A DNA stretch of 64,000 nt from Prorocentrum cordatum (Eukaryota): the NCBI GenBank assembly GCA_963575745.1, contig CAUYUJ010000103.1, positions 62,001-126,000 on the forward strand, in the 5' to 3' direction. A program made the position numbers and the translations under genes. The first letter of the stretch is position 1, and each line of letters opens with the position of its first letter. A model generated the notes under the pieces. It saw only the letters and a program-made list of their open reading frames with translations, was not told the DNA's origin and ran no database searches. Positions 1 through 64,000 of the stretch are shown here, piece after piece.

Positions 1-2069
1 GCCAGCATCAGGTTGAGCAGAGATCCCGTGTCCCCTGGCGTAGCCCCTGGATGCCGGAATGTTTTTTTTTTTCCGGTCTGAGTGTCGCGGTTTGTTTTCT
101 CAGATCGATTCTTCCCATCGGTTGTTCTTCCGCGGGGTGTACCAGTGCCAGCTCTGTGGGGGGACTGGCGCCCTCACTCGAGGTAAGCTCCAGAAACTTG
201 GCCGAGCCTTGTACCCTTGTTTTTTTCCGCCCATGGGAAATTTGTTTTAAGCTTTTTGGTTTCAAGGAATATCCCTTCATATTTCAGGGCTTGGTGTGAT
301 TGATCGGTGAAGGCTGGGTCGCCTCCTGTCGCGGCCTCTCGCGGTGGGGTGGAACCTCCAGCCTGGGATGACAAAGACCGCAGCCCAGTTTTGTCCTCCC
401 CTCTTTGTCGGGTACCCCCATTGGGCCCTCCGCAGGCCAGCGCGAGGTTGAGAGGAGGATTGATGGATGGAACGGCCCTGAGGAGAGGGTCTCGCGAGAA
501 GCGAAAAACAGGATGCTGCGGCCGTCAGGCCATTTTTACTGGTCCCAGGCCGGGGGTGCCATCCCACCTGGGCACTACGACAGGCCACTACCGCACCCTC
601 AGCAAAGCCGCCAGGCTTCTCGAGCCTTCTCCGAGAGGAGGTGTAATGGCGAGGGCAGGTATAGAGGTGCGGAGCGGGAGCAGATGGGCCGAGCTGGGGA
701 TCAGCGGAGAGGCCACGGTCGGCCTGCTGACCCCGCAGACAGAGAGCCCCCGCAGGTCGGACATGTGTTCCAGCCGCGCCCCCGCCGACTGCCACCGGGT
801 GCCCTCCGTGCTCCACGCCCGCGGCCGCGGCGCCCCTGGACGTCCTGTCGTTCCTGGCCGCGCGCCCCTAGCTGCTTCGGGGGTTCCCCCAGAGAACGTG
901 GCCGCGTCCAGTCGGCATCCTCCGCTCCGCATCCTCTGGGCTTTGCCTCCCCTGCTGTCCTTCGCGCTCTCTCTTGCCCCTCTCCCCCCTGCCTTCCCTC
1001 ATTCACCCTCCACCTCCATCTCTCCCTCCGTCTCTGCTCCTTGTCGAAGATGCCTACGGCGACCTTTTGGAAGCGCGTGTGCAGTGAAGTGTAGAGCGAG
1101 AGTGCGGCCACACTAGTGGACTGCGTGTCCCCCCGGGGGGAACACTGGGGAGGGGCCCTCTGGGGCCGTTTTGGGTTGTTTGGGGAGCTCTGGGTTCGGG
1201 TCTTTTGGGCTCTCTTGGCGACCTCTCAGGACCCTCTTGGACCATCTTGGGGTCATCTGGGGCCGTCTCAGGGCGCCCTGCCGCACTCACGGTGCCCGTG
1301 TATCTTACCGCCTCAGCAGGGGAGCAGCTCATGCTGCCAGGGGCTCCCCAGGGCTTGCCGCGGTGGCAGCGGGAGCTTCTTGAGCATAAGCCCTGCCAGA
1401 CCTGTGAGACTCCAGGGACCAGAACTCTCCGCGCGTCTGTGGGAATGGGCTCTTAGCCGCAGGCAGGGCCTCCAACTCGAAGGTGTCCCCGCCCAGCAGG
1501 CCACAGAGCTCTGGCGGGTGCTGTTTGGTTCACAAACCATTGTGCGCTCTCCGCAGCGCGCGTGACACCCATTTTGCGCCATCGCTCGGCGGTGAATAGG
1601 TACAGCTTGGTGCAAATAGCCTGCGTTGTGGGAGGATGAATGACGCAGATGGCTGCGGCTGGTGTGTATGTGTGTGTATGCCCAGCCCGTCTAAATCAGC
1701 TTCGCACCCCAGCAATTTTTTTCCTGACACGCGAGTTAGCTGCACAACTTCCCAGAAGTGCCGAACGCAGCCTGCGCAGGTTTTCAGCTGCATCCGAACG
1801 CTTGCCGTGTCTTTCTTCGCCGCTTTTGTTGCTAGCGCGCCTCAGCCTCCAGGTCCTTTTCGTCGCTGACGTAGTCGGCCAGATCAGAAACGTATATAAG
1901 ATAGACGTCGTCCTGGTCTCTTCGACCAGCGCATCCTCGAGCTCGTCGTCCAGGTCATGGGCTTTTATGGTGCCCATCGTAAAGCGCATCTGGGCTCTGT
2001 GCCCGCGCAGAACATGGCGCTGCTGTGCCTTTGTGGGAGGGCCCCTGTCAGGATCCTGCCCCAGTGTTT

Positions 2070-2335
2070 AGCACTGACCAGTCGGTGCTGCGCCCGTGTG
2101 GTGCGGGGCCTTGGAAACCAGCATTCCCAACATGTTGAATTTTATTGGGTGTGCTGGGTTTGCTCCTAAAGAGTGCCGGGGGAACTCCTGCTCGTGGCTC
2201 CTAAATATTGCAAACACGGAACCATAGTAGCACCCGCTGGTCGGTGTTGCGCCCCTGTCGGAGCCCTGGAACCAACATTTCCAATATGTTGGGTTTTGTT
2301 GCGTTTGCCCCTTAAGGGCGCGGAGGAAATTCTTA
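2070..2335. repeat. Diverged two-copy tandem duplication (~160 bp period)
   Basis: GTCGGTG(C/T)TGCGCCC...GGAA(A)CCA(G/A)CATT(C/T)CCAA(C/T)ATGTTG occurs at ~2081 and ~2240. Confidence 0.65.
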
Positions 2336-2433
2336 CTTACCCATCGCGCTGTGAATTCGCCTTGCCCGCCGCGGCGGTCCAGTGGACGTTATTGCCAGGT
2401 GGCTGCATGGGAGCTAATACCTTGTACTACGTT

Positions 2434-2473
2434 GTAGCCATTTTGGCTCAAGGCTTAAGGCTCAAGGCTCAAG
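2434..2473 (+). other. Dinoflagellate spliced-leader (DinoSL) relic followed by three tandem 7-nt SL 3'-end remnants
   Basis: 2434-2452 GTAGCCATTTTGGCTCAAG is identical to the last 19 nt of DinoSL (DCCGTAGCCATTTTGGCTCAAG). It is followed directly by GCTTAAG, GCTCAAG, GCTCAAG (2453-2473). Confidence 0.93.
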
Positions 2474-2617
2474 TTGACCTGTCACGCCCCCTTCGCCGTT
2501 GCACCTGTCACGCCCCTTCGCCGCTCCTCTTACAATCCGCTCTAACACTCACTCACTGTGACCACGCAAATTTCCGTTTCTTCTGGGTGCTCGTGTCTTT
2601 CGCAACCTACGTCAAGA

Positions 2618-3664
2618 TGCCGGCTGAAAAGCATCATATGGGTACCCCGATAAAGAATGCGCTCAAACAGGCGAGGACGGGGAGCAACCCGACACAATAA
2701 CCTCAGCCAGTGGCACTACATCCTGGAACACTGGCACGACGCCAACAGTTCCAAGATTACACGCAGGCTGCAGCGGACCAGCCCCTGACCGCTAAGGGCC
2801 TTGAGACGATCCTGAACCACCGTCTGGATCCCATCAAGCACATGTTATTTTTCAAACACATGCTGTATCACAAATATATCAGAAAGACGCTGTAAACCCG
2901 ATAAAGTTCGACATCGACGACTTGACCGGACGGGTTGGCCTGTTGGAGACAACTTGCTCTCACCGGCCGGCTTCGGCAACGTCCGCATCCGGAGCGTCCG
3001 TGGATGCCAATGCGCAGGCGAAGCTTTCAGAATTTGAGCGTGAAGTTGCTCTTCTCCGGCAGTCTGGCAAGGCGGCGACGCACGGTAATTCGGACTCCGA
3101 CACCATCATGTCTGGGAACTTGGACGAGTTGGGAACGCTAGCAGAGCCAGGCACATTCATCAAGGAGGAGCTCGACAAGCTGACTGCGCTGGCGCCGGCC
3201 GAAGTCTACACGAAGGGAGTGGCCTTCAGTGGCGCCGGCCGAAATCTACACGAAATCTACGCGAAGATGAGCAGTGACGCGGACGCGGAGACGACCTTGA
3301 GCACGTTGCGCAAATCCCCGTTTTCCCATACTACCAAAAGGATTTGGGCGACAGGGATAAGCTAACCAACAGTCGGATCCCAATTCGATTTTTATTTGGT
3401 CTCAAACGGCTTGGACTGCAATTGGTTTTCAAACAGATCCAGGTCAACGATGCGACGTTCTCCAAGCAAGCGGGGGGCGACGTTATCCTATCAGTTTGCT
3501 CCGTCCGTGGTGCGTTGCAGATCAGGTGGCCCAGTTTGGAATGGGAAAACTGGACAGACCACCGCAATGACGCGGAAATCAAGAAGCTTTGTGAGTCTTG
3601 CAAGGAAGCCCTGGGCCGCGTCGCAGACGAGGGGAAAGGGGGCGGGATGGGCGCTGGGAAGTGA
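2618..3664 (+). pseudogene. LINE-A ORF1 relic
   Basis: Starts MPAEKHH at 2618, with a stop at 2698, an AT-rich ~60-nt insert at ~2841-2900 and a frameshift near 3350. Contains a coiled-coil-like LSEFEREVALLRQ, ends GKGGGMGAGK*, and lies directly upstream of the APE domain. Confidence 0.7.
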
Positions 3665-3769
3665 CGGGGCCCGGAGGGCGAGGCCGCAGTTTCACCTGAT
3701 GATTTTTCAGCGCCGCCGGAATGCCCGCGCCCGCGCACAGCCTCTGGTGCGCAGATCCGGCGCATCGCA

Positions 3770-4545
3770 CGGCTACGCGGAATGTTGCCGGCCTGACCGA
3801 CGAGAAGCTTTGCGCGCTCGGCCAGGCAATGCGTGCTTGGGGCATTGGTTTCTCTTTGCCTTCAGGAGACATGAACTTCGAAAGCAGAGTATTATGCGAG
3901 TTGTAGCGTTGTTTTGTCAGGCTTGGAGAACGCAGGCGACGAGACCAAATCTAAGTCAGTAGTGGGTTTCATCGCGGCACCTCGCGCGATTTCTCGCGCA
4001 TTTTTTTGTTTGTTTTTGGTTTGTTGGTTTTGATTGTTCCCCCCCCCAGTGCCCCGGCCGCCTCGCGTGCTTGAAAATCCGAGGGGCCAAAGGCAAGTGC
4101 GCGCTCTTCTCTGGCTACGCCCCGCTCGACCTCCGACAACTGCCCGAAATGTTACAAATTTGTCTTGAGCTGGAGAAGGTCGCAAATAGTGCACCTGTGA
4201 ACGGGCTCGAATTTAGCCGTGGGCATTTTCACGCGCGGCTTGGCCAGCAACGATGCAGTGAAGAGCGCGCGCTTGGACTGCGTGCTTTCGGATCCGAAGC
4301 AGCGCATGAAGTGGATTGCCCGAACCGCGATTTATTGGTAAAGTTCTGCGCAGCGCAGCAGCGCATCATCAGCAACGCGCTTCGCGCCGTTCCAGAAGAG
4401 CAACTGGTGACCTACATGGAGCCGGGCGCCCGGCCCAATGACGACACCCAGTCGAACGCATTCGCCTTTGCTCGATTTGTTGTTCCTTGCGCCGAGCGCG
4501 ACTGCCGACCGCGTGCTGTCTGTTGCGAGTGTGAAGGCCGCGACC
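3770..4545 (+). pseudogene. LINE-A ORF2 AP-endonuclease domain relic
   Basis: ATRNVAGL (xTWNVxGL), LCLQET, VVGFIAAP, SGYAP, GHFHARLG (GDFNARxG), NRDLLVKFC, VTY and LLDLLF, across frameshifts. Confidence 0.88.
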
Positions 4546-6500
4546 CCCCCTAAGTTTCGTTCAGTGCGTCGCCCGTGCGTCGCCCGTGCGCCGGCCCTGG
4601 TTTGCGTCTCTGTCCCGCATCCCGGCCTCCCAGAGTGCGGGGGCGACATGTGGCGCGACTTCGGAATCTCGCTGGCGGCTTGTAGGTTTCCGATGCCTGT
4701 GCGCCAGCGGCCACTTTGGCGGTCGCGTCGCACTCTAGTCCGACGGTCCACCAACGCGTTATGTTTCCCATTCGGCGCAAGAGGATTCGCTGGTGCGTAT
4801 TTTCGGGGGGCGCCAACCGTTGCCGAGGGCGAGGACGCCTCGCGTTGATTGGCGGCTGCGCGCGTCGCGCCACGGCGGGGGTGACGTCGCGTCGCGCGAC
4901 GCGGCGCCACTTCGCCACGCCGCGTCGCGCCCCGCGCCTCCATGTCGCGTCGCGCCAATCCTCCTGCCCCCCCTCTCTTCCTTCCTCTTCCCCTCGTCCA
5001 ACGCGCTGCGCGTTTTGTCTCGTTTGCGAAATGTGTGTTCAGTTATTTTGTCAGGCTGTCGCCCTGTCCCCCTCCATATTCACCCCCCGTTGTCCTTCCA
5101 CCCTCCCTGAACTTCCCTCTCGCCCTCCTAGCTCCCGCCGATCCCCGTCGATTGCCTTCCATCGCTCCCGCCGCCGCTGCGCCGCCCCCGCGCGCCCCTC
5201 CTCGCCCGTCCGTTCCCTTTTCCGCCCGCCCCCCCCTCGCCCCACCCCCCTCTTCCCCCCCGATGCGTCGGCGGGCGAGACGTCGCCAAATTGCTGCTGC
5301 GACGAACCGATGTTCAAATTCTGACGGTGCGCGCGCTTGAAATGGATTCTCCCGCGCGCGCTGCATCTCCATGTCGTCGATTGGTTTCTTCGCGTTCGTA
5401 GTTCTCGCGTACGCGTCGCGCTATTTCTGCGATTGTCGCGCGCGCCCCTCGATCGTTTCGCCCGGGGGGCGTGCAGTTCGCGCGCCGTCAGGTGTTCGCG
5501 GCGCCCTTCGAGCGATTCGCGCGCGACCTGCGCGCGACGCACGAACGACCCGAGCGACGCTCGTGCGACGCACGCGCTACGCGCGCGCGACGCGCCCCGA
5601 CCCGCGCGCGACGCATTCTTGCCGGCGCGCGACGCACGCGCGACGGACGCGCCACGCGCGCGAAGCAAGCGCGACACACGCGCGACGCACGCGCGACGCA
5701 CGCGCGACGCATGCGCGACGCAGTCGCGACTTTGCCCGCCCTTTGCATTTCTCCGAGCAGCAATGCGCAACGGCCGTTTGCTCGCCGTGCTTGCGCTGTT
5801 CACAAGTGGCGTCGGCTGCGTCCCCCTTTGCGCCAGGAAGGGCGGCGCTTGCCCCTGTTCCTTCCAATTACCTTCCTTGTCGTCCTTTTTCCTTCCTCAG
5901 TCCTCCTCCTTCGTTCTCCCTCCTGCCTCGCCCCCCTCCCTCCTCCTCCTTTCTCCCGGCCCCCCTCTGTCTGTTCCTCCCCCCTCCTACCTCGCCGCCC
6001 GGTGTCCCCCTTCAGGTTCTTTCTTCTCTTTCGCCCCCCCCTTCCGCGGCCGCGGCGCGTCGCCGCGAGCGGCGCCCCCGCCTTCCGCGAACGGCCCCGC
6101 CGCTGGCGGTGGAAGAGGAAGATTGCGTGGAAAAGAGGGGGGGGCAGGGGCGCGAGGGAGGTGGGCGCGGCGGCAAGGGCGGCCCGGCAGGGGAATTGGG
6201 GGGAAATGGGGGGCGACGGAGTGGGCGGGTGCTTCTTTAATGGTCATGTTGGTGATCATGGTCGCGGTCGTGTTCGTCGCCTTGGTCGCGCTGGTGGTGG
6301 TCGTGCTGCTGGTGGCGGCTGCGGGCTGGTGGTGGTCACGTCGGTGATCGTGCTGGTATCGGTCGTTGTGGTGGTCGCGTCAAGCGCTGTGGTCGTGGTG
6401 GTGGTGGCGGTGCATGGTGTCGGTCGTAATCGTCGCGGTGGATGCGGTTGCGGTCGCGTCCGTTTGCGGTGAATGGGGGCCGCCGCCGATGGCTTGCCAG
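4545..6500. repeat. GC-rich low-complexity insertion inside LINE-A (CGCGCGACGC-type arrays, pyrimidine tracts, (GTG/GTC)n)
   Basis: Separates the APE and RT relics and has no coding signal. Boundaries are approximate. Confidence 0.65.
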
Positions 6501-6529
6501 ATGATGCGCCCAGGCCTAGGCGATCTTGG

Positions 6530-8419
6530 ATCAGCGACCGAACCGCGCAGCTTATTCAAGAAGAATCGCGCGCCTGAGTCGACGGGGACGCCGAGGTCGA
6601 GAAAGGGGATGCACGAAGCCGCGCGGAAGGCAGCGCGGCAGGATGGGGCGAAGTGGCTGGGGGGGGCCCGCGGCCCCGGGGGCCCCGGGAGACATTCGGA
6701 ACATCTGGGGGCCGCGGCTATCTAGGCAGGACCAGCTGCGGAATTTGCAAGGAGCGCTCGCGTGCAGCGCAGACACGGCGGGCGCCATGGGAACATGACT
6801 CGAGAAGATACAATGGGGCGTGCGACCAACCGCTGCAATTGACGAGCCGGTTCTTGGAGACGCGCTGCCGGTCAGGCTGACCAATTTCACGCATTGCGAA
6901 GTCAAAGCTTGGTTGCGGCATATGCACGATGGCGAAGCTCCCGGCCCGGACGGCGCGCCGCCAGAATGTTGGAAGGCACTCGCGGACAGTTCCGAGGCCG
7001 CGGATCGTTGACCGTTGCTTGCAAGACAGGAGAGTGCCGCGGGAATGGCACAAAGCGAGGGTAATAATTTCACACGAGAAAGGAAGAACTTACGACTGCG
7101 CGAATTGCCGGCCAATCAGCTTGCTTGTTATTGGATGCGAAGCTTTCTGCATCATTACTGCGCCAGCGCCTGGTGCGTGCAGGGGCGGGGTCCAGGCTGA
7201 CGGGCTCTCAGTTCGGCTTCAGATCAAATCGCGGGACACAAGAAACTACGCTTGCACTCCGTAGGTGCATCGATCTGGAGCTGGGAACATCCAGGGGGGA
7301 TTTGTTGGCATTGGCCTTGGATAGGAAAAAGGCGTTTGACCCCGTGAACCTTTCAGCTCTGCCGCGACGCCTTCGGCGCTTCGGCTTGCCAGAGCACGCG
7401 GTGGAACTCATTGGCGCAATATGCGCAGATCGGCTTTTCGAGGTGCGAGATTGCGGAATGGCTTCGTCGTTGAGGCCGCAGTTGTCCGGCATATCACAAG
7501 GGTGCCATTTGTCACCGTTTTTGTTCTTCATGATCATGACAATCATAGTCGAAAAGCACTGCCGCGCAACTTTCCGAAGAGCACCGCAACTTATGGGGGC
7601 ATATGTCAATGTCAGTATTGCTGTGCGTGGGCGACGCTCTGATTTTGGGAAAGACCAAAGAGGGTGTAGAACAGCTATTTGCCTCCATATAATATGCTGG
7701 AATATGTTCTGATATGGAGTTGCGCCCTGACAACTTCCAACTACTCCAGGTCTGGCGCGCTCAGAATATTCAAGACGGACAAGGTGTGATCACGCAGACA
7801 CGGGAAGTTTTTTGTAAAACATCGGGTTTTGATTTCTGGGGCGGGGGGCGCGAGCAAAGAACTCTCCCTGCGTCTTGGCGCAGCCTGGGCTGATTATGAC
7901 AAGCTTTCTGTAATGTGGCGACATTCAGATTTCAGCCGCCGTCGGAAAATCGAGGTTTACAGGGCGGCGGTTCTTGGCGAGTTGACGTGCGGATTATCGG
8001 CGTTGTGGTTGAATGCCGCTGGCAGGAGACGTCGAGGCGGTTTTCAGTGCCGGTGCTTCCGCGCGATCTAGGGGATCGCGCCAGCTTATATTTCAAGAGT
8101 GAGAAACGCAGTTGTCTTGGACACGACCGGGCAATCCCTCTCATAGGGGACTGCAGCTCGACAGCAGCTCCTCTTGCTAGAAAGAGCCGCCAGGTCACCG
8201 GCAGGGATCCCGTTGACAGAGGTCACCTTCTGCCCTGGATTCTTCCGGCCAGCGTCAGACAGGTGCGTGAAGAAAGTTTGCAGGCCGCGCGCGGACTGGA
8301 CGTCCCAGGTGCTGCGCGTCGCTTGCGCAGCGGCAGGCGAAGTAGCCACTTTGACCCCTCTATTGGCCAGCGAAGCTTCTTGGCGGCACTTTGTCCGCAC
8401 AGCTAACGTGTCAACATAG
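6530..8419 (+). pseudogene. LINE-A ORF2 reverse transcriptase and C-terminal relic
   Basis: APGPDG, VPREWHKARV, NCRPISLL, QFGFRSNRGT, LALDRKKAFD, GISQGCHLSPFLF, LCVGDALILG (YxDD site, 7621-7650), RLGAAWADY, LTCGL and WRHFV, with multiple frameshifts. Confidence 0.93.
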
Positions 8420-8769
8420 CGCAACGTAGCCCGACTGTATTATTTAATCTTTAAGTTGCCCCATCCAGTGTCCCACGCACCTCAGTGTGTGTGACTTCTT
8501 GTTTGGCTTGCTTGAATGCGACTGCGACTGTGATTGCGACGCATGCTACCATATCCAGTTGCCTGCGGCAAGTCTCGCCGCCGTGCCAGCCCAGCTTTCT
8601 TGGTGGTCTCGTCGCGAGGGAACACGGAAGTCCTGACGTAGGACAAATTGTATCTTCAGTCTTCGGAGAGCCGTATCACGTTGCGCGCTTTTTGTAGGCC
8701 CGTTTTGGGGAATGTAGTGCCGTCTTGACGCCGTCGCCTGTGACACCGTGGTTGTGTAGGACTTGTTTA

Positions 8770-9837
8770 GTGTGCGTCAGTATTATGTGAGCCCGTCACG
8801 GAAGATGATGTTGATGATGGTGTTGATGATGGTGTTGATGTTGATGACGATAATGTTGTTGATGTTGATGTCGATGCTGATGATGATGGTGGTGGTGGTT
8901 GGTGATGATGCTGATTGTTGGTGTGGTGGTGATGATGATGTTACTGAAGACAAAGATGGTGATGAGTTGATGATGCGGCTTACGATGAGGATGACAATTA
9001 CGACGGCGACGATCATGACACGGATGATGATGGCGACGATGGTGATGATGACGATGTTACTCACGATGTTGATGCGAATGGAGATGACCATGATGACCAT
9101 CATGAAAACAACGACCACGATGACGATGATGGTTCTGGTGATGATGATGCTGTTGATAAAGCTTAGCATGATGATACTGATGATGATGATGACGGTGACG
9201 ATATGATGTTGACGATGGTGTTGGTGATTATGATGAGGGTTGTGACGGTGATGATGATGATGGTCATGGTGATGGTTATGGTGATGATGCTGTTCATGAT
9301 GATGCTGATGCTGATGCTGCTGGTCTGATGTTGCGGATGATACTGGTGATGGTGATGGTGATAGTGATGGTGCGGCTGATGGTGATGATGATGGTCATGG
9401 TGATGGCGATGGTTATGGTGATGGTGCGGATGCTGATGATGATGAGGGTGGTGGTGTTTGTGGTAGCGTTGTCGAAGTAGGTGATGACAATACTTCGGAT
9501 GAGGTAGGGGAGGATGAGTCGGAAGAGGACGAGGATGCTGTTTCTGATGATGATGTTGCTGGCGATGATGCTGCGGATGATGATGATGATGCTGATGCTG
9601 TTGCTGCTGATGATAATGATGTATATAATGATGTTGCTGATTATTACGATGGTGATGATGATGTCGATCATGATGACGATGCTGCTGATGCTGATGCTGA
9701 TGAGGATGATGCTGATGCTGATGCTGACGATGCCGATGATGATGATGCTGTTGCTGATGATGATGCTGATGATGACGCTGCTGATAATACTGCTGCTGAT
9801 GATGATGCTGATGATGATGATGATGATGCTGCTAATA

Positions 9838-9887
<50 letters not shown>

Positions 9888-10200
9888 GATGATGATGCTG
9901 ATGCTGATGAATATGCTGATGAGGATGATGATGGTGCTGATGCTGATGTTAATGCTGATGCTGCTGATGATGATGATGATGATGATGAGAATGATGATAA
10001 TGATGATGCCTATTAATGACGATGATGCTGATGACGATTAATATGATGATGCTGGTGACTGCTGCTGCTGATGGCGAATCTGATGATGAAGCATCTGATT
10101 GAATATGATGATGAATATGATGACGATGAATCTGATGACGATGCTGATGGTGGTGCTGCTGCTGGTGCGGTTGAGGAGGAGGAGGAGGAGGAGGAGGAGG
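8770..10200. repeat. Degenerate (GAT)n microsatellite ending in (GAG)n
   Basis: About 1.4 kb of GAT/GCT/GGT/GAC triplets. Explains the poly-M, poly-D and poly-I ORFs. Confidence 0.95.
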
Positions 10201-10239
10201 CACACCGTCACGTGTGGCACCTTTCGCCTTCACTTCTTG

Positions 10240-10640
10240 AGGAGCCCTCATGGACCTCATTTTGGTAGTCTTGGGGCTCGTTTTGCACCTTTTGGGTGCC
10301 GTTTTGGAGCCTCTCTGGGGCCTCTTTGGGGCCTTTCGGGCCTGCTGGGGGCCTCTTGGGGCGGAAGGCTCAAACTGTCGGTTCGTGTTCCCTTTTTTGG
10401 ACCCTTCCTGTGGCCGTCTTGGGGCCCTTTTGGGCTGTGTTCGGCGCCCTTTGGGCTGTCGAGCCCTCTTTGGGGCGTCTTGGGACCCTCTTAGTGCCTT
10501 CTTCTCGCGGGCAGTTTTGGGGTTCTCTTTGGGGAGGCCCTTTCTCCTGGGCCCCCCCCCCTTTGCGGCCCTTCGCCCCCTGGCGTTGCGCCGCCCCCCT
10601 CGGCCCGCCTCAGGCGCCGCCCCGGGGTCCCAGGAGTCCT
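10240..10640. repeat. GGCCTCTTGG-family 10-11 bp periodic repeat block
   Basis: The same core occurs at ~1150-1275, 13800-14060, 18230-18760, 19920-20130, 20890-21370, 45240-45900, 52360-52700 and 55760-57330. Confidence 0.8.
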
Positions 10641-13600
10641 CCTCGCCCCGGCTGGAGGACACCATGCTGCCAGCTACGTCACTGCGGCGACTTTCTCCAC
10701 GACGCGTCCTAAGTTGCCCAGGCCGCTCGCGCATACAGGCCCGCCCCTCCGCTGGCAGCGCTCTGACTCTCCCGAGCCGTTGGCTGCAGACGGGCGCAGG
10801 CGTCGTGGCTCCACTCCAGCGTGAGAGGCCGACGGGAGACCCCCTCGATCCGCAGCGCTGATCTCCCTTGCCTGTCTTAGCTCTGTTCACACACACACAC
10901 ACGGCGACTGTTAGTTGCCCGCCGCCCTATCCCCCGCACTCTCCGCTAAGCGTACACTGCGACCGTTAGTCGCTTCCAACCGTCTCCCTTACCCAGCCCG
11001 GCGATGCGACCGTGAGTCGCTGTCTCGCACGCGCCCCTCCCCCAGCCGATGCCACTCCTCGCGGCCGCCCCGGCCTCGTGCCTAATGCCGCCCCACGAGC
11101 GCACAGCGGGGGCGCTGGCCCTCCCCTGGCCCCTCAGCTCGCCCTCGCTCGGGCCACCTGCGACGCCGCGCCCCGCGGCGCCGGGTCGACCCCCCCTGCG
11201 CCTGCCCCCAGCGCCGCAGCGGGGCCCCTCAGCCCCTTCCGTCGTCTCTCGCTTCGCGACCACCGAGCCGGCTGGGGCATGGCTGCTTGCACAGCGCGCG
11301 CCGCCCCCGCTGGCTGCGCCGCGCGTCGCCGCGGCCGCCGCGGTCGGCCGCCGCGGTCGTTGCCGCTGCAGCTACCAGCGCTGGTGCCGCTGCCGCCGCC
11401 GGTTCCCCTCGGGTGACGACGGTGGTCGGGGTCGTCGCGGCCGGTGCGCGGCGGCACCGCTCTAGCGTGCGAGGTCGCAGGGGAACCCCCTCGGCCCGTC
11501 GCGCTCGGGCCAACGTTCTCGGTGAGTCCCTTCGCTTTCTGTGGTTAGGCTCCGCATTTCGCGGTCGCGCCTGGCCTGCGACGGCTTGCCGCCGGTTTCT
11601 CCGCCGCCCCAGCTTTGCGCATGAGGTCGCTGGGACCCCCCCCCGACCCTGGACGCAGGTGTGCGGGCCTTCCTTTCGTCGCGGCCACCCTGGTCGCGCC
11701 CGAGGTTCGCCTGCTAGCTTTTTTCTATTTCCAGGATGCCCCTGGGCCCCCGGGCCCGCGGCTCGCCTTGAGTCTGCTGCCTCTGCCCGCCCGGGGTTGA
11801 CGGTCACCTGGTCCTCCCCCGCGTCGCCTTCCCCAGGGCCTGGGGTCGGCTGTCGCCGACTCATTCGCAGGTGCGTGGCCTCCACTCGCCAATTCCCCGC
11901 ATCTGCCGCCTCTGGGCCGCTGTGTCGCTGCCATCCCCCTGTCCCCCCGCCCGCGGTGGCGCTGCCGTCGCTTCCGCGCCCCTCGCTTCGACCCTTGTCG
12001 GCGTTTGGCGATCTGGAGCCTACTCCGTTGAGCGCCTGCATGTCGTGGTTCGACGTTCTCATCGGTTGCGTCGCGGCCGTCTTCGAGTGCGTGGACTTTT
12101 TGAATTTCGCCGTTTTGGTGCTGCGCCTCGACCAGTGGTTCTTCCTAGTCCACTGCTTCTCCTGAGCCGCAGCGTAGCTCGCTCCTGCGTGCTCTTTCTT
12201 CGTTTCTTCCCCGTTTTTGCCTCGCGTTCCGCTTGCTTTCGTTCCTTCCCCGTGTCGCGGAATTTAGGCCGTTGCTGGTTAGCCGCATTTTTTGACGGCG
12301 CCTGGCACCCCTGCGCGCTCGCGAACAAAAAAGTATCCCCGCCAGGTGCTTGGCCCCTCGCCCGCCATCCCCGCGGCCTCCCCCGGGGCCGCCCTGGCCT
12401 CGCGCCCGGTGCCGCCCGGCGCGTGCCTCAGCTGGGGCTGTCGGCTCGCGCCTTGCCTCTCAGTGCGTCCTCGTCACTGGTTTAGCTTGTGGCTCTTCGC
12501 TCCCTGGCGCCGGGCCACCCCCCTTGCCCCTCGCCCAGTGCGGGCTGCTCGGGGCCCCCTCGGCGCTCTGCCCCGCCTCCGCCGCTGGGGTCGCAGATGC
12601 GTCAGAGGCGTGTCACTGCCGTGGCCTGCTTCCCCACGGCGCCCCGCACAGCGGCCTATGCTCCGCACGAAGGCGCCACCTGGGCTCCTCTTCTGCCGCG
12701 CGGTCGGCGCGGACCGTCGCCTTTCGGTTGTCCGCCCGCCCCCTGCTGCCCCTCCGTCTCGGCCTCTCCGCCCCCTGCGGCTCTTGGCTGGCGGCAATCC
12801 CTCGCCGGCCTGCGGCCGGCTGACCTCTCGGCCATCCCCCAACGAGCGGGTTGCCTCCCCGACGGCCCCCGAGCGGGATCCAGCATGCTGGCGGCTGGGC
12901 GTTTCCACCGCGCGCTCCGGTGCCTTCGGTCGCACGGATCGGTTCCTCCCCGGCGCGCGGGCGCCCGCCCGCGCCCCCCGCGTTGCGGCGCGCGGTCCCT
13001 ATACCAGTCCCCGACGGTGTCTGGCGATCCGGATTCTGGTCTGTTGAGCGCCTGCACGTGAGTTGGTCGACGCTTGGTGGCGCGTGTGACTCGACCGCCA
13101 ACTTGTGACGGAGCGACCGTTGGTCCTGTCGCCTGCTCCTCGTGGTGCGTCTACGAGCCTGTGGTCCCTGTCTTTCAGTGCGTTCGCGGTGTCGTTCAAC
13201 CAGATTTCCCCGCCATTTTGGCGATGCGCTCCGCCTGGCGGCTCCCCCCAGTCGGCGGCGCCCTCTTCTGACTGGCAGCGAGGGCCGCCTCCTGTTTGTT
13301 CCTCCCTCTGCTGTCCTCTCGCGACCTCCCTTACCTCCTGGTGCGCAATTCGCTCGTAGCCCACTTGCTTCGATCTTTGGACGGCGTCCGGCGTCTCCCG
13401 GTGCGCGCGCGATCAAAAAATCCCCACCAGCCTTTGGCACCTCAGTGGGCACGCTCTGCGTTACCTGGTACCGCAGTTTTGACTGACTTGATTAGGATGC
13501 TGATTTGTGATGCCCCCCGCGCCATTTTGGCCGCGTTGGGCCTTGTTCCGCCCTGAGCCGGGCGCCGCCCGCTTTGCTGTTCATCCTTTGCTTCGGCGCG

Positions 13601-14574
13601 GCCCGCGTTACCTTGCACTGCGTTCGATTCGTCTTCGCGCGCCCGCATACCGGAAAAGTCTCCCCACCAACCTGTCCAGAAACGACGCCCATGAGAGTTG
13701 ACGGTGGGAGGGAGGGAGACGCGCATATTCAAACAGCGAGGGAGCCGGCCGGTCTAAGAGACGGCGCGTAGTCAAATTTCGAGGGAATGCTGATCCTTTT
13801 GGGGAAACTCCATGGCCATCTCGAGCCGTCTTGGAACGATTTGGGTTTTTGTGCCACCTTGGGAGCCATCTTGCGCCAGCTTGTGTTATGTTGAGTCACC
13901 TTGGAGGTCATCTTGGTCTCTCTGAGGGTTCTCGGGGGCCCTTTTTTTTCCGGGGCCTCTTGGAACCCCCTTGGGGCCTCTTGGGGCGTTCGTGGGACCG
14001 TTTTGGGGGCTTCTTTAGGGGTCCTGGAGGGCCCTTAGGGGCCATCTTGAAGGCGGTCAGTCACAAGAGGGGGGGCCCGTTCGTCCCCCCATCGGGGGCC
14101 ACGATCTTTGTGAGGGGTGTTAAAAAATTGCCCTCTCGCTTGCCGAAAAAGGAGCCTCCGACATCTCCCGAAACCGCACAAAAAGCCTCAGGGAGGGGAG
14201 GGGGAAGGTACCATTCCCCGAAGGGAAGAAGGGTTGTGGAAGAGGAAAGAGACCCTGTGGGATCATGCCCCACAATTGCAGACCACGACTACGACTATTA
14301 CTTCCATGATTAGCCTTGCGACGACGATCGCTATGTTACTAGTGATAGATAGTGACAGTGCAGGTCTAGCACTGTTGGTACGACGTTTCTCTACATTCGG
14401 GACGACGATTATTGCGAGGCGTTGGGGGCAGAAGTTGAAGCAGGACCCTCGAGGCATGTTCAAACGCCTTTCGCTCTTGTTTGCAAGGCTTTCCTTGCAT
14501 GCGTGTCTGCATGAATTCGTTCGTGCGCGACCGAAGGGATTTCCGGTCTCATCAGCGTGTCGGCAAACACGTGC

Positions 14575-14720
14575 ATGTGTGTGCGTGTGTGTGTTGTGCT
14601 GTGCTGTGCTGTGCTGTGCTGTGCTGCTGTCCTGTGCTGTGCTGTGTTATGCTGTCTTGTCTTGTGTTGTATTGTGTTGTGTTGTGTTTTTTTTGTGTGT
14701 GTGTGCGTGTGCGTGTGCGG
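14575..14720. repeat. (TGTGC)n/(TG)n microsatellite
   Basis: Seen directly in the sequence. Confidence 0.9.
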
Positions 14721-14787
14721 CATCTCCCCCTGTTTTAGCTTTGTGATCTCAAATTGACAAGCAGTCATCCGCGCAATAAGCAGTCAG

Positions 14788-15765
14788 ATGGGCCGCACGG
14801 CTTGCTTCGCCCCAGTCGTAGCTGCCGCTGAAAGAACACCCGCTCTGGAACTGTTCCCGCAGTCTGTGTTGGCGGCATTGCTTGAAGACCCTACGCCGAT
14901 CTTCGTCGGCCGCCAGCAATCCGCAGACACGGCGTACCAGGAGGTGGCGGTCGAGTGGCAGCCTCATCCAGATGTGCCGCTGCAGGCGTGCGGCCAGATC
15001 GGAACCGTGTTGCACGAGGCCTCGCAGCCATTTCGGCGCCCGTTGTCTTTCGGGCGGCTGAGAACCTTCAGGCTGCACCGCTTTTCGCTCCAAGGGCAAG
15101 AGGTCGAGGCGACAATGAGGGAGCTCTCGGAGTTCGCGTCCTCTCACGCGAAATTGCGCAAGTCAGCGTCCGTGGGGGAAGAGGCCGTGCGCGGCTCAAA
15201 CCTCAGAGGCTTCCAAGACATCGTCAGTGCCGAGCAGCCTCTGATGGCCGCGCTGCGGGCCTTGTTCACGGATTGCGTGCGGAGGGCCGCTGCCGCAGAC
15301 ACCGCCGAGGTGACAGCTGCTGGAGAAATGACGCCGCCGCCCTCGCCTCGTTGCTCGGACGAAGACTTCTGCGCGTGGATGAATGTTTCTGGCAAGGGCG
15401 CTATGAACATCTTGCACAACCATGGCACTAATGCATACGGTGCGGTTTTGTACACGCAGGTTCCTGCCCAAGAAGGTGGCCAGGTTGCTTGCGATAGGGG
15501 TGCGCTCTTGCTCCGCCTCAGCCGAGGGTCCGGGGCCAGGTTCATGGAGCCGGACGAGGACCTGCACGTGCCGCGGATGGGTAATGGGAATGCAGACGGC
15601 GTGGGTTCGGTCGGTACCGAGAGCGAGGAAACCGGTGTGGTAAGATACGTCCGAGTGCAGCCGCATACTGGTTCCTTGATGGTTTTCCCAGGTTGGCTGC
15701 CACACAGCGTCACGCCCCACTTCGAGGATTCGGACCGAGTCTGTTATGCTTCAAACTGGAGCTAA
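14788..15765 (+). CDS. Putative 2OG-Fe(II) oxygenase (TIGR02466/PF13759-like), 325 aa, intronless
   Basis: Uninterrupted ATG-TAA ORF with GC3-biased codons. Motifs: LFP..PTPI, SNLRGFQ, AWMNVSGKGAMNILHNH (HxH at 15415-15423), GAVLYTQVP, GALLL, PHTGSLMVFPGWLPHSVTP (distal His at 15703) and RVCYASN. Confidence 0.85.
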   Translation: MGRTACFAPVVAAAERTPALELFPQSVLAALLEDPTPIFVGRQQSADTAYQEVAVEWQPHPDVPLQACGQIGTVLHEASQPFRRPLSFGRLRTFRLHRFSLQGQEVEATMRELSEFASSHAKLRKSASVGEEAVRGSNLRGFQDIVSAEQPLMAALRALFTDCVRRAAAADTAEVTAAGEMTPPPSPRCSDEDFCAWMNVSGKGAMNILHNHGTNAYGAVLYTQVPAQEGGQVACDRGALLLRLSRGSGARFMEPDEDLHVPRMGNGNADGVGSVGTESEETGVVRYVRVQPHTGSLMVFPGWLPHSVTPHFEDSDRVCYASNWS

Positions 15766-15999
15766 GCAGCACTGCGGAGCTGCAGCTGTCCACCACCACG
15801 TTCATATCACAATCTTTGATCCCGTAACTTTGTCATCGACAAGTTCCCGACGATCTTCTTACTACCTTCTCCACACCTTTGTATTGGCTTCTCTCGCAAA
15901 GACTGTGCGTGCATGTTCGGCGCGTTCGCTGTTGCCGCACTTCACTTGTATAGTTTATAGTTATTGCGATCCCTTCGGGACCCCGCTAGCCCCAAGGGA

Positions 16000-18900
16000 G
16001 GGAGCACGTGCAAACATCAACACATGCATGAACAAGCACAACTTCAAGTACATGTACACGTGCAGGTACAAGTGCAAGTGCAAGCAAAACGGCACGTGCA
16101 AGCGCAAGCACAGTGACAAGTGCAAGTACGAGTACAAGTACTCGTGCAAGTACACGTGCAATCAACATTACACGTACAAGTATCCGCACACGGACAGTTA
16201 CAGTTTCAAGTACAAGTACATGCGCACGTGCAAGTACACACAAGCACACAGGTACAAGCCGGAGTGCGATTGCGAGTATGAATTTGCGTGCAAGTAGTGC
16301 GCGTACAAATATCTTGAAAAGTACAATTGCAAGTACAAGTATAAGTGCAATTCACATTGTATACAAGTAACGGTACACATACAAGCACAAGTAGGCGTAC
16401 AAGGAGACCTACAAGTACAAGTACAAGCGACAGTACAAGTAAAAGTACAAGTACAAGTACAAGTACAAGTACAAGTACACGCACACAAGTACAAGTACAA
16501 GTACAAGTACAAGTACAAGTACAAGTACAAGTACAAGTACAAGTCCAAGTCCAAGTACACGTACAACAGCAAGTACAAGTCAAGTACAAGTGCAAGTACA
16601 CGTACAAGTACAAGTACAAGTACAAGTAGAAGTACAAGTACAAGTACAAGTACAAGTACAAGTACACGTACACGTACACGTACAAGTACAAGTACAAGTA
16701 CAAGTACAAGTACAAGTACAAGTACAAGTACAAGTACACGTACAACAGCAAGTACACGTCAAGCACACGTACAAGTACACGTGCAAGTACAAGTACAAGC
16801 ACAAGTATAGGTACAAGTACACGCATCAGTACGAGTATACGACCACGTACAGGTGCACATGCAAGTACACATAAGAGTACAAGCACACATACAAGCATAG
16901 TCACACGTACAATCACACATTCAAGTACAAGTACACGTACACGTACATGAGTACACGTACACGTACACGTATCCGTACAGGTACAAGTACACATACAAGC
17001 ACACATACACGTACAATCACACATACAAGTACAAGTACAGGCACACATACATTTACGAATACACGTAAACGTACACGTACACATACACGTACACGTATAG
17101 GTGCAAGTACACGCGCGCGAGCATTTACAATAACAAGCACAAGTAGACGTAGACGTACAAGTACAAGCACAAGTACATGTGCAAGTACACATACAAGTAC
17201 AATTACACTAACACGTACAGTTGCACGCAGAAGTGCCAGAACAAGTATACGCGCACGTACAATGATAGGTATACGTACAATTATACGTACACATGAAGTA
17301 CACGTACAAGTACACGTACACGTGCCAGTATAAGTACACGTACACAGGCAATTACAAGCAGGCATACACGTACAAGTACATGTACAAGTACACGCACACG
17401 CATTCTCACACGTATACGTACAAGTACAAGTACAAGTACAAGTGCAAGTACAAGTACAAGTACAAGTACAAGTACACGTACAAGTACAAGTACAAGTACA
17501 AGTACAAGTACAAGTACAAGTACAAGTACAAGTACAAGTACAAGTACAAGTACGAGTACGAGTACGAGTACAAGTACAAGTACACGTACAAGTACAAGTA
17601 CAAGTACACGTACACGTACACGTACACGTACACGTACACGTACAAGTACAAGTACAAGTACAAGTACAAGTACAAGTAGAAGCACAAGCACAAGTACAAT
17701 TACACGTACACGTACACGTACAAGAACAAGTGCATTTGCAAGTACAAGTGCAAGTGCAAGTGCAAGTACAAGTACAAGTACAAGTACACGTACAAGTACA
17801 AGTGCAAGCACAAGTACATTTACAAGTACAAGTACACGTACAAGTACAAGTACAAATACACGTGTAAGTTCAAGTGCACGTACAAGTTCAAGTACACGTA
17901 ACAGTACAAGTATAAGTACAAGTACACGTACAATAACAAGTACAAGTACACGCACAAGTTCAAGTATAAGTACATGTATTTGTACAAGTACAAGTACAAG
18001 TACACGTACAAGTACAAGTACAAGTTCAGGTACAGGTACAAGTACAAGTACAAGTGCAATTCGCCGGCCCAACGGGCCAGAGGCGTGCTAAGATCTCCGG
18101 TAACTGCTAAATAATATTTCTACTTCGCGCGCGCGGGGCGGCCCTTGGGGTCCTCGGACGAAAAGTAACCCCGGGCGATCCCCGGCAGGGTCGGGTCAGA
18201 GATGGTTTTCCTCCTGGGCGCCGCCCCCGTGGCCCTCCAGAGAGCCCCAAGAAGGGCCACGAGGCCGCCAAGAGCCCTCCAAGATGGTTCAAGAGTGCTC
18301 CGAGATGCCACACGATCGTTCCAAGACGCCCAAGATGGCCCCCATACGCCCCAATAGGCCTCCAAGAGCACTCCCCAGAGGACCCCAAGAGGCAACATTC
18401 ATTACTTTTCCTTAGGTTTGGGGCAGATTTTGGCGTGTCCATCTTTTCGGCTTCCCGACGCTCCAAGACGGCCCACGAGGCCCCAAAGATCGCCCCAAGA
18501 GGGCCCAAGAAGCTCCCAAGAAGGCCCCAGGATGGCCCAAGTGGGCTCCAAGACGGCCCCAGAGAAATCCAAGAGGGGCCCAAGAGGGCCCCAAGCGATG
18601 CCCCAAAGGGGGAACACAAAACAAAACTTCGAGCCCTCGGCCTTAAGAAGCCCCCAGGAGGCCTCAAGAGGCCCCTGAGAGGCCCCAAAAGCCCCCAAGA
18701 GGCCCTCAGGAGGCCCCCAAGCGACGCTGAAGAGGCCCCCCAGCGGCCCCAAGAGGCTCAGTCATGCGAAATGGGCCGGCGGAATGAGCGAAGCGATTCA
18801 ATAACGAGTACACGTACAAGTACAATCACCCGCACAAGAACACGTACGTACACGTACACATACAAGTACAAGTACAGGCACAAGTACAGGCACACATACA

Positions 18901-19910
18901 CGTACACGTAGAAGTACACGTGCAAGTGCAAGTACAAGTACATTTACACTTACACACATACACGTTCACGTTCACGTGCATGTACAACACGCACATTTAC
19001 AAGTACAAGTACAATAACACGTACACTTGCACGTGCACGTACCAGAGCAAGTACACGTACAAGTACAAGGACGCGTATAAGTACAATTACAGTCACAAGG
19101 GCACGTACAAGTACGATTCTACGTACGATTACAAAGACAAGGACAACTACGAGTACAAGTACACGTACACGTACAAGTACAATTACACGTACACGTACAC
19201 GTACAAGTACCAGTACAAGTACAAGTGCAAGTGCAAGTACAAGTACAAGTACAAGTACAAGTACACGTACAAGTACAAGTGCAAGTACAAGTACACGTAC
19301 ACGTACAAGTACAAGTACACGTACAAGTACAAGTACAAGTACACGTAAACGTAAACGTACAAGTACGCGTACACGTACACGTACACGTACAAGTACAAGT
19401 ACAATCACACGTACGCGTACAAGTACACCTAGAAGTATAAGTACAAGTACACGTACACGTACAAGTACAAGTAGAAGTATAAGTACAAGTGCAAGTGCAA
19501 GTGCAAGTACAAGTTCAAGTACAAGTACAAATACAAGTACACGTACAAGTACAAGTACAAGTACAAGCACAAGTACACTTACACGTTCACGTACACGTAC
19601 AAGAACAAGTGCATTTGCACGTACAAATGCAAGTGCAAGCACAAGTACAAGTACAAGTATAAGTACAAGTACAATTAGAAGTACAAGTACACGTACAAGT
19701 ACAAGTACAGGTACAAGCGCAAGTGCCCCTGCCAGTGCCAGTGCCAGTGCACGTACAAGTACAAGTACACGTACAAGTACAAGTAACAGTACAAGTACAC
19801 GTACAAGTACACGTACACGTACAAGTACATGTACATTTACAAGTACGAGTACAAGTGCACGTGCAAGTAAAGTGCATGTGCAAATGCAAGTGCAAGTACA
19901 AGTACACATA
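16000..19910. repeat. (GTACAA)n/(GTACAC)n hexanucleotide satellite interrupted by an element at 18059-18802
   Basis: Long near-perfect runs (e.g. 17420-17680) with variants GTGCAA, GCACAA and GTACGA. Confidence 0.97.
18059..18802 (+). mobile_element. Non-autonomous Helentron/HINE-like element (E1)
   Basis: ATTCGCCGGCCCA (18059-18071) is the inverted repeat of TGGGCCGGCGGAAT (18772-18785). A GCGAAGC hairpin follows (18788-18794). The interior holds CCAAGAGGCC repeats and the element interrupts the GTACAA satellite cleanly. Confidence 0.65.
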
Positions 19911-20889
19911 TTGCGGGCATCTTGGGTCTCTCTTGGGCCACTCTTGATTTCAGACGCAGTCCAAGAGCAAGCGCATCAATGTATCGTTGGTGTTTCATTG
20001 CTTCTTACGCCGCGTTTGGCCATCTTGGGGCCACCTTCGGGGTCAGTTGGGGCCAATCTTGGGCCAACTTGTGGCCATCTTGGTGCAATCTTGGGCCATT
20101 TTTGGCTAGTTTGGGGCCGCCTGGGGGTCGCGTCGGGGCGCTCAAGCCACGACCTGCGAAAGTTGCACAAATTTGGCTAGCTGCCCCCTCCCTCTTCCCT
20201 GTCCCCCTCCAGAGTCTAAAAACTAGTAAACCGCGCAAGACATTCCAGGAAACCGAATTGGAAAGGGTTCTTGACTTGGGGTCGGGTCTGGGCCTCTTAT
20301 GCGGTTCATCTCGGAGGGGTGTATGTGGGGAGGGAGAAATGTTTCCGTATGTGCTCATCCACACGCTTCCGCCCAGTGAATTTTGCTGGACATTTGGCGC
20401 TGACCTGGGGACTGGTTCGTGCTGAGCATCTCTCTGTTGTGTATGGTCTATGCGTGTATGTCTGGTGAACTCGCTGTTGCCGCATTTCAATGATTTATTG
20501 TTTCCGGCCATGCTCAGCAGAACTCTAGCTTGTAGTGCAGCCTTCAGCTGCGAAGGAGTGCGCGCGTGCTTTTCAATCCATTATTTTTGGTTTGTCGTAT
20601 TAATGTCATACATCGGTGTCTAGTAGCTGGTGAAACTAAGCGGGCACCCAGGGTGAACAGAGTGATCTATGGGAGCAAGGGAGTAGCCTTGAAGGGCCTC
20701 TCCGGGCCATCCCTGGGGTCCGCCTTGGGGCGGAAGGGGAGGAAGACGACGACGACGACGACCATGACGACGAGGAAGTGGAGGAAAAAGAACAGGAAGA
20801 CGATGAGGGTAAGGACGAGAACGAGGACGAGGACGAGGAGGAGGTGGAAGAGGAGGAAGAGGAGGAGGACTCAAGGACGAGGACAAAAT

Positions 20890-21495
20890 CGCCTCTTGGA
20901 GCCCTCTTGGGGCTCTTCTAGGGATCTTGGGACCCTCTAAGGGCCCTCTTGGATCCCTCTTGGGGGCTGCTTGGGGGCATTGGAGGGCCTCTTGGAGCCA
21001 TCGTGGAGGGCCCCAGTGAAAAGAGGGGTCCTATCGCTTGCCCCCCCCTCTGGGGCCCTCGAAATCGCCCCTTGGGGCCTTTTTGGGGCGCTCTTGGGGC
21101 GATCTTGAGCGCTTTCGGGGCTGACTTGGGGGCCTCTTGCGCCCCTCTTGGGCTCCTCTTGAGCCTCTTGAGGCTTGGGGCCTTTCTGGGGCGGGGTGTC
21201 CTGAGGGGGCTCCGAGAGCACTTGGGACCGTCTTGCGGCCCTCGTTGGGCCTGATGGAGGTATGTCGGAAGCTATCTTGAGCCATCTTCGGTTAGCTTGA
21301 GCCGCCTTGGAGGCCATCTTGGAGCATCGGAGGCCCTCTTCGAGCCATCTTGGTACATCTTGGGCGCCCTGGCACCTCGCGGCCTGGCTTCAAAAACCTC
21401 AGGGAGGGGAGGGGGAGGGTACCCCTCCCCGAAGGGAATTGAAGAGAGAATAATGAACTCGGTCAACCTCCTTAGCCAAAAGGGCTGGTGGGATT
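20890..21495 (-). mobile_element. Partial copy (E4) of the subTIR element family
   Basis: CTCTTGG repeats, then a GGGGAGGGTACCCCTCCCC palindrome and terminal GGGCTGGTGGGATT (21482-21495), matching ends at 52946 and 56481. A related end lies at 14188-14265. Confidence 0.55.
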
Positions 21496-21799
21496 ACATA
21501 TAATTCTCTCTGGAAGGTTGCGTGTCCATACTCGGCGCAATCGCAGATGTTGCAGTTCCATGCTTGTCGTAGATCGATTAGTTTGTGCGTGCATGCCATG
21601 TGACATCGCCGTTGCCTTACCTCAGTGATCTGTTGGCGCTGACCAGAAGCCTGGCTTGTCTTGGAGTTTGCGGTAACTATGTTAGTGACACGCGAGCAAT
21701 AGAGAGTGAACGGTCTTTACATGATTGTTGTTACCCAAGCAATGCTTACACTTGGGGTTGTTTTGTTTTGATGTCACGAAGGCTTCAACGTTAACGTTA

Positions 21800-22345
21800 A
21801 CGTTGCCGCCCGTGGTCGCCTAGTGGCCGCCTCTTGCGTTGGGTGGATTCGGTGTAGTTTCGCCACGTTGCCGCTTCGTGCGCTGGGTGGGTCCAGCGAG
21901 GTTTCGCCACGTGGCCGCCTCGTGCGCTGGTTGGGTCCGGTGATGTTTCGCAATGTTGCCGCCTGTTGCTTCCTGCAGGCCGCCTGGAGCGCTGGGTAGG
22001 TCCAGCGAGGTTTCGCCACCTTGCCGCGCGTGGCCGCCTCGTGGCCGCCTCGCGGCCGCCTCGTGGCCGCCTCGTGCACTGAGTGGGTCCAGCGAGGTTT
22101 CGCTACGCTGCCGCCCGTTGCCGCCTCCTGGCCACCTCGTGCGCTGGGTGGGTCCGGCGAGGATTGCCACGTTGCCGCGCGTGGTTGCATTGTGGCCGCC
22201 TCGTGCACTGGGTGTGCCCAGTGAGTTCTCGCTACGTTGCCACCTGTTGCTGCCTCACCACATAATTTTCATCACAGAGCTTGCACTTCATTGCTTGCAC
22301 TTCATAGCGTGCACCACGTAGCTTGCGCCAAATGGCTTGCACGTG
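21800..22345. repeat. Complex GC-rich minisatellite family (GTGGCCGCCTC / GAGGTTTCGCCACGTTGCCG); inverted copy at 46270-46800
   Basis: The same subunits and an adjacent ~15-bp GCTTGCACCACATA-type repeat appear reverse-complemented at 46270-46800. Confidence 0.8.
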
Positions 22346-23899
22346 TGATAACTCAAGATCTCACGGTTTGGGGTCCACGCACGTTTTACAGTTCGCTTTC
22401 GGCACGCATGTTATTTTAGCAGTAACCCCGCTGGAGTTTTTGGGGCCCCTGGTCCGTCTTGGCTTCCCCCCGCTCTTCCCCGTCTTTTCTTTCGTTTTGC
22501 ACCCCCTTCCTCCTAAGGATCCTGCGCTCGCCCGCGGCAGTATTTGTGGCTCGCGAGGCGGTGAGTAAAAAAAGGGGGTTCGCCCACCGCGCTCCCTCCT
22601 TTCGCCGTGTCGTCGTTCCTATTGCAAGCAGTTTTTTGCTTTTCCCTTTCCTCGGCCGTTCTCGTCATCACACTTGGGCGTGAACTCGAAATTCTGAGTG
22701 GGAACTCCTCCGTCTTATAGGCGAACCAGCGCCCAGAACAGCACCCACAGGGTAAAGGTCCGAGGCGGGAATCTATACATGACCACCGCCTGGAGGGTCA
22801 GTTTTCGGAGTCTCGGCAGGCGGTGGATATGGACATATTCGGGCCACCGAGGGCCGAAATACATCCATATCCACCGCCCGCCCCTCGCGGTGCCTTCATC
22901 GAATGCGCGAGGGCAAACAGCGAGCGCGGTGACCATCAAACCCAGGCTTTCGTTGGAGATGGTCGATAACTGGCCGACTTGTTTGACCTACCAGAAACAG
23001 TCCGCCCATCCATCGACGGAGACGCTCGTGCTGATGTGGACGTGCTGGTGGTTCAGGGTGCCAAAGTCCGTGCACGCGAACAGCAAAACGACAGGGTAGC
23101 GACGCCTACCTTCACGAGCATATGGGTACAGGTGGCCAACGAATCATAGTTGCTGAAACCGAGCAAGAGCGCAATGTGCTCATGAACCAGCAGCGCGACG
23201 ACCTGCGGCAACACAAATTTCACACGACAGTTGGAGCTTCTGAGACCGCAGCACGGACGGCCAATTTTGTACGAAATTGTGCTGGTGGCATGCGGACGTG
23301 TAGCTGCCGTCCTACTGACCAGCTCCAGAACAGTGCCTCCATGCATGATTCCAAATGGATGGAACAGAAATGAAACAGTTGTTGATTTTGCCCAGCGGAG
23401 CTATATGGTCGATTCGATCAACAAGAACGTGGGCGATAACCACGAAGAAGCGGAGAAACAGTTTTCTGCAATGTCTGCTAGACAGTTGTCATCAATCACA
23501 AGGCGCCGTAGTCCTGCAACGAGACTGCCACAACCTGCGTCCATGTCGCCACAACTGCTAAAACTTGCAGAATGACAGTCGCCAGTCGCCGTGGCCGCGT
23601 GGCCACTGGCGCCGTCGTAAACCGTTCTCGCGCCTTTGGCGGTGGCAGCCGCAGAAAACGCGACCTTTGACTGCGCCTGCGGCGCGCCGGCGCACTCCGG
23701 CAGGGCAACCTGCTGCTCGGCATGCGGAGCGCTGCGGGTGGACAACCCACCGCGAGCAAGATGTGACGGGTGTTGAGGGCAGGTGTCAGAGACGAAAACA
23801 ATGGAATTGTGACGGTTGCGCCGCGTCCACAAAAGGGATCGTTGGCCAGCATGAACCTACCGTTCCAACGGCGGCCCCTTGTGCCCGCTTGCCTATCCA

Positions 23900-25200
23900 G
23901 AGTGACCGGCGCAGACGCGCCCTCCTCCTACGGCGGCGGAGGTGGCTGGTTTTGTCCAAAGTGTGGCACGCACAACGATGGGCGCTGGTGCTCCGGGCGT
24001 TTCCCATTTTAGCGGTCGAGTGCTGGCAGGGCGCCGTCGTCGCCTTGCTCCGCGTCGCAGCCGGTCAGCGCAGACCCCACCGTCCTCAGCGGGTGGCGCG
24101 GAGATCCCAGCCACACGGCCCAGATCAGAGTCCAAGCAGGCAGCTTCCGAGGCGCCAGTGACGGTGGCCAGCTTGGAGGTCGCCCGCGCTCATCCTGTAT
24201 GGGTGGAACCACCAGCAGCAGCAGACCGCACGCAGCACAGAGTACACTTGAAGGAGGCCTTCACGGGCATGGGGCAGAGGACGGCCCAGCGTGCGCTCCA
24301 TGCCGATGTTGCTCAGGTGCAGGCGCTAGAGCAAGAGTTGAGCGTCCTTCAGTTCATGCGTGTGTACGCATACCCATCCAAAGAACGTGCTGCCAATCAA
24401 CGTGCGCATGTGCGGCGTGCCGAAAAGCGGCTCGAAGCTGCAGAACAGGAAGAATCTCAAGCAGCAGCAGCACTTCAAGCAGCCACAGCACACCGCAAGT
24501 GCTTAGCGGAGGATCTGCTCCAGGCGAAGGCGGCCGTAGTGCAGTTCGACAAAATGGCAGAGCAGGAGATCAAGTGTGTCGCCTTCGCGGAGACCGTGGG
24601 GCCGCTGTTCAAGGCAGCCCGCCCCAACCCCTTCATGCTTGCGACGGCGTCGTCACCGATTGCGCCGTCCCCATCCGAGCCCCGGCCCCGGCAAGCTCCT
24701 GCAGGTGGCCCGATGCAGCCTCCCGCGCAGCTCCCACATGTGATTGCGGAGATGCAGGCGTCGCAGCTCGCAGTCGCAGTTCAGCTGAAATCGTCGGCGG
24801 ATTCGCTGGCGGAAGTCAAGAGCAGCATCGCCGCGCTGGCGATGCATCGGGCGGGGCCCGTCACGGCAGAGCCCCCCGTCGAGGCGGCGGCGGGTGCAGC
24901 TATGGCTGCGTCCATGGCTGCTGCTTCGCAGGGCATGCCGATGGCTGAGAGGCGTCAGGAGGCCTGGCAGCGTGCAGTGGCTAACTTGCATGGGCAGGTG
25001 AAGCTCGCGGCCGCGCTGACTGCCTCGCCCGTGGCGCCAGCGGCTGCGCCCGAAAATGCCGACGGCGAGACGGAGCCCCCTCGCAAGTCTATGTGCCTGC
25101 CCCGCGACCCCGAGTCGGCGACGGGCGGTTGGCCGGCGACGACAGCGACGATGCCACGAAGGACGCCGCGGCTCACGGCGGAGCCCCAGTTGTGGCAGAG
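23900..25200 (+). pseudogene. LINE-B ORF1 relic (RanBP2-like zinc finger half plus coiled coil)
   Basis: GGGGWFCPKCGTHN at 23935-23976, then in another frame RAHVRRAEKRLEAAEQEESQAAAALQ. Confidence 0.6.
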
Positions 25201-25439
25201 GCGAGTTTTCGTAGCCCGGCGTGAGAAGCAGCAGGCGGTCGCAGGCTTCGGGGTGCTCCGAGCCGCCCATTTCGGAGTGCACCACTTCCTCGTGACGGGG
25301 CCATGCTCGGGAAGACAGGGGAGCCCCCGCCCCCGCTGTCAGAAGCTGCAAGATCAGCCCGCCCCCGCTCGACACTTCCATCGATGCGATTGTTCGCTGT
25401 CTTTCGTCTGAAGCAGGATCTGTCCAGGCAGTGTTGGTC

Positions 25440-25524
25440 GCTTGCTGAGAATTGGCGTTCGACGGCATTTGCTGAGTTACCGCGTCTCAGTGCCCTGGAG
25501 TTTCTGGGGGGTGTCTGGCGCGTG

Positions 25525-25569
<45 letters not shown>

Positions 25570-26020
25570 ATATACAGATTGATTTGGGCGCCTCTGGATT
25601 TGGGCCTCCTGATTGGTCCACTGCTGTCTTTTATTTCGACGATTGTGATCGTGGGGCTCTTGCTGGGTGCCTTGGTGGCGCTGTGGACAGTGGGGGTGCT
25701 GAGCGTGCGTTGGCTCCCCTGGCGTCTGAAATCTACGCGGCCCAACGGCACCTGGCGTGGTTCTTGCAGTCTCCTTGTTTGGACCTGGGAGGTGCCTGTG
25801 ATTGTCTTTGGGGGTTGCATGGGAGCTCTCAGGGTTGCCTCTGGAGGAGCTCCCACTCGCTCTCTCTCTCGGAACCTCGCGTCGCGCTGGACTCGCTCGC
25901 CAAGGTTGCCGGCGCCAGGGCCCGTTGCCTCCAGTGGGAACGTGTCGAGGGCCATGCTGGGCATCCGTGGAACGAGTTGGTTGACGCGCTCGCTCGCCTC
26001 GCCCCTATTAGACATGAGCA
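25440..26020 (+). pseudogene. LINE-B RNase H domain relic
   Basis: WERVEGHAGHPWNELVDALA (25935-25994) matches RNase HI WxHVKGHxGxxxNExxDxLA. Upstream are FDG and ASE motifs. A (TA)n insert lies at ~25530. Confidence 0.85.
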
Positions 26021-26056
26021 GCCACCCCTGCCATGTAGCTCTTGGAGAGAGGCTGC

Positions 26057-26092
<36 letters not shown>

Positions 26093-26239
26093 TGCGTTGC
26101 GATGGGTTTGGGTGCTGTTTTTGCCGCCGGAGGATCTCGCGCAATGCCCCCCGCCTGGAGGGCGACAGATGTCTCGGCGCGTAACCGGCGCGAGGCCGAG
26201 TGACTCTTTGACGGCCATGCTTGGCAAGGCCGCTGTCGC

Positions 26240-27050
26240 GCAATCCTTTGCCCCAGCTTTTTCCAGCGCCTCTCTGGTTCGTTGCCCCCAGTGTTTCGCC
26301 GCTGGACTCTCAGACGAATGGGCAGGCCTCTGGGCGGCGTGAGACAGGGCCCCACATGTTGGGGCGCGTGGAAAAACTTTGGGGACCAGCTTTCACGCCA
26401 TAGATTGTCTCTGGTGGTGACAGTTGAAACCGGATTCCCTCGCAGCGGGGTAGCGGCCATTGGCAAATTCCATGTGGTTCATTCCCGATGTGCCACCGAC
26501 GGGAACTGCGGGTGCTCGCTCTGGATTCGCGCTGACATCTCAGCTCCTCCCTCTTCTCGCGTGGGGCCCCCGTGTGTTGCCGAGTGTTGCGCGCCGCTCC
26601 GTGGCCGCTCGCGGTGGCCGCAGCGGTCGGCAGTTTCGTCCGGGCGCGGTCGTCGGACGCGCCCCGCGCGGCAAGGCATCGCCTGCTCAGGCCAGTCAAT
26701 GGCGGGAGCGTTGTTTCGACATCGCGGCCAGGGTTCGTACTCCAGGGGCTGAGCTCATCAATCTCCTGGATGCCAATGCGCGTCTGGGGCCTGCGCTTTC
26801 CCGTCGCGTTGGTGGCGTCGGGGCGGCGGTGGAGAATTTCCCGGGGCAGTGCTTCCATCGCTGCCTGGCCAAGCTGGATCTCTGGGCGCCGTCTAAGTTT
26901 CTGGAGTCTGGTCAGCCTTCTGCGAGCGCGTGGTTTCCTCCCGGGCGGCTTCAGAGTTTGGGGCATAGGCTTGATTGCGCCGTTTGCTTCAGTGGGGTGG
27001 AGGTGCTTCAGCAACAGGTGACTGATCAGGTAGATATGTCCATCGATGTG
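26240..27050 (+). pseudogene. LINE-B AP-endonuclease relic
   Basis: VTVET, GNCGCSLW, LLDANARLG, ENFPG and HRLDC (RLDY). Confidence 0.75.
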
Positions 27051-28199
27051 GCGGCCGTTTGCCCGCCGGCGCCCCGGCGAGAATTCCCGCGTCGTCTACT
27101 CGTCTTCACCCCGGTCAGGCTCTGGAGGTCAAGTGTGGTCCCGACAAGTTCTCGCGCCCCGAAGCTCGCTCGCTGTTTCGGTCGTCATTGCGTTCTGGCC
27201 CTCGTGCGCCATTCGACGCCCCCTCGCTTGGCCATCGTCGCGGGCCACCTGAGTGAGTTTCTGGAGATCTGTTCCCCGCCCAGGGCTACCTTGAGAGGTC
27301 GCGCGCCGCGGCAGTCTTGGGCTTCAGACGTCGCGCTCGAGGCCATGGGCGATCGCGCAGTGTTCCTCCGCAGCTTCCGCGCGGTCGTCATGCTTTTGAA
27401 GCGCTTGCGGCTGTTCATCCCATTTCGTGCCTGGGCCTCGCCTCTGCGTAGTGCGCGGCGCTGTCGCCGCCTCGGCTGCGCGCGCGTCGCTGAGAGACGC
27501 ATGCGACGCCCCAATCAGGGATGGCTTCGCCACTTCCGATCGACCCATAGGGTGGCGCGCGCGATCGTTCGACCACTCGGGGGCGCCATGCGCAAGGCTT
27601 GTCTACTAAGGCTGCGTCGCGCTAAGGGCAGGTCTTGGCTCCCCTAGGGTATTCTTCAGGAGCGTTTGCAGTTCTTGGGGGGGGGGGGGGGGGGGGGGGG
27701 GGGGATTTCGCCGCCTTCCACGGCTACTTCACGGGCGTCTGGGTGTCTACGTGCTGAACGCGTGTGGCTACACTAGCTCGTGCTCGGATTGCCAGGGTCT
27801 CGGTCGACGTTGGCGTTCGCGCTTGCGCGTGGGCTACTTGGCCACCGGCTTGCGTGTCATGGGCATGCGCTGCTGCAGTGCAGTTGTTAAGAATTGAACC
27901 GAGCTTGATGCCGGGCAGCACGTGGCTCGCGCGGCGGCGGAGGCATCCAGTGCTTGGTCTTGTCGTGACTTTCGGATTGCTTTTGCCAAGTTACGTGCGA
28001 TGAGCGCCTGTTCTCGCCGCGAGCTCCATTCTCTGCCTCTCCATTGCTTCGCAGGCAGGACGGCCAGCCACTTCGTCAATTCATTCGGGTTGCAGACTCC
28101 TGCGTCGAGCACTTTGGCAAGGGCGAGGCGGCGCCAGTGGCGCCTTTTGCCGATTTGGATTTTTCCTTATTGTGAGCATGTTTCGGAGCTGCGGACGTT

Positions 28200-29350
28200 C
28201 CCATGACTGGTGATCAGATTTCTTCCTTGGGCGATCTGGGAACTCTCGTGCAGGAAAGCCAACGCCTCGGCTCCTGAGCCCGATGGTTTCTCCGGAAGGA
28301 TCACGCCCTCCTCTGCCGTCGAGCTGGCCCGGGACATGTCTTCACGTCGCTGAGCCCAGCCAATGGGGGAGGGGGTATTGGTCTCTCTTCAAGTCTAGGG
28401 ACGTTTCCAATCTTGCGTGTTATAGATCCATGTTTGGGCCGTCCCACTCTGGAAAACGACATCGCAGCATCATCCGTTGGGGGCCATGCCGGCCGTAGAG
28501 GTGGTCGCGGGGGATCGTCAGCACGGTGGCCTCCCAGGGCGAGGCACCGAGTTTGGGGCGCTCGAGTTGCGCCTATTTCAGCAGTTGGCCGAGGCCCGCA
28601 AGGCGTCAGTGTTGCTCGTATTTGTGGGCGTGGTGCAAGCGTACAACAAATGCGTGCAATAGCTGGTCATGTACGCAGCATGTGGTGACCTTTCGCTGGC
28701 TTCACTTCTGAGGGCGAGCCGGCCACCGCCAGAGGCCATTACATATTTGCAAGATTATATCAAGCAGCATCCCCCGCTCCTCGTCTCCAGTGGCGTATCC
28801 CCCCCTCGATGTGCTCAGACCGCCGACGCGTGCAATGGGTCATGGTGCTCTGCCCCGAACGCTTCCAAGGATGCTTTTCCTATGCTGGGCTCGGGGCCTG
28901 GCCGACCGCTTGGGGGCGTTGTTTTCATTTTCGTCATGTCGTCTGCGATGCAGTCGGTTCTTTCGCGTGTTATCCCTTCGGCATCGTGTTGCGCGCCCCG
29001 ACGGCTGCCCATGCTTCTATAGCTAAGTATACTGGAGAGGGTGCTCCTACGCGCGCGACGCACTCGCTCGAGGGCGTTTTCTTTGACGTCGCTGTTTTTT
29101 TCTGCACGGCGCAGAGCTGGGCAGCTACTTACCATTGCTCCGATACTAGCAGCAGAAGTCGCAGATTCCTTCGCGGCGAGGGGTTTCTGCGTCAATGCCA
29201 GGGTTGATAAGCCAGCGTATATTTTCCATTTTCAGGGCCCTGGAGCCACGCGTGCTAAGCGGCTCCTGTGGCCCGGCATAGGCGGCACTTTTCAAGCCCC
29301 CACGGAGAAGGCGGGCCCCTCCAAAATACATGCAGTTATGAGTGCACCCA
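28200..29350 (+). pseudogene. LINE-B reverse transcriptase relic
   Basis: PSQWG..LFKSRDVSNLACYRSM, GKRH, QHGGLPGRGTEF, LLVFVGVVQAY (FVDxxxAF) and GSGPGRPLGGVVF (GxxPGxPLGDxxF). Confidence 0.82.
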
Positions 29351-30095
29351 CCTTGGTACGACGCAAGATGATCATTGTTCGATGGGCCCTGAGCTTGCCC
29401 ACAGATCGCAGACTAGCGCCATTGCGCGGTCGTGTCTCCGGCGACGCATGCTCTTCCAGCGCTGCATGCATCCTGATGCAGCTATTGTTATCTTCGACTC
29501 TTTGGTCTGTTCTTGTAAGTTTCTCCCGAGCGAGTGCGTGGGGGTATCTTTCTGCTGCGCAGTTCCGGGGCCTAGAGGACGACGTGGCGCGCTGCTATCG
29601 GGCTATCGCCAATCAGCCTCGAAGGGACCCATCGGCGCTCTACCGTCAGGCTATCTTGGGAAAGGTCCTCAAGTCTCCACTTGGCGCCCCACTTAGCGCT
29701 CAACGGTTTCGTCTCTACGGGCGGCTTCTGACCCATGGACCCCGCGCATACTTGCGTTGGCTACGACGTGCAGGCTCGAGTGTCACAGGTCTTGGGGGCG
29801 CCAGATCATTGAGGATTTGGAGTGGGTTTGGACGTTTCATGCTCAATGCCAACTCCTCCCCAACCCCTCCGGGGACCTTCTCGCCCGGGGAATGCCAGTT
29901 CAACGATCTGCCCCAGCTTGGAAGCACGTCGTCAGTGACTCACTGGCATCGCACCCCAAACATGTTCGCCGTCTTGCGCTGACGCGTGCTGCGGAGCATG
30001 CTATGTTTGAAGTCTTGCGAGATGCTGGAGCGCCGCGTGCAATCGCTGGCCCCGAGCACCCTCTCCGTCGGGCCGAGGCTGAGGAGTGTCAAGTT

Positions 30096-30270
30096 TGGAA
30101 GTGTCTCTGGTGTGGAGTTCTTTTTGATCGTTCTCGCAAGGTTCGTTCGCATGTTTTTCGGACGCATCATCCTCGAGTTTCGTTCATTCGTTGTTTCCTC
30201 GGTGCGAGTTTGGAGTGTGCCACGTGTGGCACGGCGTTTGCACTTCGTTCGGCGCCGGCGTCGCACGCGT
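30096..30270 (+). pseudogene. Two C2H2-type zinc fingers of LINE-B ORF2
   Basis: WKCLWCGVLFDRSRKVRSHVFRTH and LECATCGTAFALRSAPASH. Confidence 0.75.
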
Positions 30271-30669
30271 CGTCTGACTCTCCCCAGCGCGCCCTTGGTC
30301 TTTTGTGGTCGGGCAGACAGTGCTCTCCAGATCAGGCGGATGCGCTGAGCGAGGCAGAGTCGCACCGTCATGCGCAGTAGCTCCGTTCTAGCCAAGGTAG
30401 GTGGCGGGTGGAGAGTCCAGCGCCACTGCATACTGCAGGTCTTTCCGAGGAGTTGGCAGGCTTACTTCGAATGACCAGGCCAGGGAAATCATGCGCGAGT
30501 CGGGTTAGTCTAGGGGCATCCTCGGTGTCCAACTTCCTCGATGCTTTCAAGACTCGTGTTCACGTCGAAACCTTTCCTATGTTGGACCCCCCCCCAATAT
30601 CCCAATCGCGTCGGCGATTGCACTGGAGTGGCCTCTGAGGCCATGCCAATTCGCATGCACCGGCCAACC

Positions 30670-31400
30670 GTCTTCGCCTTGCACTTGCGCAGTGGCCAGA
30701 GGAGGCGTGTGAACTTGCAATGGCAGCTCGAGAATCAGATTGCTCCCCAGCGTGGAGGTGTTCATGCTGAGTCTTGACATGGCCATCGGTCCGACTAGAG
30801 GCGATCTCGCGAGGGAAGGGGCTATCTTGGAATGGGCCGGACACATCTGAGCTCATCGCGTCATCAGCACGGGCGGGGGGGGCCCTTGCGAGACCTGGTC
30901 AGCGGCCAGGTGGCAGGGGGGGCCCCCCTCCCCTCAGGTCTATTGAGTATGTTTGGGGATTCCCGCAGTGCGCGCCTCGACACTCTGAGCAGCTGAGGGT
31001 AGGTAGCGTGCCTTTGCGCGCTCTGGTTCGCCTCGTGGCGGAGCACCTCCGTGCGGGGGCAGGGGCCTGGCTCGAGCGCCCTGCCCCCGCTCTGTGGGCG
31101 CCCAGGGCCCCGGCGCCCTTTCGGCGGCCGCCTGTCCGGCGGTCGCCTCGGCCTCGCTCGCGGCCGCCTGCGCGTTTGATCAATGCGAGCATCGGGCCCC
31201 CGTTTCTGACCCCGCTGGCTTTAGGAGGGCCCCCGCTTGTATAGTCAGCATTCGCACGCCTTCGTTGTGCAATGAGCGTCGAAACGCTCCCGGCAAGGTT
31301 GAATTTTCCGCGGCCATGGCGCCCGCCGTCGTTTTTTTCCACGGCGCCCAAAAATGTACATCCTCCAGGTATGTACCTGGCTTTTCCAAGGGCATCAGTG
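30670..31400 (+). pseudogene. C5 cytosine DNA methyltransferase-like domain relic at the LINE-B C-terminus
   Basis: Motif I-like LHLRSG (30679-30696), then LDMA..GDL. Motif IV GGPCETWS (catalytic PC at 30884-30889), then PLRS..WG. Motif VI-like WLERP (31068-31082), motif VIII-like FDQCEH, motif X-like FSTAPKNVHPPGM. Frameshifts fall in G/C runs. Confidence 0.75.
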
Positions 31401-32379
31401 CCAGTGCATTGCAGGCGCGCGCAGAGTCGGCCAGCCAGGCTGACGCTATATTCTTTCGGGGGGGGCCGCCCTCGTTGAGGGCGAAGTTCGGGATTTCTAT
31501 GTCTCGCGGGAGGGCCCCCCTCCTCCGCCCCCCCCGACCCCTGCCTCCAGCTTGACTTTGCGGGGGCCGCGGGTAGACGCCGAAGACGACGGCGCGCGGG
31601 CCCAGAGCCGGGCAGGGTCATGGAGTCTGAGTCCGAGGCCGAGGCGGAGGAGGAGGATTCACAAGCCGAAGGCCCTCCTGCGAGCCCCCAGCGCGAAGGG
31701 GGGCCTCCCTGGGCGTCGAAGCTTCCGATGGGCAGGCTTTCCTTGAATGTGATGTGGGGGATCCTGCCGCTTGGGCGCTCAGTTCTGCTTCCGCTCCTGC
31801 GTCGCCCCCCCCGCCCCCGCGCCCCCGCCGCCCCCCCTTCGCTCGCCGACGCCCGGCGCGAGCGGATCGCCGATCATCGAGAGGGGGCCAGGCGCCGTCG
31901 CGCGGCCCGCCGCGCCGCCGAGGCGGCGGCCCGCGCCGTGCTTGCGTCCGTCTCAGGTTTGTTCGACCGCCCTGTTGAAGCTCGCCCGACGGGCCCATTT
32001 GTCGATCCGGCGCAGGCGGCCTGGCGCGAGGCATTTTTTTTTGATGCTGTGATCCTGTGATTTTGTTTCTAATCCGTCTGCTGTTACACTGTGCGTCTAG
32101 TTGGTGTACGAGTGCCAGTTGAGTTGAGGATGGCGGACTGCCGTTCCCATCGTTCGACGACGACGACCCCGCCCCCCCTCTCGCGGCGGGGCCTCGCGGC
32201 GCACGAGCGGCGGGGCGCCGCCTGAAATGCAGCGCGAATGCTGTTGAACCAAGGGGCAATATTCGCAGAGAGGTTGGTTGCAGAGGCCCTCTGGCCGCGC
32301 CAGATTTCAAGGTGTGGGAGCGGGGCATGTGCGAGACAACGTGCCCAGTATCTGGCAGACATTTCCCACCTGGCCCCGC

Positions 32380-33240
32380 AAAGTTGAGAACGCCGCAACG
32401 ACGTGCGACCCTCTCGTGGACTGCGGCGAGGCGTAGGCTCTCGATCGGATGATCGCCGCGGCCTGCGTGACAATCACGTTTAACAACGACTTCAAAAAGT
32501 GTGTGAACGCGAGGAAGGAGAAGGCTCAACGTGTCGGTCGGCTCGCTTAGCCATGACATGATTTTTGCGTGGTTCTGGATTGGAGTAGGGTTGAAGTGGC
32601 AGGCGGCTACATCTTAGACCTCGCCCGACTCAATGCTGCGAGCGCGAATGGCTTCGCTGCGAGTGAATCGAGGACTGGGATTGCGCGCCCTTGTGTGTAG
32701 CGCGCCTTTTCCCGAGTCGCCCATCCTTGACTTTCTGTTCAACGCGCATATAGAACGCCGCCCTAACTTCGAACGTGACGCGGGGGGCACTGCAGGATGG
32801 AGTGGACCTGGGCGATCCAAGCAAGACCGACGATTGGTTTTACGACAGGCGCGCGCAACTCCTGGAGAGGCATCGCCTGCGCGCGGCGCGCATGCGAATA
32901 GTTGAGGGCCGATGGGCCCGCTCAGCTATGTCCGCCAGCAAAAGGACCCGCGGCGGTTTGATTCAGCAAGGCTCGCGCAAATCTAGGGGCCGCCCGCGTG
33001 GGGGCCCCGAGCGCTTGAAGACGGCAAATGCGACGGGGCCGGCTGGCATGCTGGGCGCTCGCGAGTTCCGTGAAGAATCTGAAATGATTGGCAAGCGTTT
33101 GAAATCGCAATGCAGCGGGGGGCGCGGGCCAAGTTGCTCGCCCCCCAACGGTGCACTGGTAGAAATGAGGAAACGTGCCATTTCGCGCGCGTGGGCAGCG
33201 TTGGAGAAAAGCCGCGGGCGCCTCGCGCAAAGGTACACCC
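32380..33240 (+). pseudogene. Possible gag-like relic of an LTR retroelement
   Basis: ALDRMIAAACVTI...KEKAQRVGRL and LDFLFNAHIERR...LGDPSKTDDWFYDRRAQLLERHRLR resemble, from memory, dinoflagellate copia-type gag. No LTR or pol is seen. Confidence 0.3.
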
Positions 33241-33569
33241 CCTGAAATCTCGCCCCAGAGGCCGGACTGGCCCTGGTGATGATGCGCCCAGCAGTCCGCC
33301 GCGGTTCCCTGGTGGGGCGAAGAATCACCCCGCGTGCACGAGACAGGGCGCCGCGGGAGACAGTTCCCTGGAGCCGCCGCGAGGGCCGCCCGGCAACGAC
33401 AGGGGGCGCCCGCCGCCGAAATTGGCTCGCGGCCGCCAGCGGCCGACCTCCAGCGGCTCCGATCGAGGGCGTTCAGGTATGCTTGCGCGAACGTGTTTCA
33501 TCTCCCCCTCCGCCCCTCTCCTCCTTCCGGGGGTGGCGAGATGGCGCGGGAAGGGGTGGGTGGGTCTAC

Positions 33570-33775
33570 GCGGGAGGGCGACCTTCGGCTCGGCGCCCCG
33601 CGAGTTCGCTTCCCCGCGCAGGAGGGCGACCTTCTGCCGAGCGCCCTGCGGGGCCGTTTTTCTGCGCGGGAGGCCGGCCTTCTGTTCGGTGCCCCGCGAG
33701 GTCGCTTCCCTGCGCGGGGGGGCGACCTTCTGCCGAGCACCCTGCGAGGTCGCTCCCCCATGCAGCAGGGGGGCC
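33570..33775. repeat. ~49-bp tandem repeat, about 4 diverged copies
   Basis: GGAGGGCGACCTTC-like cores at ~33573, 33621, 33669 and 33718. Confidence 0.75.
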
Positions 33776-34149
33776 TCCTGGCTCAGGCTGCTGCGGCGCG
33801 TCGCGAGGCCCGCGCCGCGCTGGGCCCGCAGTGGCGCCTGGCGTTTTCGGGTCGCTGTGACCTTGCTTCGTTTCTTGGAGAGTTGGCGCCTGGGCCGAAG
33901 GTGTTGCGATGCGCGAGCTTGTGCGCCGCGTGGTGGGTCACCGCGGCACGTCGTGGGGCGTCGCAGTTTGCCGGTCGCAGCCCCATCTGGATGCGGAGAT
34001 AGCGCCTTCGCCGCGTCTCCGCCTTCGGGTGCAGATGTCAGCCCGCCGATGGCGTCGAAAACGGCCGGTTCAGCCACTCTCGCCGGCACTGGGCTTTCTG
34101 ACGGCTCAGCTCGACCGTGGCGTTTGAGAGATGGGCGGGGTTTCTGGAT

Positions 34150-36299
34150 ATCCAGTGGCAGATGATCAAGGTTTTGTTGGGGGATTTCTAGTTCCCCCAG
34201 GCTGCTTTTGCTGACCTAGCCAAGCAGACATCATGTACTTCTGCTCAGCTGAAAGCCATGCATGAATGGGCGTTCTTGCAGGCTATCCAGGGCCGCGATG
34301 TGGAAGAGCATGATTTGAAGACGGGAGCTCATGGGGGTTAGTGAAGTCATGGAGGAGGAGTTTGCGGAGGTGGGCAGGATGGCGAAGGAGACAGTTGAAG
34401 GGGCGGCGACTTTGCGGGACAGTGGCATTTTCTTTCGGCAAGTGTGGCGTTGCGTTGTGCCCGCCCAGTGGTCCCCTGGCTTGAAAGGGGGCCCTGATGG
34501 GGGCGACGTTGCGCTGAACTGTGGGCCCCGTCGTCTTGAAGTGCCCCCCTGCAGCGGGAGTCCCCAGCATCCAGGTTAAGGCGTGCAGTGGCAGCAGGGA
34601 GATGGTTCCAAACTGTTTTGCTGCGCTCGTCAGGCTTCGATCTCTGGCTCGAAGGCAAAGACAGAGGGCCTTTTTCTGTGCCCGAACCCAGGGGCGGGCC
34701 AGATCTCCAGCTCCGCCCGCCTCCCACATACCTAGGAGGCTCTCCCACCGCATGGGGAACTACCCTTGGGCCCAGCAAAGTCGGACCGAGGGGGCTCGAT
34801 TGTGCTATCTGCGTCTTGAAGAGCGGATCCATCCCGGGGCGCGTTGTGGAATCTCCCATGGCAGCTGACGGTCCCACGGCAGGGGGTGTTCACTGCCCAG
34901 CCGATGCTGAGGGCCTTGAGGGGATAGGAGTTGACCAGCTCGCAGGCTGCCTGCTAGTTCGTGCATCGGGGGGATCCTTCCCATAGGGTGAGTGCGGGGG
35001 CAGCTCGGGTGACTTTGTGCCCAACTGTAAGAACGTGGGCTCCTCGGCATCTGAGAGTTCTAGTGGATCGCAGTCGTCGGATAGCTGATCTGGTATTTGC
35101 TCAGGTGACACAGCGTCGCTGTTTTTGTTCCCCCTCCTGGTTGGGTTTGCTGATGAGTTCTGCCGCTTCCCTCGCCCGCTTCCTTTCAGTGCGTGGAACG
35201 CCCGTTCTCTCATTGCATCTATCGCGCCCTCCTGCCTCAGGGCAAGTTTGCATTTTCGACTTGCTATGACATTTGTTAAGTGTCACCGGGTTGCGTGCTT
35301 CTAGGAGACAGTTCTGTGTCGAGAGCTAAACTCGATTCTCTCTGATGATCTCAGCTAAGGTACACTCTTTGGGAGTTTCGTCGGCGATCGGGCTGCGGGG
35401 GGGGGTCGCCGCGAATCTCTGCGATGAGCTCTTTGGTCGGTTCCGGGAAACGTTCCCCGTTGAGGCGGAGACATGCAGGACGGTTTTCGTGAGGTGTTCT
35501 GGGGAAGCAGGTGGCTCTGCTGCAGTGCATGTCTATGCGCCGAACACGCGTGACCTGCGGCAGGTCGTCGCTGTTCTTCCTCCTGCTTCCCGCCGCATGG
35601 TCGCGGTGGCTGGCGACTGGGACTTCGTCCCAGTGGGGCGTTTTTGTGTGTGTGTGTGTGGGGGGGGGGGATGGGGAATTTGGACGTGGGCATTGGCTGC
35701 AGCGCGATGCTTCTCCAGAGATTTGCAACTCGTTCTCTGAGCTGCGCCGGCCAGGCCTGACGCGCGGGGATATTGTGCGTGCTTCCTTCTACCAGAGGGT
35801 TCTCGAGATTGGATCGGATTTGTTCGCGACTCTTTGCTGGCGTAATTCTTGGGATGGAAGTCGCCGTCAGTGACGCGTGCGCCCCTGCCTATCTGAGCCT
35901 ATCTGGGGGCCTCGGGCTTCGCCCCGGCGGCGGCGGCCCCTGCCCTGCCCGGGCCCAGGGGCCACTTCGCCATCTCCGCGCGGGAAAATGTGCGCCCGAC
36001 GCATCGGAATATTGCCTTTGAACTAATGGCTGAGGTCGCGTTCCGTTCGGACTCTTCGGGCGGAGGCGCAGTCTTGCGCGGTGGCAGATGAGTTTCGCGC
36101 GTCTCTCCGACGCAGGCATGCGCCGAACAGTGTTGGGATGTTATGTTTCGCCTGTGTGGCATCTCTGTGTCCATGCTCTTTTCTGCTGCTTTGTTCTCTT
36201 TGCTTCCCTTGTTATGATAGCTGCGCGCGCCCGTCGCCGCTTTGCAGAACCAGCGGCTTGAAGCGGAGCTTGGGGAGTTTGGGCGCGGCAGAGGTGAGG

Positions 36300-36334
<35 letters not shown>

Positions 36335-37912
36335 TCTGTGTGTGTATGTGCGTGTGTGTGCGCGTGTGTGTGTGTGTGTGTGTGTGTGTGCTCGTGGGTG
36401 CGTGTGCGCGCGCGCCGGCTGCCGCGCGCGCTTCGCTGTCTGCTGATGCGCTCTCTCCGTCTCGTCGTTGCGCGCGAGGCCACGATCGCCGAAAGTGTGT
36501 GCGTGTGTGCGTGTGTATGTGTGTGTGTGTGTGCGTTTGCTGCTGCCTTCAGCTCGTTCTCCGCTGTCGCTCATGGGCGCTCTTCTTCTTTGGTCCACGC
36601 ATGGCTGGTCGCTCTTCCCGCCGCCCTGTCCCGGCGGGCCCGCGTCACCCCCTGCCTGCGCCGAAGTTTATTTTGCTCGCGCCCCTCCCCGCCATCCATG
36701 TCCAGGCCTGGATGGTTATGGCTGTTGCAAGGCGCAGCGGGGCCCTGGGGGCCTCTGAGTCTCTGAGAGCTCGGCCCTGCGTGGGCGGGCGTTTCGCCGC
36801 TGGGATTTGATTTCTCACGTCCCATCGCCGCGCGCGGGGCCGCGGCGCCAGAAAATGTGCGCGCTCGTGCGTGCGCGAGAGAATGTGCGCGCGGGATCGA
36901 GCCGAGACAGGAGAAGAGGTTGGGTGCCCTCAAGCGCGGCTGGGCGTCGATAGGGCGGCTCGTTGGTTCTCGGGGAGGGGGGGGGGGGGGCGGTGCGGGG
37001 GCGCGGCCGCGCGCCGGCCCTGACCTGCCTGCCGGCGCGAGCTTTGGCCCCCTGCTCGGGGGAGGTATGCGCGCTCTCTCCCCGTGGCGGACGTCCTTGG
37101 GCCTCCGTCGCATCTTGCGTCCAGACCGTCGAACAGATCCCGACGTCTCCGCGTCGGCGTTTGGGCTGGGGGGGGGGGGAGAGGAGAGGTTGGCTCAAGA
37201 GGCGCCCGCCCCAGGGGGTCGACGGGGCCCTTTGCGCTTGCTGGGCGGCCCATGGGCCCATGGAAGCCCCTTGCCCGGCGTGCGGAATCGATCGAATGGT
37301 TTCCCAGGGCGATGGCCCAGTCCTCTAGGTGCCGCTCGCCCCTGTTCCCTTTGCAACGCGTGCGCCGCGGCTCTCTCCGACTTCTTCGGGTCAGGGCTGG
37401 GGGCCGCTGCGCCCAGCGCGGTTGTGGAGGGGCGATGGCCCAGTCCTCTAGGTGCCGCTCGCCCCTGTTCCCTTTGCAACGCGTGCGCCGCGGCTCTCTC
37501 CGACTCCTTCGGGTCAGGGCTGGGGGCCGCTGCGCCCAGCGCGGTTGTGGAGGGGCAGAGGGGGCGGAGTGAGTGGGGGCAGATATTTTTGGGTAGCGCC
37601 GTGGAGGCGGAAGAAAGAGGGGTCCATTCGGCCCGCGAGGGGGTTCGACAGATCTGGCGTTATGTTCGCTGGTTCCCCTTCGGCGTTTCCCTGGTTGATA
37701 TTGTGCGTAGTCGCCTGGAAGCGATGGGCATCCCGAGGGTGGTCATTGGTGTCTTCTCTTTGCTGCGTCGTAGTAGCATTTCGGTCTCAACTTCGCTAGC
37801 GTTGAAGAAATCAGGTTCCCAGTTGGAAGGCGTGAGACAGGGTGGCCCTGCGTCGATCACATTGCTTGGTTTCGCGTGGATTCCTGTATTGCGACGGATT
37901 AGGTACCTCTAG
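34150..37912 (+). mobile_element. LINE-C 5' part: ORF1 end, APE endonuclease and N-terminal RT relic
   Basis: SAWNARSL (~35188), ACF*ET, GGVA, HVYAPN, AGDWDF, SRLDRIC, RPCSLCN, LEAMGIP and GVRQGGPAS..PVLRRI. Confidence 0.8.
37307..37556 (+). repeat. Near-perfect 123-bp tandem duplication inside the LINE-C RT
   Basis: Two copies with a 123-bp period and one visible mismatch (CTTCTTC vs CTCCTTC). Confidence 0.95.
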
Positions 37913-38339
37913 ATCGGCATAGTAACCCCCGCCACCACTCACATCAAAACCCATCCAATTTCACCCTCCGCAGCGCCCCCCCCCCGAAGTGCGCCCATGC
38001 AATTCGAGCAACATAGAAAGCGCAGTATGAGCGCAGATCGCATGAACTGCGCCAGCCGTCTCTTCGCGCGGTCGATCGCGCGGCCCGCCGGCATTGCGCG
38101 GCGTCGGCAGCCCTCGGGGCCCGCCCGCTCTCGGAGCCGACGCCGCGCAAGGAGTTTCGCGCGAGCCTCGCGCTGGTTTCGCCCGAGCCGCGCTCAAGTC
38201 GCGTTGGGTTTCCGCGCGGGCCCTGCGCCGTGTTGTCACGGCCCACTGTGCGACTTTCGTTATGTTTCGCGCACGGCTTGCGCCGGTGCCCGCGGGCATT
38301 TGGAGGGCCCAGGAACCCCCGCATGGGCGCCGTGCAAGC

Positions 38340-39262
38340 CCCGCGCGGGCCCCGTGCGACAGTTGCCCAGTTCGCCGCCCCCCAAGCAGCCGCGGGGTCT
38401 CGACTGGATCCCCTCGGGCCCACGCTCCGCTGGACCTCCCAGGGGCTCGTGGAAGTGGCCCGCGAGTTCTCGGCGGGATCCCCGCGGGCCCCCACTCCGT
38501 TGGACGTCCCAGGAGCCCGTGAGAGTGGCGACAGTTGCGCGCTTGCGCTCCCCAGGGGGCCGCGAGGTCTCGACGGGATCCCCGTGGCCTCGCACTCCGC
38601 TCGACGTCCCAGGAGCCCGCGAGAGTGGCGCCAGTTGCGCACTTCGCAACCCCCCCGGGGAGCCGCGGGGTCTCGAAGGGATCCCCGCGGGCCGCTCCGC
38701 TGGACGTCCCAGGAGCCCATGAGAGTGGCGACAATTGCGCAATTCGCAGCCCCCCAGCGAACCGCGAGGTCTCGACAGGATCCCCGTGGGCCCCCACTCC
38801 GCTGGACGTCCCAGGAGCCCGGGAGAGTAGCGACAGTTGCGCTTTTGCCAGCCCCCCAGGGGGCCGCGAGGTCTCGACGGGATCCGCGTCGGCCCCCATT
38901 CTGCTCGACGTCCCAGGAGCCCGCGAGAGTGGCGACAGTTGCGCACTTCGCAACCTCCCTCCAGGGAACTGCGAGGTCTCGACGGGGTCCCCTTGGGCCC
39001 CCACACTCCGCTGGACGTCCATGGAGCCCATGAGAGTGGCGACAGTTGCGCACTGCGCAGCCCCCCCAGGGGGCCGCGAGGTCTCGACTGAATCCCCGTG
39101 TGCCCCCACTCCGCTGGAAGTGCCGGGAGCCCGCGAAAGTGGCGACAGTTGCGCTTTTCGCAGCCCCCCAGGGGACCGCGAGGTCTCGACGGGATTCCCG
39201 TGGGCCTCCATTCTGCTGGACGTCCCAGGAACCCATGAGAGTGGCGACAGTTGCGCACGTCG
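38340..39262. repeat. ~102-bp minisatellite, about 9 copies
   Basis: GAGAGTGGCGACAGTTGCGC-like cores at 38521, 38621, 38721, 38823, 38925, 39032, 39135 and 39237. Confidence 0.95.
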
Positions 39263-39289
39263 CATCCCTCCCCTAGGGAGCCGTGAAAA

Positions 39290-39610
39290 GCAAGAAGCAA
39301 GAGAGACGAGGAAGAGGAGGAAGAGGAGGAAGAGAAGGAAGAGGAGGAGAAGCAGGAAAAGGAGGAGGGGGGAGGGACGGGGCGCGCAGTGCTCTATTCA
39401 AAACGAGAGCCGAACACAGGGGTTGGGAACGAGAGCCGAACACAGGAGGGTTGGGAAATAACAAGCAGGAGGAAAGAGGAGGAATAGGAGGAAAAGGAAG
39501 AAATATGACGACGAGCAGGAGGAGGAATTGGAGGAGGAGGAGGAGGGGGGAGGACGGAGCAGACAGTGCTCTATTCAAAACGAGAACCCAGCACAGGAGG
39601 GTTGAGAACA
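39290..39610. repeat. Purine-rich (GGA) tracts each closed by a CAGTGCTCTATTCAAAACGAGA..CACAGGAGGGTTG motif
   Basis: Motif at ~39388 and ~39564, with a partial copy at ~39428. Confidence 0.7.
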
Positions 39611-40639
39611 ACATCTGTGGTGGGTGGTGGTCCTCCTCCCCCATGATATATTTTATGGAAAGACCTACCAATCGAAGAATTACCCCTGTTAGCCCTTTGG
39701 CCAGGCCCGGCCAACCCTCCAGGCCAACGCCATTCGGCCAACCCTGGTCAGGGTAATTCCCTGCATGATATGAGTAGCGCCGCACGAGAAACCCCAGTGC
39801 CCCCCTCCCTCTGGGGGGGCGAGAAGATGCAGATACCGCTATGCCGCGGACCTCTCGCAGGGGTTGTTCCGACCAGTATTCCGAGGCAATTCGGGCCGTG
39901 GTGACGAGGGCTCTCCAGGACGAGCAGCGCCATCGGTATCCTTTTCTTCCGCCGACCCTATCCCCCCAGCGCTCCACCCCCCAGCGGCGCGGCATGCGCG
40001 CGGGGGCTCGGAGGCGCCTTCACCAGGACGGAGCACGGGCCGCCACTTCTGGCCCCATCGCATCCAGGACTCCTCCCCTGGGGGCCGCCAGCCCCCCGCC
40101 GCGCGCGCCCGGGCGCCCGCGGGTCGCGCTGCGCCTGGCCGCCCTCGGCGAGCGCTTCCCAGCCGGAGGCCTCCCGACCCCTGGCCTTGCCCGAGCCCTT
40201 CGGCCCCTCCGAGCCCCAGGCGCCGGCCGCGCCCGGGTCTTTGCCCAGCCCTTGCCGCTCGGTTGTTCACCCAGGAGCCAGGCCGGCGCTTAAGTTGTTT
40301 ACTAGACTTTTCTGGTTCGTTTGCTAAACGACCTTTTTCTTGAACATCAGCGCGTTTTCTTCGGTTTTTCGGTTGCCCCAGAAAAGTTTAGTAAGCAACC
40401 TGTCCTTGGTTCTGGTCAACGGAATTGTGGCGGCAACTCTCCCAGGTTCTCGCCGTGGTCCTGCGTCCTGGGTCTCGGTCCTCTCCTGGGTGTGATGGGC
40501 CCCAGATACAGCGTGAGGTCCTTTCCTAGGTCCCGCTGGCTTCTGGGTGGCAGGCCCTGGTCTCTCGTTTTGCCCGGGCCCCGTGTCTTCCTCGCAGGGC
40601 GCAGTGTCCCCGGCCCAGGGTCGTGGTCCGTGGGGGCCG

Positions 40640-40960
40640 AGTCTCCAGGTTCCGAAGGGTCCTGTGGGTTCTGCGAATCCTGAAGGTCTCGAGGGCTTGA
40701 AGGTTCTGAGGGGCCTGGCGGGTCCGACGGGTCCCAGGGGTCTGAAAGTGATGAGAGTTCTGAGGATTCTGAGAGTTGTGAGGGTTCTGAGGCTTCTAAG
40801 GTTTGAGGGGCTTCTGAGGGCTCTGAGGGCCTTGAGGGCTCTGAGGGTTCGGAGGGTTCTGAGCGTTCTGAGGATTCAGGGGGTTCTGGGGGATCTGAGG
40901 GTTCTGAGGATTCTGAGGTTTCTGCTGGATCTGAGAATTCTGAGGGCTCTGACGATTTTG
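40640..40960. repeat. 9-bp minisatellite (TTCTGAGGG)n
   Basis: Seen directly. Explains the SEP/SEG repeat ORFs. Confidence 0.9.
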
Positions 40961-41799
40961 TGATCATTGATTTTTAGGCCGCCGCCTGGTGGGCCGTGGA
41001 GGCCAGGCCAAGCAGAACTGCGGCCCCGGTGGGCTCCCAGAGGGACCCCGCATGGGGCTCTGGCGGGCTCCAGGAGGGACCCTTGAGGGCCCCCAACAGT
41101 ATCATGCCAAAGGCCTCTGGCATCATACTGTTGGGGTCTGTTTAGACGGCCCTCCAGGGCCGCCGAAGGGGCTTCCGGGGCCGCCAAGGGGGCCGCGGGG
41201 GCCGCCGTTGGGGGTTCCGGGATCGCCGCCAGGGCCTCCGGGAGGCCTTTGAGGCTTCCCGGGGTCCCTGGCGGCGGCCCCTCTTTCGCGCCTCCGCTGG
41301 GCTGGGGTGCCCGCGAGCGCCGGTTTCCAAATTTGCAGTTGGGAGTCGGCGCCTGGCGCCCCTTCAGGGCGCGCTCACTGCACCATCCAGCAACTGAAGC
41401 GCGCGGCGCGTCGTGCGCGCGCGTGCGTTCGATTGTTTTGCTGCGGTCTCCTTCGGCTCGCGCGTTCGCGCCGCCGTTCGCCGCTCGCGCCCGGGTTCTC
41501 GGCGCTTCTGGCCGTCGCCCAGGGGGGCCGTCGTGCGCTCTCTTGTCTTCGGCCTGCGCTATCAGGCTGCCGCGACCCATCGAACTTCATCGGGTGCCCC
41601 TTGCGTGGCCGACTCGCCGTGGCGCGCTGAATTCTGAATTCCGATTGTAAGCTTGGGCGAGGGGCCAGGCAGTGCTGCTGTCGCGCCCAGTGGCTTCGTC
41701 ACCAGGCGGTGGCTCGCGCTCGCCTGGTGTCCTGCGGTCGACGAGGCGCTCGGCAGCGCCTGTCTAGATCATGGATTTTGGTTGCGCCCCAGGGTGGGT

Positions 41800-42450
41800 T
41801 CGCGCGACGCCCGCGAGGTGTTCTTGCGGTTCGCTTGGGGCTCGTGCGCGGTCTGCGCGGGTCCGCGCGGTGTTCGCGCGGAAGCCGCGCCGGGGTTCCA
41901 GGTTGGGTTCGCGCGGCGCTCGCGCGACGTCCTGGGCATGAAGGTTTCGCGCTAGATTAGCGGGGCCTCGCGCCTGGGATCCGCTGGGCCCCCGAAGGAT
42001 TCCCGCGCGGATCGACAGGGCCCGCGGGGAGCTCGCGCGGCGCATGCGCTGGGCTCGCGCGGCGACCTCACGGGGCCTTGGGTTCGATCGGATTTCGCGG
42101 GGTTCCGCAGGCCACGTCGGGTATTCCCTGCGTCTTGCGCGAGGTTCGCGCGGGGTTTCCGCAGGACTCGCGCGGGTCTACGTGGGCCTCGAGCAGGGCT
42201 ATGCGGGGCTCGCGCGGGGCGCGCGGGCCGCGCGCGGGGTTCCCGCAGCGTTCGCGCAGGGCTCGTGCGCGGTTTGCTTATGGCTCTCGCGAGGTTCACG
42301 CGCGGTTCCGCGGGGCCCACGCGAGGCTGCGTTCGGGCCAGTTTTGGGATGGTGTAGGGCTCGCCCCGCGTTCTTGCGGGATGTGCACAAGGCTTGCGCT
42401 ATGCTCGCGCGGCGGGGCGCAGTGCTCGCGCGCGCCTCGCGCGGGTCCAC
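41800..42450. repeat. Degenerate CGCGCGGGG(T/C)T-type GC-rich short-period array
   Basis: Recurrent GGTTCGCGCG / GGCTCGCGCG units. Confidence 0.6.
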
Positions 42451-42829
42451 GAGGCTTTGTTCGCTCGGGGGACAGGCGGCCGGGGCGCGGAGATGCGACA
42501 AATTTGCGCGGGTGTCGGCACGAGCTTTCCGCGCGCAGTGGTGCGGCACTACAGTGCGTTTAACGTGCGCAGCATTGTTTGGACACTGTTTGGCTGGCAA
42601 TTTGCAAAATGCGTTGCGTTGCGGGGCCCTCGGGGCAGGCGAACTCAGCGCATGGTGCTCGCCGCCCTTCCCAGTGCACCCAGCGCGAGCAATCCATTGC
42701 ACGCGCGCCCATGCGGAGTTCCGCGACGAAGGCAGGCCCACGACTTACCCCGCAGCATGTTGTACACCACGTGGGGGCCTGTGTTATTTACTACAAAATT
42801 CTGGCCGGGGGTGGGGGCCGCTACTTGGA

Positions 42830-43960
42830 TCCTCAGCGCCGTCGCTCTCCTCGTCTTGACTATGAGCTTGCCCATGCTGGCTGCTGCTGCTTCGGACTCC
42901 CGAGTGCTCTGGCGGGCCTCGTGCTAGCCCTCGCGATGGCAAGCGGCCCCCCCTTTACGCATAGGGAAATGCTGCGTCTGTGTTCGTGGGTCTCTGCGGG
43001 GGGACAGGCTGTCGGAGCGTGTGAAAGCGAGGGGCTGTGAATTCTCCGCCTCGGTTTCTGGGTGTGCCCCACTGCGCGTGCTGTTCTGGTAGAGAATTAA
43101 GGTGCTGCGCTCCCTCGCCCTTGGGCCCCCAGCGACGACCCGCCGTTTCCATTCGCGCTGTCTTTCAGTCTTGGAGTATCGGGCGCAGCCTGCCATGACT
43201 GTATCAGAGGTGGCGCGTCAGCACAGGGAAGTGTCGCAGATCCTCTCGGCGGGGCCTCGACATGCGCTAAAGTGTTGCATGCTGCAAAGCGCTAGACGAG
43301 GCCTGGTCTGATTTCGGGTTCCTCACTAGTGGTCGGGACGACGATGAATGCGGCCCCTTTAGGTCGGCCCCGAAGGGTGGGGCAACTCGATGATCAGGGA
43401 CGCGACTGACGGCGCCGCAGGCATTCCAGGCCCTCACTTTTTGAGGGGTCGTAAGCAGATCCAGGCGAAGGCGCGCTGACATCTTCGCGGGATTCGCATT
43501 CAAGCTGCTCCTCTTGTTCACCTCCAAGCTAGAATCGGTCGTTGGCCATGTGAGGTCGAGCTTGCCACTATGTCGTCTCGTCGGCTCAGTCTTCGGGCGT
43601 TGGAAAAGCTACGTGTACCCCTCTCGCAATTGAAATTATTTGGATCCTGTCCAGGGTTGTTTGCGCTTTCGCACGCTTCCACCATGAGGACCGGTGATGC
43701 TGTTTTTGGTGTTGGGGGCCCTGATAACATGCTTCACTATAAGCGCTGCTCGGTCCTCAAGACATTGGTTCGCCAGTGGGTCCCAGGTGTCTTTAACTTG
43801 CCCGCAGCGTGGGAGATGATCTCGAGGGCGAGGACTCCTGGTTCAGCCTGCTGAGTATCTTGGGGTCGAAATCGGGCAGAGATCGGGGCGTGTCTGCCGC
43901 TGCTTATTCTGGCGCCGCCCTGAAGGCGCGCGCCCGCCACCGGTCTCGGCGCCGCCTTGA
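42830..43960 (+). pseudogene. LINE ORF2 C-terminal relic, probably the continuation of LINE-C
   Basis: LRLGFWVCP (KYLGxxxGP-like), CLSVLEYRAQ, AGPRHAL and FGVGGPDNMLHYKRCSVL (degenerate CCHC finger). Same strand as LINE-C and picks up where its RT stops. Confidence 0.6.
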
Positions 43961-44864
43961 GTCCATCCCAGGTCTTTCATGCCCGTCTGAGGCTTCTTGC
44001 CAGGGTATCCATGTTTTTTGTTTTGTGTGTGTGTGTGCGTTTTCGTTTTTTGTTTGTTTTGTTTTATCTTCCCCCTTCTTCCGACAGGGTTTGAGGTGCG
44101 TGTCTCTGAATTGCTTGTATGTCCTTCCTATTCCTGCGTCTGCTCCCCGCTTTCCTCTTCCTCTCTTCTCGGCCTCGTTCTGTACACCCACTTGTCCATT
44201 CTTTACACACTCGTAGTCACCATTGCGCCGTGCCTGACCGTCATGGTATCGATGGTGACTCCTTTGCTAGTCCCCCTTAATGCCCAATTTAGATGTTGTC
44301 TGTCTGTTTTTCGGTGTCCTCAAAAAAGTTTCCCGGGTGATCCCATGACGCCTCCAACGGTGGACTTCGTTGCGTGACAGAGTACGTTGTGGGCTGAATT
44401 TAGCAGTGCATGCGCCTGCAGGCGTGCCAGTCCTCGCAATAGGCTGTGCGCCGCAGCCTTGCCATGGGCTTCCTTACGCGGGACGTTTCGCAGCGTTTTT
44501 GTAGGAAGTCAAGCAAAGGCTTGTTTAATTATGTTGCAGGAGATTTTGAAACAGTCCGATCTGGGCTTTGCCGCTGAATTCCGGTGATTGCCCTGTGCAG
44601 CTCGCGCGTTGCAGCTTCGTCTCTTCCGCGTGTACAGTATTGCCACACAAGACAGCGAATTATCTCAAGTGTGCCCGCCATGGCACGTGTGCGTTTTGGC
44701 GTGCGAGATACGACGCGTTCTTCGGACACGCATCTCAAACCGTAGGAGCTACCGTTTGCCTGCGGCAGGTCCTGTCGCCGTGCCGACTGTTCGAGTGTCA
44801 TGGGTGACCGTCACGTGGGACATCTCGAATCCGCAGGCATGGGGGAATCCTCGTGCGTTATGGG

Positions 44865-45190
44865 GATGATAAGGATGATGCTGCTGCGGAAAAGGAGGAA
44901 GATGAGGATGAGGAGGAGAAGGAGGAGGTGAAGGATGGGGGGAGGAGGAGGAGGAGGATGTGGAGGAGGAGTAGGAGGAGGACTGTGATAGAGAGAGGAG
45001 GAGGAGGATGAGGAGGAGGAGGAGGAAGAGGAGGAGGAGGAGGAGGAGGACGAGGAGGAGGAGGAGGAGGACGAGGACGAGGAGGAGGAGGAGGAGTATG
45101 AGGAGGAGAAGCAGGAGGAGAAGGACGAGGAGGAGGAGGAGGAACATGAGGAGCAGGAGGAGGAGGAGGAGGAGAAGGAGGAAGGCCGTC
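44865..45190. repeat. (GGA)n microsatellite
   Basis: Seen directly in the sequence. Confidence 0.95.
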
Positions 45191-46269
45191 ACAAGTGCTT
45201 TTTTTCGTTTTCACTTCTCCAGGAACTCTCATGGAGCTCATGTGGGCCGTCCTGGGATGTCTTGGGTTCCTGCAGGGCAGTCTTGGGGGTCCTTGGGGAT
45301 CGTTTTGGGCCCTTCGTGGGCCTTCTTGGGGTCCTCTCAGGCCGTATTGGGCCTCTCTTGGGCCGTCTTGGCCCTATGGGGGGTGATTTGGGGCCGTCGT
45401 GGACGTGTTGGCGCCGCCTAAGGCCTTCGAAACGCCTTTGCGGCCGTCTGTGGTCTCTCCGGAGGCTCTGTTTGGGAGGTTTCGAGGCCGACTTGGAGGC
45501 CCTTCGGGCCATCGCGAGGTCCTTTCGGGCCGTCTTGGGACTCTCTCAGGGCTTCTTGGGCCGTCTTGGGGCCATTTTGGATGCTTTGTGGGTCGTCTTG
45601 AGCTGACGGAACCCGAAAAAGCGAGAATGGGAAAACCATTCAAAAGCATTTTGGATTTTTCTGGTCTTGACTTTGCGGACCCTGTCAGGGGTCCTGCTTT
45701 GTTTGGCCCTCCTGGGCGCTCGTGGAGCCGTCTTTGGCCTTGAGGCCACATTGGGCTGCCTTTGGGCCATCGTGGGCTGCCTTCTTGGCGGCCATCTTGG
45801 CGGTCTCCGTTGCCTGCCTGGGCCGTCTTGGAAGCTCGGGTGCGCGAGTCCACGGATCGTGGCCTCGGGAGCGCGGGCCATTTATTGGTTAAGGAAATTG
45901 TGGCTTCAGCAGGGGGGGGCGTTGCATGCACATGACCGTGGTGAGGAGCGGGGGGTTCGTAGCAACATGTCGTTCCTAACCTTCCCTTCGCTGCATCGGC
46001 GTCTCGATCCTTGGGCTTCAGGACAGCGCACTTTTTCAAATCTTCCCAGTACCCACTTTTGCCCGGGGGTCCCGGAGCCGTTTTCGGGTTGCGCCAAGGG
46101 CGGTTTCGGCTTCAAGAGGCTTCCAAGATGGCTTTGGAGGCGGTCAAGACGCCAAAGGATGGTCCACGATGCGATTCAATATAATTCCAGGGCGCCCCCA
46201 AGAGACCACAACATGCCTTGAGAGAAGTGAATCTATGGGTAAGTGGTAGCGTGGGCCCTAAACACTAAG

Positions 46270-46800
46270 TTATTGCACTGTTGTCGTGTAGACTATGTGG
46301 TATAAGCCATGTGGTGCAAGACGCGTGGTGTAAGCTGTATGGTGCAATGTGGTGTAAGCCCTGTGGTTTGGCGGCAACGTGCGGCAACGTGGCGAAACCT
46401 CGGCGGACCTCCCAAGCGCTGTGGGCTGCAAAGGGGCGGCAGCGTGACAAAGCCTTGGCCACACCTCGCCGGAACCACCCAGCGAACGGGGCGGCCACGG
46501 GGCGGCCACGGGCGGCAACGTTGCAAAACCTTGCGGGTCCCATCCAGCGCACTAAGCGGCCTGCAGGCGGCAACGGGTGGCAACGTGGCTAAACTTCGCT
46601 GCGCCCGCCCAACGCACGAGTTGGCCACCAGGCGGCCACGAGGCGGCCACGAGCGGCACATTGGCGAAACCTCGCCAGACCCACCCAGCGCACAAGGCGG
46701 CCACGAGGCGGCTACGGGCGGCCACGTTGCGAAACCCCGGCGGTCCCACCCAGCGCACGAGGCAGCCACGAGGCGGCCACGGGCGGCAACAGGAACCCCT
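46270..46800. repeat. Inverted copy of the 21800-22345 minisatellite family
   Basis: GGCAACGTGGCGAAACCTC and GAGGCGGCCAC units. Confidence 0.8.
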
Positions 46801-47409
46801 GAGTGCAACCGCTGTTAGGGCAACAGTTTTTGTTCGTGTTTGCCGTGGTTCCCTGCCTGTTCTCCTATGGCCCTACGCCTCAAAACTCTCAGACACCACT
46901 GGAACGCACCAGTATGACCCCAACACAGCCCAAGGGAGTCTCAGAAAGTTCCCAAGAGGGCCCCCACAGCCGTGGGGGCACGTGGCAACGCCTGGCGGGG
47001 ACCGAAGAGCTACTATTCCACTATTCGTCACGTGGCAACGCGGCGGGGGCCAACACAAAAATACTAAGCCACCTCACACGCAACGTGGCAACGCCTGTGG
47101 GCGCGAAGAAACATTATTTCATCCACTCTACATGGCAGCGCCGCGGGGGCCAGAACAACACTATTCCACAATTCACCACGTGACAACATTGTGAGGGTCG
47201 ATCAACCAGCACTGTGCCGCTCCACTCGCCACGTGGCCACGCCTGGAGGCGCAAAGGAAACGTATTCCTTTCTAATCGTCACGCGGCGGCGCCGCAGGGG
47301 CCGGCCAAAATCATTATGCCACGACGACGGCGAGGACGACGACGAGAACGATGACGACGATGGCGGCGTCGAGGACGAGGGCCAGGGAGGCGAACAACAA
47401 TTCTATCAT

Positions 47410-48300
47410 TCTCATCGTCCTCTTTCCTCCTCCCTGCCTTCTCCCTCTTCTATCCTCCCTCCTTCCTCCCCTTTCCTCCCTCCTTCCCCTCGCCTCCTCC
47501 CTCCTCCCCCCTCTTCCCTCCTTTACTCCTCATCCTCCTTCCCCCCCTACTCCCTCCTTACTCCTCCTCCTTCCCCCCCCCTTTACCTTCCTCTCTTCTC
47601 CTTGCTCCTGTCCTCCTTCCCCTCGCCCGCGAGTTACTGAAATGCAGTGTATTGCAATTGCAATGCAAATGCAAATGCAACGCAGTGCACTGCAATGCAA
47701 TGCAACAGGATGCAATGCACTGCAATGCACTGCACTGCACTGCACTGCAATGCAATGTAACACAATGCAATGCAATGCAATGCCATGGCATGCAATACCA
47801 TGCAGTGAGGTGCAACGCAACGTAACGCAACGCAGTGCAATACAATGCAAATGCAACGCCATGCAATGCAGTGCAGTGCAGTGCAGTGCAGTGCAGTGCA
47901 GTGCAGTGCAGTGCAGTGCAGTGCAATGCAGTGTTGTGCAACCAGGCAGCACTAGGCGCCCGCCAGCACGTCTGCACTCCCGCTTGCTCACCCGCCCGCC
48001 CGCTCGCCCCTCCGCGCGTGCCTCCCAACCATTCCATTCCATTCCATTCCATTTCATTTCATTCCATTCCAGTCCAGTCCAGTCCATTCCATTCCATCCC
48101 ATTCCGCTCCATTCCTACCCATCCACTCCTCCCTTCCATTTCATTCCGTCCATTCCATTCCATTCCGTCACGTGGGTCCCTTCCCGCGCCCCGCGCCCCG
48201 CCCCGCAGCATTTTGGGCCCATCGGTGTGGAACATCCTCAAGAAAATGCACCGTGAAGGGCTGGTTGGCTGGTTGGTTGGCTGGCTGGCTGGTTGGCTCC
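47410..48300. repeat. Microsatellite cluster: (CCT)n, (TGCAA/TGCAG)n, (TTCCA)n, (TGGC/TGGT)n
   Basis: Approximate spans 47410-47625, 47640-47940, 48030-48165 and 48260-48297. Confidence 0.9.
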
Positions 48301-48519
48301 CCGGTTGCCGGGTGAGCCGGCGTCCAGAGCCCAATTTTGGCACACCCCAGGATCGCGCCCAGGGGGCCGAAAAGTGTGTTCTCGACCGGATTTGTTTTTC
48401 AGACCCGTAGTTTTATTGTTTGGCCAGACATCAAGTTGTGTGTTGACCTGCGACCCCCGCAGAGACCCCAGAGCAGCTCAACACGGCCTTAGAGAGCTCC
48501 AAGCAGCCCAAGCAAGACT

Positions 48520-49350
48520 ATCGTCGCCGTCGTCGTCGTCGTCGGCGTCGTCGTCGTCGGGATTGTCGTCGGGATCGTCGTCGTCGGGATCGCCGCCCTC
48601 GTTGTCGCCCTCCCCTTGGCCGAGGCCCCTGACGCGCTGGGCGCCGCGGGACCCGTCGCGGCGCCGCTGCCAGACCTGCTTGGCCCAGACGCGGCGCCCG
48701 CCGCGCCGGACCGTGCGAGCCCGTCGCCCGCCGTGCAGGACGGCCGCCCGACGCCTTCGGGGGCCGAGGGCCCCTCCCTGACTTCAAGGGGGCCTCGGAG
48801 CTTCCTTCCTCCTCTTCGCTCCGCCTCCTCCTCCTCCTCCTCCTCCCCTTCCCTCCTTCCTCCTTCCTCCTCTTTCCTTCCTCCTCCTCGTTCATCCTTC
48901 CTCTTCTCCTCCTCCTCGGCCTCCTCCCTCCCCTCCCCATCCCCCTCCCCTTCCCCCTCCCCTTCCCCATCCCCCTCTTGGTGGTGGTCGTGGTCGTGGT
49001 CGTGGTCGTGATCGTGATCGAGGTCGTGGTCGAGGTCGTGGTTGTGGTCGTCGTGGTCTTGGTCGTGGTCGTGGTCGTGGGCGTGGGCGTGGTCGTCGTC
49101 GCCGTCGCCGTCGTCGTCGTCGTTGTGGTCGTCGTCGGCGTCGTCGTCGGTGTCCTTGTCCTCGTGCTCGTCCTCGACCTCGACCTCGTCCTCGACCGCG
49201 ACCTCGTCCTCGTCCTCGTCCTCCTCTACGTGTGTCTTCCGTAGTCTCTATAGTGTCGTCGTAGTTGTGGTGGTGGTGGTGTCGTTGTCCTTTGCTGTCC
49301 GTCTTTTACCATCTGTCCTTGTTGTCTGTCTGTCTGTCGTCGTCGTAGGA
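48520..49350. repeat. (GTC)n, (CCT)n and (GTGGTC)n low-complexity tracts
   Basis: Seen directly in the sequence. Confidence 0.85.
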
Positions 49351-51260
49351 GGAGGAGGAGGGTTTGGGAAGTGCTGGGTGCTCCCGGGTGTTTGAGTTGC
49401 TCGTTTGGGTGGCATGGCCGTGGGTGCTGGGGTGGGTGAGGTGGTGGGAACTCCTCAGGAGGAAGGAATCTGGGGCATCCTCGGGCGGTTGGGCCCCCCG
49501 TCCCACCCCAGCGATGAAAGAGCGGCCGCCAGACGATCGATCTGCTCGGGCTGGAGTGACCGTGGCGCCTCCCGCGCTGCCCGCGGCGCCCGCGCTGCCC
49601 AGGCGGTGGCCCGTGGGGCCGGAGCGGCCACCGCCGAGCACCACGGGCGCGAATCGCGCCGCGCCGGGAGCCCGCGGCCGCTCGGGAAAGCCTGCGCGGG
49701 CCGGGGTTCAGGTGGGAGGCGACCGCGGTCGTCGGGGGTGCGCCGGGGAGGGGGAAGCGAGGAGGAGCGGGCCTTCTCAGAAGGCCGCGGGGCTTCTCAG
49801 AAGCCCTCTGGCCCTCTGAGAAGTTGTCTGTGTCTTCGGGGGAGGCTCAGACAACTTTGCAGAAGGCCCGAGGCCCTCCGAGGCTTCTGAGGCACACCCC
49901 GTCTCCTGGCCCCCAGGCTCGCCACCGAAGTCGGCAACCCGTGGAAGGCACGTGGGGCCCTGCGAGACCTCGGAGCTCGGCTCGCTGCTGGACGAGTCCA
50001 AAAGTTCCCGGCTGCAATTCTCCCGCCCTGACACTGCCCCTGAAGCGGGGCTCGAACCCCCGATGCCGCGGAGGGGGTGCGCGGCGCGAGAGTCCAGTGC
50101 GCGGAGCGCGGCCGCCCCCTCACTCTGCGCTGCTCTGGGCGCGCGGGAACCTCCCCTATCCCCACTGGGCTCCCGTATCTCAGCCCCGCAGGCCCACCCT
50201 CGCAGGCGGGGATAGGACCCGCAGAACCCGAAGGAACAGGCATACATCATATTTCTCCACCTCGGAGGGGAAGGCGGCTAGTGGGGCCAAGGCCACGCCC
50301 CAGTGGGATCGGGATCGGTTAAACGATGTTCACGTAACGGGGAACAGTGTTAACGGGGATCAGCCAATCGTGGCCCCGGCTGACGGGGGATCGGCGCCGC
50401 TGGGGGTCAGCCCGCCTGGGTTCGCGACATGGCCCTGGCTTGCCCAGGTCGGAAGCGACGACAGGGGCGGAGAAAGCTGGCACACAGGGTTCGCAGCAAC
50501 CCTAGCCTTGGAAGGGTATCCTTAGGGCATTACGCGTACTCCTGGCGTCCCAGAGGCGTTCCAAGATTTCTTAGACGCTGGAAGGGCTTCTCAGAAGACC
50601 CCCAAGTCTTAGCAGGCTGCCCCCCCTCCCGCCACCCCTTGGAGCTAAAACACCTATCCGTGATCATGCCCTTGCGGTCTGGATACCGAGGCGCGATTCC
50701 ACGGATGCGTGATCGCATGGATGCGTTCCGCGTGGGGCATCCGCGCAAGGCCGCCCCGTTATCAGACGGGTTTCAGGAGTTAGCGTTGGAATCCGAACAG
50801 CTAGTCAGCCAGTCGCCAACCGTGTACGAAGCGGATATTCGCAAGCCATGAGAAGACACATCCAATTTGGACATATTCTCAGACAGTTGTGAGGGAATCT
50901 CGAGCGACCGCCTCATTTCCGAGAAAGTTGTGCGGACGTCTTTGTAATTAGTGTTGGTTTTCGTATTTGACATCATGTGGGGTCTTGCAGTTGGGCTGCT
51001 TTTTGGGCAAGTCCAGTGGGGAATGTGTAGCATTGTGATTTCGACTTAGACTACTTCCAGGGTATCTGTTCTGTTTCCCTGGCATCTTCGTCTTGTGTGT
51101 ACTGTGTCTTCGGACCCGCACCGTTGGATCACTCAATCGGACAGGAAGGGGATCACAGAAGTGTTGCTTGGTATCGCAAGCCCGGGCTCAAGAGTGTTTG
51201 TGAGGCTCAGGTGGCCTGTGGTGTTTGTGGGACCCTTCGGCGCAAGTGGTGTTGGCCCAC

Positions 51261-51491
51261 ATGGCGATGACCACCCCTGCGGCGATGTCCGAGGGCTACG
51301 AGGACTTTGCTGCGGTGCGCAAGGTGATCGAGGACAAGCTGCACCAGGAGTACTACAGCGTGACGACGAAGGACCTGCCGCCGCGCATGCAGCCGCGGCA
51401 GGGACCTACTCTGCAGGACGCAGGGAAGGTCGACTGGGACGACTACAAGTCGTGGCCGTGGATGCAGCCAGGGTGGATCGGGGGACGTTAA
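51261..51491 (+). CDS. Hypothetical 76-aa protein or terminal exon
   Basis: Strong GC3-type codon usage (TAC GAG GAC, AAG GTG ATC GAG GAC AAG CTG CAC CAG GAG TAC TAC) and protein-like composition. GGCTCAAG lies 69 nt upstream. No recognised family. Confidence 0.45.
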   Translation: MAMTTPAAMSEGYEDFAAVRKVIEDKLHQEYYSVTTKDLPPRMQPRQGPTLQDAGKVDWDDYKSWPWMQPGWIGGR

Positions 51492-52136
51492 CTCATCACC
51501 TTACCGACCCAGGCCGATCTTGGCGGTGTCTGTGCTTCCCATGGTAAGCCAGTGAGGCTTACACACCCACCGACCCTGGTTGGGCCCAGGATGGGCTTAG
51601 CCAGGCTCGGAGAGGTGGTCACAGCTGACCTCTCCCAAGGTGGAAGGGCATCAAGATGCACTCCCAGTGCGTCATCCTCCCGGACGGCTCCGCCGAGGTG
51701 CGCAGCGTGTGGAAGTGACGCCCCTGCAGGGGGCGCCCTTCTTCCCCCCGACGCCCCCCGGGCCTCCGCTCGGCAGCCAGGGGCTATGCTCGGTGCCCTC
51801 GGCAATCGCCTGCTTTCGTCATGGCTCACCCCCGAGAATGCCTTTATTCATTTGGGACCCTCGGCGCGTGCCAGATGGCTTTCATGTCGGTGATTGCCGG
51901 CACATAAGAGCGAGCTGTACCAGCAACGCATGCGTGGGCTTTCGCGACCTACAGAGTATATCGCTTAGGCTTCTGCGATTGCGGCGGAACAAAATTGCGG
52001 CTGAGTTCTGTGTATCGAAGGCGCCTACGGCGAATCAGCGCTGCCCCGTGCCTTTGTAAACGCCCATGCGGCCGGACGTTGTGGCCAGAGCTTGGAAAAG
52101 CTATCGGACTATGTCTTCCTCCCAGCCGTAGTGGAA

Positions 52137-52959
52137 ATTCTTGACGCTTCGCGTGTCCCCACCAGCCCATCCAGAAACGATGTCCAGGCAAGTTGAAGAG
52201 ATCAGGGAAGTGGGGGAGCAACGAGAGGGACAGCCGATCCGTGCAAAGGATGAGGCGGAAGAGGAGGCCAGATGGATAGATGAGGGGGTGGCGAGGAACC
52301 GAGCGAAGGAGGGATGAGGAGAATGATGACGCTGGGTGGATGGTTGAATGCCGCTCGGATGCCTCTTGGAAGCCTTTTGGAAGCCTCTTCGGACGTCTTG
52401 GGGGTCTCTTGGCGGTCAATGGGGGCTCTTGGGCGTCTTGGGTGCTTCGGGGGGCCTCTTGAGGCCGCTTGGGATCCTCTTGGGGGGCTCTTGGGGGCCT
52501 GTTGGAGGCCTCTTGGGGCCTCTTGGGGGTCTCTTGGAGCTTCATGGCGGCCTCTTGGAGCCTCTTGGAGGCCTCTTGGAACCATCCTGGGAGCCTCTTG
52601 GGGGCTTCTTGGGGCCTCATGGAAGCCTCTTGGGGCCTCTTGGAGGCCTTTTGGAAGCCTCTTGGGGCCTCCTGGGCGCCTCTTGGGGCCATCTTGGAGG
52701 AGATCGATCAAAGAAGAGGGTGGGGTTAATTAGCCTTGCCCCCCCAAGAGGCCAACATGGGGCCAAAACCTTAGTAAAACCGATGATTTCGGCTTCCTCG
52801 CCGAGGCCGTTTTGGACGCTCTAACTACCAGCGCCCCCCCCCCGTCCAGGTCCAGGGGAGGGGGTTAGGGGGAGGGGTAAACCCCTCCCCGAAGGGGAAG
52901 AAGGGAAGATGGAAGAGGAAACTCCCGGAACCACCTACGCCCAGAGGGCTTGTGGGATT
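52137..52959 (-). mobile_element. Non-autonomous Helentron/HINE-like element (E2)
   Basis: Left end: hairpin ACGC-TTC-GCGT (52144-52154; GCGAAGC on the minus strand) plus CCCCACCAGCCCA (52157-52169). Right end: the inverted GGGCTTGTGGGATT (52946-52959). Interior holds CTCTTGG repeats. Confidence 0.7.
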
Positions 52960-55900
52960 CTTGACGTTTCGCGTATCCCCACCAACGCAGGTGCACTCTG
53001 CGCGGTGTCGCGCCAATTATCTGTCGCTGTGCCCCAGCCTCGGTCATACCGCCCTCTGGACTTCTCCTTGCGGGCCGCGAATCAAAAAAATATCCCCACC
53101 AACCGTTCGGCTTGTGCAGGTCGGCAAGGAGTCTGGCGCCGCCCTGGCGACTCACTTCGCTGCATCCGCACATTCTTCTCGGCGGCCCGATCACTTCGGT
53201 TCGGGCTGCTGCGCCTGTGTGCGTTTGCCCTGTGAATTTAGTTCATTTTGTTTTGTGCACGTGCAACTGCGAATGTGTCTTGCAGGTGCAAGCTGTCCGC
53301 CGACTCTGGCGGCTAGGTTTGCAGATTCGCCTCGTACCGTGACCCGGACGCCGCTTCCGCTTCCTTTCCGTTGCATCGGAGCCGCCGGCCAACAAACATA
53401 TTCCCACCAGCTCTCACCCCCCTGCTCATCAGGGGACCTGCCCGCTGGGCTGACCGGTCCCGGGACCACCCACTTTGCTGTCTAACGGCGACAGCCACTC
53501 ACCCTCCGATGACAGGGGGACGTCGGCAGAAACAACCCCCCTTGCGCGCCAGCCAACCGGCGTGTTATTTCAGGCCACAGTTTTGGCTGCTTCGGCTCCA
53601 GCGGCGAGTAACTGCGACCCCCCAGGACCCACCTCCGGGGACGCATCTCGCTGCTGGCCCACATCCTCCGCGTTGACTGCGGCCCTGGTGGGCCGTCACC
53701 CGTTCGCACACATTCAACAGAGACCTCAGCGGCGATTAGCTGCGACCCCCACGATGTGCAAAATAGATCCTAGCGGCGATTTGCTGCGACCCCATTTTCC
53801 ACGCAAGTACTAGCGGCGATTAGCTGCGACCCCCAGGACAATCCAAGTGGCAGACCACGGCCCTTGGCCCACGGCTGCAGGGTACCGGGCCGTGGGGTGA
53901 GGCGTTGCGCCCCCTCGCCTCTCCCCTCCCGGGCCCGGTGGGTGTCCCCCACCCGTGGCTCCGGGGCTCGCCCGACGCTGCACTTGCGTCTGTGCTGAGA
54001 CCCCCCCCCTGTTCGCGTCGTGGTCCGTGCTGCTCGTGGTCCTGCTCTGCACCCCCAGCGACAGCTTCCACGGCCCAGAGGGGGTCACGTGGTGCGTGTT
54101 GGCGCTAGCGCTCAGGGGGAGCGCCTTGCGACAGTCTGGGTTGGCTGGCCACCTCAGCTTCACGGCAGCACCCCCCCCCAGGCAGGCAGCGCAGACGTCA
54201 CCACCACCACGCGTGCCGACCATCACCATCCGACGGCGGTGCTCCCCACGCGAGCGGAGTCCCCTGCTTCAGGAGGCGGCACCGCGCAGTCGTGCTTTGG
54301 GGCCCAGCCGCTCGGCTCTCCCCGTGGCACTGTGATGCGGATCACTGAGGTCTGGGCGCTGAGTGGTTCAGCCTGCAATGCCTGTACAGCCTTTGGTTTT
54401 CCCCGCTGTCGCGCACTGTTCTGGTCCCGGCCGCTCAGCCGCTCGGCTTGTGCAGGTCGGCCGCGGAAGTCTGGCGCCGCACTGGCGACTCCCTTCGGGG
54501 CATCCTCACTTTCCCCGCGCACGGCGGCCTGCCCACTGTGGTTTGGAATGCTGCGCCTAAGTGCGTTTGCCTTTAGAATTCTGTTCATTTTGTTCAGTGC
54601 GTATGCAGGTGCGAGCTGTCTGTCCGCCGACTCTGGCTGGCGGCGAATTGTCTTGCAACTAGCCCCGTACCGTGACCCGGACGCCGCTTCCGCTCCCTGT
54701 CCGTTGCCTTGGAGCCGCTGACCAAACAAAGTATCCCCACCAGCGAGGCCGGAGGCCTTGCCGGCACGCACTGCGTGGCTCACAGTCGCTCGGTTCCCCC
54801 TTGCGCTGTGGGGTGGTCTGACAGGCGTTGGCTTCGTTACGGTGTGGTTCAGCCTTCCGCAGCAGGTGCAGCCTTCAGGCTCACCTTCAACTTTCCCCAG
54901 CTGCGTTGCACCACGGCTCACGACTGCTCAGCCTGTCTGGCTAGCTCAAGTCGTCAGGGCTTTTGGAACCTGGCGCCCCACTGGCGACTCATTCCAATGG
55001 CCTCCCACTTGCCATCACTCAGCACCACGACTTGGCCATCCTGGTTCACGTCTCTACTGTGTGGGTCGTGCCATGGCAATCACCGAATTCCGTGACATTT
55101 TGTCCTGTGCACGCGCTCGAGCTCCCAGGATGCCGTCCGCCGTCAGCTCCCCTTTTCAGCTTCGCGGCTGCTGTGTGAGTGGGCCGGCCTGCCCGTGCCT
55201 GTTGTAGCTAATTCGCCTAGTTCGCGTCCCGGACTTTGCTCTTGCCGCCTGGCCTTCGTGTCGCGGCCGCGACCACAAAAAAAAATCCCCACCAGCCCCG
55301 GTGGCGACAAGGTCCTGTAGCGTACCTGGCGATTTGCTCCCATGGTACCCACACCAGGTCCGACAGTGCTTGCACCCATCCGACTCTTTTCTCCTGTCTG
55401 CGTGCTGACGGGCCTGGGTTTTTGACCGTCAGGCGGTGAAGCCTCGCTGGTCGGACGCTTGAGCGGTATCCTACAGCCCAGACCACGACGTCTCCTGGCG
55501 TGCAGGTTCAATTCACCCTGATGTTCCGTCTGGGTCTCGCATGCATGCGGCATGCAGCCCTGGCCGCTTGCAGCCAGCTCAGCCAGTTCAGCTTCAGCCG
55601 GCTGCCCACCCGGCGGTCGGTTCTGATCCCGCGTTCGGTCGTTGTTTAATTAGGCTCGCGCGTAGCCCGCTCGACATTTTCGGGCGTTTCTTGCGCTTTC
55701 GCTTGCGGCCGCGACAGAAAGATATCTCCACCTGCCCATCAATAGTTGATTTGCCAGCTTTCTTGAGGCCTCTTTGGAGGCTATCTTGAGCCATGCTCGG
55801 CTAGAGGCTGTCGGGGGCTATCTTGAGCCATGCTCGGCTATTTTGGGCCATATTGAGGCTGTCTTGAGGCATTTTGGAGGTCTGTCGGAGGCTATATTGA

Positions 55901-56495
55901 GCGATGTTTGGCTATCTTGGGGCGCTCTTTCGGCCACGGCTGGATCCTGTTGGAACCTAGGGGGGGAATTCCCCCCCCCCCATTGGAGGCTCTCAAACGG
56001 CATCATGGGGCCCTCTTGGAGCGCTGTTGGCGGCCTTTTGGGCGATCTTGGGGCCGTCTTCGGCCTTCTTGGGCCCCTCTTGGGTCTCTTTTGGGCCATC
56101 TTGGGGCCATCTTGAGGCTTCCAAAGCCCATCGGGAGCGAAAAGGCGATAATGCCGAACACATGGATTTCCCCTAGGCTTTTGAACAATTTTGGTATCTT
56201 GGAGGGCGCCGTGGAGGGCTCGAAAGACACTTGGATCCGTCTTGGGGCTGCCTTGGGACCTGTTGGGGGTATGTCGGAGGCTATCTTGACCCATATTGAA
56301 GTAGCATGGGCCATCTTGGAGGCCATCTTGCGATTTCGAAGCCCTCTTGGAGCAATCTTGGGCCATCTTGGACTCTCTAACGCCTCGGTACCCCCCCCTT
56401 TCCTGGCCCAGGGGAGGGGGTAGGGGGAGGGGCTTCAGTGGAAGAGAGAAGACACACGCGCTATACCACCTAAGCCCAGAGGGCTGGTGGGACTC
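52958..56495 (-). mobile_element. Longer family member (E3) directly abutting E2 head-to-tail
   Basis: Begins TTCTTGACGTTTCGCGTATCCCCACC, nearly identical to the E2 left end. Ends CCACCTAAGCCCAGAGGGCTGGTGGGA (56466-56492), nearly identical to the E2 right end. Contains a diverged internal duplication (53100-53411 vs 54437-54744). Confidence 0.6.
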
Positions 56496-57449
56496 TTCGG
56501 GGAACATGTGGGATAACGAAGAAGAGGAGGAGAGATCTCTTCGGGCTTTCCTGACTGTTCTCTCGGACGCCTCGTGGGTCGCCTCGGAGGCCTCTTTGGA
56601 GCTTCTTAGGGTGCTCTTAGGGCCGCTTGGGGCCTGGCGGCCGTTTGGAGGGGCCCCTCTCGGGGTCGTGATCGGGACCTTTGGGCTCTTCTCGAGGGCG
56701 TCCTTCGCCGTCTTGGGGCCCTCCCTGGGCCATCCTTGCGGCCATCTTGGGGGCATTTTGGGCCGTCTTGGGGCGGTCTTGGGGGCCCCTTGGGTAGTCT
56801 TGGAGCCCTGGAAGCTCGAAAGGGCGAGACCGCGAAAGTCTGTCAAAAGCGCGCGGGAAATCAATGACTTAAGAGGCTTTCTATGCCGTTCTCGTGCGGT
56901 TAGCCGCTTCCCGTCGTGCTGCCTGCGTGCAACGGTTCATGACCTGTTCTCGTCCTCTGCGTTTGCTGCGGGGCTTCGTGGGGGCCTCTTGGAGTTCCCC
57001 GGGGGCGGCCTCGTCGGACTCTTATTCAGGTCTCCACGCATCGCGCTTCGAGCCCTCGCGATTCTTTACTGGTGCAATCAAGCCGAGGCCCCGGGTTTGC
57101 CTCGTCCTCCTCGTCATCTAGGGGGTTGATGGTCCGCACCTCATGCCAGTCTTTGTCTCAGGTCTCCTGGTTCTTTGTTTGAGCCTTATGGGCATGTTGG
57201 GGGTCTTGGGTGCCGTCTTGCTGGGCAGGGGTTCTTGTGCCTTTGCTAGTTTCCTCTCTTGGCCTCTTTCGGCCCTCTTGAGGGCCTTTCTGCCTCTTGG
57301 TCCGTCTCGGGGCCCTCCCTTGGGGGCTTCTTAGGCTGTGACGTGCCGGTCTGGGGGGGCCTGGAGGGCCGCCAAGGCCTTGCAGAAAAATGAAAATGGT
57401 GAGAACGCGAAAACATACAAACACGACCCGAAACAATGTACTTCTACCT

Positions 57450-57665
57450 ACCTATCTATGTGTAGCAATCTATGTTGTGCAGTCCATGTGGTGCAATCCA
57501 TCCGGTACAATCCACGTGGTTTGTGCCATCTACGTTGGTCAAAATATGTCGTGTGATCTATGCTATGATCTCTGTGTTGTGCGATCTATGTTGTGCAATC
57601 CATGTTGTGCAATCTATGTGGCGCACTCTATGTAGTATTGTATGTGTGGAGCAATCTATGAGGTG
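57450..57665. repeat. ~15-bp repeat (CTATGTGGTGCAAT-like)
   Basis: About 13 diverged units. Related units lie at 46290-46360 and 58873-58900. Confidence 0.8.
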
Positions 57666-57684
57666 CGATTCACTTTGACCGTCT

Positions 57685-59934
57685 TGAAGCTGTCCTCTCC
57701 ACTGCTCGTGCAAACATCCAACCCTCCCACCCGCAACTTGGTCGCAAGACCTCTTGAGACAAGACCGTGACGGTCGGTACCAGATTGCACTTGGCCACGA
57801 CACCGACGACGACAGCGACAGCGACGACGACGGCGCCGCCGACACCGACGACGACGACACCGACGACGTCTCCAACGACTTCGACGACGACAGCGACCAC
57901 GACGACGACGACACCGACGACGACGACGCCGACGACGACGACGACGATGACAACGACGACGACGAAGACGACGACGACGCCGACGACGACGACGAAGACA
58001 ACGACGACGACGACGACAACGACGTCGCCAACGAAGACGACGACGAGGGAGGAGGAAGGACGACGACGGCGACAACGACGACGACGACAACGACGAGGGA
58101 GGAGGGAGGACGGCGACGACGCGAACGACGAAGAAGGAGGAAGGACGGCGACGCCGACGACGACAACGACGAGGGAGGAAGGAAGACGCCGACGACGCAA
58201 GAGCGCGCGCGCACGCTTTTGTTGAACATCCGTGTTGCGAAACCTTGGGTTTTTGTAGGTTTTTGGCACACGCGATTTTTGCACCCTTCCGAAACCGATG
58301 GGTTTTGATGGATTTCGGCATACGCGCGCGACGACGCGCGCGTCTGCACTTCGTTTTATTTGTTGCAGAGGATTCTCGCGACGGCACACGCGCAAGGGCG
58401 TTCGACAGATTTCGACATGCGCGCACGCGAAGCCCGTTTGGTAGCATTGCGTGAGAATCTTGGAAAGAAATGTTTTCTCTAGATTTCGCAAGAGCTCGCG
58501 CGGAAACTTTTTTAGCAAATCAGTGTTGCGAAGCCCTGTGTTTTAGTATGTTTCTTGGAAGCCCGATTGCTAAATCCTTCCGGCATCGAAGGTTTTTCAA
58601 GGATTTCGGCATGCACGCGCGACGACGCGCGCGTGTGTACTTCGTCAATTTGTTGCAAGGGATTCGCGAAACAAGTGTAATGTGAGAACAAGCAAGGTCA
58701 CCGCATAGTGTTTTCACAGGGGAACTTCAGGGGGGGGAACCCGGCCAGAGTGGGATAGGGTAGGCCCATATTTCGGGTGGACATGTGGTCAGAATCGTAT
58801 ATGATTCTCATACCCGAAAGGGGGGCGATAACGCGGGGGGGTCGAGTTTATTTGCATTTTAGAAAAGAGAATCTATGTGGTGCGATCTATGTGGTGCAAT
58901 TGACTACTCTGCACCGCGCCTGACCACCTCCACTGCTCGCGCAAACATCCCACCCACCCACCCGCAACTTGGTCGCAAAACTTCTTAAGACAAGACCGTG
59001 ACGGTAGGTACCACATGGCACTTGGCCACGGCACCGACGACGACAGCGACAGCGACAACGACGACGAAGGCGCCGCCGACACCGACGACGACGACACCGC
59101 CGACGTCGACGTCGACGAAGACGACGACCACGCCGACGCCGACGACGACGACGACGAAGACAACGACGACGTCGCCAACGAAGACGACGACGAGGGAGGA
59201 GGGAGGACGACGACGGCGACAACGACGACAACGACGATGGATGAGGGAAGACGGCGACGACGCGAACGACGAAGAAGGAGGAAAGACGGCGACGCCCACG
59301 ACGACAACGACGAGGGAGGAGGGAAGACGAAAACGACGACAACGACGACGAAGACGACGACGACGGCGACGAAATATGAGGGACGACGACAAGACGCCGA
59401 CGACGGACGACGACGACGACGAGGGAGGACGACAACGACGAGGGAGGAGTGAAGACGACGACGACGCCGACGCCGACGACAACGACGAAGACGACGACGA
59501 CGTCGCCAACGAAGACGACGACGAGGGAGGAGGGAGGACGACGACGGCGACGACGACGACAACGACGATGGATGAGGGAAGACGGCGACGACGCGAACGA
59601 CGAAGAAGAGGAAGGACGGCGACGCCGACGACGACAACGACGAGGGAGGAGGGAAGACGAAAACGACGACAACGACGACGAAGACGACGACGACGGCGAC
59701 GAAATAGGAGGGACGACGACAAGACGCCGACGACGGACGACGACGACGACGACGAGGGAGGAGGACAACGACGAGGGAGGAGTGAAGACGACGACGACGA
59801 CGACGACGGCGACGAAATAAGAGGGACAACGACGAAACGCCGACGAAGACGACGAGGGAGGGAGGACGACCACGGCGACAACGACGACGGAAGCGACGAC
59901 GACGCCAAGACGACGACGACGAGGAAAGACAGAA

Positions 59935-59972
<38 letters not shown>

Positions 59973-61665
59973 GGGAAGAGGGAGGACGGCGACGACGACG
60001 ACGACGCAAGAGCGCGCGCGCGCACGCTTCTGTTGAAAATGCGTGTTGCGAAACATTGTGTTTTTGTAGCTTTTTTGGACGCGCGATTTTGACATCCTTC
60101 CGAAACCGATGGGTTTTGAAGGATTTCGGCATACGCGCGCGACGACGCGCACGTCTGCACTGCGTCTCATTTTTTGCAGAGGATTCTCGCGACGGCACAC
60201 GCGCAAGGGCGTTCGACAGATTTCGACATGCGCGCGCGACGCCTGTGTGTGAAAATCTTGAAAAACCAATGGTTTTCTTAAGATTTCGCAAGAGCTCGCG
60301 CGGAAGCTTTTTTAGCAAATCAGTGTTGCGAAACCCTGTGCTTTTGTATGCTTTTTGGAAACTCGATTGCGAAATCCTTCCGGCACCGAAGGTTTTTGAA
60401 GGATTGCGGCATGCGCGCGCGAGGACGCGCGCGTGAGCACTTCGTCAAAATTTTTGCAAGGGATTCGTGAAACAATGTTATGTTAGAACAACAAATGTCA
60501 CCGCATAGTGTTTCTTTACAAGGGAACCTCAGGGGGCGGGGAAACCGGCCTGCCTGGGATTGTACGATTTCATATGTAGGATGGACGACTGTGTAGAATA
60601 TACATGAAATTATATTATCCCATGGGGAAGCGTTAAGTCCGGGGGGGGGGGTAGAGTTCATTTTTTTGTTAGAAAGGAGAATTTATCACTTGCTCAACTT
60701 GAAGCTGCCCTCTCCACTGCTCGCGCAAACATCCAACCCACCCACCCGCAACTTGGTTTGCAAAATGGCCTAAGACCGTGACGGTGGGTACCACATGGCA
60801 CTTGGCAACAACAGCGACAACGACGACGACAGCGACAACGACGATGAACGACAACGACTACGACGACACCGACGACGTCTCCAACGACTTCGACGACGCC
60901 GACAACGACGACGACGACGACACCGACGACGACGACGACGACGACACCGACGCCGACGACGACGACGATGACAACGACGACGACGATGACGACGCCGACG
61001 ACGACGATAACGACGACACCGACGACGACGACGACGTCACCGACGCCGACGACGACGACGACGACGACGGCGGCGACGACGACGACGTCGACGACGACGA
61101 CGACAACGATGCCGACGCCGACGACGACGACAAAGACGACGACGACGTCGCCGACGAAGACAACGAGGAAGGAGGGAGGACGACGACGGCGACAACGACG
61201 ACAACGACGAGGGAGGAGTGAGGACGGCGACGACGCGAACTGCGAAGAAGGAGGAAGGACGGCGACGCCGACGACGGCGACGACGAGGGAGGAGGGATGA
61301 CGACGACGACGACGACAACGACGACGACGACGACGGCGACGAAATAGGAGGGACGACGACGAGACCCCGACGACGGACGACGACGACGAGGAGAAAGGAG
61401 GAGGAAGGACGACCACGGCGACAACGACGACGGAAACTACCACGACGCCAAAGAGGACGACGACGACGAACACGAGGACAGACAGAGGACGACGTAGGCG
61501 ACGACGACGACGACAACGACGCGGGAGGAGGAAGGACGGCGACGACAACGACGACGACGCAAGAGCGACAAGAGCGCGCGCGAGTGAGGTGACCCACGCA
61601 TTACCTGTCTATACGGACGGCCAAGCAACAGCACGCTTTTTTTTTTTGTTTATTTGTTTTTTTTT

Positions 61666-61755
<90 letters not shown>

Positions 61756-61761
61756 TTTTCT

Positions 61762-61798
<37 letters not shown>

Positions 61799-62414
61799 TT
61801 TTTTTTTTTTTCTTTTTTTTTTTTTTGTTGAACATCCGTGCTGCGAAACCTTGTGTTTTTGTAGGTTTTTGGGACAAGCGATTTTGAAATCCTTCCGAAA
61901 CCGATGGGTTTCGAAGGATTTCGGCATACGCGCGCGACGACGCGCGCGTCTGCACTTCGTGTCATTTTTTGCAAGGGGTTCTCGCGACGGCACACGCGCA
62001 AAGGCGTTCGACCGATTTCGACATGAGCGCGCGCGAAGCCCGTTTGGCAGCATTTTGTGAAAATCTTGAAAAACCAATTGGTTTTCTTAAGATTCCGCAG
62101 GAGCTTAAGATTTCGCAAGAGCTTTCGCGGAAGCTTTTTTAGCAACTCTGTGTTGCGGCACCCTGTGTTTTTGTATGTTTTTTGAAAACTCGATTGCGCT
62201 ATCCTTCCCGCACCGAAGGTTTTTGAAGGATTTCGGCATGCGCGCGCGACGACGCGCGCGTGTGCACTTCGTTTATTTTTTTGCAAGGGACTCGTGAAAA
62301 GTGTTGTGTTGGAAAAAAGTCGCCACATAGTGTTTTTTAAAAGGGAACCACAGGGGGGGGAGCCGGCCTAGCTGGGATGGCACGCTTTCATATTTAGGAT
62401 GGACGGGTGTGCAT

Positions 62415-62461
<47 letters not shown>

Positions 62462-64000
62462 GAATTCGTACAATCCCAGGGGGAACCGATAAGTCCGAAA
62501 GGGGGAGAGTCCACTCCCTTTTTTGAAAAGGAGAACCAATTTCTGTTCGCAGTGAGTTGTCCACTCCACTGCTCGCGCAAACATCCCACCCACCCGCCCG
62601 CAACTTGGTACGCAACATCTCTTAAGACCGTGGCGGTGGGTACCACATGGCACTTGGCAACAACAGCGACGCCGACGACGACAGCGACAACGACGATGAC
62701 GACGCCGCCGGCAACGACTACGACGACACTGGCGACGTTTCCAACGACTTCGACGACGCCGACAACGACGACAACGACGACGACACCGACGACGACGACG
62801 ACGACGCCGACGCCGACGACGACGACGATGACAACGACGACGACGATGACGACGCCGACGACGACGTCGATAACGACGACACCGACGACGACGACGTCAA
62901 CGATGACGACGACGACGACGACGGCGGCGACGACGGCGACGCCGACGACGACGACGACTTCGACGACAACGACGCCGACGCCGACGACGACGAAGACGAC
63001 GACGACGTCGCCGACGAAGACAACGAGGAAGGAGGGAGGACGACGACGGCGACAACGACGACAACGCCGAGGGAGGAGTGGAGGACGGCGACGACGCGAA
63101 CGACGAATAAGGAGGAAGGACGGCGACGCCGACGACGGCAACGACGACGGAGGAGGGAAGACGACGACGACGACAACGACGTCGACGACGACGACGGTGA
63201 CGGAATAGGAGAGGGATGACGACGAGACGCCGACGACGGACGACGACGACGACGACGAGGGAGGAGGAGGAGGAAGGACGACCACGGCGACAACGACGAC
63301 GGAAACGACCACGAAGCCAAAGAGACGACGACGACGAGAACACGAGGAGGAAGAAAGACAGGGAGGACGACGTAGGCGACGACGACGACGACAACGACGC
63401 GGGAGGAGGGAGGATCGGCGACTGACGAACGACGACGCAAGAAGCGCGCCACCCAATCAAATAGACAAGGCTCATATGTGCATTTCGTGTGCGCGCGCAC
63501 GTTTCTGTTGAAAATTGCGTGTTATGTCCCGGAAACTCCCCCCCCCTTTTTTTTTTTTCCATTTGTGTTTTTGTAGGTTTTTTGGACAGACGATTTTGAA
63601 TTCCTCCCGAAACCGATGGGTTTGGAAGGTTCTCGGCATACGCGCGCGATGACGCGCGCGTCTGCACTTCGTCCCATTCTTTGCAGGGGAGTCTCGCGAC
63701 GGCACACGCGCAAGGGCGTTCGACAGATTTCGCCATGCGCGCGCGAAGCCCGTTTGGTAGCATTTTGTGACAATCTTGAAAACCTTATGGTTTTCTCAAG
63801 ATTTCGCAAGAGTTTTCGCGGAAGTTTTTTTAGCAACTCTGCGTTGCGAAACCATGTGTTTTTGCATTTGTTTGGAAACTCGATTGCGAAATCCTTCAGG
63901 CACCGCAGGTTTTCGACGGATTTCGACATGCGCGCGCGACGACGCGCGCGTGCGCACTTCGTCTCGTTGTTTGCCAGGGATTCGTGAAAAGTGTGATGTT
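57685..64000. repeat. Tandem macro-repeat, four units of ~1.2-1.9 kb (last one truncated by the window edge)
   Basis: Each unit has a CTCCACTGCTCG(C/T)GCAAACATCC head (~57697, 58928, 60712, 62564), a structured (GAC)n tract, and a twice-repeated ~300-bp block containing GGATTTCGGCAT.CGCGCGCGACGACGCGCGCG. Confidence 0.92.
61637..61826. repeat. ~190-nt interrupted poly(T) tract
   Basis: Replaces a short T run (4-5 nt) found at the same site in sister units. Confidence 0.9.

Follow-up and report, generated by a model that had tools for sequence, protein, structure and literature searches.

A strand-biased, context-dependent A-to-G load in two dead LINE copies of Prorocentrum cordatum that looks like directed editing

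TpA hypermutation of integrated viruses is newly reported from Bigelowiella natans: two integrated viral regions gained 231 mutations in mutation-accumulation lines, of which 230 were A>G or T>C, each of these at TpA, and the TpA-depleted genes are enriched in reverse-transcriptase (RT) and endonuclease-RT domains (bioRxiv 10.64898/2026.01.13.699255). A link between 5hmU and transposon silencing is published (PMC11572971, PMC11071213); according to the former, 5hmU is enriched on transposons, LINEs included, and its inhibition derepresses them; in the latter, Marinov et al. found no TA/TC preference of hmU in B. minutum. Symbiodinium is reported to have clustered RNA editing in the nucleus, along with ADAR-like candidates (PMC5357065). 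The A>G pattern of two LINE copies of Prorocentrum cordatum resembles the B. natans hypermutation and looks like the product of a directed editing process, not of ordinary decay. The window, i.e., the whole stretch of DNA analysed, spans 64,000 nucleotides (contig CAUYUJ010000103.1, positions 62,001 to 126,000, forward strand), and coordinates refer to it.

Two dead LINE copies and their surroundings

LINE-A (3754-8401) and LINE-B (25671-31082) belong to two families of non-LTR retrotransposons and are dead, each a real element with endonuclease (APE) and RT parts, and each broken. The LINE-A APE part (3754-4481, plus strand) has both a frameshift and an in-frame stop; family profile positions 34-79 match 3854-3991 and positions 87-231 match 4047-4481, and residues 9-201 of relative P0001, which has Exo_endo_phos and RVT_1 domains, align to 3854-4469. 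The gap between profile pieces that follows (4482-6478, no strand) is a 2 kb, GC-rich, low-complexity interruption that stands in place of profile positions 232-324 and includes an 11-bp CGCGCGACGCA array at 5520-5730. The RT and C-terminal part (6479-8401, plus strand) lies in six pieces and three frames that span profile positions 325-970, with an RVT_1 match (E 8e-14) over 7068-7709 and a YADD box that now reads CVGD (7624-7635); six in-frame stops fall across the eight profile pieces of the element. Upstream, 3102-3661 weakly resembles, by tblastx, the DNA that precedes the ORF2 match in L028 and L050, two related loci. Farther upstream is a relict spliced leader (2431-2473, plus strand), with a 15/15 exact match at 2438-2452 to the dinoflagellate spliced-leader core, followed by the truncated leader copies GCTTAAG GCTCAAG GCTCAAG; judged by its sequence, this relict is a mark of RNA-derived (retroposed) sequence.

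LINE-B, likewise on the plus strand, begins with an RNase H part (25671-26000) of which the RNase_H match is weak (E 0.0039) and the HVKGH motif has become RVEGH; residues 1223-1638 of P0063 align to 25671-26957 and residues 272-372 of P0028 to 25692-25997. The APE part and the conserved stretch after it (26294-27668) are delimited by tblastn matches, and 98 relatives match an ORF at 26454-27644 at E<=1e-3, with Exo_endo_phos present in relatives. The RT part (28020-29262) is degenerate and has no Pfam match of its own; it is placed by tblastn matches of long relatives (P0035, P0071, P0073 and P0076 at 28486-28974, P0099 to 29262 and P0018 at 28020-28247). A conserved C-terminal part (30734-31082) is defined by HSPs of P0037, P0048 and P0085.

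The third element named in the original prediction, LINE-C (34900-36000, plus strand), is a candidate only, its retroelement identity being without support: no Pfam family fits even at E<=10, there are zero homologues among 757 candidates, neither the family A profile nor the family B proteins match it, and no aligned contig spans 34114-35724. The stop that had been placed near 35301 is the TAG at 35302-35304. A (GTACAA)n satellite, detected by TRF as two arrays without strand (16319-18059 and 18807-19906), serves as an in-situ control.

Spectrum, strand and context of the changes

That dead retroelements carry an excess of A:T>G:C transitions proves real in an unselected count over all conserved columns (frequency at least 0.6) of a 74-protein family profile, the LINE-A consensus being drawn from relatives in other genomes that are at most about 57% identical. 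The LINE-A residue is the same in 215 columns, different in 105 and multi-step in 17, with A>G at 21/120, T>C at 8/144, G>A at 15/196 and C>T at 4/127. The pooled rates of 80 metagenomic relatives run through the identical pipeline (2.2, 0.9, 5.7 and 3.6%, in the same order) give expectations of 2.6, 1.3, 11.1 and 4.5 (Poisson P 9e-13, 7e-5, 0.15 and 0.67), i.e., an 8-fold excess of A>G and a 6-fold excess of T>C; G>A and C>T do not depart from the control. LINE-A ranks first for A>G (z about 8) in a set of 77 family members, its 17.6% comparing with a top rate of 8.4% among the 76 relatives that fill 120 columns or more, and its spectrum is unchanged when restricted to pieces of at least 35 bits. 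Across 76 loci the A>G rate has no relation to GC content (r about -0.04). LINE-A is no outlier in its overall A/T or G/C skew, which tells against a directed process. The decay of 52 broken relatives elsewhere is G>A/C>T, opposite to that of LINE-A.

All 14 substitution sites cited beforehand carry the residues ascribed to them. The cited changes had been presented as a mixture of A>G and T>C; in plus-strand letters, the A>G part stands at 13 of the 14 sites, and T>C is found at 3778 only. The assumed ancestral residue is borne out at five of the six LINE-A sites, all in profile-aligned columns, with consensus frequencies of Y 0.96 (7107), Y 0.65 (7423), Y 0.95 (7625), D 1.0 (7631) and Y 0.99 (7989); site 3778 is upstream of the aligned part, where RNVAGL is matched by eye only to the WNVxGL of alignment A1. 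In LINE-B, the ancestral D at 28628 and 28916 is present in 7/7 aligned relatives and the ancestral A at 25942 in two contigs of run X1 and one X3 contig, while fewer than five relatives cover each of 25947, 26977 and 31078.

The LINE-A changes depend on the 5' base, with A>G at 9/16 after T, 9/36 after C, 3/42.5 after G and 0/25 after A, or 18/52 after T or C vs 3/67.5 after A or G (YpA vs RpA, P 2e-5). The relatives lean the other way (1.5-2.4% after Y, 2.9-3.2% after R). In a small sample (21 A>G sites, 11 YAC opportunities), YAC is changed at 9/11 and CAG at 0/16; the hot contexts are TAC, CAC and CAA, and the cold ones AAN, GAN and CAG. TpA was thus correctly named as a favoured site, whereas TpC on the opposite strand, which is sense GpA, is cold and CpA is warm instead. 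Nor are both strands equally involved as had been supposed: sense-strand TpA has A>G at 9/16 vs T>C at 0/19 (P 1.6e-4), and T>C favours neither TpA nor TpR (2/67 at TpR).

At first codon positions, 11/30 As that follow a pyrimidine are changed, compared with 0/26.5 of those that follow a purine (P 4e-4). Conserved Tyr columns have become Cys at 6/8 and never His, conserved Lys columns have become Glu at 4/12 and never Arg, and all nine conserved Gln are retained; in 74 intact relatives, Y>C occurs in 6/444 cells and K>R is common. Since most changes are radical and conservative ones are lacking, the bias is not a selection filter. Third codon positions have no clear A>G effect: their G fraction is 0.732 in Y_[C/A] vs 0.572 elsewhere (z 0.84 among 79 relatives), and Y_C (0.78) is barely over R_C (0.73). 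This null counts against a position-blind deaminase, because such sites should be struck too.

The change in LINE-B is one-stranded in net terms. Unpolarised differences from paralogous X1 contigs comprise 60 places with G in the window and A in the contig vs 24 of the reverse (P 1e-4), while C/T and T/C differences are symmetric (44/45); the net excess is 36 in A>G and -1 in T>C. Against stacked relatives, the counts are 5/31 for A>G, 1/49 for T>C, 1/61 for G>A and 0/54 for C>T, and sites 25942, 26928 and 26896 are concordant between paralogous contigs and stacked relatives. Among the 40 of 264 differing places listed, C is the 3' neighbour at 8/12 window-G/read-A places (background 0.353, P 0.027); the 5' pyrimidine preference is weak (10/17 sites).

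Base accuracy, tandem arrays and window composition

The bases hold up as real: X1 contigs of the same locus show 0 differences and 0 gaps relative to the window in 1341 compared bp, to which a contig over 31068-31371 belongs. They share the window letter at 26132, 26146, 29798, 29800, 32106 and 31078, in and just beyond LINE-B, six G sites that have A in paralogues or had been cited beforehand. It is thus highly improbable that the pattern stems from systematic errors of base calling or assembly where bases are modified (hmU or others), or from hand-picking, misalignment or mis-polarisation, even though the record names a sequencing platform for neither the assembly nor run X1, only 0.16 of the sampled LINE-A words occur in X1, and distant relatives supply the consensus. 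With every conserved column counted and 80 loci as control, hand-picking is excluded; the alignment of the YADD box is unambiguous (LLCVGDALIL vs LLYADDTLL); and errors at a modified T in the palindromic TpA predict changes on both strands, against the one-sided result at that dinucleotide.

The satellite had been expected to share the AT>GC bias. Its variants GTGCAA (23), GCACAA (12) and GTACGA (7 of 486 units) do occur; however, the commonest variant is a transversion, GTACAC (74 units), and the bias is absent from the satellite and from 20 other tandem arrays. In these 20 arrays of the same window, A>G at YpA (14/228, 6.1%) and T>C at TpR (25/395, 6.3%) reveal neither a strand nor a context effect, and transitions stand at 86/1386 (AT>GC) and 135/2664 (GC>AT). 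The tandem arrays of the window have near-symmetric transitions per site (5.7, 5.1, 5.3 and 5.1%), and only the satellite departs from strand equality.

These arrays bear on the proposal of a post-integration A:T>G:C hypermutation of foreign or repeated DNA on either strand (a "reverse RIP"), possibly 5hmU-guided. Such a process would fit the joint excess of A>G and T>C in LINE-A with TpA as the hottest 5' context, the change of the TAC motif on both strands in satellite array 1 (A3>G 26 and T2>C 24 of 287; A5>G 8, A6>G 13), the B. natans precedent and the enrichment of 5hmU on transposons. It is nevertheless unlikely. The changes of LINE-A and LINE-B are largely the sense-strand A>G that the original prediction had itself set against a DNA-level process: at TpA they are confined to the sense-strand A, the T>C sites lack the expected preference, and LINE-B is one-stranded. 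Moreover, TpA holds only 9/21 of the LINE-A A>G sites, with CpA changed too, the highly repeated satellite and the 20 other arrays are without AT>GC bias, and a TA/TC preference of hmU is not recovered in B. minutum.

A reading without targeting, which we regard as quite improbable, combines an ordinary neutral A:T>G:C lean in TpA and ApC/GpT contexts with fast decay of formerly selected sites, the strand bias arising from transcription-linked asymmetry in a one-directional gene array. This reading would explain why constrained first and second positions are changed and already-free third positions are ordinary. It agrees with the second-codon-position GC of LINE-A (0.501, z 2.0, close to the highest value in 76 relatives); with the depletion of TpA (rho 0.38-0.68) and ApC/GpT and the rise of GpC throughout the window, an intact host-like gene included; with CpG that is not depleted (o/e 1.03); and with microsatellite-type arrays, whose rates over all change kinds (AT>GC 15.4%, GC>AT 9.5%) predict about 62% GC, near the observed 60%. 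Given the window-wide dinucleotide depletion, a genome-wide context-dependent regime may contribute to the LINE pattern. By contrast, (i) the 20 arrays lack the context and strand effects, and array transitions are near-symmetric, (ii) AT>GC in LINE-A is about 9.5% over control and GC>AT about 1%, a skew far beyond that of a 60% GC equilibrium, (iii) there is no rise in W>S transversions (6.7/310 vs S>W 15.8/408), and GC-biased gene conversion is therefore disfavoured, and (iv) the window-wide A-centred trinucleotide strand asymmetry has another context profile (AAA, CAA and AAC most depleted, TAC little).

A candidate editing mechanism

For an A>G excess of this direction, strand bias and context, absent from arrays and relatives, we give about an even chance to an element-directed, strand-coordinated, adenine-deamination-type hypermutation of LINE-A and LINE-B on top of ordinary decay. 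Each copy would have undergone a burst of A-to-G change on one strand, the coding (plus) strand, with A after a pyrimidine and before C or A as the favoured target; adenine would be deaminated to hypoxanthine/inosine and then read as G. The agent may be a sequence-selective deaminase acting on the element in a single-stranded state, either as LINE RNA or an RNA:cDNA intermediate prior to integration, each copy thereby being "born edited", or, in a targeted element already integrated, on its displaced DNA strand; the process might have a defensive role. The RNA stage is slightly favoured as the most likely, and would entail sense-strand changes, differences between copies, loss of catalytic residues in one go and the sparing of non-retroposed arrays. 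The relict spliced leader upstream and the Symbiodinium editing reports make an RNA origin plausible.

The 5' preference of ADAR is unlike the LINE-A pattern, in which A after A is never hit. Every recognisable feature of the window is on the plus strand, and "element sense strand" and "one gene-array strand" are inseparable here. The 6-fold T>C excess counts against sense-strand A deamination, which leaves it unexplained; this smaller excess (8 vs 1.3 expected) probably has a source of its own, a weaker AT-to-GC lean in a 60% GC genome.

Identity of the retroelement copies

The analysis draws on the window together with public proteins, contigs from metagenomes and those of one set of sequencing runs. 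LINE-A (3754-8401, + strand) is a non-LTR (LINE) retrotransposon with an APE endonuclease and a reverse transcriptase (RT), and relatives of its family are known. The copy is collinear with residues 9-940 of P0001, a 950-aa APE+RT protein that carries Exo_endo_phos and RVT_1 and is the closest protein to LINE-A, for which 454 relatives were found; the RT ORF is ~56% identical. In a family profile of 974 positions, prepared from 74 full-length relatives, LINE-A covers 768 columns in eight collinear + strand pieces (3854-3991, 4047-4481, 6479-6604, 6679-7002, 7004-7156, 7134-7556, 7561-7797 and 7829-8401), which lie in three frames and are interrupted by six in-frame stops. A 2-kb low-complexity block (4482-6478) stands in place of profile positions 232-324.

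LINE-B (25671-31082, +) is likewise a non-LTR (LINE) retrotransposon, with endonuclease and RT collinear with full-length relatives. Collinear tblastn alignments of long relatives delimit an RNase H part (25671-26000), an endonuclease part (26294-27455), an RT part (28020-29262) and a C-terminus (30734-31082), all on the + strand, and for the ORF at 26454-27644 a search at E<=1e-3 recovers 98 relatives. Near the sites cited in the original prediction, 118 + strand ORFs (50 aa or longer) yield Pfam matches only to RVT_1 in LINE-A (7068-7709, +, E 8e-14) and weakly to RNase_H (25476-26339, +, E 0.0039), the latter being the sole Pfam support of LINE-B itself. The LINE-B family places RNase H upstream of APE in one protein (25671-27455; also P0009, P0015, P0019, P0028 and P0063). 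This domain order is unusual, because in the familiar LINE clades RNase H lies downstream of RT.

The third proposed element, LINE-C (34900-36000), matches no Pfam family at E<=10, none of its 757 homologue candidates scored, and RT or endonuclease similarity is undetected with the family A profile or by tblastn of family B proteins; no run contig aligned to 22300-38400 lies over 34114-35724. LINE-A, LINE-B and LINE-C share no DNA similarity, and within the window only arrays repeat. A Pfam scan of a further 223 ORFs, from either strand and no shorter than 110 aa, returned a single match, 2OG-FeII_Oxy_5, in an intact 335-aa ORF (14758-15762, +, E 2e-14). This ORF is the window's sole recognised host-like gene, directly upstream of the (GTACAA)n satellite (16319-19906). 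All Pfam-recognised ORFs are on the + strand; thus, so is every recognisable feature of the window.

Substitution spectrum and context in LINE-A

An element-specific, directional A:T>G:C excess exists and consists mainly of sense-strand A>G at YpA (A preceded by a pyrimidine, Y). The original prediction, that dead retroelements decay by A>G and T>C transitions, was drawn from 14 substitution sites, all of which carry the residues described for them; on the + strand these comprise 13 A>G and one T>C (3778), the last fitted to the consensus WNVxGL by eye only. The assumed ancestors at 7107, 7423, 7625, 7631 and 7989 (LINE-A) agree with the family consensus, those at 28628 and 28916 (LINE-B) are matched by D in 7/7 relatives, and paralogous contigs read A at 25942 (LINE-B).

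An unselected count takes every profile column with a consensus residue of at least 0.6 among the 74 relatives, which come from outside this genome (215 columns unchanged, 105 changed and 17 needing more than one step). Rates, expressed as inferred single-base changes over the possible non-synonymous changes of each class, are 17.6% for A>G (21/120), 5.5% for T>C (8/144), 7.7% for G>A (15/196) and 3.1% for C>T (4/127). Transversions from A/T to G/C (W>S) are not raised (6.7/310, with S>W at 15.8/408).

At the protein level, the 74 intact relatives scored against the same consensus give pooled counts of 244 A>G, 89 T>C, 559 G>A and 158 C>T, and the A>G share of the window is matched by only two of them. 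The DNA-level control consists of 80 metagenome loci with relatives of LINE-A (GC 35-60%), passed through the identical pipeline. The 28 intact loci show A>G at 2.3%, T>C at 0.6%, G>A at 5.0% and C>T at 2.7%, and the 52 broken loci show 2.1%, 1.1%, 6.1% and 4.1%, respectively; dead relatives elsewhere therefore decay classically (G>A/C>T). Relative to pooled control rates, LINE-A has 21 A>G changes where 2.6 are expected (8-fold, P 9e-13) and 8 T>C where 1.3 are expected (6-fold, P 7e-5), while G>A (15 vs 11.1, 1.4-fold) and C>T (4 vs 4.5, 0.9-fold) do not depart significantly from expectation. Among the loci that offer 120 columns or more (76), the rate of AT>GC transitions is unrelated to GC (r -0.04) and reaches at most 4.7%, compared to 11.0% for the window (z 9); A>G taken by itself peaks at 8.4% in the relatives (locus L029). 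These controls show that the excess is real and that hand-picking, the genetic code, protein constraints and GC content do not explain it; in LINE-A it falls in precisely the two classes that had been proposed, A>G and T>C.

The A>G changes depend on both neighbours. By 5' base they fall at T (9/16), C (9/36), G (3/42.5) and A (0/25), and by 3' base at C (11/27.5), A (6/32.5), T (2/21.5) and G (2/38); the trinucleotides most affected are TAC (5/6), CAC (4/5) and CAA (5/10), with CAG at 0/16 and AAN at 0/25. YAC, over first and second codon positions, is changed in 9/11 cases, and YpA differs from RpA (A preceded by a purine, R) at P 2e-5. The preference persists at first codon positions, where the test is free of residue identity (11/30 As changed after a pyrimidine vs 0/26.5 after a purine, P 4e-4), and the 5'-base lean of the relatives runs opposite to that of LINE-A. 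Six of eight conserved Tyr residues are changed to Cys and none to His, and four Lys are changed to Glu and none to Arg; this predominance of radical changes excludes a selection filter. Third codon positions have no clear effect (z 0.84-0.95 vs relatives), with Y_C (0.78) hardly above R_C (0.73).

The two strands are unequal at TpA, where sense-strand A>G is 9/16 and T>C is 0/19 (P 1.6e-4). T>C affects 2/67 TpR sites, and the eight T>C sites are without TpA preference; four of them are preceded by G, the complement of the ApC preference. The general purine-over-pyrimidine asymmetry was rejected as proof of strand bias, as A>G and T>C stand in the same ratio (244:89) in the intact relatives when these are scored as proteins. 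The case for strand bias rests instead on the absolute excess, the TpA contrast and the paralogues of LINE-B.

LINE-B, tandem arrays and window composition

The A>G excess proposed for LINE-B finds support in its relatives and in its paralogues. Columns of stacked tblastn alignments with at least 5 relatives and a consensus of at least 0.6 (77 unchanged, 28 changed and 6 multi-step) put A>G at 5/31, T>C at 1/49, G>A at 1/61 and C>T at 0/54. From sequencing run X1, 348 contigs align to 22300-38400 with a likeness of at least 80%; 309 of them are less than 95% alike and are therefore paralogues. These paralogues depart from the window sequence at 264 places in this stretch: window G/read A occurs 60 times vs 24 for window A/read G (P 1e-4), while window C/read T (44) and window T/read C (45) are symmetric. 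Among the 40 places listed, those where at least two contigs are all unlike the window comprise eight G/A, four C/T, three A/G and three T/C. These differences do not prove which lineage changed, but at 25942 and 26928 (A>G) and 26896 (C>A) the contigs agree with the relatives' consensus. Among the listed G/A places, 8/12 are followed by C (background 0.353, P 0.027).

That the signal is an artefact seems very improbable. Six same-locus X1 records match the window with no differences and no gaps over 1341 bp, in a run that may be the assembly's own sample, and they keep the window letter at 26132, 26146, 29798, 29800, 32106 and 31078; the paralogues read A at the first five of these. Runs X2 and X3 have almost no cover of 22300-38400 save the low-complexity stretch 31429-31965, where contig depth is 874 in X1, 134 in X2 and 1651 in X3 and the flanks have poly-C loose ends. 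X1 depth is also ~150 at 22300-22836, within a high-depth stretch (22300-23373). Both 22300-23373 and 31429-31965 are high-copy or low-complexity pieces common to the three organisms of one study.

Tandem arrays provide an in situ control. Scored against their own unit, 12 microsatellite-type arrays, including the (CGA)n arrays at 57.8-63.4 kb, have A>G at 7.3%, T>C at 7.7%, G>A at 6.9% and C>T at 3.4%; in 19 longer-period arrays the values are 5.7, 5.1, 5.3 and 5.1%, and singletons of a four-copy 590-bp segment number 9, 15, 11 and 7, respectively. Neither strand nor context has an effect in the 20 arrays used for the context test, from which the satellite and the (CGA)n blocks, the latter as coding-like, were excluded: 14/228 YpA sites show A>G and 25/395 TpR sites show T>C, and the counts for ApC and GpT are 7/130 and 16/291.

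The satellite does not confirm the proposed A>G/T>C decay. Its top variant is the transversion GTACAC (74/486 units), which the original prediction does not name. At the TpA of satellite array 1, A3>G (26) and T2>C (24 of 287) hit both strands about equally, and the other As give 8 and 13. In array 2, A3>G units (GTGCAA) are clustered (16 adjacent pairs vs 4.3 expected); these are thus not independent events, and variants have spread by amplification.

Other repeats occur in the window. The stretch 57700-64000 has ~4 tandem units of ~1.8 kb, each combining degenerate (CGA)n tracts, which look Asp/Glu-coding, with a 590-bp unique part that is 83-86% identical among copies; a poly-T run of 190 bases lies at 61637-61826. 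One 65-bp repeat family forms two inverted arrays (21826-22256, +; 46463-46790, -), 24 kb apart and 77-83% identical.

The composition of the window bears on an untargeted alternative, whereby a context-dependent AT>GC regime of the whole genome acts on sites that selection no longer holds. The window has a GC content of 60.06% (38,437/64,000 bases), no CpG depletion (o/e 1.03), a strong TpA depletion (0.59) and no enrichment of CpA+TpG (rho 1.0-1.2). The depletion of TpA and ApC/GpT and the excess of GpC, which peaks in LINE-A at 1.32-1.48, extend throughout the window, the intact 2OG gene included, which fits such a regime; the third codon positions fit it too, and so do the skews of LINE-A, which overall and by codon position are ordinary save for GC2 (0.501, z 2.0). 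These observations tell against a simple deaminase account. However, untargeted decay leaves the strand bias and the symmetric arrays unexplained, and the ratio of AT>GC to GC>AT excess is far beyond a 60% GC equilibrium; we consider this reading improbable. GC-biased gene conversion, or a GC-rich equilibrium, was rejected on the low W>S transversions, the strand bias and the symmetric arrays.

Outside the A-rich arrays, the + strand has a strong T-over-A skew (e.g., 497 A and 1083 T at 10150-14757) with G about equal to C, and the A-centred trinucleotides most depleted relative to their complements across the window are AAA, CAA, AAC and AAG. The YAC/GTR trinucleotide asymmetry is positive nearly throughout the window and ~0 in the RT part of LINE-A; because the T>A skew of the whole window confounds this measure, it was set aside as a signal.

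Relation to known hypermutation systems

The evidence from the elements and arrays gives about an even chance that LINE-A and LINE-B were hit by element-directed, strand-coordinated hypermutation of an adenine-deamination type, with an RNA stage slightly favoured. The original prediction had read the changes as a T>C process, possibly tied to 5-hydroxymethyluracil (hmU), and had listed strictly sense-strand A>G among the outcomes that would speak against it. Its directional, element-specific A:T>G:C excess stands, and its T>C process is replaced by one that is mainly sense-strand A>G at YpA. On the prediction's own terms this points away from a DNA-level hmU process, yet T>C is also above control.

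ADAR hyper-editing footprints are fixed in animal retrocopies and RNA viruses; ADARs are regarded as metazoan enzymes. LINE-A resembles these footprints in sense-strand A>G clusters that are particular to single retro-derived copies and touch many sites per element, catalytic residues included, as well as in a cold 5' G (3/42.5). ADARs disfavour a 5' G and tolerate U and A; by contrast, an A after a 5' A is never hit in LINE-A (0/25). On the matter of strand, the A>G bias is strong, with T>C raised as well, and the strand of the elements is confounded with that of the arrays. TadA/ADAT enzymes act on UACG in the anticodon loop, and early adenine base editors prefer YAC. At first and second codon positions LINE-A shows YAC at 9/11, CAA at 5/10 and CAG at 0/16; at third positions Y_C (0.78) barely exceeds R_C (0.73). 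In mammals, a transcription-associated A>G asymmetry occurs.

Fungal RIP is, like the pattern described here, a directional transition hypermutation with a dinucleotide preference that inactivates mobile elements. RIP produces C>T (G>A) changes, chiefly at CpA, and is a duplication-dependent, pre-meiotic, DNA-level process that lowers GC, whereas the direction here is A>G, the G>A and C>T rates of LINE-A match the controls, and the satellite, the most repeated DNA of the window, is unbiased. APOBEC3 deaminates C in minus-strand cDNA, giving plus-strand G>A and lowering GC; it resembles the present case in leaving a strand- and context-specific deamination signature in retro-derived copies, written at the RNA/cDNA stage, and differs in its base and direction, G>A in LINE-A being at control level (15 vs 11.1). 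To our knowledge, almost all studied organisms lose GC by mutation, and the known mutational genome defences (RIP, APOBEC) operate by C deamination. Directed A>G killing of retroelements, if true, would be a second chemical route to mutational genome defence, a route so far seen directly in one 2026 chlorarachniophyte preprint only.

According to the accessible part of that preprint, two integrated viral regions in mutation-accumulation lines of Bigelowiella (B. natans) mutate ~1000x faster than the remaining genome; 230 of 231 mutations belong to the A>G and T>C classes, every one of these at TpA, with both strands affected; RT and endonuclease-RT domains are enriched among TpA-depleted genes; and an ADAT/TadA-type (ADAT2-like) deaminase is proposed (Mettrop et al., bioRxiv 10.64898/2026.01.13.699255). 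As far as that part goes, the likeness is in an excess confined to A>G/T>C against the usual GC>AT bias, in the preference for TpA, and in the hitting of foreign or mobile sequences while ordinary DNA is spared; both hosts are marine SAR protists. There, however, mutations were caught arising at the DNA level (TpA>TpG, TpA>CpA) in a chlorarachniophyte, whereas the dinoflagellate pattern is a fossil one in two LINE copies. The B. natans changes are described at TpA only, while the A>G changes of LINE-A are 9 TpA, 9 CpA and 3 GpA with an added preference for 3' C/A, none of its 8 T>C is at TpA, and at TpA it is strongly one-stranded (9/16 vs 0/19), with no enrichment of CpA+TpG in the window; in LINE-B the G/A class alone is asymmetric, and the satellite, by contrast, is symmetric.

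Dinoflagellate 5hmU is enriched on transposons including LINEs, and its inhibition derepresses them (accessible text of PMC11572971); for B. minutum, that of PMC11071213 recovers no TA/TC preference for hmU. The organism group is the same as in the present case, and 5hmU there marks repeats including LINEs and is linked to their silencing (PMC11572971, PMC11071213). 5hmU is described there as an epigenetic mark, and no mutational consequence was found in the accessible text, the word "mutation" occurring 0x in the main text of PMC11071213 and 2x in that of PMC11572971. A targeted DNA-level process, either like that of B. natans or linked to hmU, would account for the element-specific excess, and the prevalence of sense-strand A>G at YpA argues against it; on balance it appears unlikely. 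In Symbiodinium, nuclear RNA editing includes all 12 types and is clustered, with only ADAR-like candidates named in the accessible part of PMC5357065. A literature search found neither a dinoflagellate mutation spectrum nor A>G-hypermutated dinoflagellate transposons.

Tentatively, and with some doubt, dinoflagellates may restrict retrotransposons with a sequence-selective adenine deaminase that converts A>G at YpA in single-stranded sense nucleic acid. Such an enzyme would be the adenine counterpart of APOBEC3, related to the TpA hypermutation of Bigelowiella, and part of a deaminase-based defence shared by SAR protists and feeding GC-rich, TpA-poor genomes. If so, such a relic in a dinoflagellate would broaden the range of the process among SAR protists and provide a testable link between the nucleic-acid oddities of dinoflagellates (RNA editing, mRNA retroposition and hmU-marked transposons) and their genome composition; the divergence-based "age" of repeats in such genomes would be inflated by hypermutation.

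The DNA upstream of LINE-A holds an exact 15/15 match (2438-2452, +) to what we take to be the dinoflagellate spliced-leader core. Relict spliced leaders are a mark of mRNA retroposition, and the match marks RNA-derived DNA; it also supports the dinoflagellate origin assumed in the original prediction. The relict leader (2431-2473, +; also 2617 onward), with three truncated copies of the leader behind it, lies ~1.3 kb before the ORF2 start of LINE-A. Two stretches (3102-3221 and 3539-3661) have weak tblastx similarity to the DNA that immediately precedes the ORF2 match of control loci L028 and L050. The leader copies and this similarity suggest that LINE-A may comprise an ORF1 as well, with the leader at the 5' end of the element itself, in which case LINE transcripts would have been trans-spliced and retroposed repeatedly. 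In another control locus, L022, the LINE match has two spliced-leader cores downstream of it, at 6327 and 6342.
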